NCBI RefSeq assembly: GCF_006345805.1
Contig: NC_042998.1
Coordinates: 50,902,001 to 50,966,000 of the forward strand
Direction of reading: 5' to 3'
DNA length: 64,000 nt
Source of the DNA: Octopus sinensis
Taxonomy: Eukaryota
Numbering within the stretch: position 1 is the first letter of the stretch; each line of letters opens with the position of its first letter. Both the position numbers and the translations under genes were made by a program. The notes under the pieces were generated by a model. That model did not search any database. It was not told the DNA's origin and worked only from the letters and a program-made list of their open reading frames with translations. This document shows positions 1-64,000 of the stretch, one piece after another.

Positions 1-284
1 TTGATTGGCCCCCATGCCGGTGACACGTAAAAAGCACTATCCGAATGTGATCAATGCCAGGCCTGCATGACTGACTCCTGTGCCAGAGGCACATAAAATG
101 CACCCACTACACTCTTGGAGTGGTTGGCATTAGGAAGGGCATCTAGCTGTAGAAACATTGCCAGATCTGATTGGATCCTGGTGCAGCTGCTGGCTCTTCA
201 GACCTCAGTCAAACAGTTCAACCCATGCCAGCATGGAAAACAGACATCAAACGATGATGATTATGACGATGATGATGATATATA

Positions 285-662
285 TACTCTTTTACTTGTT
301 TCAGTCATTTGACTGCGGCCATGCTGAAGCACCGCCTTTAATCGAGCAAATCGACCCCAGGACTTATTTTATCTGTCTCTTTTGCCGAACCGCTAAGTAA
401 CGGGGACATAAACACACCAGCATCAGTTGTCAAGCAATGCTAGGGGGACAAACACAGACACACAAACACATACACACACACATATATATATACATATATA
501 CGACAGGCTTCTTTCAGTTTCTGTCTACCAAATCCACTCACAAGGCTTTGGTCGGCCCGAGGCTATAGTAGAAGACACTTACCCAAGGTGCCACGCAGTG
601 GGACTGAACCCGGAACCATGTGGTTGGTAAACAAGCTACTTACCACACAGCCACTCCTGCAC
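285..662 (-). mobile_element. tRNA-derived SINE family A (representative copy)
   Basis: Head GGAGTGGCTGTGTGGTAAG...GGTTCAGTCCCAC carries A/B-box-like motifs, followed by an internal CA/TA microsatellite. Further copies at ~13599-13997(-), 24540-25515(-), 28016-28455(+), 31646-32046(-), 34390-34845(+), 37441-38800(+) and 40517-40965(-). Confidence 0.85.
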
Positions 663-796
663 CTATACATACATATATATATGTATGTATATAAATCAAT
701 ATTTCACTTAGGCATAGCAAGACTAATAACCTGGTGTAGAACTCTATATATATATGGTCTAGAATACAATGTTATATGAGTACAGAGTAGTAATAG

Positions 797-1140
797 AAAA
801 CAAAGACATGACACCAAAACAAACAAATGTTTATAATGAACTTCATTCGCTTGCAGCTGTTTCTACCATAAGATGTGGTGGACTCTTAGTTGAGTACCAG
901 GATAACATCCTATATCTGCATCAGAGCCTTGAATATGAAGTACACTTTATTTGGGAATGTTACATTTTTAAAACATACAGACATTATACCCAAATAAAGT
1001 GTACTTCATGTTCAAGGCTCTGATGCAGATATAGGATGTCATACTGGTACTCAACTAAGAGTCCACCATATCTTATGGCAGAAACAGCTATAAAAAAATG
1101 TAGTACATTACAAACATTTGGTTTTTCAAGTCTTTGTTTC
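797..1140. mobile_element. Palindromic insertion next to (TA)n with a decayed hammerhead motif (Penelope pLTR-like)
   Basis: Inverted arms 855-955 / 989-1089, plus outer arms ~797-840 / 1103-1140. Arms contain GCT-CTGATGC...GAAACAGCT; the two-arm consensus is GAAACAGCTGTA, i.e. palindromic helix III and a GUA site. Confidence 0.6.
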
Positions 1141-1201
<61 letters not shown>

Positions 1202-1204
<3 letters not shown>

Positions 1205-2821
1205 TTGCAGCCAAAATGTTCAGAACGGCATTGTTTTCGTCAGAAAAGTAGGTATAAGCTTTTATCAAAGTTGTTTTATATTCTATAATTTTCACAGACA
1301 ATAAATACGATATTATTTGTTATTGTCTGAGATTTTGGTGTAATTTGAGAGGATAAAACAAAAGTTATGGATGATTTAGTGATTTACTGCAAAACCCATG
1401 GCGGCCAAAATGATCAGAACGGTTGCTTTTACTCCATGTTTTAGTATATTTAACTGGCAAACTCTAATGTTTTGAATTTGTTTACATGACGGTTCGTTTA
1501 CTAAACATTAGTAAGAATATCTGCAGTGTACTTTGTTAATATAATGCCACTTACTCCGTTACCAATTCGTCAGCAGATTATTAAGCTTCGAAAGAAGGAT
1601 AATTTAAGTATTGGGTCTATTGCAAAGATTGTTAACAAGTCAAAAAGTGTTGTTCACGGTATTCTTAAGGTCTACAATGATTGTGGTTCGTGTGAAGCTA
1701 GAAAGTCTACAGGTAGGCCAAGAAAAACGACCAAGAGAGAAGAACGTGCTATGGTAAAGTTGGTTAAAAAGGACAGATTTAAAACTGCTGCTGCTGTTTC
1801 TCGGGAAATGAGCATTGTACTGAAGAAAACTTTATCTCGAAAAACTGTGTCTTGTCGTTTAGTTGAACATGACCTACAAGCAAGAGCACCTGCAGCGAAG
1901 CCACTGATCAGCTCCAAGAATAAAAAGTGTCGTCTTACCTTTGCAACTGAACATGTGTTGTGGTCTCAAGAAAAATGGCAAACGTTGCATTTCAGTGATG
2001 AATCTAAGTTTATGTTATTTGGCTCAGATGGGAAAAGGTACGTTCGTCGAAAAGTAGGTGAAAAATTGTCACCTAAATGCCTTAAGGCTAGTGTTAAATT
2101 CGGTGGAAGAAGTGTCATGGTTTGGCGGATGATATCTGGAGATGGTGTGGGCCCTTTGGTGCAATTAAATGGAAAGGTAAATGCAGGAGTTTATAAACAA
2201 CTTGTAAAAGATCATGCCTTGCCTGTGCTGAGAAATTCAACCAAGCGACCACCCATAATCATGCAGGACAATGCCCCATGTCACAAGGCTAAGGTGGTCA
2301 TGAACTTCCTCAAGGCTGAAAAGGTTATTGTTATGGATTGGCCAGCTCAAAGCCCAGATCTCAATCCTATTGAAAATGTGTGGAATATTCTAGGAGAACA
2401 TTCAAAAGCCAGAAATCCTAAAACAACCGAGCAATTATGGGATGCCCTTCAGGAAGAATGGAATAAGATCACCCAGCAAGAAATTGAAAATTTAATTTCC
2501 TCATGCAGTCGAAGATGTCAAAGTGTGATTGAAGCTAAACGGCTTCACACTAAATATTAAATAATTCCAGTATTCTCTGTCATTTTTTATTATTTTGTTA
2601 TTTTTTCAACCGTTCTGATCATTTTGGCCGCCATGGGTTTTGCAGTAAATCACTAAATCATCCATAACTTTTGTATTATCCTCTTAAATTACACCAAAAT
2701 CTCAGACAATAACAATTAATATTGCCTGTGAAAATTATAGAATATAAAACAACTTTGATAAAAACTTATACCTACTTTTCTGACGAAAACAATGCCGTTC
2801 TGAACATTTTGGCTGCAACTG
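1202..2821 (+). mobile_element. Full-length Tc1-family DNA transposon (IR/DR type)
   Basis: Terminal inverted repeats of ~215-224 bp (1202-1425 and 2607-2821, starting CAGTTGCAGCCAAAATG). TA dinucleotide on both sides. Each TIR has an inner direct repeat (GCCAAAATGTTCAGAACGG / GCCAAAATGATCAGAACGG). Encloses an uninterrupted transposase ORF. Confidence 0.96.
1544..2560 (+). CDS. Tc1 transposase, DD34E, apparently intact (338 aa from ATG 1544)
   Basis: N-terminal HTH region, GRPRK linker, FSDESKF, QDNAPCH and SPDLNPIENVW motifs. 34 residues counted between the second D and E. No stops or frameshifts. Confidence 0.95.
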   Translation: MPLTPLPIRQQIIKLRKKDNLSIGSIAKIVNKSKSVVHGILKVYNDCGSCEARKSTGRPRKTTKREERAMVKLVKKDRFKTAAAVSREMSIVLKKTLSRKTVSCRLVEHDLQARAPAAKPLISSKNKKCRLTFATEHVLWSQEKWQTLHFSDESKFMLFGSDGKRYVRRKVGEKLSPKCLKASVKFGGRSVMVWRMISGDGVGPLVQLNGKVNAGVYKQLVKDHALPVLRNSTKRPPIIMQDNAPCHKAKVVMNFLKAEKVIVMDWPAQSPDLNPIENVWNILGEHSKARNPKTTEQLWDALQEEWNKITQQEIENLISSCSRRCQSVIEAKRLHTKY

Positions 2822-2916
2822 TATATATATGTATGTATACATGCATGTATGTATGTATGTATGTATGTATGTATGTATGTATGTATGTATGTATGTATGT
2901 ATGTATGCATGTATGA

Positions 2917-3613
2917 TATCTTAGTATGGAGTGATCATCTGGTCAGAATGAAGGATTCAAGGATGCCCAAACAACTCTTTTACGGAGAGTTAGCTAAAGT
3001 AGAACGACCTCCACATAAACCAAAAAAGAGGTATAAGGACTTGCTGAAGGCATCCTTAAGAGATACTTGCATCTCTCCTGACACATGGGAAGGCATAGCT
3101 ATTGATCGTAGCAGGTGGAGAAGGATTGTGCATGAGGGGACAGCCACTTTTGAGAAATCTCGTGTTGCACATGAGAAAGTAAGGAGGGATGTTAGGAAGG
3201 GCATCGCTGTTACACTTCCAGAAGGGAAGGGTCTTCCTTTGATGCTGACATACAATGTCTGTGCAAGACCCTGCCTAAGTAAAGCTGGACTCAAGAGTCA
3301 TCTTTGTAGTCATAAAACGAGACAGCTGAGTGACAACCTGGCCACTGGTGGTGGTGTAATACACCATACTAATCATATCTGTCGGGCATGTGGAAGAGAG
3401 TGTAATTCGGCAGGAGGACTTAAATGACATGCAAAGCTACAAGAAGCCCAGTTACAACTACAGCCAGCTGTTACCAGTAAAGGTTTTAGGTGCCAATTTT
3501 GTACAAGATATTGTAGATCTTTAGCTGGGTTAAAAAGTCACATTCGATCACAGCACCAGTAACAGTTAAGCTTCGTGCAATGGCCATACTCGATAACGAG
3601 GGGGCAGCCATAA
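2917..3613 (+). mobile_element. RTE-clade LINE 3' fragment (post-RT region plus C2H2-like zinc fingers), decayed
   Basis: LVWSDHLVRMKDSRMPKQLFYGEL...PKKRYKDLLKASL...WEGIAIDRSRWR is the typical RTE C-terminus. It is followed by CxxC...GLKSH motifs with stops. 5'-truncated. Confidence 0.85.
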
Positions 3614-3749
3614 TATCTTAGTAACAGGAAATTACAGGGTAACTCAAGGCCCGAGAGTTTTGAGCATTAGTACTTACAAACTATGATAAGTGCCAATGCA
3701 TGAAACTCTCAGCCTTTGAGTCACTTTGTAACTTGTCCTTTATATATAT

Positions 3750-4749
3750 ATAAAGATGGAAGTGGAAATAGCACAGAAATAAATCTAAGACATTTCAATT
3801 TAAGAAGGAATTTAATAAAATAATTTTTAAAATTATATAAAGAAAATATTACCGGTTTTACTGATGAAACTTGTTTTATCAATTATCAGTAAAAATTTAT
3901 AAAAATTTGAAGCAAAACCAGTTTATCTTCTGTCTGGGAGTCAAAAACATGTCTGGAGAGTTTTCGTTGATGTCTTCTTTAAATATAGTTTGGTATAGAA
4001 TTCAAAGTGTAAGAGAGTATGAGAGGGAGTTGTTTATTGTCTAAAAGAAATCTTTGTGGGTTACTGCCAAGGGAGTGGTTTAAAAGCATTTATTGAATGG
4101 ATTTTGTGTCCACCTGTGTGTGTGTGTGTGTGTGTGTATTGTGTTGAATGTCCTTTCAGTATATTTGGAATGTGACCAGATGTGCGTTGATGGGTGTGTA
4201 TGTTGTGATGAATGTCATGTTGAAGAAAGAATTAGGATTTTCCTTTGGGTCAGATGTATTTTTTTTGAGTGTCTCCACCTGTGTCTATGTGTGTGGTCAC
4301 CAGCTGTGTGTATGTGTGTGTGTATGTGTGTGAGTGTGTTTTCTTGCAATGTTTTCTTTTGTGTGTATGTGTGTGTTTGTGTGTGGGTGTATATTTGTTT
4401 GTGTTTGTGTGTGTGTCTTTGTGATGTTTTATGTGGTGTATGTGTGTATGTATTTGTGTGTGAGTGTTTGTGTGTGTATTTTTGCAATGTTTTCTTTTGC
4501 ATGTATCTGTGTTTATGTGTGTGTGTGCAGAGGTGTGAGTGCGTTTGTGTGTCTATGCAGAGGTGCATGTGTGTTTTTGTGAGTTGTTTTTTGTTATGTT
4601 TTCTTTTGTATGTGTGTGTATGTACATGTATGTTTGTGTGTGTGTGTTTGTGCATGTGTGTGCTTGTGAGTTATTTTTTGTGATGTTTTCTTTTGTGTGT
4701 ATGTGTGTGGGTGTTTGTGTGTGTGTATGTTTGTGTGTGTGTGTGTGCA

Positions 4750-4792
<43 letters not shown>

Positions 4793-6320
4793 TCATCATC
4801 ATCATCGTTTAGCGTCCGTTTTCCATGCTAGCATGGGTTGGACGGTTCTACTGGGGTCTGTGAAGCCAGAAGGCTTCATCAGGCCCAGTATATATATATA
4901 TATATTGGAAAGAAGATTTAAGAATTGATGGGAAGTATTTTTCAAATATGTATAAAATTGTTTTTAAGTGTCTGTTCTTATTTCATGGTTGGTAGCGGTT
5001 GGGTTTATATTTAATTGCGGTTTATTCTTGTTAATAAATTGCCTTTCTTTATTTAGTCTTTGTTGTTGGTTGAAAGAATCAGAGCACTTGTAGAGGGGAA
5101 AATTTTGAAATTTGGTAAATCCATTCCTGCACAGGTTGCAAACTGGCTGCTTAAAGGAATTTTCCTTGTGCATTTGTCTTGGATCTGTTGTTGATGGGTC
5201 GTCATTCTGTTGCGTAACGATCGGACCGTCTGACCTCTGTAATTATGTTGGCAACCATTGCATGTAATTATGTAGATCATGTTTTTTATGTTGCAGGTGA
5301 GATTGGACTTGACTTTGAAGGTTTAGCTATCTTTGAATTTAAAGTTTGGTCCCTCAGTTAGGTAACAGACATTCATCCCAACATACACACCCATCAACAC
5401 ACATCTGGTCACATTTGAAACATATTGAAAGGACATTCAACACAATAGACACACACTCACACACAGGTGGACATAAAATCCATTCAATAAATGCTTTCAA
5501 GTCACTCCCTTGGCAGGAACCCACAAAGATGTCTTTTAGGCAATGACTGTAACACTGGCCTATGCCAGTGTAGCATAACTTGGCCCATTTAAGAGTACCT
5601 TTCAATCATTGGGCAATAAACTGTGTTTTAGAAGACCTGTTGAGTCAAGTGAAATCATGGTTGTGGCCAATGCCAGTACTGCCTGAGTGGCTCCTGTGCC
5701 AGTGTCAAGTAAAAAGCACCAATTGAGCGTGGTCATTGGCAGTGTCACCTGACTGGCTCCTGTGCCAGTGACACATAAAAAGCACCATTCAAGTGCAGTA
5801 GATGCCAGTATCACCTGACTGGCCTTTGTGCCAGTGGCTTGTAAAAAGCACCCACTACATTCTTGGAGTGGTTGGTGTTAGGAAGGGCATCCAGCAGCAG
5901 AAACTTTTCCAGATCAGATTGGAGCATGGTACAGCCTTCTGGCTTGCCAGTCTTCAGTCAAACTGCCCAACCCAAGCCAGCATGGAAAGTAGACGTTAAA
6001 TGATGATGATGATGATGATGATGATGAATAGACAACTACACCCCCTCTCTTACTCTCTAGCACTTTGAACTCTACACCAAACTATATTTAAAGAAGACTT
6101 AATAAAAATTCTCTAGACAAGTTTGTGACCCACAGACAGAAGATAAACTGTTTTTACTTCAAATTTTTATAAATTTTTACACGTATTTGGTAAGATGAAA
6201 TTCATCATTCAATCTGGTAATATTTTCTTTATATAATCTAAAAAATCATTTTATTAAATTTCTTCTTAAATTGAAATGTATTAGATTTACTTCTGTGCTA
6301 TTTCCACCTCCATCTTTTAT
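3750..6320 (-). mobile_element. Truncated Penelope-like retroelement: GIY-YIG remnant, 3' pLTR and 5' inverted pLTR copy
   Basis: 3750-4217 is the reverse complement (diverged) of 5368-5545 plus ~6032-6320; the second copy is split by a SINE. A GIY-YIG remnant lies between them, reading toward the left arm. Left edge at a short TA tract. Confidence 0.78.
4965..5350 (-). pseudogene. Penelope (Neptune-like) GIY-YIG endonuclease remnant
   Basis: FKVKSNLTCNIKNMIYIITCNGCQHNYRGQTVRSLRNRMTTHQQQI...(frameshift)...RLNKERQFINKNKPQLN matches the PLE pattern C-x4-IY-x3-CxxC-x3-YxGQT-x3-LxxR-x3-H...RxxxE...LN. Contains a stop and a frameshift. Confidence 0.85.
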
Positions 6321-6650
6321 GTATAAAAATTTGATTTGTACAGATCTCTAATTTTTTTCAATGGAGTGGTTGGCGTTAGGAAGGGCATCCAGCTGTAGAA
6401 ACATTGCCAGATTAGACTGGAGCCTGGTGCAGCCTTCTGGCTTCCCAGAACCCCGGTCGAACCGTCCAACCCATGCTAGCATGGAGAACGGACGTTAAAC
6501 GATGATGATGATGATGATGATGATATATATGTTAGAAGAAATGAGGTACTCAGAAATCTGGATGGTTTTATATTTACACATATTTATTAATATTTCTGAG
6601 TACCTCATTTCTTCTAATATATAATACCTGTACATCATCTCCAAACCTTC

Positions 6651-6699
<49 letters not shown>

Positions 6700-6739
6700 T
6701 ATATATATATATATAATATATATATATATACATATATGT

Positions 6740-6985
6740 GGAGGCGCATGGCTTAGTGGTTAGGGTGACAGCATCATGATCGTAAGATTGTGGTTTTGAT
6801 TCTTGGACCAGGCGACACGTTTCTTGAGCAAAACACTTCATTTCGCGTTGCTCCAGTCCACGCAGCTGGTAAAAATGATTAACCCTGTGATGGACTGGCG
6901 TCCTGTCCAGCTGGGGAACACATACGCCATTGAAACCAGGAAACTGGACCCATGAGCCTGGCTAGGCTTTAAAAGGGTGCATTTA
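6740..6985 (+). mobile_element. tRNA-derived SINE family D (representative copy)
   Basis: GGCGCATGGCTTAGTGGTTAG...GGTTTTGATTC head. Related copies at ~63055-63340(+), 42687-42940(+), 32309-32640(+), 29610-29925(-) and 43290-43635(-). Confidence 0.72.
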
Positions 6986-8042
6986 TTTATTATACATATA
7001 TATGTGTGTGTGTGTATGTGTGTGTGTATAAGCCGGTGCTCCGGCATGGCCACAGTCAAATGACTGAAACAACTAAAAGTATAAAAGAATAACAGACAGT
7101 CAGATAGATAGATAGATATTACATAGTTTGCTGACTCAATTAACTTAATATGATCAAGTATTTCATCAAGCCATACTCTTAAATGCTTCAACTCTTGGCA
7201 AAAATATGTACTAATGCTCTTCATTTCCCCCATCTATTATTTAAGAAGTTATATAATACAACGGTGTAACAACATAAATCACTATATACGTATGAAATCA
7301 CTTGATAATAGAGGAAACTTGCACCATGTCATGCTACAGCGCACTTTTTTCCCACTTATCCCTTGAGCCTTTCTGTGGAAATTAGCTAACCTTCACCTGT
7401 TTGATTGTGCAGTCATGCATGTAATTTGCAAATGGTCTGACTTGTATAATAGAAAGCAAAAAGATAACTAATACACTTGCTGCTTTCTATTACAATAAGT
7501 TTGGTGATGGGCAAAAAAATATGAGCTGATGGAAATATAGCAAAATTTGCTAACCATCTATTTAGGTAAAAGTTTTCGATGCAAATAATGGCAACATTGG
7601 CTTGAGGTAAATGAAAAATAACTAAAATAAATAAAGAATACTAATATCATTTTAAATACGGTTCTAATTGAGAACTTTTAAAAATAATTTGACGTTGAAG
7701 TTAATAATTAGCTGTTATTTTAATGACTTTTTTTAACCTTTTAAACTTTCTCTCTGAGTTGAAACCCCCCAAAGAATATTCCACTGGAAAATTAATGAGC
7801 CAATAAGAAAGTTTCTTTGTGGTCGTTTGACCTTCTTGAAATAACGGTTGAATTTGTCCAGAACATAGGCACAGACATAGCTGTGTTGTTAAAAAGCTTG
7901 CTTCCAAGTCATGTGTTGTTGGGTCTCATGCCAATGGATAGCACCATAGGCTGACTAAAGATTTGGAGTGGATTCAGTAGACAAAAGCTGAAAGAAGCCA
8001 ATTGTAAATATATATACATATATGTGTGTGTGTGTGTGTGTA

Positions 8043-8078
<36 letters not shown>

Positions 8079-8109
8079 ATGGGTTTCTTACTTTAATATT
8101 TACTCTAAT

Positions 8110-8764
8110 ATTCTACATATGGTCCCTTGAGGGTCCATATAAGATGTTTGGGGGTCCACACAAGAAAAGAGTAAATTGAAGATCCACAATAGTATTTTAA
8201 GGGCCCCTGCAAAAATTTTGCTTTAGATGTATGTACTGGTACATATTGCAAGAAACAGCTAGGTTTCTTATTCTAACATTTTACATATGGTCCCTCAGGG
8301 TTCATATAAGATTTTTGGGGATCAACGCAACAAAATAGTAAACTGGGGATCCACAATAGTATCCTAAGAGCCCCTGAAATAATTTTACTTCAGATGTATG
8401 TACAGCAAGAAACAGCTAGGTTTCTTTCTTTAACATTTTACACATGGCTCCTGAGAGTTCATATGAAACTTTTTGGGGTCAATGCAGCAAAATAGTAAAT
8501 TGGGGATCCACAATAATATTTTAAGGGCCCCTGAAAAATTTTGCTTTAGATTTATGTATTGGTATATATTGCAAGAAACAGATAGGTTTCTGTCTCTGAC
8601 ATTTTACATAGTTCAACCTTCACAAGATGAGTGAAAAGCAAAATGGGAATTTTGAAAGAAGTTCCTATAAATCTAGTTTTCAATCATCAAATAGCTACGG
8701 GGGTCCACCAGAATAAAACAGTAATCAAAGGGGTCTATATATAAAAAAAGGTTTTGAACCCCTG
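8110..8764. mobile_element. Copy of the same hAT MITE family with an internal ~160-170-bp triplication
   Basis: The GGGGTCCA...GGGGATCCACAATAGTATTTTAAGGGCCCCTG...GAAACAGCTAGG block occurs three times and is similar to 16394-16705. The right end TTGAACCCCTG is TIR-like. Confidence 0.7.
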
Positions 8765-9264
8765 ATCTAAAAGATAATTTTTCCATTCCATTTATGCATT
8801 TTTGATCTACAACTTGGTGGAGCTTGGCATGATGATGTAAAATTATCTATGCTATTGTAATCTATGTGTTCAAACTGACCAACCGCAGGTTAGTTAGAGT
8901 GCTCCTGTAGTCAGCAATAATTAGCAATTAGTGATAATTATGGCACCTTGGTAGAGTTTGAACACAGAATGAGAAAAACCAAAACAGAAATTGCAAGGAA
9001 TTTTGTTCAATGCTCTATAAATTCTACAAAATCTATCAATGATATTTAATTTATCAACCTCCTGCAATGATAAAAGGCCAAGTTGACCATCATGAGATTT
9101 GAAGTCAGATCACAGGGACTTGGAATAAATAATGTTAAGTCACTGTATCAAATACTCTAATGGTTTTGCTAATTAACTTCCTTAGTTTTAATTTAGTGAT
9201 GAGGAAATATATAAAGTTTTGTAAGATATGAGAACTGACTAAAGCCAACTATTTTATATCTAGT

Positions 9265-9485
9265 ACTTTAGCATTCAGGTTACTCTGTAAATGTAATGTT
9301 TGTTGTTTATTCCCATTGTTTCAAATTAATCCTGCATTATCTCACAGCTCTGAGATTTTTATGATGTGATTGTTTATTTTAGAATGACATTGTAGGATAA
9401 GTATGAAAGGACAGATCTGGCTTGTTTGAACATAAAACAGGGAGGATATTAAGACCTGATGTGGCCAGTTTAAATGCTAAAGGGC
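9265..9485. mobile_element. MITE of the same family as 15627-15853
   Basis: CTTTAGCATT ... AATGCTAAAGGG ends. The internal sequence is similar to the reverse complement of 15627-15853. Confidence 0.58.
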
Positions 9486-12400
9486 CAAGGTAAAAAGTAC
9501 ACAAGGGATGACAAGAAGATGTTAGAGAATAGACCGTATATCTTGACAACATTAACTAGGTTGAAGGTGGTGAGCTGGCAGAAGTGTTACCATGCCAAGC
9601 AAAATGCTTAATGACATTTCATCTATAAGTACCAGTTGAATACTAGGGTCATTATAATCAATATTCCCCCTCATCCGAAATTGCTGGCTTTGTGCTAATA
9701 TTTGAAACCAATCTTAACTAGGTTGTATAGAGGAAAACAGAGGGTAAAATTCTAAATAGTAGATTTCCTTAAAGGCTAGAGATACCTTTTAAAAATAAAA
9801 AATCAGCAAGACTACAGCTGTAAATTTCCAGATAAACATCAACTGAATCTATCTTAAAAGTTTGAAAAGTCTGTTATGACTAGGGGCTTTTCTCTCCTCT
9901 ATCCTCTCTTCTGACTACCTGGTTGCAAGATAAACCCAAATTAGGTATGAGAGCTGTTGAGATATGATGGCAGTGAGATAATTTCTGTGTTCACATAGTT
10001 ATTTCCAACATCAAAAACATTGCTACAAGAATTTTTAGCATTACACACATGAGTAAGAAACATTCTTATAAAATCTAGCATCTAGTTTCCCCATGGATCT
10101 TTCTGGTCGCTATTAGAGATTTCATATTTTTTTCACTTTTTGTTCTAACTGTTTTCAAATTTGGTATACCAGTTTAGTTTTGCATGTTAATTATGAAAAT
10201 GAAATTCACTTTTGACATTGATTAATAAATAATAATACTAATAGCTTTTAAAGTTTGCAAATTTTGGGTAATTTTAGCCAATGGATAGCCCCCATTATAT
10301 ACATGGCTTTAAATCTCACATTAGTGTATGTTTCTATAGAAACAAGCAAAGATGTAGTCTGCCCTGTTTGCATTGTAACAAGGATGCTGTACAAGCATGA
10401 CTGTGACATTTTTGCCATCACAACCACCACCACCACAAATTTTGATGGAAATCATTTTGTGACAGAAGTTATCACACAGAAAATGCCAGTTCCTGATCCC
10501 TCTTTTCTGATTGGCTAAAAATTATTCAGCTTTGAATCACTGTAACATTTTCCTAATTTTTTTTTCTGGAATAAAGGAATCTCAAATTCAGCGTGAAAAT
10601 TACATCAGTACACCAAATTTAAAAATTTTTTCTGAATTCTAAAATTCTCAAATTTTTTCTTAATTTTAAAATTCTCAAATTTATGATTGCAACTAAAAAG
10701 ATCCCTTTTATCTAGTAGCTGCTAAATCTCTATTATCACATCCTATCATCTTCAAAAAACAAAGAACACCACTTGGATAATATAGGCTTGCAGGCCTAAA
10801 AGGGAAGAAAAATAAAGTAGGAGGATGTTACTGGCTAGAATACCTTTAATCATAAATCTGCTTCATTAAGTCTGACTTGATGTTAAGAAATAATATTACA
10901 ATAGTTAACAAACCAATTAAGAAAACTCTAAATGATTGCTCAATTGGTTGGAAATAGCAATCAAATAAACTTTATATCACACACTACAATCTTCAAAAAA
11001 GAGGACACTTTGAATAATGTAGTCTCAGATTTAAAAAAAAAAAAATGGTAAAAAAAATAAATAACACGATGTTTCACCATCATCATCATCATCATCATTT
11101 AACGTCCATTTTCCATGCTGGCATGGGTTGGACGGTTTGACTCAGGTCTGGAAAGCCAGCAGCTGCACCAGGCTCCAATCTGATCTGGCAATGTTTCTCC
11201 AGCTGGATGCCCTTCCTAACGCCAGCCACTCGAAAGTGTAGTGGATGCTTTTTATGTGCCACCAGCACAGGAGCCAGTCAGACGGCCCAGGCACTGACCA
11301 TGTTTGGATAGTGCTTTTTACATGCCACTGGCATGGGAGCCAGTCAAGCGAACCTGGAATCGACCATGTTCGGATGGTGCATTTTATGTGCCACCGGCAT
11401 GGGAGCCAGTCAGGGGGCACTGGCCATAGCTACGATTTTGGTTTGGTAGAAATATCTTTGAACAGAATTCTTCTTGGCTGGAGCTGATCTTAAGCTAAAT
11501 AATAACAACAGCAACAATAATCTAGTAAATAATGCCAAAAGACTTTTAGTCTTTTTAGAAGAGAATTTGGTGTTGCTACTCTTCATTTTTGAATTCATTA
11601 AAGGCAGAACGTAAATAAACTTTTCAGATATAAACATTTTTTTCAAGTTGTTTTGTGATTCTTCAAAGAGCTATTATCAGTTAAATAAATAAACAAATTA
11701 AAATCATAAAGAAAGTTAATCTAGAAACAGAATTTATCTTGGAGCAGATCTAATCTGGAGTTGAGTCTGATGTCAAATTGACTATCAGAAGAATTTTAAC
11801 TTAAAATCAGCTACAACTCGGCTGCAGTATAATGAAATTATAAATATAATAAGATATTGAGACTACCTGAAGCCCACAAACATAAAGGTCATTAATTCAT
11901 ATACCCTCTCCTGTTAATTTATTTATTCAGTGAAAATTCAGATTGTGTTTAATTATTCAGGTACTGAGAGGAATTTTTCTTACTATATACAGTATACTTC
12001 ATGTATTGAATATTCATTTGATTGTTATTCATATTATACAGTGTGTTAATTATGGATGGGTATTATGGTATATTCATGCAAATGGGGCTTCTTTTTTTTT
12101 TTTTTTGAATGAGAAGACACACAAACACAGACACAGCCAGACAGATAGACAGACACACACATACATATGCACATGCACACACACCTCCCTTTGTTTCAGC
12201 TGATATTGCCTGGAAAAGTATAGGACAAGAAAAGTTGAAGCTTAAAAATATTATGGTTGAAATTGTAATTTAAATCTAAATAAGATGCCTTTTGGGCTGG
12301 CTTTCGATAAAAAAAAATGGGGAAAACATAAAATAAGAACCTAGTGTTCACTTAAGCAGCATGTTGGTAATGTTAATGTGGTTAAATTTAAATTTGAAGG

Positions 12401-13355
12401 ACTATTTTGCTTCCCTCATTAATATGCACGTCTAACTGTGAATATATCCAATAGTTTATGCTGAAACTGAGGAAGATAAATTAAATGATATGCCTTTATG
12501 TTTTCCATAAGACTTGACTTATAAGTCAAGTTTTATGGAAAACATAAATATTGAGGGTGTAAGTTTCTGGGTACCAAGAGGCCAAGAATATAAGATGTCC
12601 AGAGCTTCATGAGGATAGAGTTTGAATCCTTTGTCTTTTGTGGTGGGATAATTTTTTTTTTTTTTCATTTTTCAGTGTAGAAACATAGACCTCATTAAAA
12701 CCACCACACCATTTAAATCTCATTATTTCTTAACTGGCAGGATATTATTGCCAATATGATTTTTACTAGGCAAGTTAAAGTACATCCTAGTCACTCTTCC
12801 CAACTAAATGAGTTCATATTCCTATATGCCCAAATGTCAGCTCAGCGAGAGGTTGTTAAAAAAAATGAGAGTATGGTAACTAAAAATATTTAAATTTTGA
12901 AGGACAGGCTACAATTCCATTATGAGTGTTTCAACACTCTTTTCATCATCCTCCATGTTTTATAATATTTCATAGAGTGTAAATATAGGAAGTTCCAAGG
13001 AGAATTTCCCTCATGGAGGAATCAAAAACTAAAGAGGGTATATTTTTACATTTGTTGTTTTTTTGTTTCTTTCAAATCATCATCATCGTCGTCATCATTT
13101 AAACAGACAGTAATTGATGATGATGGTGATGATGACAATGATGATGATGATGTTTGTGATGATTTGAAAGAAACAAAAAAAAACTTTCTTTAAAATTTCA
13201 ATTCCAACTTCAGCTGCAAGTTTTTAAGCTTCTACTTCTTGTTCTGTGCTTTTTTCCAGGTTCCTACACCTGCATTTTCCTGCTAGTCCACTCTTTTTAC
13301 ATGTAATATTTTTTTTTTACTGCCAAAATAAAAGTAACTGTTCATGAGACAAAGC

Positions 13356-13545
13356 TCAAAACGAAATTTTATGGATGTCCATTTGTTTAGAAACTTTACA
13401 AGCAATTAACCAACAATTTTCATGCAACACAACAACATGCAATTTCAGAATGTAACTATTGTCTGTTGACACAGACAGTCGTGCAATCTTAGGATCATGT
13501 TCAACGGATGTTCTTCTCTTTCTTTTTTGAAATAATGGTGCCATC
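13356..13545 (-). pseudogene. Mariner transposase fragment
   Basis: FQKRKRRTSVEHDPKIARLS resembles the mariner FKxGRTSVEDDPRSGRPS linker. Confidence 0.45.
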
Positions 13546-13598
13546 CATGATACATGTCAATGGTTCACACAATGGTTTATAGGTTTCTTGCAACATTA

Positions 13599-13997
13599 CT
13601 CCTTTACTCTTTTACTTCTTTCAGTCATTTGACTGTGGCCATGCTGGAGCATCACCTTTTAGTCGGACAAATCGACTCCAGGACTTATTCTTTGTAAGCC
13701 TAGTACTTATTCTATCGGTCTCTTTTGCCAAACCGCTAAGTTACGGGCACGTAAACACACCAGCATCGGTTGTCAAGCGATGCTGTGGAGACAAACACAG
13801 ATACACACACACACATATATACATATACATATATACAACGGGCTTCTTTCAGTTTCTGTCTACCAAATCTACTCACAAGGCATTGGTCGGCCTGAGGCTA
13901 TAGTAGAAGACACTTGCCCAAGGTGTCACACAGAGGGACTGAACCCAGAACCATGTGGTTGGTAAGCAAGCTACTTACCACACAGCCACTCCTGCAC
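13599..13997 (-). mobile_element. SINE family A copy
   Basis: High similarity to 285-662. Confidence 0.85.
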
Positions 13998-14381
13998 ATT
14001 ATTTCTTATTTCTTTATTATCCATAAGGGGCTAAATATAGAGGGGACAAACAAGGACAAACATCAACCGCAGTGTGTAACTGGTACTTAATTTATCGATC
14101 CCGAAAGGATGAAAAGCAAAGTTGACCTTAGTGGAATTTGAACTCAGATCATAATGGCAGATGAAATACCACTAAGCATTTAGTCCAGCATGCTAACATT
14201 TCTGCCATGGAGCTTTAGGTGTTTTCACTCTGTAAACACACACAATTGAAACCGCGATCCTCTAACTGCAAGTCCGCTGCCCTAACCACTAGGCCATTGC
14301 GCCTCAACATGACCCCTTATACATTACTGTAATACATATCTTTTAGTATTTAACTGTTTGGTTATCCTAATAGTAGCTTAC

Positions 14382-14538
14382 CTTTGATATATACAGCTGA
14401 CATATCATGTGTTCATTGGCTTTAATGTCTTTGATGCTTTTTGTCACCCATATTCCTTTGCCCTGGCAACCAGATTCAGGCTTGAGTATGTAAGTTTTGT
14501 TCTTCTTTTGACGTACAAAAGCCTGGAAATCTCCATAG
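14382..14538 (-). CDS. TTLL6: Tubulin polyglutamylase TTLL6/TTLL13-like, next internal coding exon
   Basis: Encodes (D)YGDFQAFVRQKKNKTYILKPESGCQGKGIWVTKSIKDIKANEHMICQLYISK, containing the TTL ATP-grasp KPxxGCQGKGI motif. tttcag acceptor, gtaagc donor. Length 157 bp (1 nt + 52 codons), completing the GA|C codon from the upstream exon. Confidence 0.92.
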
Positions 14539-14924
14539 CTGAAAGATAAACACATAAGCATTTAAAGTCATGGTAGCACACATACAGACATATAAAATAA
14601 CAGATACTGTTTCTTCACTATATTGGTTTCAAATTTTGACACAAGGCCAGCAATTTTGGGAAGGGGTTAAGTTGATTACATCAACCCCAGTGCTCAACTG
14701 GTACTTATTTTATCAGCCTTGAGAGGATGAAAGGCAAAGTCAACCTTTGTGGAATTTGAAGTCAGAAAATTAAGATGGACAAAATACTGCTAAACATTTG
14801 GCCCAGCATGCTAACCATTCTACCAGCTTGTCGCCTTGCTTCATTATATCAACTTTACTTTTATTACCTATTTGCTTTTAACAAACATATATACAGATTC
14901 TGATTATTACACAAACATTTGTAT

Positions 14925-15370
14925 ACATCCTGCTGTGCTTACCTTGGATCGTAGGGCGACCTGCTGTGCTTGAGGAGACCTATTGAGTCAAGTACATCAA
15001 CGTCAAAATAAAAATCAAATGGAAATTGTAGTTGTGATACCCGTGCCAGTGGCACATGTAAAGCACCATCCAAATGTGGCCGATGCCAGTGCCACCTTGA
15101 CTGGCTTCTGTGCTGGTGGCATGTAAAAAGCACCAACCAATTGTGGCTGTTGCCAGCCTCCCCTGGCCCCTTGTGCCGGTGGCACGTAAAAAGCAGCCAC
15201 TATGGAGTGGTTGGCATTAGAAAGGGCATCCAGCTGTAGAAACACTGCCATATCAGACTGGAGCCTGGTGCAGCTTCCTGGCTTCCCAGACCCCGGTCCA
15301 ACCGTCCAACCCATGCTAGCATGGAAAACAGACGTTAAACAATGATGATGATGATGATGATGATGATGAC
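14925..15370 (+). mobile_element. SINE-like family B with (GAT)n tail (representative copy)
   Basis: Internal GTGCCGGTGGCACGTAAAAAGCACC repeats, then GGAGTGGTTGGCGTTAGGAAGGGCATCCAGC...GACGTTAAAC(GAT)n. Other copies at ~1-260(+), 5550-6026(+), 6362-6522(+), 11079-11445(-), 44315-44468(+), 49067-49340(-) and 62501-62742(+). Confidence 0.8.
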
Positions 15371-15626
15371 ATTTGGCTCATTTGCATTCACACATGTGTA
15401 TGTATCCAGGGATGCTTGTCACCATGCAACAAACAAAATGCTTGTCTGCTTATATCTTACTTACTTAAACCCTTCACATCTAAAGAGGCATAAGGCACCA
15501 AAGAGTTTTCTCCAATGATTTTCACTCTGGGCTGTCTTTTCAGCTTCTTTCCAGTTGGATCCCTCTTTTTTAGATCTGCCTCTGTATCCTACCTCATATG
15601 TTACCCTACTCAGTGACTTTACTTAA

Positions 15627-15853
15627 CCTTTTAACATATAATATAGCCATATCCATCACAATCCCAAATATTCTACCTGTTTTATGTTCAAAGCTAACCA
15701 GATCTGGCCTCTCACACCAACCCTACAACATCATTCTAAAAATGAACAGTTACGTCACCAAAATCTCATAGCTACAAGATAATTCATTATTAATTCAAAA
15801 CTATGTGAATAAATAAGCATTAATTTTGACAGGAAAATCTGAATGCTAAAGGT
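15627..15853. mobile_element. TTAA-flanked MITE (piggyBac-type ends), decayed
   Basis: TTAA-CCTTTTAACAT ... ATGCTAAAGGT-TTAA. A related copy lies in opposite orientation at ~9265-9485. Confidence 0.62.
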
Positions 15854-16393
15854 TTAAATATCTTTTGAATGAGTGGTGCAACTTTCATTTGGCTAATGTT
15901 GATTGAATCAGCCTGGACAGGATTAAATAAGATTGGGTGGGATTAAATCAAACTGAATGGAACTAAACCAGATTGGATCAAACTGGATTAGAGCAGGTCA
16001 GGCACTACAATTGTAACACTTCGAATTTTATTATTATTCTGTCACCAATAAATAAGCTAAAAAGAAATAGCAGATTCTTGGGGACAACATATATTTGATT
16101 TTGAACTAATTGACTTGTTCAAACATAGCAATGGTGAAGTTACGTGAGGTAAATTTTTTTGAAGGTGTAGTTGTGTGTTTCTGAGTGTTTGTGTGTTGTT
16201 GTGTGTGTGTATGTGTGTGTGTAAAGTGTTTGTATTTGTGTTGTAATTTGTGTATGTGCATGAATTTGTGCATATGTACAATTGTATGTAATACCTGGTC
16301 ATTATGTGCATATGTGTACAGTTGTAAGCATTCTTTTCAGTATATATATATATGCATCTGTGTTTATGTGTGTGTGTATGTGAGATTCTAATG

Positions 16394-16705
16394 CAGTGGT
16401 TCTCAACAGGGGTCCGCTAAAGGTCTGTAGAAGATTTTTTGGGGTCCATGCAACAAAATTGTAAATTGGGGATTCACAATAGTATTTTAAGGGCCCCTGA
16501 AAAGATTTTGCTTTCGATGTATATATTGGTATGTATTGCAAGAAACAACTACATTTCTTTCTCTAACATTTTACATAATTCAACCGAAACAAGCTAATGT
16601 GTGAGAAGCAAAATATTAATTCTGAAACAAGTTTTTATAAAGCTAGTTTTTAAACATCAAAAGGCCTAGGGGATTCATAAATAAAAAAATTGTTGAGAAC
16701 CCTTG
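16394..16705. mobile_element. Non-autonomous hAT (Charlie-like) MITE
   Basis: TIR CAGTGGTTCTCAAC / GTTGAGAACCCTTG, with a perfect 8-bp TSD TTCTAATG at 16386-16393 and 16706-16713. Confidence 0.88.
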
Positions 16706-16778
16706 TTCTAATGAATCAAATCTTTATACATGTTTCTTTGTATGTACTTTATGCCTGAGTATATGTACTTCAGTATGT

Positions 16779-17610
16779 ATGAGGTCATACCAAATGTACG
16801 GAAATGTTCTGTGGAACAAGCTCATTGTAGTTCTGGCTTCCATTGCTAGAAGCCACTTGATGCAACCTTCAGGCATCAGTCTGCTGACCAGCATTGTCCA
16901 GTGAAGTCATACTGTCACATGGAGAATCTTTGTTTTGCAGTGTTTCTCCCCTGTTCATTGATTTTTGCAATGGCTAAAACAAAGGAACAGCATGCTTCCA
17001 TAAAATTCTGTTTACTGCTGGGGGAAAGAGCAGCTGTAATAGTTGTCATGCTTCAAACAGCATACAAGGCCACTGCCATAGGTAAAGGCACAAGCTTACA
17101 AGTGGTTTCCATGCTTTAGGAATGGTCACTTGTCTCTTGTGGACCAACCACATTCAGAGTGACCATAGGCCTCCTGAATGAATAAAAACATCATGCATCA
17201 TGAAAATTCATGAACTGATCTTGGAAGACCATCACTGAACAATCAATGAACTTGTTGATATGAATGAAGTATCCTGGAGCTCCTGCCAATGAAATTTGAG
17301 AGAGGAATTGTGCATGGAAAAAGTTGCAGCAAAAATTTGTGCCTCACTTGCTCATGGAAGATCAAAAGCGGTCATGGTAGAATGCATGTCATGAACTGAA
17401 AGAACAAGTGGAAGTTGATCCAGACCTTTTTTTCGAAGGTCGGCACCGGTGGCGAAAGCTGGGGCTATGGAATTTGTAGATATAGAGGAGGTGAAGAAAA
17501 AACGATGAAAGCATTGAAAGGCATCACTTAGCAAGCATTCCAGCACTACTTCCAACAGTAGAAAACACTTCTGGACCAATGCATTGCTTTAAATGGAGAA
17601 TACTTTTACT
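16779..17610 (+). pseudogene. Decayed mariner transposon
   Basis: MAKTKEQHASIKFCLLLGERAA..MLQTAY is a mariner N-terminus. Further fragments resemble the (W)VPH.L region and a C-terminal GEYF. Many stops and an internal deletion. Confidence 0.75.
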
Positions 17611-18240
17611 GACATGACAGCCAGTGTTAGTGTGTTTATGCCCCTGAAACTTAGCAATTCGACAAAATGAGACCAATAGAATAAGTACCAGGCTTAAAAA
17701 AATTAAACACTGTACTTGATTCATTCTACTAAAATTTCTTCATAGAGATGCCCCAGCATGGTCGCAGTTTAATGACTGAAACAAATAAAAGATAAAAGAT
17801 AAAAAATATATATATGTATATCATGATACCATTAATTCTATCAGGATTTTCAATTGCATAATTTTCAATCCAGTATTTTGGATTTTATTAATTGTAAAAT
17901 TATTCCCAAGACCCCTGGCAATCTACTTCAGAATGGGCAGAATTCTATAGCATTACAACAGTTTAAATTGAAAATGAGATGGTGAAGGTCTTGAAATGTC
18001 AGTTTAATGGATTTAGGAGTATCATGGATGCAAAACAAAAATAAAGAATCTATAAGGGAATACATATGTATGCATGTATGTATGTATGTGTGTGTGTATG
18101 TATGTATACATATATTCGTGTATATGTATGCATGTGTGTACACATAAACTCATGTATGTATATATGTATGTATGTACATGTTTGTATGTATTTATGTATG
18201 TATGTATGCATGTCTGTATGAATGCATGTATTTATGTATG

Positions 18241-18272
<32 letters not shown>

Positions 18273-18360
18273 TGTATGTATGTATGTATGTATGCATGTC
18301 TGTATGAACGTATGTATTTATGTATGTATATGTATGTATGTATGCAAATGTATGCATGTG

Positions 18361-18394
<34 letters not shown>

Positions 18395-18879
18395 ATATAT
18401 GTGGGTATGAATATGTATATATGCATATAAGCTCTCTCTGTATGTGTGTGTGTAGGTACTGACATTTTAGCATAATTTGCCCTTAAACAAGTATTAGTAG
18501 AAAAATCTAACAACATTTAGTGCAACAGAAAACTCTGTCTAGTTCATTATAAAATCTGAATAAAAAAAACTAACTAAATCTTTCACTTATCTTTTCCTCA
18601 ATTCAAGTATTTTTGTGTTGTTGAAAAAAAATTATCACAGTTCACTTTGGATTATGCCACAAATATGAAGATTTCTCAAAAATTTTCATATAATTTTCAT
18701 TAAATTCATTAATGTTTAGTTTTTTTCTGAATCAATAAAATTGTTCCTAGGTTTTCTTTTGTTGGTGGTCCATGACTTACAATATTATGCAAAACATTAT
18801 GTTGTTTCCAGAGAGATAAGCTGAAGTGTATTTAGTGATAGCAAATTTTAATATTTGAGATGGCAGTCTCCTACTTGAT

Positions 18880-19420
18880 CTTCGAGTAACTTATTTAAGC
18901 TACAAGTGTAATACATGAATTGCAAGTATAATATTTGAGCTGTAAGTATATTTGAGTTTCAAATAAAATACTGATAGTGTAAGTGTAAAACTTGAACTGC
19001 GAATATAATAATTGAGCTGCAAGCATAACACTTGAGCTCTCTGTGCTATATTTGAGCTGCAACCATAACAATGGATCAAGTATAATACTTGATCTGCAAG
19101 CATAATACTTGAGTTGCAACTATGATACTTACACTGCAAGTATATAGAAGTCTAACACTTGAGCTGCAAGTATTATATTTGAGCTATAAGCATATGTGCT
19201 GCATGGGACTAGCGTGTCAAAGAATAGACCCAACATTTCCTTTGCAAGCAGTAAAAGGTGACTAAAAGAAGTTGAGGTAGGATTTGTTCTCTGATCTCAT
19301 GTAACCATAGCCAGTAACGAGTATCCAGACCCATGGGTCAGAAGGTTGTTACCTGAGTGGTGCAAGTGTGTCATCTGACAGGGGTAAGGAATCAAATGGT
19401 GGTTACAGCTCATTCCCCCA

Positions 19421-19481
<61 letters not shown>

Positions 19482-20195
19482 ACCGTTGCTGCTGCTACTG
19501 TATGCATAATACTGGAGCAGCAGTTATAATACTTGAGCTACAAGTTCAATATTTGATCTGGAAGTATAATACTTAAGCTTCAAGCACAATATTTGAGTTT
19601 CAAATATAAGACTCATGTTGCAAGAATAGAAAGTTCATTGCAAGTATTATATTTGAGCAGAAAGTATAAAACTTGAGCTGAAAATATATTATACTTGAGC
19701 TACAAATATTTGAGTTTCATGTATAAGACTTGTGTTGCAAGAATAGAATGTTAACTTCAAGTATCATATTTGAGCTGCAAGTGTGGCACTTGAGCTTCAA
19801 GTACAATATTTGAGCTTGAAAAAACATATTTGATCTTTATGTATAATATTTCTGTTGCAAGTATAAAGCTTGAGCTGAAAGTGTGATGCTTGAACTATGA
19901 AAATAACACTTGTATTGAAAGCATAATATTTGAGCCGCAGGTATAACTTGAGTTGCAATTATAATACATGATCGACAAGATAATTTCTTGATCTATAAAT
20001 TCAAAACTTGATCTGCAAATTCAATATTTGGTTCAAAAGCCTAATACTTGATCCAAAAATATATACTTGATCCAGAATTTCAAGCACTTGCCTCACAAGT
20101 TCACTACTTGGCCTGCTAAATGTAATACTTGATCCCCTAATTCAATACTTGATCTATGAGTCTAATACTTGATCCACAAGTTCAAAACTTGAACT
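18880..20195. repeat. Degenerate ~21-bp minisatellite, two blocks
   Basis: Unit approximately (T/C)TTGAGCTGCAAGTATAATA(T/C), in blocks ~18880-19195 and ~19505-20195. The unit drifts to CTTGATC... toward the right. Confidence 0.85.
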
Positions 20196-20238
20196 AGGTC
20201 ATGTGACTATATAATCAAACAGAACTGATTCATATATA

Positions 20239-20790
20239 CATGGTGTCCATAAAGTTATGATACAGTTTGGCTGAAAACAACTCTATGATACAGTTGCTGA
20301 GGCAAATGTAAGACTCCCAAAGAAATCAATTCACCATGGTAGTTTAGAAATTGATACCAAATGAACATCACTATATAAAATACTTACAAAACTCAATATG
20401 AAACCTTATATTCTATGCCTAATTCACAGACTTCTGGAGGATGATCCTGATCGTAGGTCTCAATTTTGCAAGTCAAGGAAGCCAAGTTTGTAAGTCAGAG
20501 GAAGCCAAGAAGTATTGAAGATCTTCAGCAGTTCATTATTGATGCATTTGCTAACCTCGATCCAGACTTGTATACCAAAGTTTATCACAATGTGCTTTCA
20601 CATCAAGAATACATTGAAGCTAATGACTTTCAATTTGAACATTTAATCATAACTGTAGTAAATGAAATTGATTGCCAATATTGTTACAATATTTTCTGAT
20701 GTAATACATATATTTTCTGAAAATCATTTTAGTCTAACCATGATAGTTCTTTATTACAAATAACCGTATAGTATCTTTATGGACACCCTA
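20239..20790 (+). mobile_element. Internally deleted Tc1/mariner-superfamily element
   Basis: TA-flanked TIRs CATGGTGTCCATAAAG / CTTTATGGACACCCT. C-terminal transposase remnant KPRSIEDLQQFIIDAF...FEHL. Confidence 0.72.
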
Positions 20791-21450
20791 TATAAGAATG
20801 GATAAAACTTAGAATGGCGACAATATTCTTGTCACTATCAACTAATCCTCTTAATTTCCTTCCACTTTAGGTCTAACTAGACAAATTCTGCCTTCAGTGA
20901 AAACACACTATGAACTATAATCTCTCTAGGCTTTTATCCTCTCTCTCACATATACACACTCTCCCATTTTCCTTCCAAATGCATTTTTAAACATGTTTGG
21001 ACCTTCCAAAAATAGCATAAGCCTCCTATCAATATAAATCCAGTAAAAAAAATAATAAAAAGAAAACCGATAATGTAAGAGATTTTTAGTACAAAACTTT
21101 TTTAAATATCTTGAATTTTCCTAAAAGCACTGCAGGAAATCTTTTTAAAACAGCAACTAACACATATCAATATAAGATTATTCCTTTAGCTTGTTTTAGC
21201 CCTCATGATTGCTGTTCTGCTGGAGCACCATCTTTAAAGTGTTTTCTTTTTTAGGATTACTCTAGATTTCTCTGACACACACATATTTACATGTATAGTT
21301 GGGTGGTTAAAAAGCTCACTTTGTAACTGCATGGTTTTAGGTTCCGTCTCACCGCACAACATTTTGTGTAAATGTTTCCTATTAAAGCTCTCGGCTGACC
21401 AATGCCTTGTGAATTAATTTGGTTTATGGAAACAGTGTGGAAGCCTGTTA

Positions 21451-21497
<47 letters not shown>

Positions 21498-21520
21498 TAT
21501 ATATTATATATATATATATA

Positions 21521-21911
21521 TGCAGCTACTAATAATATCTAGCTCAGAGATTTATTATTGCTTGTTTACACTTTTTCGATATCAGTGACTTTTGGTCACT
21601 GGAAAAAGGATATATATTTGCAAAGGGAGGCCTACTTTTCGTCAACAACTGTGATTGTCACACGCAGATGATGGGTCAATACCCAGAAACTTAAGGCCAT
21701 GTGTATCATAGGTTGAAAACGAGAAGGATGGCTTCCCTTTGCAAATACTGATAGGGTACAGAAAGTGTGTCAATAGCCAGCTAGAAGAGGTGTCCTCCTG
21801 GGGCTACAAGCTACAGTAGAATCCACTCTTAGGGGTTAGCCACATTTAAGTGGCAAATATACTTCCCGATGTCATGCAGCTACTGTTTATACCTCGCTCA
21901 GAGATTTATTA
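21521..21911 (+). mobile_element. TA-embedded element with short terminal direct repeats and a decayed hammerhead
   Basis: TGCAGCTACT...GCTCAGAGATTTATTA occurs at 21521 and ~21875. At 21659-21703: CACACG-CAGATGA-TGGGT-CAAT-ACCCA-GAAA-CTTAAG-GC-CATGTG, with two core substitutions. An inverted repeat ~21614-21748 surrounds the motif. Confidence 0.62.
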
Positions 21912-22223
21912 CATATATATATATATATGTGTATATTTCAACAATTGAGGGTAAAATTAATTAATTATTAATCAATTTCACCAAGTATTCAGTATGCAAA
22001 GGGACCATTTAAGGCGAATTCAAATTATTACATTATATAAAAGGGCTTAGTAAAATAAATTACTTTGCCGCATACTGAACTCATTAGAAATAGTAGCTAA
22101 AAAAAAACTTTTTTAAAACTATTTCTAATACTTAAAGAAAACCTCTCTCATATAGTGTTTGCTCAATTCAACTCACGAAAGTATGGGGGTAAAGACATTA
22201 AAAAATCAAATGCAAAGGTTATT

Positions 22224-22275
22224 TGAGAACGTACGTTTCAAGATTAGTCAACTCGACATTTCTATCATCAGCTCA
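22224..22275 (-). ncRNA. Type I hammerhead ribozyme motif (inverted copy, sense to the TTLL intron)
   Basis: Exact reverse complement of 22914-22965. Confidence 0.78.
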
Positions 22276-22913
22276 GAACTCCTTGGTTTGGATTTGAAAA
22301 CACTGAAAGTGGGAGCATACCCTTTCGGCTTCTTATCGCTTCTGAAGATCTGCTCGAAACTAACAGTGCCAGCAAACTCAAATATGCAAGCGAAGAATTT
22401 CTGCTCTCCCCTTTCCACCAGCGTGGGCTAAAATCAGTAAACACTATGCTTTTTCGGTAAAATCCGAGGCATTAAATAGAGAGAGATGAATTATAATTTC
22501 AACAATTGAGGGTAAAATTAATTAATTATTAATCAATTTCACCAAGTATTCAGTATGCAAAGGGACCATTTAAGGCAAATTCAAATTATTACATTATATA
22601 AAAGGGCTTAGTAAAATAAATTACTTTGCCGCATACTGAACTCATTAGAAATAGTAGCTAAAAAAACTTTTTTAAAACTATTTCTAATACTTAAAGAAAA
22701 CCTCTCTCATATAGTGTTTGCTCGGATTTTACCGAAAAAGCATAGTGTTTACTGATTTTAGCCCACGCTGGTGGAAAGGGGAGAGCAGAAATTCTTCGCT
22801 TGCATATTTGAGTTTGCTGGCACTGTTAGTTTCGAGCAGATCTTCAGAAGCGATAAGAAGCCGAAAGGGTATGCTCCCACTTTCAGTGTTTTCAAATCCA
22901 AACCAAGGAGTTC

Positions 22914-22965
22914 TGAGCTGATGATAGAAATGTCGAGTTGACTAATCTTGAAACGTACGTTCTCA
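22914..22965 (+). ncRNA. Type I hammerhead ribozyme motif
   Basis: TGAG-CTGATGA-T-AGA(aatGTCgagttGACtaa)TCT-T-GAAA-CGTACG-TT-CTCA. Helix I TGAG/CTCA, intact core, palindromic helix III ACGTACGT, GUU site (cut predicted after 22961). Confidence 0.78.
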
Positions 22966-23279
22966 AATAACCTTTGCATTTGATTTTTTAATGTCTTTAC
23001 CCCCATACTTTCGTGAGTTGAATTGAGCAAACACTATATGAGAGAGGTTTTCTTTAAGTATTAGAAATAGTTTTAAAAAAGTTTTTTTAGCTACTATTTC
23101 TAATGAGTTCAGTATGCGGCAAAGTAATTTATTTTACTAAGCCCTTTTATATAATATATATGTGTATATATATATATATATATATACAAGCGAATATAAA
23201 CAAGAGGGGTAGTAATATTATTTACTACCAGGTGCCCAGCACAAAAGACGAATTAGTCATAGGAGCCCTTAATTATATA

Positions 23280-23325
<46 letters not shown>

Positions 23326-23789
23326 ATGTATGTATGTGTGTGTTCATGTTTATATTTACAGTCGCACTGCTTGTGAACCAGTGTGAGTTTTTTGTACATC
23401 CCTGTAGCTAAGCAGTACAGCAAAAGAGACCAACAGAAAAAAGCACCGGACTTTAAAAAATACTGGGGTTGATTCGTTTGACTACTTTTAAAAGTGTTGC
23501 TCCAGCATGGCCACAGTTCTATGACTGAAAGAAGTAGACAATAAAAGATAAAACATAGTTATGTATATAATACCTGTCCCTTTTTTTTGGATGATATACA
23601 TGGTTATGTATTTTAAACTAAGTGTGGATAGAATACCAACGAGTCTAACATTTATGATGAGCACATGTATGGCTGCATAGTTAGGAAGCTTGCTTCCCTA
23701 CTGAATGGCACCTTGGGCAAGTGCCTTTTGTTATAGCCCTAGGTCGACCAAAGCCTTGTAAGTGAATTTGGCAGTTGGAAACCTGGTGT

Positions 23790-24003
23790 GTTTAAGCTGC
23801 ATGCATTATATTTGAGCTGCAGCCATAATGATGGAACAACAAGTATAATACTGAGCTGCAAATCAAATACTGGATCTGCAAGTCTAATATTTGAGCCGCA
23901 AGTATAAAACTTGAACTGCAGTTCAAATATAACGAGTTGTAAGTAAATTTGAGTTGTGAGCAAATGTGTTGCATGGGGATCTGCATGTCAAAGAACAGAC
24001 CCA
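23790..24003. repeat. Second locus of the ~21-bp minisatellite with the same unique tail
   Basis: Same unit. Ends GCATGGGGATCTGCATGTCAAAGAACAGACCCA, matching 19201-19231. Confidence 0.75.
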
Positions 24004-24881
24004 GCTTGAGTGAAAGAGAGGGGAGGGAGAGAAAGGGAAGGGGAAGGGGCGAGGAGGAGATCGGGAGAGGGGAGGAGAGGGAGAGGAGAGGGGGAAGGGG
24101 AGAGGTAAAGGAGAGAAGGGTCAGAGAGGGAGGAGAGGGAGAGGGAGTGGGGGTGCAACTGAGATACAAAAGGCTTCTGTTGATTTTTCTTGATTTTCCA
24201 GAATCTTTCAGCGTTGTATATTCTTTTGGCTTATTGTTCCCTGCTTTCATTTTGCTCTTTGTCATAGACTTCTGATATAGGCACAGTCGTGGCTGTGTGG
24301 TTAAGAAACTCACTTTGCAACCACATAATTTTGGGTTCAGTCTCACGGTGTGGTATCTTGAGCAAGTGTCTTCTACTATAGCCCCAGGCAGACCAATATC
24401 TTGTGAGTGAATTTGGTGTGGAAGCTCATCATGTGTGTGTGTTAGTCCTACAACCACTGCTTGACAACCAGTGCTGGTTTGTTTACATCTCTGTAATTTA
24501 GTAGTTTGGCAAATAAGATCAATAGAATTTTTATTCTTTCATTCTTTTATTTGTTTCAGTCATTTTGATTGCAGCCATACCGGAGCACCACCTTTAGTCA
24601 AACAAATCTACCCCAGGACTTATTCTTTGTAAGCCTAGTACTTATTCTATCATTCTCTTTTGTCAAACTGCTAAGTTACGGGAACATAAACACACCAACA
24701 TCGGTTGTCAAGTGATGGTGGGGGGACAAACACAGACACATACATACACATATATATATATAGAGTTGAGTATAGAAATTCGGGGTGAGTACTTGATAAT
24801 TATAAGCACCTGTGTATACCGTTTGGTGGTGTAGGTGGTGGAGTAAATTGATCAAAATAAAAACATGATGCGAAGGATTCA

Positions 24882-24959
24882 GCGGTACATATGTTTCGGG
24901 CCTTTATTAGACAGATTTATAACAATGCATAATGTATGTCTGTGGCCTTCTTCAGCCGC
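24882..24959 (-). ncRNA. Type I hammerhead ribozyme motif (inverted copy, sense to the TTLL intron)
   Basis: Exact reverse complement of 25211-25288. Confidence 0.8.
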
Positions 24960-25210
24960 GCACAACAGCCTCCACAAGGACATGTGTTACATCAAAAATT
25001 CTTGGTTGGGGATGCAAATCCTCTCATTTGCGTACGACATAATGCGGCAGCAGCATAGAATTGAAGCGTCCATCTCTTTCTTGAGAGAAGAAAGAGATGG
25101 ACGCTTCAATTCTATGCTGCTGCCGCATTATGTCGTACGCGAATGAGAGGATTTGCATCCCCAACCAAGAATTTTTGATGTAACACATGTCCTTGTGGAG
25201 GCTGTTGTGC

Positions 25211-25288
25211 GCGGCTGAAGAAGGCCACAGACATACATTATGCATTGTTATAAATCTGTCTAATAAAGGCCCGAAACATATGTACCGC
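25211..25288 (+). ncRNA. Type I hammerhead ribozyme motif with extended helix II
   Basis: GCGG-CTGAAGA-A-GGCC(ACAGA...TCTGT...)GGCC-C-GAAA-CATATG-TA-CCGC. Helix I GCGG/CCGC, palindromic helix III ACATATGT, GUA site (cut predicted after 25284). Confidence 0.8.
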
Positions 25289-28015
25289 TGAATCCTTCGC
25301 ATCATGTTTTTATTTTGATCAATTTACATATATATATATACATATATATATATAACAGGCCTCTTTCAGTTTCTGTCTATCAAATCCACTCACAAGGCTT
25401 TGGTGAGCCTGAGGCTATGGTAGAAGACACTTGCATAATGTGCCACGCAGTAGGACTGAACCCGGAACCATATGGTTGGTAAGCAAGCTACTTACCACAC
25501 AGCCACTCCTGTGCCTAAATACTATTCTTTAATAAGTAAGTATTGGGATTGATTTGTTGAGCAAAAACCCTTCAAGGCAGTGCCCCAGCATGGCCACAGT
25601 CCAATGACTAAAATAAGTGAAAGGATATCTTTTCTGTTGATTTGGCTCAGCAAAATTTATAAGGATACCTGAAAGTGTTGCCCAAGGTGTCACACAGTGG
25701 GACTGAACTCAGAACCATATGGCTGAGAAGCAAGCTTTTTACCACACAGCCACACTTGATCAATCAATACCATCAAGTATGGTTGTGAATTGACCCCAAA
25801 TAAAGGGTTGTCATGTTCATCTGCTTTGTACTCAAATCACTGACAGTAAAAGAAAAACCTTAAAAAATCTTTTAAAAGGCTTCATGTGAAAAGTAAACTA
25901 AAGAAAAATAATAATGATGTGAGAAAGACAAGTTAATCTCCTATTGTGGAATTAACTTCTCCTTTCTTTATACCTCATGTTTTTGAAGAGACATTATGGC
26001 TGGCTGCAGTCAAGCCCTGTGCAGATTGCAATGTAGTTTAAATATTAAGTTGAAATCAATGAAGAGAATACCACCAAACCTTAATTCAAAATAAGGTTTG
26101 GTATCAGGGAGAGCAGCCAAGTGTAAAATATTAATAGTACTTCAACAACTGTTATCCAACACATGAAAAAAGTGGACCTAAAAAAGATGGTGGTGGTGGT
26201 GGTGGTGGTGGTGATGGTGGTATCGGTATTGGTACTGGTGGTAGTGGTAGTAATAACAATGGTAACAACAACAACGATGGTGGTGTTGGAGGTGATGGTA
26301 TTGGTGGTGGTGGGGGTATTGTTAGTGGTGGTTGTATTGGTGGTGGTGATGGTGGTAGTGGTGGGAATGACAATGATGATGGTGGTGGTGGTGGTGATGG
26401 TCGTGGCTGCAGTTGGGTGGAAGGGTTGTGGGGATTGTGGTGGTGGTTGCAGTGGTGGCAGTAATGGTGTAAAAGGATTTCCTGCATTTAAATTTTTGTT
26501 TTTGGGTGATGCCCCCAAACAATGCAGCACTTTCAAAAGCAATCAGCGGCTCCAAAGTGCTGATAACATTGACATCACAGAGCTCAGATTGTTAAACGGT
26601 GATTCTTATCAGACAATATACCTATAGAAATTGATTCTATTGTGATTCTTCCTATTTCTCCCATGCCTCTTGCATTATCTCCTCCATCTTGTGTGACCTT
26701 AAATCTTTCAGTTAGCGGAAGCCAACAAAGTTTCCTACAGAATATTGAAGAATATTATTTGCACATCATTTAAAGATTTCGGTGGGGTGGGGGGTATTTT
26801 TTGTCTTTTCTTTTGTTTCCTGATATCATGCCAACTCTGTACATACACTTCCTGAAGTAAAAGTAAATAAATTTCTTATCATTTCTCGTCTCACTAAAAA
26901 TGAGCTGGGCAGATGGCATACAGATTGTTAGCGCTATTTCATAAACAATTTAAGAATTCTTCCATCTGCTCTGGTCATTTAGTCCTTTCCTATTCTACTC
27001 TATTTTTCTTAATGAGTTTTAATTATTTATTATCATATACTTTATCAATATTTTCCAGCTGTTAACATTTCCATTTCTTGGATTTTTGGAATCACCAGTA
27101 GACATTCAGCAAAGAGATTTAGTCTGTTACAATTTAAACATTTGAAATTTTCCTAAAATATATTAGCGCAACATGTTGATATGGTGAATTATTATCTTTC
27201 TTAAATTGCATCTAACAATCATCGGCATCGTCATCGTTGTCGGCGTCGTCATCATCATCATCATAGTTGTCATCATCGGAGTCACCATGTTTGTCATTGA
27301 CATCATCGATGTTAATAATTATCGTCGTCGTCGTCGTCATCATCATCATTATCATCATCATCGTTGTCATCATCATCATTGTCACCATCATCGTTGTCAT
27401 CATCATCATTGTCACCATCAGAGTCACCATGTTTGTCATTGACATCATCGATGTTAATAATTATCATCACCAGCATCAGCATCATCATCAGTATCATCAT
27501 CATCAGCATCCCCATCATCATCGTTTTTAATGTCCACTTTTCTATGCTTGCACATGGGTCGGATAAAGTTTACCGAGGCAGGTGTTCTGCAGCCAGATGA
27601 CCAACCTTCCTGATGCTTAAACTCCCACCCGTTTCTAAATAAAGTAGTGTTTCTCCATGGCCAGACATGTTTTCATAGAATATTAGAAATGAACATCACT
27701 GCTTACATGACAGTGACAGTAATTTTACAACTATTACAAGATATCAAGACAAGGAAACACATACACACACATTTGCTTACATGGCCACATACACACATAG
27801 ATACAAGACTTTTCTGAGGTTTAAAATGTGACAGTGTTCTCGCTATCTACATTCCAACGATGGAGCTTTGTATCTTTGTTAGAAAATAGCTCCTGTTTCT
27901 AATTACCGACACAAGGCCAGCAATTTTGAAATGAATGGATTAGTCAATATCACAGAACCTAATCCTTGAGCAGTGCTTTATCCCTTCAGGGTCAATAAAA
28001 TTAAGCACTGTTCAA

Positions 28016-28455
28016 GGCATAGGAGTGGCTGTGTGGTAAGTTGCTTGCTTACGAACTACATGGCTCCAAGTTCAGTCCCACTGCATGGCACCTTGGGCAA
28101 GTGTCTTCTACTATAGCCTCGGGTCAACCAAAGCCTTGTGAGTGGATTTGGTAGATGGAAACTGAAAGAAGCCTGTTGTATATATATGTATGTATGTATG
28201 TATGTGTGTGTGTGTGTGGTGTGTGCGTGAGTGTGTGTGTGTGTATACATTTGTGTGTCTGTGTTTGTCACCCCAACGTCGCTTGACAACCGATGCTGGT
28301 GTGTTTACGTCCCCATAACTTAGTGGTTCGGTAAAAGAGACCAATAGAATAAGTACTAGGCTTACAAAGTCCTGGGGTCGATTTGCTCGATTAAAAGTGG
28401 TGCTCCAGCATGGCCACAGTCAAATGATTGAAACAAGGAAAAGAGTAAAGAGAGA
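28016..28455 (+). mobile_element. SINE family A copy
   Basis: Reverse complement of the 285-662 type. Confidence 0.85.
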
Positions 28456-29193
28456 GTATAATTAAAAACAGAAAAGAACATACATATATAAATAATTCCT
28501 AACCCATGTATTGTGTACTACTATATTTGTTTGTCCATTTACTTGAATAGAGTCCCTCCTAGCATGTGGCATTTATGTATAGTAATGCTCTCTATATAAT
28601 ATGAATAAATATATTTAAGAGAAAAATTGGTGGATTTTTCTCTTATGAGGTTTTTCACGCTAACTACTTGATAAATACTTATAAAGAATTCTTATAAAGA
28701 ATTTATCCTATTTTAAAATTATGTATACACATACACACACACACAATAGGCTTCTGTCAGTTTCTGTTTACTAATTCCAATTACAAAGCTTAGTTGCCCA
28801 GGGATGTGGTACAAGACTTTGCTTAAGTGGTCCTGCAGTGATACTGAACCCAGAACCATGTATTTGGACAGCAAAGCTCTTACCAAAGCCTTGGATGGAA
28901 AAAGACAAAGACTACCAATGAGGCATAAACCTACATGTAATCATGACAGATGTTTTGCCTCTCTAATTTTTAGGCTGGCAAAAGTTTTTATCTCTAACAA
29001 AGCAAGTAAACAATGCTGCTAATCCAATTATAATAATTGTTTGTAATTACTGACACACAGCCAGCAATTTTCAAGTGAAGGGATTAGTCAATAATACTGA
29101 CCATAGTACTTGAGCAGTGTTTAATTTTATTGACCCTGAAGGGACGAAGCACTGCTCAAGGACTAGGATCAGTAGTAATGACTAACCCTATAT

Positions 29194-29425
29194 AGGCGGC
29201 AGGCTGGCAGAAACGTTAGCACACCGGGCGAAATGCGTAGCCGTATTTCGTCTGCCGTTACGTTCTGAGTTCAAATTCCGCCGAGGTTGACTTTGCCTTT
29301 CATCCTTTTGGGGTCGATTAAATAAGTACCAGTTACGCACTGGGGTCGATATAATCGACTTAATTCGTTTGTCTGTTCTTCCTTGTCCCCTCTGTGTTTA
29401 GCCCCTTGTGGGCAATAAAGAAATA
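29194..29425 (+). mobile_element. SINE family C with Meta-domain-like core (representative copy)
   Basis: GGCGGCAGGCTGGCAGAAACGTTAGC...GAGTTCAAATTCC...GCCTTTCATCCTTT.GGGGTCGAT...AAGTACC. Other copies at ~14005-14207(-), 14625-14836(-), 40100-40320(+), 48822-49052(-), 49595-49835(-) and 49868-50075(+). Confidence 0.78.
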
Positions 29426-30816
29426 GGTATTGACTAATCCCTTCATTTCAAAATTGTTGGCCTTGTGTCGGTAATTACAAACAATTAGATCAGTCCCACT
29501 GCATGGCACCTTGTGCAAGTGTCTTCAACTACAGCCCCAGGTTGAACAATGCTTGTGAGTGAATTGGGTAGAGTGAAACTGTGAGAACCCATTGTATAAA
29601 AGAAAAAAGGGGTAAAGACCCCCTTCAGTCATGAATGACCATGGGATTGACCTAGAAAGTTCCCCTCTGAGGTACAAGGCCAGGCAAGGTTGTTTATGGA
29701 AGGCCAGCATTCACCCATGCATACCAACCTCCCCTCTTCATATCACCAATGTTATCCAAGGGAGAGGCAAAGACCAATACAACTTGGCACCAGTGACATC
29801 ACAACTCATCTTTACAGCTGAGTGTTTTGTTTGCAAACACAACATACAGCCCAATCTGGGAATCGAACTCACTACCTCATGATTGTGAACCCAACACTCT
29901 AACCACTGAGCCATATGCCTTCACACCATCGTGTGTGTGTGTGTGGTGTGTGTGTGTGTGTGTTTGTACTTGTGCTTGTTTCCCCATTACCACTCAATAA
30001 TTGGTGTTGCTTTGTTTACATCCCTATTAGGGGGTTGTTTACATAAGCAAAAGGATAAAAACTGGGAGCAACCAAATTTGAAATACAAAATGACTTTTGC
30101 ACCACCTTGTATAATAAACAGCCTCAGCACCATTCTACCATTCTAACCAACCCTTCTCTACTCTTTTCTTGTCTTATCATCACTCACACTATCTCTCATT
30201 ACCACTCAGGGACCACATCAACTTCTTTGCTACTTCTTTCCTCCTCAAAATGTATATCGTCCGGAATTCCCTTTCACCCCCACCTCCCGCCCTCCATGAT
30301 ATTTTCTGCTAACTTTGACTTATAGATCTTCAAGCTGAACGTCTTCTATATTGATCTCCGCTGCTTTTGGAAAACCTCCAAAGGTGATGAGCACTGCCAC
30401 TTCTTTTGCTCATCTGTTTCTGTCATTGGGTTGCAGCCATGCAATTTCATGAACTGCATGGGGTAACTTATTAAATCAGTCTCTTTTGCTGAACCACTAA
30501 GTTACAGGGACATAAACAAACCAATACTGGTCAGCAAGCAGCGGAGGAGGCAACAAACACAATAACGAAGACACACATACATACATATATATAATACAAA
30601 CATATGCACAGCCACACATACAATAGTCTTCAGCACAGTTTCTAACATATTCACTCTCAATGCATTCATCCATAAATTTTCTTTTTACATGCATATTGTG
30701 TGACTATGTGTACGTTTATGTGTCAGTGTATATGTATATGTGTGTTTGTACACCTGGCTTGTGTGAATTTTAAAGCTAATTTGCATGGGTTTAATGTGTG
30801 CACATGTGTATATTCT

Positions 30817-30864
<48 letters not shown>

Positions 30865-31081
30865 TTTCCCTATGTGTATGTACATCTATGTACCAAGCAA
30901 AATTATGTATATTTCTAAATGTTTCTATATATGCATGTAACTAAGTGTGCTTCTTTGAGTATGTGTATGTATGTATGTATGTATGTGTATAAGTATTGCT
31001 AAGGTGTGTCACCAATCAAAGAATAATGGGCAATTTCTTTCTTCAAAAGCAGTAAACAATAAAATTCCAGTTCCAACTTAC

Positions 31082-31212
31082 TCTGCTGGAAGGCACCAAG
31101 TTTTAGGAAATATATCATAGTCTTTGGGGAACATCTTACGCATGCGAGTCATATTGCGTGCCAGAAGATCTTTGCGGCAAATTTCGTTCATTCCTGGGAA
31201 ATGATTGATTTT
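31082..31212 (-). CDS. TTLL6: Tubulin polyglutamylase TTLL6/TTLL13-like, internal coding exon
   Basis: Manual minus-strand translation gives KINHFPGMNEICRKDLLARNMTRMRKMFPKDYDIFPKTWCLPA(D), the conserved TTL-domain start of TTLL6/13. It is flanked by a cacag acceptor and a gtaag donor. Length 131 bp (43 codons + 2 nt), so the phase matches the next exon. Not in the ORF track. TTLL6 vs TTLL13 cannot be resolved. Confidence 0.92.
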
Positions 31213-31645
31213 CTGTGAATCAAATGAACAGAAAATAGTTTTTTTTAATACAAAAATAGGATTTTGTTGTCACAAATTTCAGCAAACATGCACATATGTG
31301 GGTGCACAAAAACACACTCAAACGTATGCAAACACACCTGTACATGCACAAACACATACATGCATATGCAGACACACTTGCATATGCATACACACACAAA
31401 CACACACACACATACACACATATATATATATACATAAGTATGTGCATACATATATAGACAGTTAATAGGCAAACTCATAAGAGTGTCAGGTAGGATGACT
31501 TGTGGTATTCATTCAGGCTTTCTGCATTTAAAGTTCAAATCCTGCTATGGTCCACTTTCTCCTTCAAACATTTTTGGGTCAATAAATAAAGAATCAGGTT
31601 ATAGCAGTGGGTTGGCAAAATTATTAAGGGAATGAATGAAATTCC

Positions 31646-32046
31646 TTTACTCTTTTACTTGTTTCAGTCATTTGACTGTGACCATGCTGGAGCACCACCT
31701 TTAGTCAAGCAAATCGAGCCCAGGCTTTATTCATTGTAAGCCTAGTACTTATTCTATTGATCTCTTTTGCCAAACCACTAAGTTACGGGGACGTAAACAC
31801 ACCAGCATAGGTTGTCAAGCAATGTTGGGGGGACAAACACAGACAAACAAACACACACACACATATATATGTATACATATGTACAACAGGCTTCTTTCAG
31901 TTTCCGTCTACCAAACCCACTCACAAGGCTTTGGTCGACCCAAGGCTATAGTAGAAGGCACTTGCCCAAGGTGCCACACAGTGGGACTGAACCCGGAACC
32001 ATGTGGTTCATAAGCAAGCTACTTACCACACAGCCACTCCTATGCC
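31646..32046 (-). mobile_element. SINE family A copy
   Basis: High similarity to 285-662. Confidence 0.85.
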
Positions 32047-32842
32047 TACGCCGCTCCTGATCATATTTAATCCAAACTTCCCCTTTGTTTTCTGAATGCA
32101 TATATTGCTTAGGTGCTAAAAAAATGCACCCTTGCTAACAAGCAGGACAAGTAAAATAATTCTTTGACACAACAGCTAAATGATGATATGTGTTAGATGG
32201 TATCAACAAGGTTCCTCCCAGTTGGAGACACATCTACCAGAATTGTAATATACATACATGCATATACAGGTACATACATACATACATACATAAAGGTAAG
32301 GTAAGGTGAAGGCACATGGCTCAGTGGTTAGAGTGTCATGAGGTTGTGGAGACTGATTCCTGGACCAGGCAGTGTTGTGTTCTTGAGCAAGACATTTTAT
32401 TTCAGGTTGCTCCAGTTCACTCAGCAGTAGAAATGAGTTGCGACATCATTGGTGTTTTGCTGTATTGGCCTTTGACTTTCCCTTGGATAACATCGGTGAC
32501 AGGAAGAGAGGAGACTGGTATGCCTGGGCGACTGCTGGTCTTCCAGAAACAACCTTGTCCAGACATGTGCATAGGAGGGGAACTTTCTAGGTGTAATCCC
32601 ATGATCATTCATGACCAAAGGGGTCTATACCTCTTTTTTCTTTTACATACATACCTACATGCATACATACATATATTTATCTTATGAAGTCAACAGTCTA
32701 CCCTGAGTTTATTCACTCACCCTGGTGCACTGAGTTGTATACAAGATGTTTGCACTATGAAAAATGTATTATCGATATATTTTACTACTGTTACATTACT
32801 ATATATATATATATCAACTACACACATATATATATGTGTATA

Positions 32843-32932
<90 letters not shown>

Positions 32933-33058
32933 CGGGAAGGTTTACAAAAATAAACAAAAGACGAAGGCAGGTTTACGAAAATAAACAAGAGAGGAAGGCA
33001 GATGGAGTACAAACAAACAATGTATTAGTATGGCGCTCAGGAATAGAAATAAAACAAG

Positions 33059-33096
33059 TCTTTTATGTTTCGAGCCTACGCTCTTCGACAGAAAGA
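33059..33096 (-). ncRNA. Minimal hammerhead-like motif, variant or decayed
   Basis: Minus strand: TCTTT-CTGTCGA-A-GAGC-GTAG-GCTC-GAAA-CA-TA-AAAGA. Helix I is 5 bp and helix II 4 bp. The core has U at position 6, and helix III ACAT is probably decayed from ACGT. Lies in a ~220-bp element (32931-33150) abutting (TA)n. Confidence 0.58.
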
Positions 33097-33153
33097 TACA
33101 CAGAAAAGAAACAAGGAGAGAAAAAAATTGCGTGTAGGGGCTAACGATCCAAC

Positions 33154-33518
33154 ATACCTATCATGCTACCAATAGTTTCCCGTACATGCATACGTCCATC
33201 AGTCACCAATTGCACTATACTCCCAAAACTTTAGTTTAAATAGAGGACCTGTTTAGAACCGGCACAAAGATAAAACAGGTCTAATGGAGGATACCACCTT
33301 GATGAGTAAAATAAAATAAAATATAAATATTTTACTTTATTTTATCTTATTTTATTTTATTTTAACATTCAAGGTGGTTTCTTCCATTAGACATGTTTAA
33401 TTTTTGTGCTGGTACTAAATTCGTTCCTCTATTTAAAGTAAAGTTTTAGGAGTATAGCGCAACTGGCACCTGATGAATGTAAGCATGTATAGGAAACTGT
33501 TAGTAGCATGATAGGTAT
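33154..33518. mobile_element. Old diverged palindrome with decayed hammerhead motifs
   Basis: Inverted arms of ~170 bp around an AT-rich centre. Right arm 33470-33505 reads CTGATGA-A-TGTAAGCATGTATAG-GAAA-CTGTTAG-TA. Left arm (reverse complement) reads CTGATGG-A-CGTATGCATGTACG-G-GAAA-CTATTGG-TA. Confidence 0.65.
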
Positions 33519-34928
33519 ATGTAGTTGAAACGTTTAGTAATACTGAACTCTCATTGAATGGAGTACTCTTCATATTGACTTTTACACAGTTAATTTCTTA
33601 TATATATATTTATATCAATTTAATATGGAACAAAAAGGGCTACTAATAGTTTCATGCTTTTATGAGACTTAAACTAGACATATTTATAAAAAAATGCCAT
33701 ATATCTCCAAGAAATTTTTCAGTGTTTATTTATGCATTATTTTAAAAACAAGGATGCTGGACAGTGAGAAAATAAGAAAAAATTTGAAAATTTTTTCTTA
33801 TTTCAAAACATTGAACAATGTTAAGAAGGTTGATGCAAGAAATGGAATGAAAGGCAAAAAACAAATATTCATGTCCTCAATTAATTACATTTGGTATGAA
33901 ATAAAATAATAGAAAATATGTCAAAGTCTGTGAGACAGCAGCTCAATCCAGAGCATGTGGTATTCTTCAATTTAAGAAAAGATACTTATTCATCTGTTTA
34001 CACCTGCTAAAAATTCCAGATCTGAAATTAAGCAGTATGTTGGAATTGTTAGATCTAAGAATATGAAGGACATTATAAATCATAAAAATCACCAAGAGCC
34101 CACTTTCAGTTGTAACTACCAACACCATGAAGCCTGCCCATTTGACCATGTGTGTATGATAAACTCTGTATCCCATTGAACTATAGTAAGAGGTTTCTAA
34201 CCTCAAATTGTTTTTATTAAAGAGAAAAAAAGAACAATGTTTTTGGGAAGCAGCGATTGGCAGGTGTCGTCTGCTTCCCTCATCAATATTGTTATTTTAC
34301 TCATCATTCATTTCCTTTGTTGTTGTTGTCCAGCCCGTATTTGCTTCCATCTATTTAAAGCCTTTATGGCTAATTTGATGAAATAAAGAAGTTTGCTTCC
34401 CAATCACATGGTTTCGGTTTCAGTCCTACTGTGTGGCACCTTGGGTAAGTGTCTTGAACTACAGCTTCAGGTCATCCAAAGCCTTGTGAGTGGATTTGGT
34501 AGACAGAAACTGAAGGAAGCTCATCATGTGTGTGGGGGGGATGGGGTGTGTGGGGGAGGGTCGCGTGTGTGGGGACGGTGTGGGGGGAGTGCGTGCGTGC
34601 TTGTGTGTGTGTGTGTGTGCATGTATGTGTCTTTGTAGCTGAGGATGTGCCCCCATCACTGCTTACCAACTTGTGTTGTTGTGTTTATGTCTCCATAACA
34701 TAGCAGTTCAGCAAAAGAGACTGATAGAATAAGTACCAGGCTTTAAAAATAATAAGTACTGGGATTAATTCATTCTACTAAAAATACTTTGAGGCAGTAC
34801 CCCAGCATGGCCATAGTCAAATGACTAAAACAAGTAAAAGATAAAAATTAATATATATATATGTATATGTGAGACTCTGTGTGTGTGTGTGTGTTATCAT
34901 CAGAAAAAGGTAATTAAAATTCATTAAA

Positions 34929-35997
34929 ATGACAGATCTATTGGACTTTCAAAGAGGTCAAACTATTGGTGCTTGTATAGCAAGCACTAGTGTAACAAAA
35001 ACAACCGAAATGTTTGGTGCATCAAGTACTGTCTCAAAAGTAATGGCAGCCTTTGAGAAAGAGGGAAAAACCTCCTTGTCAAAACAAAACTCTGGAAGAA
35101 AACTTTCAGATAGGGACCGTCAGACTCTTATGCAAATTGTTAGAAAAGTTCACAAAGTACAGCTCCCAAAATGACTGCAGAGCTTAATGACTACCTCGAG
35201 AACCCAGTTTCCACAAAACTGTTCACCAGGAACTGCACAAAGCTGGATTTCACAGGAGGGCTGCAATCAGAAAAGCACTTCTTTCAAAACCAAATGTTGC
35301 AAAGCATTTAGAGTGGAGTAAAAACCTACAGAATTGGTCCCTAGAGTAGTGGAAGAATGTTATTTTCTCAGACAAGTCATCCTTTACCTTATTTCCGACC
35401 ACCAGCCGAGTATACATATGAAGACAGCCAAAAGAAGTATTTGACCCAGACTGCCTTTTCCCAACTGTTACACATGGAGGAGGATCTGTGATGATCTGGG
35501 GGGCACTATATCTTGGAAATCTGCCAGTCCAATGGTTTCTCTTTATGGCAGAATTAATAGTCAAGACTATTTAAGCATTTTATCTGATCAAATTCATCCT
35601 ATGGTTGTGGAACTGTTTCTGGAGGGAAATGCAATCTTTCAGGATGATAATGCACCAATTCACACAGCTAAAGTTGTTACTGAATGGCACGAGGAACATT
35701 CTTGTGAAGTTGAACATCTTATCTGGCCAACACAGTCCCCAGATCTCAATATTATTGAACATTTATGGTGCATTTTAGAAAAACAAGTAAGGAGTCGATA
35801 TCCTCCACCATCATCACTACAAGAACTGGAGGCTGTTTTAGCTGAAGAATAGACAAAAATTCCTTTGGAAACAATTCAAACTATCTATGATCATACCTCG
35901 TAGAATTCAAGCTGTAAGTTCTGCCAAAGGCAGTCTTACCCCATGTTAAGATAAATTTTAAATTTTAAGACGTTTCCATTATTTTGTCCAACTCCTG
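34929..35997 (+). pseudogene. Decayed Tc1-like transposon (catalytic spacing DD36E)
   Basis: Fragments MTDLLDFQRGQTIG...GRKLSDRDRQ, FSDKSSF, HGGGSVMIWG and FQDDNAPIH...WPTQSPDLNIIEHLW, with frameshifts and stops. Right TIR-like end TTTCCATTATTTTGTCCAACTCCTG-TA. Confidence 0.85.
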
Positions 35998-36597
35998 TAT
36001 ATGTGTGTATGAATGTATGTGCATATGCATGTATGTGTGTGTGTGTGTATATGTATGTGTGTATGTGTGTGTCTGAGCCTGTGCATTTGTGTTTGTGTGT
36101 ACTCTGGTCTACACATCATGTGATGTTTGTTAAAGTGCATCATCATCATAATCATCATCCATGTAAGGTTGTTCAGTTTAAATCTTCTTGAAAAAAAACA
36201 TTTCCCGGCTAAGGTAACACATTATCTTGTCTGAGAAACAGGTGAGGATCAACAAGAAGAGCACCCAGCCATAGTAAAGCTGCCTCAAATAATTACATCT
36301 GACCCATGAAAGCATGGAAAAGTGGACATTAAATGATGATGATAATGATGATGAGAATCATGATGATGATGTGTGTACCTATATCCTTTGCTGCCTCTTT
36401 TTCATCATCGTTGTCATTATAAATAATTACCATCATCAAATTTTTCATATCCATTTTATCATACGATCAAGACATCTTTCAAAGCAGTGTAGAATATTCT
36501 TCATTGATCTAACTCTTATCCTTTCACAAAGCTCAGCTTCTTTTAAAGTTAAACCAGACTACTTAGCTGTTTACCTTATCCCTGTCCGTTTTTTTTT

Positions 36598-36599
36598 AC

Positions 36600-36633
<34 letters not shown>

Positions 36634-37025
36634 TCTGCTACTATTACTACCACTACTACAACTTTTAACAGCACCACCATCACAAAGACCACCACCAACA
36701 CCAACAACATCAACAAGACCACTACCACCACCACCACCACCACCACTATTACTTTTACCACCACCAGCACCACAACCGCGATTACCAACACCATCACAAA
36801 AACCATCGCTACCACCAGTACTACTACTACTACTTCTGCTACTATTACTACCACTACTACAACTTTTACCAGCAGCACCATCACAAAGACCACCACCAAC
36901 ACCAACACCATCAAGAAGACCAGTACCACCACCATCGCCACCACCACTACTACTACTACTGACCCTACTACTACCAGTACTACTGGTGCTGCTGCTGTGG
37001 CTGTTGCTGCCACTGCTGTCAGCCA
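36598..37025. repeat. Compound (ACT/ACC)n microsatellite with an internal ~200-bp duplication
   Basis: CTGCTACTATTACTACCACTACTACAACTTTTA...CACAAAGACC occurs at ~36635 and ~36836. Confidence 0.8.
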
Positions 37026-37617
37026 TTATCTCAAACAGAACTTTCAAGCGAATTTACATTTCTCAACATTCACACGAATTACATATTTTTTTTTTCCTTT
37101 TTATTTGGAAACAGCAAACCCAATCTGCTACACAGCCGGCATCGTCCATTCACACAAGTGTTCAGCATCTATCTTACATACATTCCATCTCACACTTCCA
37201 AAGAAACCTATTTAATATTTTACTCTCTGACCTCTCTGAAGAGATCTCCTGCTCTCCATAAGCTGTCTTTTGCACTTCTGCCACATGCATCAAACACCCC
37301 AGCCTTTCTACATCTTGAAGGAGTAGAATACCAATAAGGCTAGCCATTCTGCAGTGTTCTTGGAAATGTCTAACTTTTAAATGTTATGCTACTGATGTAT
37401 ATGCAATTGCATAGGAATGTGTATGTGCATAATTACACACAGGCATGGCTATGTGGTAAGAGATTTGCTTCCCAACCACATGGTTCGGGTTCAATCCCAC
37501 TGCATGGTACTTTCAGCAAGTGCTTTCTACTATAGTCTTAGGCCAACCAGAGCCTTGTGATAGGATTTGGTAGATGGAAACTGAAAGAAACCTGTTGTGT
37601 GTGTGTGTATGTATATG

Positions 37618-37648
<31 letters not shown>

Positions 37649-37654
37649 TATATA

Positions 37655-37903
37655 TATAATCAAAATAAGCAACAAGGATATCCAGAAGCAATGCAGTACG
37701 ATTGTTTCATGCGACTCCATTTAATTAAACAATGCAAACATTACATCAATCTTAAATGTAGAGCAATCTTCAGCTGCACAAAAAAATAGAATTTAATTAA
37801 ATTTTAGATTGATGTAATGTTCGCATTGTTCAATTAAATGGAGTCGCATGAAACGATCGTACTGCATCACCTCTGGATATCCTTGTTGCTTATTTTGATT
37901 ATA
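37655..37903. mobile_element. Palindromic insertion in (TA)n inside a SINE
   Basis: Inverted arms ~37655-37752 / ~37806-37903, with TA tracts at the left end and ~85 bp beyond the right arm. Confidence 0.8.
37692..37778 (-). ncRNA. Type I hammerhead ribozyme motif with extended helix II
   Basis: Minus strand: TGCAG-CTGAAGA-T-TGC(long insert)GCA-T-GAAA-CAATCG-TA-CTGCA. Helix I is 5 bp. The opposite arm preserves the palindromic helix III ACGATCGT. GUA site. Confidence 0.75.
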
Positions 37904-37985
37904 ATCACCTTATTTTAAATTGTATAGATAATACCATACTAAATTCTGGTGCCTCAACTTAAGTAGCATATTCATCTGAATCTAA

Positions 37986-38028
<43 letters not shown>

Positions 38029-38306
38029 CGAGAGACTGTCTTGGCTCCTTTGCCTTCAGAATGTTGATTTCTGTAGTTATTATCAGTGTATTTTGGCGAT
38101 TTAAATAAGAGTTTTGACTGTTAATTTGAGCAGGTAGACATACTTAGTATGTCCTCTGATTAATTTTAATCCTTCAGCTATTTAATGATTTTTAGGGGCC
38201 TGCAGTCACCTATATTATTGATTCTGTTATCATTTTTAATTGTTACACTAGATAATAATAGAGTCAATAATACCTTCGCAAATATTTCTCTTGAATTATT
38301 TGCTCC

Positions 38307-38339
<33 letters not shown>

Positions 38340-38459
38340 TGTATGTATGTATGTATGTATGTATGTATGTATGTATGTGTGTATGTATGTGCGTGTGTGT
38401 ATGTATGTATGTATGTACGTGTGTGTGTATGTATGTATGTGCGTGTGTGTATGTATGTA

Positions 38460-38490
<31 letters not shown>

Positions 38491-38831
38491 GTGTATGTAT
38501 GTATATGTGTATGTATGTGCATGTGTGTGTGTATATGTGTATGTATGTATGTATGTGTGTGTGTATGCATGTATATCTGTGTATATATATCTATGTGTGT
38601 ATGTTTCTCTCTGTGTTTGACTCCCCAGCACTGCTTGACAACCAGTGTTGGAGTGTGTTTAAATCCTCATAACTTAGCAGTTTGGCTAATGAGACTGACA
38701 GAATATGTACCAGGGCTAAAAAATAAATACTGGAGTCAATCCATTTGACTAAAAATTCAAGGCGGTGCTCCAGCATGGCTACAGTCTAATGACAGAAACA
38801 ACAACAACAACTACTATTGCTGCTGCTGCCG

Positions 38832-38877
<46 letters not shown>

Positions 38878-38929
38878 GTCTCAAAATCTTCACTGTCCTC
38901 AATAGAGCAGTTTTTTGAGCATGTATTAT

Positions 38930-39530
38930 GACTATTATCATTATCATTTTGGTTTGGCTTATTCCTGGTAGGATTTATGTAGGTAGCAGGTTACCACTTG
39001 TAACCTTAGGTATCAACATGTTTTCAGCTGTCTTTCAAGTGCTTAGAACCCTCCAAATAATCCTTGCTGTCCCTAAGGGACAAAGTTTCTGTAGGAGCTT
39101 TACTGGCATTCTATTCCAATCTCCTTCAGTTATTTGTCTATACCTTTGCTTACTATTTCCAACACACCGATCATTATAGGAACAACCTTTACTGTTCTCA
39201 TGCCCCAAATTCTTCTTATTTCAAATTTTAAGAGTTTGTATTTGTTTTGTTTTTCATCCTCTTTCTTCACAATCTTGGAATCAAATGGGCATGATGGGTT
39301 GATCAGTAAAGCAACTTCGCTTTTCCTTATTTATAATTGTTATGTCCAGTCTGTTATTTTCTAACTTCTTGTCTGTTTGAAAAGAAAATCCGCACAAAAT
39401 CTTACATTTTTCCAATTCCAGTACACTTTCGACTCGGTGATTGTACCATGTGTTTCCAGCTTCAAATCCCCATTTCTAGCACAGTTTCCAGTGTAAAACT
39501 TTTACAACCTGGTTGTGCCTCCATTTCTTA
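38930..39530 (-). mobile_element. R4/Dong-like non-LTR retrotransposon 3' fragment (restriction-like endonuclease)
   Basis: Manual minus-strand translation: LLINPSCPFDSKIVKKEDEKQNKYKLLKFEIRRIWGMRTVKVVPIMIG...LGTARII. Ends in a degenerate TAA/TGA-type tail. Confidence 0.75.
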
Positions 39531-39536
39531 TATTCT

Positions 39537-39880
39537 TTATTATTACCTCTGCCTTGTTTGTTTCCTTGTTTGTCCATGGACAAGATATCTCAAGAATTGG
39601 TGGATGGATTTGGATGAAACTTTCAGGGATGTTTGGCCTCATGACTGGCTTACATTTTTGGATCGATCCAGTACTGGACAAGAATTCTCGATTATTTTTC
39701 TGGGTTTTTTTTTTACTTAATTTTTGAGAGCGATTGGGTTCATTTTTAGTATTCTTATTTGTGAGAGCAGTTGGGTTTATTTCAGATATTTTCATTTTAA
39801 AACTCATCTCTGGCTAATTGCTGAAAGGATGTTGGTGTTGCATTGGTGAAAGCTTGCGCTCTCTGAGAGGTCTTGTTATT
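39537..39880 (+). mobile_element. Non-autonomous interspersed repeat, possibly Helentron/HINE-like
   Basis: TATTACCTCTGCC...TGTTTG repeats...GATGGATTTGGATGAAACTTTCAGGG...GCGCTCTCTGAG layout, recalled from similar non-autonomous elements; classification uncertain. Confidence 0.35.
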
Positions 39881-40399
39881 ATTATTATTATCATTATTAT
39901 CAACTTTGTCTTTCATCCTTTTGAGGTCTCGATAAATTAAGTACCAGGTGGGTAAAATCATCTAACTTCTGCCACCAAAATTTCAGGCTCAGTACATATA
40001 GTAGAAAGGATTATTATTATCATTATCATCATCATTATTATCATTATCATCATTATCATTATTATTATTATTATTACTATTATTATTATTATTATTATTT
40101 AGGTGGTCAGCCGGTAGAATTGTTAGAATGCTGGGCAAAATACTCAGTAGTTTTTGTTTCCCGCTACGTTCTGATTGGATATTCTGCCAAGGTTAACTCT
40201 GCCTTTCATCCTTTTGGGTTTGATAAATTAAGTACCAGTGAAATACTGGGGTCAATGAAATCGACTTGTCTCCTCCCCCAAAATTTCAAAGCCTTGTACC
40301 TATAGTAGAAAGGATTATTATTATTATTACACGTCACCGTGATGGTGTCGAGCCACAGGCACATTGACTTGATTGGCGAGACACTAATTGAGTACGAAC

Positions 40400-40430
<31 letters not shown>

Positions 40431-40516
40431 TGTATGTGTACAGATTTGTATGTCTTGCTTTATGCATGTATTCTCATGCATATAGTTGCATATCTAGACA
40501 TGCTCATACTCACTTT

Positions 40517-40749
40517 GCTCTTTTACTCTTTTACTTGTTTCAGTCATTTGACTTTGGCCATGCTGGAGCACCACCTTTAGTCGAGCACATCGACCCCAGG
40601 ACTTATTCTTTCTAGGCCTAGTACTTATTCTATTGGTCTCTTTTGCCGAACTGCTAAGTTACGGGGACATAAACACACCAGCATTGGTTGTCAAGCAATG
40701 TTGGGGGGGGGACAAACACAGACACACAAACATATACACACACACATAC

Positions 40750-40796
<47 letters not shown>

Positions 40797-40965
40797 CGAC
40801 GGGCTTCTTTCAGTTTCCGTCAACCAAATCCACTCACAAGGCTTTGGTTGGCCTGAGGCTATAGTAGAAGACACTTAAGACACTTGCCCAAGGTGCCATG
40901 CAATGGGACTGAACCCAGAACCATGTAGTTTGTAAGCAAGCTACTTACCATGCAGCCACTCCTAT
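40517..40965 (-). mobile_element. SINE family A copy
   Basis: High similarity to 285-662. Confidence 0.85.
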
Positions 40966-42160
40966 GTCATGTATATTTAAATGATAAACTTCACTATAGT
41001 TGAAGTGATCTATAGGACCACCCACATTAAACGGGTAGAAGATTGTCACTGGGGCACAGGAGGATAGCTTAATTTGATATGTATTTATGTATGAATGTAT
41101 CTGTCGCACTCAGTACACTTGGTAAAGTGCTTGGCATTTGGATGGGCATCCAGCTGTAGAAACAATGCCATAACAGACAATGGAGCCTTATGCAACACCC
41201 AGCCTTACCAGTTCCTGTCAAACCATTCAATCCATGCTAGCACGAAAAACAGACTTTAAAGGATGATGATGATGATGATGATGACTATGTGTGTGTAAGT
41301 GTGTTTGTGTGCATATGTGCATGTGTGTGCATCTTTAAAATTCTTAATACATATATTGCATAACATCTCTGAATCCTCTCCTTTCATAGTTCATAAGTGT
41401 TTTTTTTTTTCACACAGCATATTATTCTTTCCTTGTAACACCTTATGAAAAGTTTATACATTTTGTATCTCTATGAGCCCTTATGATTAACAAAGAAAAG
41501 ATCATCATCATCATCATCATCATTACAAGCAACAGCAGCAGTGATAGTAGTGGTGGTGGCAGCAGCAGTAGTAGTAGTAGTAGTTCTTTTTCCCTATCCT
41601 TTTTTTTTTTTTTAGGCTCTCCGTACAGATTCCTGTATGACCTCACCACTTCTTCCTAGATCAGCACCTTCCATTCACACTGCATGCATAAATCAAAACA
41701 CAGCGCTTCCATTCACACACTCAAATCACGTGCACTCACACCCCTGACTGCAACAATTCCAACACATGGCCTGCATACGTAACAAAATACATACATTCAC
41801 TTAAGTATTATTACGACAGCGTAACTCATCCCCAAATTAAATTGGTTTATGGTTGGTAAGTCACTTATATCTCCAAAGTAAAGTGAACCAGAAAAAAGTA
41901 TGAGCATTACATAGCAACACAAGACCACACAGTAAAGGAATCCTACCCTAAATGCTTTCAACCATTTCTGATGGGGCACAATTTTGTATCATGTATAGTT
42001 CACAGGTGTGTCATGAGATTTGGAGACTAGCTGGAAAATGACAGGAGTTTTAGATAACTTAGATATTTTTCATTTTTGGATTTGGTTTGCAAGATTCTTT
42101 ATATGAGTTTGTGTGTTGAAGCATATTTTGTTGTCTCTGGGGAGAGTCATTTTCTTTTTG

Positions 42161-42331
42161 TACCTTATAATTTGACACACTCACCAGTAAAATTTCCGCT
42201 TATTTCTTATTTTTATTTTCCTAAAATATTCAAGACTATTGAAAAGGTTGCAAGATGCAACGAAAATTTTAGGAAAATAAAAATAAGAAATAAGTAGAAA
42301 TTTTACTGGCGAGTGTGTTAAAATATAAGGC
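42161..42331. repeat. Palindromic foldback element
   Basis: ~65-bp inverted arms (CCTTATAATTTGACACACTCACCAGTAAAATTTC... / ...GAAATTTTACTGGCGAGTGTGTTAAAATATAAGG) around a ~35-bp spacer. No hammerhead core seen. Confidence 0.75.
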
Positions 42332-44924
42332 ACAAAAAGAAAATTACTCTCCCCAGACACAACAGATTAAGTATTTTTGATGCACTACATTGATGCATGT
42401 GTATTTTCTTGCAGCAAAGTGCAATGTACAAGCCCATCCCTGTTTCAAAACAATTTTAATACTCATTTCTCTTTTATATATATAAAATATTAATCTCTTG
42501 AAAAAGCTATTTGTGTGCTGCTTTAATACTTTTAACACCTTGTTTCAGTATGCTCTAAATTGAAAGACATTTCAGTAATAGATAAAAAAAACAAAAACCT
42601 CTGCTCTTATGCAGCTGTTTCACCTTCCTAGAAATTTGTGGAATAAATATGGCAAGTCATTTTGTCTGCTGCTCTAATAATTCCATGGAGGTGTGTGGCT
42701 TGGTGGTTGGAGGTGTTGCACTCATGATTGTAAGATTGTGGTTTCAGTTCCTGGACCAGGTGATGTGTTGTGTTTTTGAGCAAAACATTTCATTTCACGT
42801 TACCCCATTTTACTCAACTTGCAGAAATGAGTAATCATACAACAGACTGTCATCCTGTCTGGAAGGAGTTGGGGTAGATGTATGCCACAGAATCCCGGGG
42901 GCGGGGAACTGACCTTACTAGACTATGGCTTGGGAAGGCCCTTTGATCCTTTGTTTTTGTTTTTATCAGATGATTCTACCAATCCATTCCTCTAACTGCT
43001 GCTGTTGCTGCCGCCGCCGCTGCTTCTGATGATTATGATGACAATGATGATGATGATAAGGAGGAGGAGGATGGTCATGATGGTAGTAGTGGTGGTGGTG
43101 TTGGTGGTGGTGATGATTGACTCTCAAATCAAACTCTACACTCAAATAAAAAAAAACAAACCCTGGATATCATGGTCCTTGGTGTACTATTGCTTGAAAT
43201 AATGAAAAATGTTTATGACTATAAAGGCTTTAACCATGGGTTTACTGAGTAAAAGTTGACCTGGGGTTAAACAACAAAGGCAAAGAGTAAAGACACCCCC
43301 CCCCACCACTTTCAGTCATAAATGACCATGGAACTGTACCTAGAAAGTTCCCTTCCATGGCACAAGTCCAGGCAAGGTTGCTAGTGGGAGATCAGAAGAC
43401 CCCTCTCTAAGTCAGCCTCCCCTCTCTAAGCCACTGATATTATTCAAAACAAAGGCAAAAGCTGATACAGCTTGGCACTCATATCACTGCAACTCATTTC
43501 TTCAGCTGAGTGAACTGGAGCAATGTGAAATAAAGTGTCTTGCTCAAAAACACAACACACAGCCCATTGTGGGAATCGAACTCACTACCTCATGATTGTG
43601 AGCTTGACATGCAAAGCACTGAACCATGTGCCTTCATTGATTAAACAACTACAACATGTATAATTACAGCACATTTTAAGCTTGTGATCAAGTGTTAGCA
43701 TGCCAGAACCAGAAGTTTACAACCAAATTTTAGCATACACAGATGCAAAACTAGCTTCTTGGTAGATCCATCAAAGGCACTTTCTGTTATATGTTCTTCC
43801 CCTATCGCTAGTGTTAGTTTGACAAGGTCAGCTTCCCTTCATTCTCATACATAATCTTGCAACGTATGTAAAGCATAGCTTACATGAGTGCTGCCTACTA
43901 TCCATGATAAGATCAGCAGGTGAAAGTCAGCCTGCAGTTGACTCAAGGATAATTATTTGAGCTCAAAATATGCAAAGGCTTTATCAAAGAAATAAAACAT
44001 CCAACACTTTGAAGATTGCAAGCTAAGTATGAATAAGACACCTTAGATTGTGTGTATGTCGCCAAACACAGCAAGCAAATGTAAGTCAAACGTGTGTAAT
44101 ATATATAGGGCAATCTCAAAACACTGAACCTTATGAAGGGGATGACAGAGGACTGAGATATGGGGCATGTTGCTGTACTCAAGAATATCCACCCACCATA
44201 ACATAATTGAGACTTTAAAATTAAGGCACCATATAAAAAGCATTGGTGTGAGAACTGGTGCCACATAAAACAGACATACATATTGATAGACAGATAGATA
44301 TAGATATACACTCATGGAGTGGTTGGCGTTAAGAAGGGAATCCAGCTGTAGAAACAATGCCAGATCAGACTGGAGCCTCATGCAGCCTCCTGGCTTCCCA
44401 GACCCCAGTCGAACTGTCCAACCAATGCTAGCATGGAAAACGGATGTTAAACGATGATGATGATGATGTACATAGGACAAACCCATCTCATCAGATACTT
44501 GGAAAAGTATCTCATGAGATGGATTTGTCCTATGCACTCTAGGTAAATGTAGGCTTAGCATGCTATATAAACCATATCTAAACAAAGTGGAAAGAGCCAG
44601 TGTCTATAGAGTACAAGTCTAACTGCATCATAGACTGGGTCCATCTTGAGTGAACACTTGATCCAATCAACATCAATGTTATCGAGATCATTGCAGGTGA
44701 TAAAGATAAATCATCATCGTCATCATCGTCGTCATCGTTGTCGTTGTTGGCATCGTCATTGTCGTCGTCATCATTTAATGTCGGCCTTCTATGCTGGCAT
44801 AGGTTGGACAGTTTGATAGGAGACAGCCAAGTAGAAGACCACACCAGGCTGCTCTGTCAGCTGTTTTAGCATGGTTGTTACATCTAGATGCCCTTCCTAA
44901 CACCAACTACCCCACAGGCTACAT

Positions 44925-45480
44925 CTTAAGAGAAAAGTTTCTGCCTTCATACCTGCATACATTATCTCTGATGTCAAGGCTGGATAACAGTTTCTTAACT
45001 CCAGCCAAAAGTATCTGGGACATTCTTCGGTAGCTATAGTTTGAATAATCTGAGATAATATTTCAATACGAACATTTAAAATCTCAAGTTTGTGCACTTG
45101 AATTGTGCATTTAAATTCAAGTTTGTGTACCTCTGTTGCACGCTTCCTTAAAAATGCAGTTAATCACTGATTGATCCACGGACTCTCTCTTTCAGTGTAA
45201 ATTGCCCAATAAATTCTATTGCTCAGAAATGTATGCAAATTCAATTTTCTTTCATAAAGTTCTGGTAACGGTCGTATCTAAACTGATGCTAAATTTTCCA
45301 TGAACAATTTCAGCAGATTCATAATTGGAAAATTTTGTTAAGTTCATCATATTTATTCCTAGCAAATTGCCGACTTTTGTTGAATAGTTCAAATTTGTGA
45401 AGTACACTGTATTCTGAAAGTGTTTGAAATCTATCATTAAGTGCAGCAAAGTAGTTAGGTTATACTTGAATATCTCCTGA
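44925..45480 (-). pseudogene. Possible hAT transposase C-terminal remnant
   Basis: YFWLELRNCYPALTS resembles the FW..L...YP.L of the hAT dimerisation domain. Heavily decayed. Confidence 0.3.
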
Positions 45481-47393
45481 TGGAGATTGGTTTCTAAATG
45501 TCATATGTTATGCATTTCAACTTTATTAACATTTCTGCTTCATGGAAGTATTTGGTGCTTATGTTCACTTTCTGCGTTATTCAACTGCTTTTCTGTTGAT
45601 GAATATTATATGCAAATTAACAAAGATAGTTCCCGTTAAGCTTTATCTACTTTAATTTTAAACAGTTTTATAAATACAAACTTTTAAAAAATTATTTTCT
45701 CTCAAGTTTAAAGCAATGTGCATCTCTCAGTTAATAGTGTGTGTGATTTTGTTTTTTCTATTTTAAAACCCAGACATAGAGGAAAAAATCAGAAAAGGCA
45801 AAACTGAACATAACAGATGGGAAACCTAGCTACCAATTCATTTTCATGCAGTTCCAAACACTTTTGTAAAAGAAAAATAAATACAAGCAAGCAATACTTT
45901 TCTGTCGTTAAACTTGTTGCATCCAACAAAATCTTTGTAATGTGGATTGACATGTGAAATACTAGCAATGGAATTATATTGGTTTTTATAGCTTTCAATT
46001 GCCAATGAAACATATGAAATGTATAAACATATGAAAACAGTTAATATAAACAGTAAAAGTATCAACAAGTGATAAAGCTGTACATTTTATTTTAATGAAA
46101 AGCAGCTTTTAAAATATACACTGAGATTATATGTGAATGTGTCTGATTGTACATGGATTATAAATGCTCCCACTGCAGATATGTGCTTTAGCTTCAATTA
46201 TAGCTGAGTTCTTAAAGCATATTACTATAATTTCTTTCATCTTATACAGGTTATACTAAAGGAAGAAGTTTAATGCCTGAACAATCTACTAGCAGAGTGT
46301 AACTTAACTTTTGGAGGCACACTTCTTCAACAATAAGTCAACTGGAGTTTATGTCTCTCAGTCTATCGTACTTATATTCTTGTACATTCTTAGATTCAGT
46401 GAATTTCATTACCACTGTAACATTTAAAAACAATATTAATGGCAGAATTGGGGTTTCTGTACACTGAAAATTATGCTAACTTAATAAAATACAGACAGGA
46501 AAGAGTTGGTATAGACATTCAGTTGAAAAGGTCACAGGCAATGAAGAAATGACCACACTCTAGGATATGCCAAACCATACAGACAGAGAGATCATCAAGG
46601 TTACTAGATTCAATAATGAGGTCAAGGACCATGGAGAAAAGAGATACTTCATGGGCAATTAATACTCCTTATACTGACTTTAACTACCCACCTACCAAAC
46701 TATACAAATTTGTTATCCTCATCTTCTGATTTTCACCTTGCTTGTTTTCCAGTTTTCTTGTTGATTATCTCCCAATAACAACAAATTATCTCCCCATTAT
46801 GAGAATTGTAACTCTACCTACATGTGTTTCAATACCCTTCCCTTATACACCACTCTCTCTCTGTTCATCTATTTATTTGTCTCTCTGCCTATCTGTCTTT
46901 TCTATTCTTCCTTATCTACACCATGGAAAAGATATTTCTCTTTAATGAAGGATCCTCCCAAAGACATTAGACCTTGACTCTTTCCTAAGACAAACCAATT
47001 TATTCTCGTGTTAAATTGCTTATACAAATTCTACCAGTGGGCTCAAAGTTGTTACTAAGCTCCTCAGGTCTTAATGTTCATTAATACACAAACTGGTATT
47101 CTGACACAACATAGTTTAGTCCCTTTCTAGAATCATGCTGATACATAAGAGCTGGTTTCCCAGTTTCTATGGGGTATATATTACCCACCAGAACAAGACA
47201 CCAGACTATTGCAGGATTACCCATTTTTGCCAGATGAGTGGACTAGAGCAACATGAAATGAAGTGTTTTGCTCAAGAACACAACGCATTACCCAGTCTAA
47301 GAATCAAACCACTATCTTATGATCATCTGTCCAACACCCTAACCACTAAGTTCTGATCCTCCACTACACAACATACTAACATACTATCTTTAA

Positions 47394-47613
47394 CCCTTTC
47401 ATTACCAACCCGACTGAAACCGGCTCTGGCTCTGAGTACAAATGTCTTGTTTTCGTAAGTTTTGAATTGAAATCTTCCACAAAACTTTAGTCACAATTTA
47501 TGTTCCTAACACTAGCTGAATGATAACTAAGTTATTTTAGTAAATTCTTTGTTATATTTAAAGTAACTGAAAGAAACACAGAGCATCTCAAAATAAATAC
47601 AGTAACGAAAGGG
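47394..47613. mobile_element. TTAA-flanked MITE (piggyBac-type ends)
   Basis: TTAA-CCCTTTCATTAC ... GTAACGAAAGGG-TTAA. Confidence 0.8.
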
Positions 47614-50600
47614 TTAACAGGACATCAAACAACCACAAAGAAGCTCCTTCAGTTAGAAGCATCACATAACTGGGGAAACAGATATTTGGATAATACCCAA
47701 TCACTTGGCTGGGTACTTGCAGGCCTAAGATATACTTGACAAAGGCAGAATCATAAGCATGCTGAACAAAATACTCAGTGACCTTTCTTCTAACTTAACC
47801 TTCTCAGTTCAAACTCCACTGAGGCCGACTTTGCCTTTCATTCTTTCAGGGTCATTAAAATATGCATCAGTTGAGTATCAGGGTCAGTGCAATCGACTAG
47901 CCCTCTCCACCAAAACTCCAGGCCTTGTGCCTGTAGTATAATAGAAAGAATTAGTTTTTAAGATGATGGGGTAAAAAAGTTAAGGAAATTTGGCAGGTAA
48001 AACAAGTTGGCCAAACAACAGCCTAGATGTTTCATATCATATTGCAGATCATATTATTTGTCACTGCAGATTGAAGGGTGCAATATATAGTTTTTCAGCT
48101 AGATAGTAAAAGATGGTGTGTTGCAAACAAGAGATGTGAATTGTGCCAGGTTGCTTGGTCAACTAACAGCATGCTAATTCCCCTTCCCTTATTCAGTATT
48201 CTCCATCTTTCTTTCACCCTTCTCTCTCATTTCTCTTTCACTCCTTCTCTTTTTCTAACCTTTCTTTCTCACCCATGTCTCTCTTCCTCTCACATTCTTC
48301 CAAATCTATACTGTAAAAAAAATACTTCTCTCTCTCTCTCTCTCTCTTTTTCTCCAATGAATTGCCTTGCCTGAAACATTAGACTTTACTGCTTCCACAT
48401 GGCAAACCAATATATTCCCTATTTAAACAGCTCATACAAAAACTATATGTGGTTTTGATAAAGGCCATTATTAGCCTCCTCAGAGTTTAATGAAAACTGC
48501 CCAACGAGCAAAGACCAGGAGTTAACCAAGTATAACAATTCTATCAATAATCACAAAATATCACACATGACACATCACATTAACAATTTCACTTTGCTGA
48601 GTAATAGTTCTAAGATGAAAAAAAATATACCAATTTGTTTTGAAAATATACAATAATAATTACCCTCAAAAAGACAGAGACACAGAAGATAAATATGAGT
48701 CTTTATACTAGACTTTGTCTCGGTTGTTGCTGCTGCTTCATCGAATTAGAATAATAAAGTATATCAAATAAAGTATTCACACACTGTATTAAAAACAAAG
48801 TATACTAACAGAATATATATCTATTTCTTTACTACCCACAAGGGGCTAAACACAGAGAGGACAAACAAGGACAGACAAAGGGATTAAGTTGATTATATAG
48901 ACCCCAGTGCATAACTGGTACTTAATTTATCGGCCCCGAAAGGATGAAAGGCAAAGTCGACCTCGGCGGAATTTGAACTCAGAATGTAGCAGCAGACGAA
49001 ATACGGCTACGCATTTTGCCCGGCGTGCTAACATTTCTGCCAGCTTGCCACCTTAACAGAATATATATCATCATCATCGTTTAATGTATGTCTCCCATGC
49101 TGGCACAGGTTAAACAGCTTGACTAGAACTGGTAAGCTGGAAGGATGCACAAGGCTCCAGTAAGTTTTAACTTGGTTTCTATGGCCAGATGCCCTTCCTG
49201 ACACCAACCATTCCACAGAGTGTATCAGGTGCCTTCTACATGTCACTGGCACAACTGCCGTTTTGCATCACTGGAACAGGTGCCTTTTACATGTCACCTG
49301 CACTAGCCGCAACTACAATTTCACTTAGCTTGATGCATCATCACAAGCACAGCAAATCATCAAAGGTTTCAGTCACTTGTCATCACTTCTGTGAGAGCCA
49401 ACACCTGAAGATCATATTTCACTACCTTGTCCCATGTCTTCCTAGGTCTATCTCTTCCACAGAATCCCTCCACAGTTAGTGAGCAGCACTTCTTCATAAC
49501 AGTATCTATTCAGTTAGTATATATACTAACAAATTATATAAAGGGTACTAATGCACTCTTCTAAACAGTATACTAAATACCAGTCATTACATTAATATTG
49601 ATTTCAAATTTTGGCACAAGGCCACCAATTTCAGGGGAGGGGAAAAGTCGATTACATCGAAGCCAGTACTCAACTGGTTAATAAATTGACTCTCAAAGTC
49701 AATAAAATAAATTGACCTTGAGAGGATGAAAGACAAAGGCAACCTCGGTGGAATTTGAACTCAGATCGCCAAGATGGACAAAATATCGCTAAGCATTTTG
49801 CCTGGCCTGCTAACAATTCTGCCAGCTTACCACCTGAGTCATTTCATTAATATAGTATTCTCATACAGGGTGACGAGCTGGCAGAGTTTTACAGCACAAG
49901 AGAAGGGACTTAGTGGTGCTTTCTGGCTCTTTATATTCTGAGTTCAAATCTTGCTGAGGTCAACCTTGTCTTTCATCTCTCCAGGGGTTGAAAAGAAAAT
50001 ACTTGGCAAGAACTGGGATCAATGTCATTGACTAAAACACTCTCCTCAAAACTGCTGGCTTTGTGCCAAAATCAGAAAGAGTTCTAATACAGTATATAAT
50101 AAGGAATATATTTAACATTATAACACAGTCTAATACAAAATATCGAACAATATGTGAACACTAAATAGTACACTACTAGTATGCTTACACAACTTACCGA
50201 AAAGTATAATTCATTACAGCATTAGTATGTTAGGCACTTCACTAATACTGTATTCTAATTCAGTGTACCAAAAAGTATACTAACACACTATAACAAACAT
50301 TAAACTAACAATATACAAATACAGTATACTAAAGAAAGAACAGTAACACACTGTAGTAGACAATACACTAACACACGCTGCTATTATTGGTATGTGTGTG
50401 TGTGTGTGTGTGTGTGTGTCTGCGTGTGTGTGTGTGTCTGCGTGTGTGTGTGTTTGCGCATCATATATATTTATCGTATAGGTTCTTTGTTGAAAGCAAA
50501 TCGCAATAGATGGACGACAACATGAAGTTATTTCTGGAAAGTAGTTTCTGGCCTGGAGTATTTGTACTGCTGAATTATTCTCAAAGACCAATGAAATGTG

Positions 50601-51756
50601 TATGAGAGAGGGAGAAAGAGAGAGAGAAGACAGTAAGAGAGAAGGAGAGAGAGAGAGAGAGAGAGAGAAGAGAGAGAGAGAAAAAGGAGTGAACAATGTA
50701 AACACCAGTATCTAAGGCTATATAACTGAAAATAGTGAATGGATGAGGGCAATGTACTAACCCGATGTAGCTACACATTGTGTACTATCAACTAAACTAC
50801 TAATAACTGGCATTATCTATACTTTGAAATGGAACCAAAAGACCAGAGAGAAAGTATGTAGCCGTTTAATTGAAAAAAAAAAAAGAAAAAGAAAAAAGAA
50901 AGAAAATTGAATAAATACATTCAAACATTACTCCATCAATATCTAATTAAACCTATCCATTTATAATGCACTGTTGAGCAATCTGTGATCATGTTAGAAA
51001 GGTAATTGGCCACCAGCTTCAAAGCTTAAGTCAATTTTAATGTAATTAAGTCTCTTTGGTCTTTACTTAGAATTATTAGTCAGTCTCTCTCTAAACACAG
51101 ACAAAATTTCACTTCCGACACACCATGGTTATTTTCAAACAAATGCAAACCTCCTATGTGAAGACAATGAAAAAAAATAAAAACTGATTAATTAAAGCAT
51201 ATCTCAGAGGGTCCCATAACCCTGTTGCTGTTGTTGTAATTGTTGGTTTTGTTGTTGTTGTTGCTGTTGTCATTGAGGGTACTGCAGAAGAACTGATCTT
51301 CATACAATAGTTCTAAAGACTATTACACTGGAATGGTTTTCCCAATCCCTTTCACTATAAAAAGAAAAGATGTGTATATCATAGACACAGTGGATTGCCC
51401 AAATCATTAAAGCATTAGAAAAATGGATTAATTACATTCATTCTAGCTCATTATGTTTTGAATTCAAATCTTACCAAGAACAACATTTTGGAATCATGAA
51501 AATAAAATACTAGTCAAGAACTGAGGTCAATGGTATTGACTCTCAAAATAGCTGGTGTTGTGCCTTAAGCACCTACCCTGAGCACTAGAAAATGCACATA
51601 TACATGCAGGCACAGGCATGGCTGTGTGGTAAGAAGTTTGCTTCCCAACCACATGGTTTCAGGTTCAATCCCATTGCATGGGATCTTGGGAAAATCTCTT
51701 TTACTACTATAGCCTCAGGCTGACCAAAGACTTGTAAGTGAATTTCATAAGCCTAT

Positions 51757-51808
<52 letters not shown>

Positions 51809-51953
51809 TGATGAAGGTGTGAAACTGAGTAATACCATCTGACTGAAAACTGATGACGAATTAAGTAACTGTGTCTGTCTTCCATCCGGTTGTACACTTA
51901 GTATATGTTGAGTTATTTTACCCTGCTGTTGTTTATTCACAATACATTTTCAT

Positions 51954-51992
<39 letters not shown>

Positions 51993-52116
51993 TATATACA
52001 TATATACATACACAACACACATATATATATATATACATACATATAATACATATATATACATACATATATATAACTATATATACATATATAATATATACAT
52101 ATATATATATATATAC

Positions 52117-55100
52117 GTGATCTCAAGATAAGAAATCTTTGAACTTTAATTCATCCGTATCTCTATTATTATTATTATTTATTAATTATTATTATTCTGA
52201 TCCCCCTAGTCGCCACTCTGTTTACTATTTCAGCCTCGCCTCGCCTCGTTTTGCATATTCTGTATAATTCACTAGTTATCGTTATTGATATTTTAAGATC
52301 TATCTCCCTATAGAAATTGGCTGCCGATTCTTCGCGGGGTTTTTCTTTTCTCTTCCCTTCTCTCCCCCTCTTGTTACATTGTCGTCTGTCTGGACTCCTC
52401 TCTTCCTACCACCCGCCATGGCTATGCATACTTAAGCTAGTAAAATGCCTCATTCTTGATTCCGAATTCCTTTTGCCAAGTCTGTCCGTAAACGAAGTGA
52501 TCTCAAGATAAGAAATCTTTGAACTTTAATTCATCCGTATCTCTATTTATTATTATTATTTATTAATTATTATTATTCTGATCCCCCTAGTCGCCACTCT
52601 GTTTACTATTTCAGCCTCGCCTCGCCTCGTTTTGCATATTCTGTATAATTCACTAGTTATCGTTATTGATATTTTAAGATCTATCTCCCTTATAGAAATT
52701 GGCTGCCGATTCTTCGCGGGGTTTTTCTTTTCTCTTCCCTTCTCTCCCCCTCTTGTTACATTGTCGTCTGTCTGGACTCCTCTCTTCCTACCACCCGCCA
52801 TGGCTATGCATACTTAAGCTAGTAAAATGCCTCATTCTTGATTCCGAATTCCTTTTGCCAAGTCTGTCCGTAAACGAAGTGATCTCAAGATAAGAAATCT
52901 TTGAACTTTAATTCATCCGTATCTCTATTTATTATTATTATTTATTAATTATTATTATTCTGATCCCCTAGTCGCCACTCTGTTTACTATTTCAGCCTCG
53001 CCTCGCCTCGTTTTGCATATTCTGTATAATTCACTAGTTATCGTTATTGATATTTTAAGATCTATCTCCCTTATAGAAATTGGCTGCCGATTCTTCGCGG
53101 GGTTTTTTTTTCTCTTCCCTTCTCTCCCCTCTTGTTACATTGTCGTCTGTCTGGACTCCTCTCTTCCTACCACCCGCCATGGCTATGCATACTTAAGCTA
53201 GTAAAATGCCTCATTCTTGATTCCGAATTCCTTTTGCCAAGTCTGTCCGTAAACGAAGTGATCTCAAGATAAGAAATCTTTGAACTTTAATTCATCCGTA
53301 TCTCTATTTATTATATTTATTAATTATTATTATTCTGATCCCCCTAGTCGCCACTCTGTTTACTATTTCAGCCTCGCCTCGCCTCGTTTTGCATATCTGT
53401 ATAATTCACTAGTTATCGTTATTGATATTTTAAGATCTATCTCCCTTATAGAAATTGGCTGCCGATTCTTCGCGGGGTTTTTCTTTTCTCTTCCCTTCTC
53501 TCCCCTCTTGTTACATTGTCGTCTGTCTGGACTCCTCTCTTCCTACCACCCGCCATGGCTATGCATACTTAAGCTAGTAAAATGCCTCATTCTTGATTCC
53601 GAATTCTTTTGCCAAGTCTGTCCGTAAACGAAGTGATCTCAAGATAAGAAATCTTTGAACTTTAATTCATCCGTATCTCTATTTATTATTATTATTTATT
53701 AATTATTATTATTCTGATCCCCCTAGTCGCCACTCTGTTTACTATTTCAGCCTCGCCTCGCCTCGTTTTGCATATTCTGTATAATTCACTAGTTATCGTT
53801 ATTGATATTTTAAGATCTATCTCCCTTATAGAAATTGGCTGCCGATTCTTCGCGGGGTTTTTTTTTCTTTTCTTCTTCCTTCTCTCCCCCTCTTGTTACA
53901 TTGTCGTCTGTCTGGACTCCTCTCTTCCTACCACCCGCCATGGCTATGCATACTTAAGCTAGTAAAATGCCTCATTCTTGATTCCGAATTCCTTTTGCCA
54001 AGTCTGTCCGTAAACGAAGTGATCTCAAGATAAGAAATCTTTGAACTTTAATTCATCCGTATCTCTATTTATTATTATTATTTATTAATTATTATTATTC
54101 TGATCCCCCTAGTCGCCACTCTGTTTACTATTTCAGCCTCGCCTCGCCTCGTTTTGCATATTCTGTATAATTCACTAGTTATCGTTATTGATATTTTAAG
54201 ATCTATCTCCCTTATAGAAATTGGCTGCCGATTCTTCGCGGGGTTTTTCTTTTCTCTTCCCTTCTCTCCCCCTCTTGTTACATTGTCGTCTGTCTGGACT
54301 CCTCTCTTCCTACCACCCGCCATGGCTATGCATACTTAAGCTAGTAAAATGCCTCATTCTTGATTCCGAATTCCTTTTGCCAAGTCTGTCCGTAAACGAA
54401 GTGATCTCAAGATAAGAAATCTTTGAACTTTAATTCATCCGTATCTCTATTTATTATTATTATTTATTAATTATTATATTCTGATCCCCCTAGTCGCCAC
54501 TCTGTTTACTATTTCAGCCTCGCCTCGCCTCGTTTTGCATATTCTGTATAATTCACTAGTTTCGTTATTGATATTTTAAGATCTATCTCCCTTATAGAAA
54601 TTGGCTGCCGATTCTTCGCGGGGTTTTTCTTTTCTCTTCCCTTCTCTCCCCCTCTTGTTACATTGTCGTCTGTCTGGACTCCTCTCTTCCTACCACCCGC
54701 CATGGCTATGCATACTTAAGCTAGTAAAATGCCTCATTCTTGATTCCGAATTCCTTTTGCCAAGTCTGTCCGTAAACGAAGTGATCTCAAGATAAGAAAT
54801 CTTTGAACTTTAATTCATCCGTATCTCTATTTATTATTATTATATTATTATTATTATTATTCTGATCCCCCTAGTCGCCACTCTGTTTACTATTTCAGCC
54901 TCGCCTCGCCTCGTTTTGCATATTCTGTATAATTCACTAGTTATCGTTATTGATATTTTAAGATCTATCTCCCTTATAGAAATTGGCTGCCGATTCTTCG
55001 CGGGGTTTTTCTTTTCTCTTCCCTTCTCTCCCCCTCTTGTTACATTGTCGTCTGTCTGGACTCCTCTCTTCCTACCACCCGCCATGGCTATGCATACTTA

Positions 55101-58100
55101 AGCTAGTAAAATGCCTCATTCTTGATTCCGAATTCCTTTTGCCAAGTCTGTCCGTAAACGAAGTGATCTCAAGATAAGAAATCTTTGAACTTTAATTCAT
55201 CCGTATCTCTATTATTATTATTATTTATTAATTATTATTATTCTGATCCCCCTAGTCGCCACTCTGTTTACTATTTCAGCCTCGCCTCGCCTCGTTTTGC
55301 ATATTCTGTATAATTCACTAGTTATCGTTATTGATATTTTAAGATCTATCTCCCTTATAGAAATTGGCTGCCGATTCTTCGCGGGGTTTTCTTTTCTCTT
55401 CCCTTCTCTCCCCTCTTGTTACATTGTCGTCTGTCTGGACTCCTCTCTTCCTACCACCCGCCATGGCTATGCATACTTAAGCTAGTAAAATGCCTCATTC
55501 TTGATTCCGAATTCCTTTTGCCAAGTCTGTCCGTAAACGAAGTGATCTCAAGATAAGAAATCTTTGAACTTTAATTCATCCGTATCTCTATTTATTATTA
55601 TTATTTATTAATTATTATTATTCTGATCCCCCTAGTCGCCACTCTGTTTACTATTTCAGCCTCGCCTCGCCTCGTTTTGCATATTCTGTATAATTCACTA
55701 GTTATCGTTATTGATATTTTAAGATCTATCTCCCTTATAGAAATTGGCTGCCGATTCTTCGCGGGGTTTTTCTTTTCTCTCCCTTCTCTCCCCTCTTGTT
55801 ACATTGTCGTCTGTCTGGACTCCTCTCTTCCTACCACCCGCCATGGCTATGCATACTTAAGCTAGTAAAATGCCTCATTCTTGATTCCGAATTCCTTTTG
55901 CCAAGTCTGTCCGTAAACGAAGTGATCTCAAGATAAGAAATCTTTGAACTTTAATTCATCCGTATCTCTATTTATTATTATTATTTATTAATTATTATTA
56001 TTCTGATCCCCCTAGTCGCCACTCTGTTTACTATTTCAGCCTCGCCTCGCCTCGTTTTGCATATTCTGTATAATTCACTAGTTATCGTTATTGATATTTT
56101 AAGATCTATCTCCCTTATAGAAATTGGCTGCCGATTCTTCGCGGGGTTTTTCTTTTCTCTTCCCTTCTCTCCCCCTCTTGTTACATTGTCGTCTGTCTGG
56201 ACTCCTCTCTTCCTACCACCCGCCATGGCTATGCATACTTAAGCTAGTAAAATGCCTCATTCTTGATTCCGAATTCCTTTTGCCAAGTCTGTCCGTAAAC
56301 GAAGTGATCTCAAGATAAGAAATCTTTGAACTTTAATTCATCCGTATCTCTATTTATTATTATTATTTATTAATTATTATTATTCTGATCCCCCTAGTCG
56401 CCACTCTGTTTACTATTTCAGCCTCGCCTCGCCTCGTTTTGCATATTCTGTATAATTCACTAGTTATCGTTATTGATATTTTAAGATCTATCTCCCTTAT
56501 AGAAATTGGCTGCCGATTCTTCGCGGGGTTTTTCTTTTCTCTTCCCTTCTCTCCCCCTCTTGTTACATTGTCGTCTGTCTGGACTCCTCTCTTCCTACAC
56601 CCGCCATGGCTATGCATACTTAAGCTAGTAAAATGCCTCATTCTTGATTCCGAATTCCTTTTGCCAAGTCTGTCCGTAAACGAAGTGATCTCAAGATAAG
56701 AAATCTTTGAACTTTAATTCATCCGTATCTCTATTTATTATTATTATTTATTAATTATTATTATTCTGATCCCCCTAGTCGCCACTCTGTTTACTATTTC
56801 AGCCTCGCCTCGCCTCGTTTTGCATATTCTGTATAATTCACTAGTTATCGTTATTGATATTTTAAGATCTATCTCCCTTATAGAAATTGGCTGCCGATTC
56901 TTCGCGGGGTTTTTCTTTTCTCTTCCCTTCTCTCCCCCTCTTGTTACATTGTCGTCTGTCTGGACTCTCTTCCTACCACCCGCCATGGCTATGCATACTT
57001 AAGCTAGTAAAATGCCTCATTCTTGATTCCGAATTCCTTTTGCCAAGTCTGTCCGTAAACGAAGTGATCTCAAGATAAGAAATCTTTGAACTTTAATTCA
57101 TCCGTATCTCTATTTATTATATTATTTATTAATTATTATTATTCTGATCCCCCTAGTCGCCACTCTGTTTACTATTTCAGCCTCGCCTCGCCTCGTTTTG
57201 CATATTCTGTATAATTCACTAGTTATCGTTATTGATATTTTAAGATCTATCTCCCTTATAGAAATTGGCTGCCGATTCTTCGCGGGGTTTTTCTTTCTCT
57301 TCCCTTCTCTCCCCCTCTTGTTACATTGTCGTCTGTCTGGACTCCTCTCTTCCTACCACCCGCCATGGCTATGCATACTTAAGCTAGTAAAATGCCTCAT
57401 TCTTGATTCCGAATTCCTTTTGCCAAGTCTGTCCGTAAACGAAGTGATCTCAAGATAAGAAATCTTTGAACTTTAATTCATCCGTATCTCTATTTATTAT
57501 TATTATTTATTAATTATTATTATTCTGATCCCCCTAGTCGCCACTCTGTTTACTATTTCAGCCTCGCCTCGCCTCGTTTTGCATATTCTGTATAATTCAC
57601 TAGTTATCGTTATTGATATTTTAAGATCTATCTCCCTTATAGAAATTGGCTGCCGATTCTTCGCGGGGTTTTTCTTTTCTCTTCCCTTCTCTCCCCTCTT
57701 GTTACATTGTCGTCTGTCTGGACTCCTCTCTTCCTACCACCCGCCATGGCTATGCATACTTAAGCTAGTAAAATGCCTCATTCTTGATTCCGAATTCCTT
57801 TTGCCAAGTCTGTCCGTAAACGAAGTGATCTCAAGATAAGAAATCTTTGAACTTTAATTCATCCGTATCTCTATTTATTATTATTATTTATTAATTATTA
57901 TTATTCTGATCCCCCTAGTCGCCACTCTGTTTACTATTTCAGCCTCGCCTCGCCTCGTTTTGCATATTCTGTATAATTCACTAGTTATCGTTATTGATAT
58001 TTTAAGATCTATCTCCCTTATAGAAATTGGCTGCCGATTCTTCGCGGGGTTTTTCTTTTCTCTTCCCTTCTCTCCCCTCTTGTTACATTGTCGTCTGTCT

Positions 58101-61100
58101 GGACTCCTCTCTTCCTACCACCCGCCATGGCTATGCATACTTAAGCTAGTAAAATGCCTCATTCTTGATTCCGAATTCCTTTTGCCAAGTCTGTCCGTAA
58201 ACGAAGTGATCTCAAGATAAGAAATCTTTGAACTTTAATTCATCCGTATCTCTATTTATTATTATTATTATTAATTATTATTATTCTGATCCCCCTAGTC
58301 GCCACTCTGTTACTATTTCAGCCTCGCCTCGCCTCGTTTTGCATATTCTGTATAATTCACTAGTTATCGTTATTGATATTTTAAGATCTATCTCCCTTAT
58401 AGAAATTGGCTGCCGATTCTTCGCGGGGTTTTCTTTTCTCTTCCCTTCTCTCCCCTCTTGTTACATTGTCGTCTGTCTGGACTCCTCTCTTCCTACCACC
58501 CGCCATGGCTATGCATACTTAAGCTAGTAAAATGCCTCATTCTTGATTCCGAATTCCTTTTGCCAAGTCTGTCCGTAAACGAAGTGATCTCAAGATAAGA
58601 AATCTTTGAACTTTAATTCATCCGTATCTCTATTTATTATTATTATTTATTAATTATTATTCTGATCCCCCTAGTCGCCACTCTGTTTACTATTTCAGCC
58701 TCGCCTCGCCTCGTTTTGCATATTCTGTATAATTCACTAGTTATCGTTATTGATATTTTAAGATCTATCTCCTTATAGAAATTGGCTGCCGATTCTTCGC
58801 GGGGTTTTTCTTTTCTCTTCCCTTCTCTCCCCCTCTTGTTACATTGTCGTCTGTCTGGACTCCTCTCTTCCTACCACCCGCCATGGCTATGCATACTTAA
58901 GCTAGTAAAATGCCTCATTCTTGATTCCGAATTCCTTTTGCCAAGTCTGTCCGTAAACGAAGTGATCTCAAGATAAGAAATCTTTGAACTTTAATTCATC
59001 CGTATCTCTATTTATTATTATTATTTATTAATTATTATTATTCTGATCCCCCTAGTCGCCACTCTGTTTACTATTTCAGCCTCGCCTCGCCTCGTTTTGC
59101 ATATTCTGTATAATTCACTAGTTATCGTTATTGATATTTTAAGATCTATCTCCCTTATAGAAATTGGCTGCCGATTCTTCGCGGGGTTTTCTTTTCTCTT
59201 CCCTTCTCTCCCCCTCTTGTTACATTGTCGTCTGTCTGGACTCTCTCTTCCTACCACCCGCCATGGCTATGCATACTTAAGCTAGTAAAATGCCTCATTC
59301 TTGATTCCGAATTCCTTTTGCCAAGTCTGTCCGTAAACGAAGTGATCTCAAGATAAGAAATCTTTGAACTTTAATTCATCCGTATCTCTATTTATTATTA
59401 TTATTTATTAATTATTATTATTCTGATCCCCCTAGTCGCCACTCTGTTTACTATTTCAGCCTCGCCTCGCCTCGTTTTGCATATTCTGTATAATTCACTA
59501 GTTATCGTTATTGATATTTTAAGATCTATCTCCCTTATAGAAATTGGCTGCCGATTCTTCGCGGGGTTTTTCTTTTCTCTTCCCTTCTCTCCCCTCTTGT
59601 TACATTGTCGTCTGTCTGGACTCCTCTCTTCCTACCACCCGCCATGGCTATGCATACTTAAGCTAGTAAAATGCCTCATTCTTGATTCCGAATTCCTTTT
59701 GCCAAGTCTGTCCGTAAACGAAGTGATCTCAAGATAAGAAATCTTTGAACTTTAATTCATCCGTATCTCTATTTATATTATTATTTATTAATTATTATTA
59801 TTCTGATCCCCTAGTCGCCACTCTGTTTACTATTTCAGCCTCGCCTCGCCTCGTTTTGCATATTCTGTATAATTCACTAGTTATCGTTATTGATATTTAA
59901 GATCTATCTCCCTTATAGAAATTGGCTGCCGATTCTTCGCGGGGTTTTTCTTTTCTCTTCCCTTCTCTCCCCTCTTGTTACATTGTCGTCTGTCTGGACT
60001 CCTCTCTTCCTACCACCCGCCATGGCTATGCATACTTAAGCTAGTAAAATGCCTCATTCTTGATTCCGAATTCCTTTTGCCAAGTCTGTCCGTAAACGAA
60101 GTGATCTCAAGATAAGAAATCTTTGAACTTTAATTCATCCGTATCTCTATTATTATTATTATTTATTAATTATTATTATTCTGATCCCCCTAGTCGCCAC
60201 TCTGTTTACTATTTCAGCCTCGCCTCGCCTCGTTTTGCATATTCTGTATAATTCACTAGTTATCGTTATTGATATTTTAAGATCTATCTCCCTTATAGAA
60301 ATTGGCTGCCGATTCTTCGCGGGGTTTTTCTTTTCTCTTCCCTTCTCTCCCCCTCTTGTTACATTGTCGTCTGTCTGGACTCCTCTCTTCCTACCACCCG
60401 CCATGGCTATGCATACTTAAGCTAGTAAAATGCCTCATTCTTGATTCCGAATTCCTTTTGCCAAGTCTGTCCGTAAACGAAGTGATCTCAAGATAAGAAA
60501 TCTTTGAACTTTAATTCATCCGTATCTCTATTTATTATTATTATTATTAATTATTATTCTGATCCCCCTAGTCGCCACTCTGTTTACTATTTCAGCCTCG
60601 CCTCGCCTCGTTTTGCATATTCTGTATAATTCACTAGTTATCGTTATTGATATTTTAAGATCTATCTCCCTTATAGAAATTGGCTGCCGATTCTTCGCGG
60701 GGTTTTTCTTTTCTCTTCCCTTCTCTCCCCCTCTTGTTACATTGTCGTCTGTCTGGACTCCTCTCTTCCTACCACCCGCCATGGCTATGCATACTTAAGC
60801 TAGTAAAATGCCTCATTCTTGATTCCGAATTCCTTTTGCCAAGTCTGTCCGTAAACGAAGTGATCTCAAGATAAGAAATCTTTGAACTTTAATTCATCCG
60901 TATCTCTATTTATTATTATTATTTATTAATTATTATTATTCTGATCCCCCTAGTCGCCACTCTGTTTACTATTTCAGCCTCGCCTCGCCTCGTTTTGCAT
61001 ATTCTGTATAATTCACTAGTTATCGTTATTGATATTTTAAGATCTATCTCCCTTATAGAAATTGGCTGCCGATTCTTCGCGGGGTTTTCTTTTCTCTTCC

Positions 61101-61843
61101 TTCTCTCCCCTCTTGTTACATTGTCGTCTGTCTGGACTCCTCTCTTCCTACCACCCGCCATGGCTATGCATACTTAAGCTAGTAAAATGCCTCATTCTTG
61201 ATTCCGAATTCCTTTTGCCAAGTCTGTCCGTAAACGAAGTGATCTCAAGATAAGAAATCTTTGAACTTTAATTCATCCGTATCTCTATTTATTATTATTA
61301 TTTATTAATTATTATTATTCTGATCCCCCTAGTCGCCACTCTGTTTACTATTTCAGCCTCGCCTCGCCTCGTTTTGCATATTCTGTATAATTCACTAGTT
61401 ATCGTTATTGATATTTTAAGATCTATCTCCCTTATAGAAATTGGCTGCCGATTCTTCGCGGGGTTTTTCTTTTCTCTTCCCTTCTCTCCCCCTCTTGTTA
61501 CATTGTCGTCTGTCTGGACTCCTCTTTCCTACCACCCGCCATGGCTATGCATACTTAAGCTAGTAAAATGCCTCATTCTTGATTCCGAATTCCTTTTGCC
61601 AAGTCTGTCCGTAAACGAAGTGATCTCAAGATAAGAAATCTTTGAACTTTAATTCATCCGTATCTCTATTTATTATTATTATTTATTAATTATTATTATT
61701 CTGATCCCCCTAGTCGCCACTCTGTTTACTATTTCAGCCTCGCCTCGCCTCGTTTTGCATATTCTGTATAATTCACTAGTTATTGTATTTTAAGATTTTA
61801 AGATCTATCTCCCTTATAGAAATTGGCTGCCGATTCTTCGCGG
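52117..61843. repeat. Tandem array (satellite) of a ~382-bp unit, 25 full copies plus one partial
   Basis: The unit start GTGATCTCAAGATAAG recurs at 52117, 52497, 52879 ... 61239, 61620. Copies differ almost only by small indels in homopolymer or TTA runs. Confidence 0.97.
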
Positions 61844-61920
61844 CGCGCCCGCCCTACCCACCCCCACCACCAATACGGATATATCTCTTTTGCTCCAACT
61901 ATACCGGATGTCGTTTTTCT

Positions 61921-62500
61921 CCACCACCATTATAGGTGTCTACTCTTTGAACCCCCCTCTTCAATACGCTATTTCACCATGCATTACCCCTCTCTCGATA
62001 TCCTACGTTCTACTTGCCTAGAACCTGTCCTCTGGACCACCCCTCCCACTGGTGCTCACCCCTCCCACTGGTGCTCCCCTATATTTCTGCATCCCCCACC
62101 ACCATTATGGGTGTCTACTCTTTGAACCCCCCTCTTCAATACGCTATTTCACCATGCATTACCCCCTCTCGATATCCTACGTTCTACTTGCCTAGAACCT
62201 GTCCTCTGAACCACCCCTCCCACTGGTGCCCACCCCTCCCACTGGTGCTCCCCTATTTTTCTGCACCCCCACCACCATTATAGGTGTCTACTCTTTGAAC
62301 CCCCCTCTTCAATACGCTGCTCCCTATATTTCTGCACCCCCCACCACCATTATAGGTGTCTACTCTTTGAACCCCCCTCTTCAATACGCTATTTCACCAT
62401 GCATTACCCCTCTCTCGATATCCTACGTTCTACTTGACTAGTACCTGTCCTCTGAACCACCCCTCCCACTGGTGCTCCCCTATATTTCTGCACCCCCCCC
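61921..62500. repeat. C-rich ~175-bp tandem repeat, about 3 copies plus a truncated one
   Basis: CCACCACCATTAT(A/G)GGTGTCTACTCTTTGAACCCCCC recurs at ~61921, 62096, 62270 and 62341, with an internal CACCCCTCCCACTGGTG doublet. Confidence 0.88.
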
Positions 62501-62981
62501 ATAAAAAGCACCATCCGAACGTGGCCGATGCCAGACCCCTCTGGCACCTGTGCAGGTGGCACGTAAAAAACACCCACTACACTCGCGGAGTGGTTGGCGT
62601 TAGGAAGGGCATCCAGCTGTAGAAACACTGCCAGACTAGACTGGAGCCTGGGGCAGTCCCGAGCTCCCCAGACCCCGGTCGAAACCGTCCAACCCGTGCT
62701 AGCGCGGAAAACGGACGTTAAACGATGATGATGATGATGATGATATATATATATATATATACATACATATATATATACATATATATACATATATATAATA
62801 TATATACATATAATACATACATATATATATATATATACATATATATACATACATATATGTATATATATATATACATACATATATATATATATACATACAT
62901 ATATATATACATATATATAATATATAATATATATATATATACATACATATATATAATATATATATATATATATATACATAC

Positions 62982-63058
<77 letters not shown>

Positions 63059-64000
63059 TGGTTAGGGCAGCAGACCGCGGTCGGAGGATCACGGTTTCGA
63101 TTACCAGACTGGGCATTGTGTGTGTTTATTGAGCGAAAACACCTAAAGCTCGCAAGGCTCTGGCAGGGGGGGGGGGCGACCCCTGTTGTACTCTTTTGCC
63201 TCAACTTTCTCTCACTCTCTCTTCCTGTTTCTTGAGTAATTCTGCGATGGACTGGCGTCCCGTCCAGCTTGGGGGAACACACACGCCACAGAAATTGGGA
63301 AACCGGGCCCATGAGCCTGGCTAGGTTTGAAAAGGGCACAAGAAAAAATAAAAATCAATACGATTCACTAGATGGGCCTTGTACCTAGAGTAGAAAAGAA
63401 TACAATTCTCTAGTTTATGAAACTCATTACTCTCATTTGCTACCCCTTGCTGCCTTTCCCCAGATATAATTCAACAACTACATTTTATTCTAATTCAACA
63501 TCTACATTTCATTCTATCTGCTGTGAGGTCTCCAGTTAAAAGTACTAAAAACTCCTATGATATTAGTCAGTTTACACTGGCAACCAATAGAAGAATTCAT
63601 GTATTTCCAAAACATCTGCTTCTAAGTAAAAAAAAAAAAAAGTGAAAAACATGAAAATATAAACATGAAAAGAAAAATACGAGAACTCTTTAGTTACTGA
63701 TTTCATCATTCCTTTCCAATTTTCTCTTAATCTTTCAGTCTTTTACCTAGTACCAGTTAGCAATTGTTATAAAAAGAAGAATACGGAGCAAATTATATAG
63801 CCTGGAAATATGGTATGCATTGGCACTAACAATTGCCATTAAAACAGCTCTCACTTCTAAAGAAAATAAAAATATCTCACCATACTGATCAAAGTATCCT
63901 TTCCAAACCAAAGGAAATATGTCTCAACTGATTTTTACCTTTGCTTAACATTAACACTTAGATTAGTAAACAGCCACAGACTATTATTACATGCTCTGCT

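Follow-up and report, generated by a model that had tools for sequence, protein, structure and literature searches.

The locus considered here raises the question of what eight insertions at or next to (TA)n tracts in the genome of Octopus sinensis represent. They lie in a stretch of 64,000 nucleotides (assembly GCF_006345805.1, contig NC_042998.1, positions 50,902,001 to 50,966,000 of the forward strand), hereafter the window, and are designated A to H. A sequence-only reading had described them as a diverse, (TA)n-targeting family of hammerhead-bearing termini of Penelope-like elements (PLEs) or of retrozyme-like elements. The answer favored here, with a probability of roughly 0.88, is that E, B, F and H are PLE 3' ends, that C and D are tandem units which encode no protein and which PLE enzymes likely move, and that A and G are likely PLE 3' ends. 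Both kinds of element named in that reading are present, while its single family resolves into at least two PLE clades and non-autonomous units. The absence of a common primary sequence was confirmed, the family majorities matching insertions of other families only in TA runs. The density of about one insertion per 5 kb is close to the eight in 37 kb (one per 4.6 kb) counted here, but neither strict hits nor members of the A–H families occur beyond 38 kb of the window. A 381-bp tandem repeat (52117–61843) and a palindrome (42124–42369) were also scanned and contain no hammerhead. Tc1/mariner elements are also present in the window.

Each insertion belongs to a dispersed, genome-wide repeat family, and each of the eight family majorities folds as a type I hammerhead with a complete motif. 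The presence of the ribozyme in all eight insertions thus holds at the family level but not for some of the window copies, the decay of which had been understated. Likewise, the core CUGANGA, originally attributed to every insertion, is found in the majorities of A, C, D, E, G and H, but not in B, which has UUGAUAA, the U3-A8 form that is a published covariant, nor in F, where CUGUNGA is a family trait and not a sign of decay. The C family hammerhead contains a helix I of 6 bp, a helix II of 4 bp and the helix III ACUCGAGU; the CTTAAG first assigned to it is a decayed form of the family CTCGAG. Helix III of G is actually ACTA-T-TAGT. The bounds first given for the insertions were too narrow, one arm being extended by a tail: A spans about 695–1140, B reaches 6361, E begins at 24763, and G and H extend to about 33600 and 37988.

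Four intact motifs pass the strict descriptor, two in D and two in E. Insertion D (21935–23158) consists of 1.4 minus-strand units with the long end, placed head-to-head with 0.8 of a plus-strand unit with the short end, and is 99–100% identical to other D copies. Its hammerheads are located at 22224–22275 (minus strand, predicted cut after 22228) and 22914–22965 (plus strand, predicted cut after 22961). Insertion E (24763–25327) is a young 3' end of a Hydra-clade PLE with perfect inverted arms of 240 bp and a left-arm tail of 80 nt, and its hammerheads occupy 24882–24959 (minus strand, predicted cut after 24886) and 25211–25288 (plus strand, predicted cut after 25284). A relaxed scan of the window additionally recovered the minus-strand motif of H at 37691–37779, with one helix III mismatch and an intact core. 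Insertion H (37655–37988) comprises head-to-head Hydra-type PLE 3' ends, the short end on the left and the long tail on the right, and the 5' half of the motif is missing from its right arm.

The remaining copies are decayed to various degrees. Insertion A (695–1140), made of head-to-head PLE-type 3' ends with a long-tailed left arm and a short right arm, is old (about 80–86% identity to its other copies); its left hammerhead (848–929, minus strand) carries A9C and U16.1C, and the right one (1015–1096, plus strand) carries A9C together with changes in helices I and III. Insertion G (33154–33600) is an old pair of head-to-head PLE-type 3' ends with a long-tailed right arm, in which the left motif (33163–33206, minus strand) is decayed by A9G and the right one (33466–33509, plus strand) has a broken helix I and an intact core. 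Insertion B (3750–6361) is the 3' end, in inverted form, of a Neptune-like PLE; its short end lies left and its long end right, and later insertions are nested within it. Its left hammerhead (3845–3887, minus strand) departs from the family core UUGAUAA by G12A and has a damaged helix II, while the right one (6182–6224, plus strand) is heavily decayed, with three core changes. Insertion C (21521–21911, plus strand) contains 1.1 copies of a non-coding tandem unit of ~350 nt, ends at the long 3' site and has a hammerhead (21659–21703, plus strand) with U4A and U16.1G. Insertion F (32931–33155, minus strand), a solo 3' end of ~225 nt from a very abundant Neptune-like PLE, carries a minimal hammerhead (33059–33096, minus strand) with the core CUGUCGA, in which the U at position 6 is fixed in the family, and with one helix III change in this copy. 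Among the 14 arms of the window, seven have the family core, three differ from it by one change, two by two and one by three, and one has no 5' core. The full core CUGANGA / GAAA / UH is present in copies of D and E, the minus arm of H and the plus arm of G.

The notion that these motifs are chance matches within MITE-like or foldback DNA palindromes draws on the appearance of the insertions as long inverted repeats at TA sites, on the Tc1/mariner elements nearby and on the strict descriptor being passed by only 4 of 14 arms. However, no canonical hammerhead was found in 200 shuffled windows, as compared to four in the real one, and 155 canonical hits occur in 945 kb of loci (enriched by design) versus none in three shuffles. 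The arms are moreover unequal and meet at variable points, reverse transcriptase (RT) and endonuclease (EN) genes are linked to them, and their helices covary; for B, E, F and H chance is refuted by the linked PLE genes, and overall this explanation is hardly credible. A search of Rfam at E ≤ 1 gave no hammerhead model; its 90 matches were for the most part miRNA models below threshold that fell on hairpins and microsatellites.

Covariation, noted for helix I by the sequence-only reading, is seen in helices I–III in the alignment of 11 H-related lineages, where 95.5% of cells are paired as opposed to 28–48% in slid controls. Double changes affect 7 of 18 pairs; the covariation score exceeds that of all 500 shuffles and the double-change count is matched by 36 of 500, in a control that ignores the relatedness of the lineages. 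C and F have one covarying relative each. The dimer folds of D and E are computed predictions, and the prediction for the ribozymes is slow cleavage in dimeric form, possibly with help from a protein; among Xenopus retrozyme dimers, one of nine was cleaved in a test.

The anticipated linkage to PLE RT/GIY-YIG genes was observed for E, B, F and H but not for A and G. In the case of E, an intact ORF of 842 amino acids (L141:2088–4616) is located between two E pLTRs 4,769 nt apart and starts 192 nt past the predicted cut. The protein contains IRWA, DKT and CxCx5C motifs and a C-terminal EN and has no CCHH, which fits the Hydra definition of PMC8557442 (RWK there corresponds to RWA), the assignment being made from motif reading. 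A Naiad identity was ruled out by the C-terminal position of the EN. Homologues of this protein match PF26215 and some also PF01541, whereas Pfam detected neither RT nor GIY-YIG in the octopus protein itself, the sole match being a sub-threshold Desmo_N. An H-like sense hammerhead precedes Hydra-type ORFs in 11 of 18 fetched regions; a same-strand GIY-YIG upstream of H itself was found only in L219 (E 8e-05).

Same-strand GIY-YIG sequences are located upstream of B in L051 (the window), L075 and L078, and upstream of F in L145, L156 and L158. The one in the window is a decayed remnant at 5056–5364 (minus strand), upstream of the left B pLTR and on its strand, which in tblastn matches a related EN with E 4e-42 and the EN of F with E 4e-05. 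The fragments upstream of F comprise RT, thumb and EN, with RT preceding EN. Neptune-type motifs (CX2-5CxxC linker, CCHH) are visible for B and F in fragments, with no full ORF, and Naiad ENs are similar. No contiguous PLE ORF was found within ±1.5 kb of 30 A and 29 G loci.

The anatomy of the insertions is shared beyond the families with linked genes. A, B, C, D, E, G and H have two modes of 3' end and an inverted 5'-truncated partner with an optional 3' tail, while F has a single 3' end and no inverted pairs in 30 loci. Of 76 inverted insertions, 73 pair a short arm end and a long one, with thresholds that were chosen after the data were seen and some ‘short’ ends lying off the mode. This count leaves out an extra B arm in L074, a duplicate G pair in L199 and L123, a D locus truncated at its edge; the pairs of D were scored separately because an internal hairpin confused the general arm scoring. 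The predicted enrichment at (TA)n is borne out, as a TA-type run follows 194 of the 297 arm ends that were scored (26/27 for E, 33/41 for H) against a background of 4.9–8.6%. The long start sites of D and E contain a 4-nt alternating run, present at about 6–7% of positions, and the short sites are unremarkable; TA microhomology of the start sites was rejected as weak. A fixed 5' end of F was also rejected: 24 of 28 search-hit copies begin 87–102 nt before the cut, but the lower bound is set by the query.

In the proposed mechanism, a PLE protein would cut both strands within a (TA)n tract, and each free 3' end would prime reverse transcription at an internal RNA site downstream of the ribozyme, the short site being used on one strand and the long (tail) site on the opposite one. 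Joining of these truncated cDNAs would then yield a palindrome, while the ribozymes would process tandem transcripts. The short and long starts would fall at +42/+115 for E, +197/+295 for D and +169/+211 for C. Cutting by the ribozyme is likely unneeded for insertion itself, since copies read through the cut site. The in vitro reaction of the Poseidon PLE from Anolis carolinensis (Frangieh et al. 2024, PMC11167929) is similar in its cleavage and extension on both strands, its AT-rich targets and its two internal RT start sites, which equal the tail ends; uncleaved RNA is the main template and ribozyme catalysis is dispensable. It shows no strand difference in the start site, whereas the genomic pairs described here are nearly always short plus long.

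That pairing rule would follow if the PLE hammerhead were kept mainly as a fold and not as a cutter: palindromic helix III would pair two RNAs, and an RT dimer would prime one short and one long product, making short-plus-long insertions near-obligate, with C and D taking the same route. F, the lineage of highest abundance here, in which A6 is replaced by U yet the rest of the motif is kept across sublineages, is in line with this proposal. On the other hand, F shows no inverted pairs and Naiads make inverted copies with no canonical hammerhead, and the proposal is considered unlikely.

The insertion signature of Penelope elements, a pair of fixed 3' ends together with inverted partners, is also seen in C and D. 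Their tandem periods are 349–351 nt and 559 nt, correspondingly, with one type I hammerhead per unit, and both are non-coding, the longest stop-free stretch being 90–91 codons. Tandem transcripts of both may be processed to circles or to RNAs of unit length. The D unit, along with the junction between its tandem copies, is covered by contigs from four runs guessed to be RNA; such contigs reveal neither ends nor strand nor level, the junction is present in DNA as well, and they were not counted as evidence. No D arm (0/43) starts exactly at the predicted cut, four starting 4–8 nt upstream in helix III and one at +6, and in other families a few starts fall within 4 nt of the cut (E −3, G +4, H +3) without accumulating there, the starts of search-hit arms being biased to span the motif.

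Alternatively, C and D could be fragments of PLE pLTRs expanded locally as satellites by unequal crossover, with an unseen autonomous parent supplying the ends and no mobilization through RNA. Local tandem amplification from a pLTR is proposed by Li et al. (2026), one D array reaches ~10 kb, and circular RNA does not follow from tandem units in DNA. Yet the 366 exact copies of the D ribozyme are dispersed over many contigs, and D copies are 99–100% alike, each with its own TA flank, and combine a variable 5' end with one of two fixed 3' ends (41 of 43 arms). Furthermore, 25 of 43 arms are longer than one unit and read through the unit junction, all 16 scored inverted pairs are short plus long, and no PLE protein was matched in 30 D loci or four 10-kb D regions. 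Satellite expansion is improbable, and movement of C and D by PLEs is preferred. Comparison of C and D with the majorities of the other six families revealed no similarity and hence no enzyme donor.

The F family departs from the type I hammerhead core at A6: 13,318 exact copies have U at position 6 and 140 have A. The motif may be the relic of a dead ribozyme hitchhiking on a successful element, its conservation reflecting recent common ancestry, and this has a real chance of being correct, although somewhat below even. In its favor, position A6 belongs to the conserved core and the A6C change found in nature leaves little activity in Mg2+, mutants of the ribozyme remain able to insert in vitro, and Naiads thrive with no canonical hammerhead. 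Against it, the core is 97% conserved versus 87% outside in 26 F-like rows (73–99% to the F majority; found without searching for them, a few not independent), with variation concentrated at the free positions 7 (C8, A8, T7, G3) and 17 (A18, T7), and U6 is common to all four N7 types. A relative of F at 73–75% (L090, L230) has A6 in the homologous ribozyme and provides a natural U6/A6 pair. No published A6U hammerhead was found in the literature, where Lünse 2017, Arkhipova 2017 and supplement file 1 of Cervera 2014 may hold one. The hammerhead of phage Bcep176 (PMC3088659, PMC7151607) is also naturally changed at position 6, but it is a single example with C, as opposed to the U of F in >13,000 exact copies of several sublineages.

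Elements of this kind are already catalogued: (TA)n-targeted elements of the Hydra clade with such hammerheads, among them the octopus family Hydra-1_Obim, appear in Craig et al. 2021 (PMC8557442), although six 12-nt family motifs are absent from the supplement of that paper. The Hydra-clade PLEs described there, such as Hydra-1_Obim and Penelope-1_HM, share the C-terminal GIY-YIG domain without CCHH, the DKT motif and the CxCx5C linker, (TA)n insertion, an inverted 5'-truncated partner with a tail at one end, and a hammerhead in the pLTR whose helix II is flanked on either side by an additional base and whose helix III is nearly palindromic, that of G being the same as in Penelope-1_HM (File S2). 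In contrast to them, the helix II inserts of E and H are much longer (about 50–60 nt; those of the H group contain an inner hairpin), a stretch of ~2.2 kb separates the end of the E ORF from the next ORF-start position, and the tails measure 40–100 nt rather than 30–40.

The minimal hammerheads of metazoan PLE pLTRs, as described in the available part of Cervera and de la Peña 2014 (PMC4209133), share type I topology, a short helix I, a palindromic helix III, one additional base following A9, a large number of families in each genome and inverted pairs 100–700 bp apart, and include the U3-A8 covariant seen in B. F matches the consensus given there, CUGANGAH G..C GAAAN-palindrome-NUH, except for its U6. 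Animal non-LTR retrozymes, as far as the accessible portions of PMC7229834 and Li et al. (bioRxiv 10.64898/2026.07.22.740005) describe them, likewise consist of tandem units that are non-coding and contain a single type I hammerhead each. C, at ~350 nt, is similar to the mussel and axolotl units, while D, at 559 nt, is above the 170–400 nt of the former paper and within the 51–972 nt of the latter, and its U-U mismatch at the base of helix II occurs in HHR_Amex2. In those portions, the proposal that PLEs mobilize retrozymes is based on co-occurrence and on homology to pLTRs; what C and D add is the insertion anatomy (two 3' ends, inverted partners, TA targets) as read in genomic DNA.

PLE hammerheads and their (TA)n targeting are thus already in print, and both are re-discovered here. 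Less ordinary are the insertion signature of C and D, the 73 of 76 short-plus-long pairs, a rule which constrains models of how PLE inverted insertions form, and the U6 of F. One genome offers material for testing both the role of the PLE hammerhead and the identity of the mobilizer of animal retrozymes. As the young, intact Hydra-clade ORF of E, the very young protein-free unit of D and the U6/A6 homologues of F occur together, each of these questions has a comparison at hand.

Each of the eight insertions, labelled A–H in window order, represents a dispersed repeat family, with 26 to 2,949 first-look candidates per insertion in searches of the 2.72-Gb genome; 20–30 loci were fetched per family, and the window itself is located at G000:C2:50902001-50966000. 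The majority sequences of all eight families form a hammerhead. The core is perfect in A (695..1140), C (21521..21911), D (21935..23158), E (24763..25327), G (33154..33600) and H (37655..37988), that of B (3750..6361) is U3-A8 covariant, and that of F (32931..33155) carries a U at position 6 (U6). An extra base is present on both sides of helix II in six of the eight families; hammerheads with this feature are tabulated in the available text of Craig et al. (PMC8557442).

In the window itself, a strict type I descriptor matches four motifs, one pair each in D and E, as against canonical matches in 0/200 shuffled windows, and a relaxed scan adds the motif of H. The hammerhead architecture that the sequence-only reading had assigned to every insertion is right, but in the window it is intact only in D, E and H, the last with one helix III mismatch. 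Among 14 window arms, 7 match the family core, 5 have one or two changes and 1 has three; in the remaining arm the 5' half is missing. The two hammerheads of insertion A (848-929 and 1015-1096) differ from the family majority in identical ways, by A9C and one change close to it, which suggests one template or conversion between the arms. Several further hammerhead families unrelated to A–H occur in the flanks of the fetched loci (L001–L267); their helix III sequences include CACGTG, CGCGCG, CCTAGG and another type of CATATG, and the genome contains many more than eight families.

Related families found in these flanks made a covariation test on homologous lineages possible. Across 11 H-related lineages 95.5% of cells are paired, and double changes are seen in 7 of 18 pairs, in helices I, II and III and an inner hairpin. 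Under a control that ignores relatedness, none of 500 shuffles attains the covariation score, while the count of double-change pairs was reached by 36/500; slid controls paired at 28–48%. The helices also covary in a set richer in H copies. A relative of C shows compensatory changes in helices II and III, and one of F has the canonical A6.

We put the probability of the reading that links the insertions to Penelope-like elements (PLEs) at close to nine in ten. Next to one E copy lies an 842-aa ORF with no interruption, its start codon 192 nt past the predicted cut, and a second E pLTR (the hammerhead-bearing PLE terminal repeat) follows 4,769 nt on. A Pfam search of this ORF missed the reverse transcriptase (RT) or GIY-YIG endonuclease (EN) domain; its homologues, an Argonauta protein among the named ones, carry PF26215 and some also PF01541. 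Several copies have open frames of 750–842 aa with 94–100% identity. Many Hydra-type ORFs in the genome show 55–60% identity to that of E and open frames of up to 1,124 codons, which implies that there are several young autonomous families. For the more distant Hydra-type ORFs, 18 upstream regions were examined: 11 contain an H-like hammerhead in sense orientation, 4 only an antisense one, and in 3 the descriptor finds none. A GIY-YIG remnant lies upstream of B on the same strand at three loci, including the window (5056-5364, minus strand), and EN lies upstream of F at three loci, with RT fragments further up; by motif alone, these genes look Neptune-like. Linkage to PLE genes is seen for E, B, F and H-like motifs; for A and G, no linked ORF was found within ±1.5 kb in 30 and 29 loci, respectively.

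In seven families (A, B, C, D, E, G and H) the 3' ends fall preferentially at two positions, a short and a long one, 40–100 nt apart. Measured from the predicted cut, these are +169/+211 in C, +197/+295 in D and +42/+115 in E, and about +50/+152 in A, +105/+138 in B, +38/+97 in G and +42/+138 in H, where the long value is bounded by reference length. A TA-type run follows 194 of 297 arm ends, compared with a background of 4.9% in the window and 8.6% at locus edges; Craig et al. describe Hydra families, including Hydra-1_Obim, as (TA)n-targeted. With thresholds chosen after inspection of the data and three rows left out (an extra B arm, L074; a duplicate G pair, L199; D locus L123), 73 of 76 head-to-head pairs combine one short and one long arm (p of about 1e-18 relative to an expectation of 0.5). 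By family the counts are A 9/9, B 8/8, C 7/8, D 16/16, E 9/9, G 12/14 and H 12/12. The accessible parts of two studies report an inverted PLE copy with a tail often at only one end (Craig et al.), and RT starting at two internal sites, with both strands extended and ribozyme catalysis dispensable for insertion (Frangieh et al., PMC11167929). Taken with the short-long pairs, these point to a model in which each strand would be primed once, the two strands at different RNA start sites. Perfect inverted arms reach 240 nt in E (24843-25327) and 368 nt in D (22101-23088) and, if transcribed, would give long double-stranded RNA, a likely ADAR substrate. A palindrome with 108-nt arms (42124-42369) and a short hairpin (6530-6619) resemble the insertions in look; no hammerhead was detected in either, and they are possibly truncated PLE ends.

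C and D are non-coding tandem units of 349–351 and 559 nt, and no similarity to the majorities of the other families was found. D is very young; its 44-nt ribozyme core has 366 exact copies. Neighbouring same-strand D copies are spaced mostly at multiples of about 557 nt, and the right end of a head-to-head array of about 10 kb (G000:C1:157524094-157533934) is the long site adjoining TA. Among 43 D arms, 41 end at one of the two sites and 25 exceed one unit, while 5' ends are scattered. Both units fit the description of non-LTR retrozymes in the available text of PMC7229834, although they are known here from DNA, and circular RNA is only putative. Mobilisation of retrozymes by PLEs is proposed there and in bioRxiv 10.64898/2026.07.22.740005, as far as the available text goes, from co-occurrence and homology, whereas in this genome C and D themselves bear the insertion signature of PLEs.

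Other repeats accompany these insertions. The TA tract right of A holds an element with terminal inverted repeats (1201-2822), which we take to be of Tc1/mariner type; its open frame of 351 codons is on the plus strand at about 1505-2557. Another mariner-like transposase fragment, this one decayed, was identified by eye at 34900-36000. A 381-bp unit (25.6 copies, 98% match, 52117-61843) starts at a TA tract and gives way to a repeat of 174 bp. Neither strand of this tandem yielded a hammerhead; it may be a satellite array or a further PLE-related one.

The exact 27-nt F motif occurs genome-wide in 13,318 U6 copies and 140 A6 copies, about 1%, which is what point mutation would give. A hand count of position 7 in the first 100 rows gave T 51, A 22, C 15 and G 12. 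Of 26 F-like rows that turned up incidentally in flanking sequence, a few of them not independent, 23 have U6, and two A6 rows represent a 73–75% relative of F. Because core positions are 97% conserved against 87% outside, with variation on positions 7 and 17, these rows suggest that the F fold may have been under selection after U6 arose. An A6C hammerhead is described, in the text available, as weak in Mg2+ and better in Mn2+ (PMC3088659, PMC7151607). No report of an A6U hammerhead was found in the literature searched; Lünse 2017 and Arkhipova 2017 may already hold A6 variants or A–H families.

The insertions are real and of two kinds already known, hammerheads of PLE pLTRs and retrozymes of the non-LTR type. 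Minimal PLE hammerheads are reported by Cervera and de la Peña 2014 (PMC4209133, available text), with multiple families in one genome, pairs on opposite strands and the U3-A8 form. Penelope-like elements are also tallied in a recent repeat annotation of octopus, the word 'ribozyme' being absent from its accessible text. The value of the finding lies not in the hammerhead motif itself but in the U6 lineage, in the rule that short and long arms pair, and in C and D bearing a PLE signature.

Follow-up and report, generated by a model that had tools for sequence, protein, structure and literature searches.

In the accessible text of Craig et al. (2021, PMC8557442), the account given of Penelope-like elements (PLEs) includes an inverted, 5'-truncated copy at their 5' end, a tail of 30-40 bp at one end and an insertion bias for TA. 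The origin of their tandem and inverted structures is named there as an open mechanistic question. Inverted pLTRs with a tail, a target duplication and microhomology junctions are reported in the accessible sections of Arkhipova et al. (2013, PMC3846280). Metazoan PLEs carry pairs of hammerheads on opposite strands, 100-700 bp apart, and hammerheads with a small palindromic helix III show no cleavage as monomers, need dimers and cleave weakly (accessible part of Cervera and De la Pena, 2014, PMC4209133). For Poseidon of Anolis carolinensis, cleavage and extension of both strands were found in vitro, together with two RT start sites that delimit the tail; in that system the Anolis hammerhead motif is protein-assisted and dispensable for insertion (accessible part of Frangieh et al., 2024, PMC11167929). 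For Octopus vulgaris, the available portion of PMC13282606 lists 30 Penelope families of recent activity and gives 329 insertions for them.

The 64-kb stretch of DNA analysed here (the window) holds at 24843-25327 a palindrome of 485 bases, whose two 240-nt arms differ by a single mismatch (T at 25029 versus the mirror position 25141) and are separated by the 5-nt loop GAGAG (Table 1). Sequence comparison confirms these dimensions, which an earlier note on this DNA had given together with an extension of about 80 bp on the left arm only. The extension (24762-24842) holds as well: it is single-copy in the window, and it is element sequence because individual contigs of two sequencing runs span both extension and arm (X8 record 25, 24771-25027; X4 record 17, 24771-24902). 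The depth of family contigs begins in the bin 24760-24774. The termini of the insert are asymmetric, only one of them having a tail, and the locus was found to hold neither a tandem nor a direct copy. We interpret the palindrome, with a probability of roughly 0.8, as a single young, dead-on-arrival insertion of a high-copy PLE in which two 5'-truncated, hammerhead-bearing ends stand head to head in the TA tract of a SINE.

Table 1. Features of the palindrome, its target site and the neighbouring inserts of similar build (positions in the window).
Feature	Position	Strand	Remarks
Left half of older SINE-like repeat	24543-24747	+	ends in its own CA/TA spacer; identity with 6 further window copies 71-87%
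Candidate target-site duplication, left copy	24748-24762	+	15 bp; identical to 25326-25340
Tail	24763-24842	-	80-bp element sequence, left arm only; AC-rich run first in element sense
Left arm	24843-25082	-	5'-truncated copy of element end, antisense on +; one private change of CpG type (25029)
Type I hammerhead motif, left arm	24882-24959	-	mirror of right-arm motif
Inversion junction	25081-25087	+	2-nt microhomology (25081-82) and 5-nt loop; loop is parent sequence in right-arm orientation
Right arm	25088-25327	+	5'-truncated, tail-less copy, sense on +; end mirrors 24843
Type I hammerhead motif, right arm	25211-25288	+	predicted cut after 25284
Candidate target-site duplication, right copy	25326-25340	+	15 bp; first two bases overlap arm end
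Rest of TA spacer and right half of SINE-like repeat	25341-25517	+	same orientation as left half; 82-91% identical to 6 paired copies
PLE-type insert, young	21935-23158		partial tandem (offset 561), duplicated 94-bp extension, inverted tail-less copy at 99%
Hammerheads of this insert	22914-22965; 22275-22224	+; -
Older palindromic insert	about 693-1139		arms 139/154 identical; 27-bp spacer
Older palindromic insert	37655-37989		arms 98/106 identical; hammerhead 37777-37693 (-); ~86 extra bases on one side

The palindrome interrupts an older repeat, which we take to be a SINE. Matching its flanks across the 64-kb window gave 12 left-flank and 14 right-flank matches that form six pairs, and in these six other copies the SINE-like halves are contiguous via a CA/TA spacer of 27-96 bp. 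The flanks of the palindrome are collinear halves of one such repeat, which bears out the proposal of an insertion within the TA tract of an older SINE. The 15-bp sequence found on both sides is a candidate target-site duplication; it lies inside a microsatellite and is weak evidence on its own. TA targets occur at the palindrome and beside other copies of the family, and the 15-bp duplication of a neighbouring insert (21921-21935 and 23154-23168) is not pure TA. No host exon was recognised by eye among the 68 open frames of at least 90 aa in 1-52000.

The same flanks bear on the possibility that the palindrome is a fold-back library chimera or an assembly artefact. Near-perfect hairpins are a known sequencing artefact, no contig crosses the loop among the 30 of 2,972 pieces listed, and this particular insertion at 24843-25327 is unconfirmed in independent data. 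However, the SINE-like repeat resumes in forward direction after the right arm, and neither the left flank nor the tail is mirrored there; the end of the arm coincides with a terminus of the family, and the loop is parent sequence. The mismatch is moreover a CpG transition, and diverged palindromes of similar build lie nearby. All these traits argue against an artefact, which we judge extremely unlikely.

Words sampled from the element are widespread in sequencing data: 20 of 24 runs, covering 11 studies and 3 organism labels, contain 58-75% of them. None of the 24 runs is recorded as RNA, X4 being guessed to be so. Contigs of four runs were aligned to 24700-25120, which comprises the left arm and 33 bases beyond the loop. 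Matching contigs number 2,409 in X1 (812 at 99% identity or more), 528 in X3 (213 at 99% or more), 6 in X8 and 16 in X4, their summed depth not being taken as copy number. The element family is large, young and present in high copy number. Several loose contig ends adjoin TA runs close to the outer end of the left arm (24844, 24847 and 24851; 3 among the 14 of 50 listed). Other copies thus stop where the right arm stops, indicating that the tail-less end is a natural and recurrent terminus of the family. Two contig joints of X1 inside the tail (24837-24786 and 24834-24791) go back or turn, and possibly represent other copies rearranged in the tail.

We consider it very probable that the element is a Penelope-like stub. 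The assignment, a putative one, is based on structural features of PLEs; no RT or GIY-YIG ORF was reached. Pfam gave no match for any of four short frames, in a window that contains just 246 nt upstream of the inner end. An open frame of 47 aa that runs across the tail, used as query against proteins, gave one candidate and none at E<=0.001.

The internal breakpoints of other copies also bear on the idea that the element is non-autonomous and palindromic, a MITE- or retrozyme-like unit multiplied as an entire hairpin. The element is short, non-coding, hammerhead-bearing and abundant, and retrozymes are reported to derive from PLE pLTRs in the accessible text of bioRxiv 10.64898/2026.07.22.740005. 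Against this, contigs reaching 25081-82 continue into parent sequence, other copies break at 25043, 25067 and 25085, and the locus is not a head-to-tail tandem, so that whole-hairpin copying appears very improbable. A MITE or TIR transposon would have symmetric termini and one fixed internal junction shared by its copies; the termini here are asymmetric, with a tail, and copies continue into parent sequence or break at other points.

The junction itself can be read from the parent element. In X4, one contig passes 25082 and goes on with letters starting CTCTCAATG, unlike the loop of the window, and four X1 contigs that come in at 25081 have upstream letters in agreement with the X4 contig; the upstream letters of the parent are thus given by five contigs of two runs. 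In right-arm orientation the parent matches the window from 25081 onward in both X1 and X4. The loop is therefore parent sequence that belongs to the tail-less arm, with a microhomology of 2 nt at 25081-82. Two further joints in X1 (24804-25081 and 24903-25081, one contig each, with sides of 24 and 27) are weak signs of other copies that have the same inversion at other breakpoints, a shorter tailed piece being fused there to a sense copy.

This assignment of the loop bears on a proposal of the earlier note, in which one arm was the true 3' end and the other a snap-back copy. The first part stands, the tailed arm carrying the outer 3' end, while the loop on the tail-less arm contradicts the second, provided that the upstream letters read for the parent are right. 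In a snap-back route the tailed arm would be the only cDNA and its 3' end would turn back to produce the tail-less arm. The tight 5-nt loop closed by a 2-nt microhomology, a private base common to both arms and the restriction of the tail to one arm agree with such a course. A fold-back of the tailed strand would, however, place the loop on that strand and give the complementary loop on the + strand, contrary to what is found. It does not predict a stop at the recurrent inner terminus of the family, nor does it suit the neighbouring insert at 21935-23158, where the partial tandem lies on the side of the tail and the tail-less arm exceeds the adjacent copy by 304 nt. We hold a snap-back of the tailed cDNA to be highly unlikely.

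If only the tail-less strand had folded back, there would be no source for the tail. Two cDNAs offer the simplest reading, and we lean slightly towards this route for the formation of the palindrome. The endonuclease of the element would nick the TA tract on either strand, at sites some 15 nt from each other, and reverse transcription would be primed from each nick. The tailed arm would be synthesised from an outer RT start site and the tail-less arm from an inner one, 80 nt upstream. The cDNA ends would then join via the microhomology at 25081-82, either directly or after fold-back of the tail-less cDNA, its copy annealing to the tailed cDNA. Independent truncation alone does not account for both arms stopping within 7 nt. 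With one RNA template, or with such copying of a fold-back, both arms would come to share the private base; the single mismatch would stem from later CpG deamination.

That private base lies at 24970, where the window differs from the family: the other letter has a depth of 518,996/519,645 in X1 and all the depth in X3, X8 and X4. Its mirror base, 25200, carries the same private change. At 25029 the left arm alone differs, by a C-to-T change at a CpG, the family letter having a depth of 527,218/527,473 in X1. As the first change is common to both arms and the second is found on one, one private base predates or accompanied the formation of the arms and the other came later. One difference per 240 positions would correspond to 0.6 My (95% Poisson interval 0.015-3.2 My) at the octopus rate of 0.0036 per site per My quoted in the accessible part of PMC13282606; the repeat landscape suggests an octopus as host, and the CpG site would make the estimate too old. 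Compared to the family majority, the left arm differs at 2 of the 15 variable sites listed, which makes the copy young independently of its symmetry.

This comparison with the family weighs against the view that the insertion is an older one of PLE type, whose arms were later homogenised by arm-to-arm conversion or hairpin repair and whose near-identity gives no date. Perfect palindromes can undergo conversion, and the private base at 24970/25200 is found in both arms as conversion would have it. Yet two other palindromes of the window retain diverged arms (identities in Table 1), so conversion is not efficient here, and we find late homogenisation quite improbable. Of the two possibilities stated in the earlier note, recent insertion or conversion between arms, the former is supported, the young age of the copy being upheld by family comparison.

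Three more inserts of similar build lie between TA runs in the 64-kb window, unrelated in sequence to the palindrome and to each other, and the build is not rare here, with four similar inserts in the window. The young insert at 21935-23158 has a 15-bp target duplication and a 3-nt overlap at its inversion junction. The insert at 37655-37989 is placed, by eye, in a TA tract of the same SINE-like family as the palindrome; its tail-less arm reaches further 5', its 37-bp spacer contains the 5' half of the motif, and its extra bases would represent a putative tail. In the insert at 693-1139, where the loop side is not judgeable, a decayed hammerhead-like motif is seen by eye near 1020-1095. The tail-less arm, which in both 21935-23158 and 37655-37989 extends further 5' than the adjacent copy, carries the turn in 3/3 decidable inserts of the window, too few for a rule.

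We would only tentatively propose that PLE integration follows a rule by which both RT start sites are used, one per nicked strand, on a single RNA, and the tail-less cDNA carries the turn. Loop-side asymmetry was not found described in the accessible text of the PLE literature searched, and Evgen'ev and Arkhipova (2005) and Arkhipova (2006) may describe it. If the rule is true, a genome rich in young PLE palindromes lets the origin of inverted structures be tested via junction counts.

Other repeats of the window are of different kinds. A Tc1/mariner-like transposon recognised by eye at 1203-2822 lies between TA runs with its long inverted ends and contains a 351-aa frame without interruption (1505-2560, stop to stop), and a second, broken Tc1-like transposase fragment is seen by eye at 35250-35852. 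The segment 52117-61843 is a satellite of 25.6 copies of a 381-bp unit, with 98% match and strong strand skew. An isolated near-perfect hairpin of 54 bp at 12495-12548 has no hammerhead motif that could be found.

The hammerhead motif of each arm consists of a helix I of 4 bp, CUGAAGA followed by one more A, a helix II domain of 51 nt, GAAA, a helix III of 2 bp around the palindromic CAUAUG, and GUA. The descriptor finds 5 motifs in the window versus none in each of 100 dinucleotide-shuffled windows. Rfam detects no hammerhead at gathering score in the window, and the 13 matches that 24700-25400 gives with a limit of E=10 include none either, so the call rests on the descriptor and not on a curated model. 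Those 13 sub-threshold matches, mostly to miRNA models on the hairpin centre, were rejected as a product of the palindrome. A scan of metagenomes for the hammerhead pattern returned 120 loci with GC contents of 41-73%, none of which resembles the arm by BLAST or has the motif in complete form (0/120), and they were taken as chance.

With its core bases intact, the motif is predicted to cleave as a weak hammerhead of the dimer type. The earlier note announced an intact hammerhead on each strand with a helix II of about 50 nt; core and helix II agree with this, and the qualification concerns helix III, of just 2 bp and of dimer type. Since this helix is so short and palindromic, a cleavage assay of the monomer could be negative even for a genuine motif. 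In folding predictions helix I has a probability of 0.0005 for the right arm alone and of 0.0 for the full palindrome, which is predicted to form a 240-bp rod; for the monomer, the predicted minimum is a fold other than the active hammerhead. Whichever way the palindrome is read through, the sense motif lies in the second arm, so that its complement would already have been made. The hammerheads are thus predicted to be passengers, masked in any read-through RNA. If transcribed, the palindrome would form a dsRNA of 240 bp, a predicted substrate for editing or RNAi.

The palindrome is real and young, and most likely an ordinary by-product of a very abundant Penelope-like element. As a single locus it has little weight, being one of four similar inserts in 64 kb with an already published architecture. 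Its value is that of a clean specimen, in which the junction can be read, both arms share a private base and the mismatch can be dated.

The likeness is closest to the insertion unit of EN+ PLEs, as laid out in the accessible text of PMC3846280 and PMC8557442: head-to-head truncated copies with 3' ends outward, a one-sided tail, a hammerhead near the 3' end, a TA target, a microhomology junction and a candidate target duplication. The palindrome differs by having no ORF or direct pLTR pair, by a tail of 80 bp instead of 30-40 bp, and by nearly equal arms around a loop of 5 nt. This copy lacks the partial tandem that forms direct pLTRs, as a stub would; not every PLE copy must have one, and the unrelated neighbour at 21935-23158 does. 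Its hammerheads share with those described in the accessible part of PMC4209133 the type I class, a 4-bp helix I, one additional nucleotide following position 9, a palindromic character of 15.2-16.2 and loop 3, and an occurrence as pairs on opposite strands a few hundred bases apart. They depart from them by the 51-nt helix II domain (4 bp, an 8-nt bulge and 5 more bp) and by a 10.1-11.1 pair that requires a bulged C or an A-C mismatch.

More distant systems resemble the palindrome in part. Poseidon has in common with it an AT-rich target, two RT start sites between which a tail lies, downstream of the hammerhead, an AC-rich stretch close to a start site, and cutting and extension of both strands. 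The likeness proposed is one of mechanism, not one of sequence or clade, and the accessible text of PMC11167929 does not treat inverted junctions. The 5' inversion of LINE-1 by twin priming (accessible part of PMC11702581) likewise involves two primings, an inversion junction with microhomology and a target duplication of 12-18 bp, but the inverted L1 pieces span adjacent parts of the RNA whereas the arms of the palindrome span the same 240 nt. Non-LTR retrozymes, in the available portions of PMC7229834 and bioRxiv 10.64898/2026.07.22.740005, are also short non-coding units with a type I hammerhead; they form head-to-tail tandems, while the palindrome is inverted and runs upstream into a longer parent.
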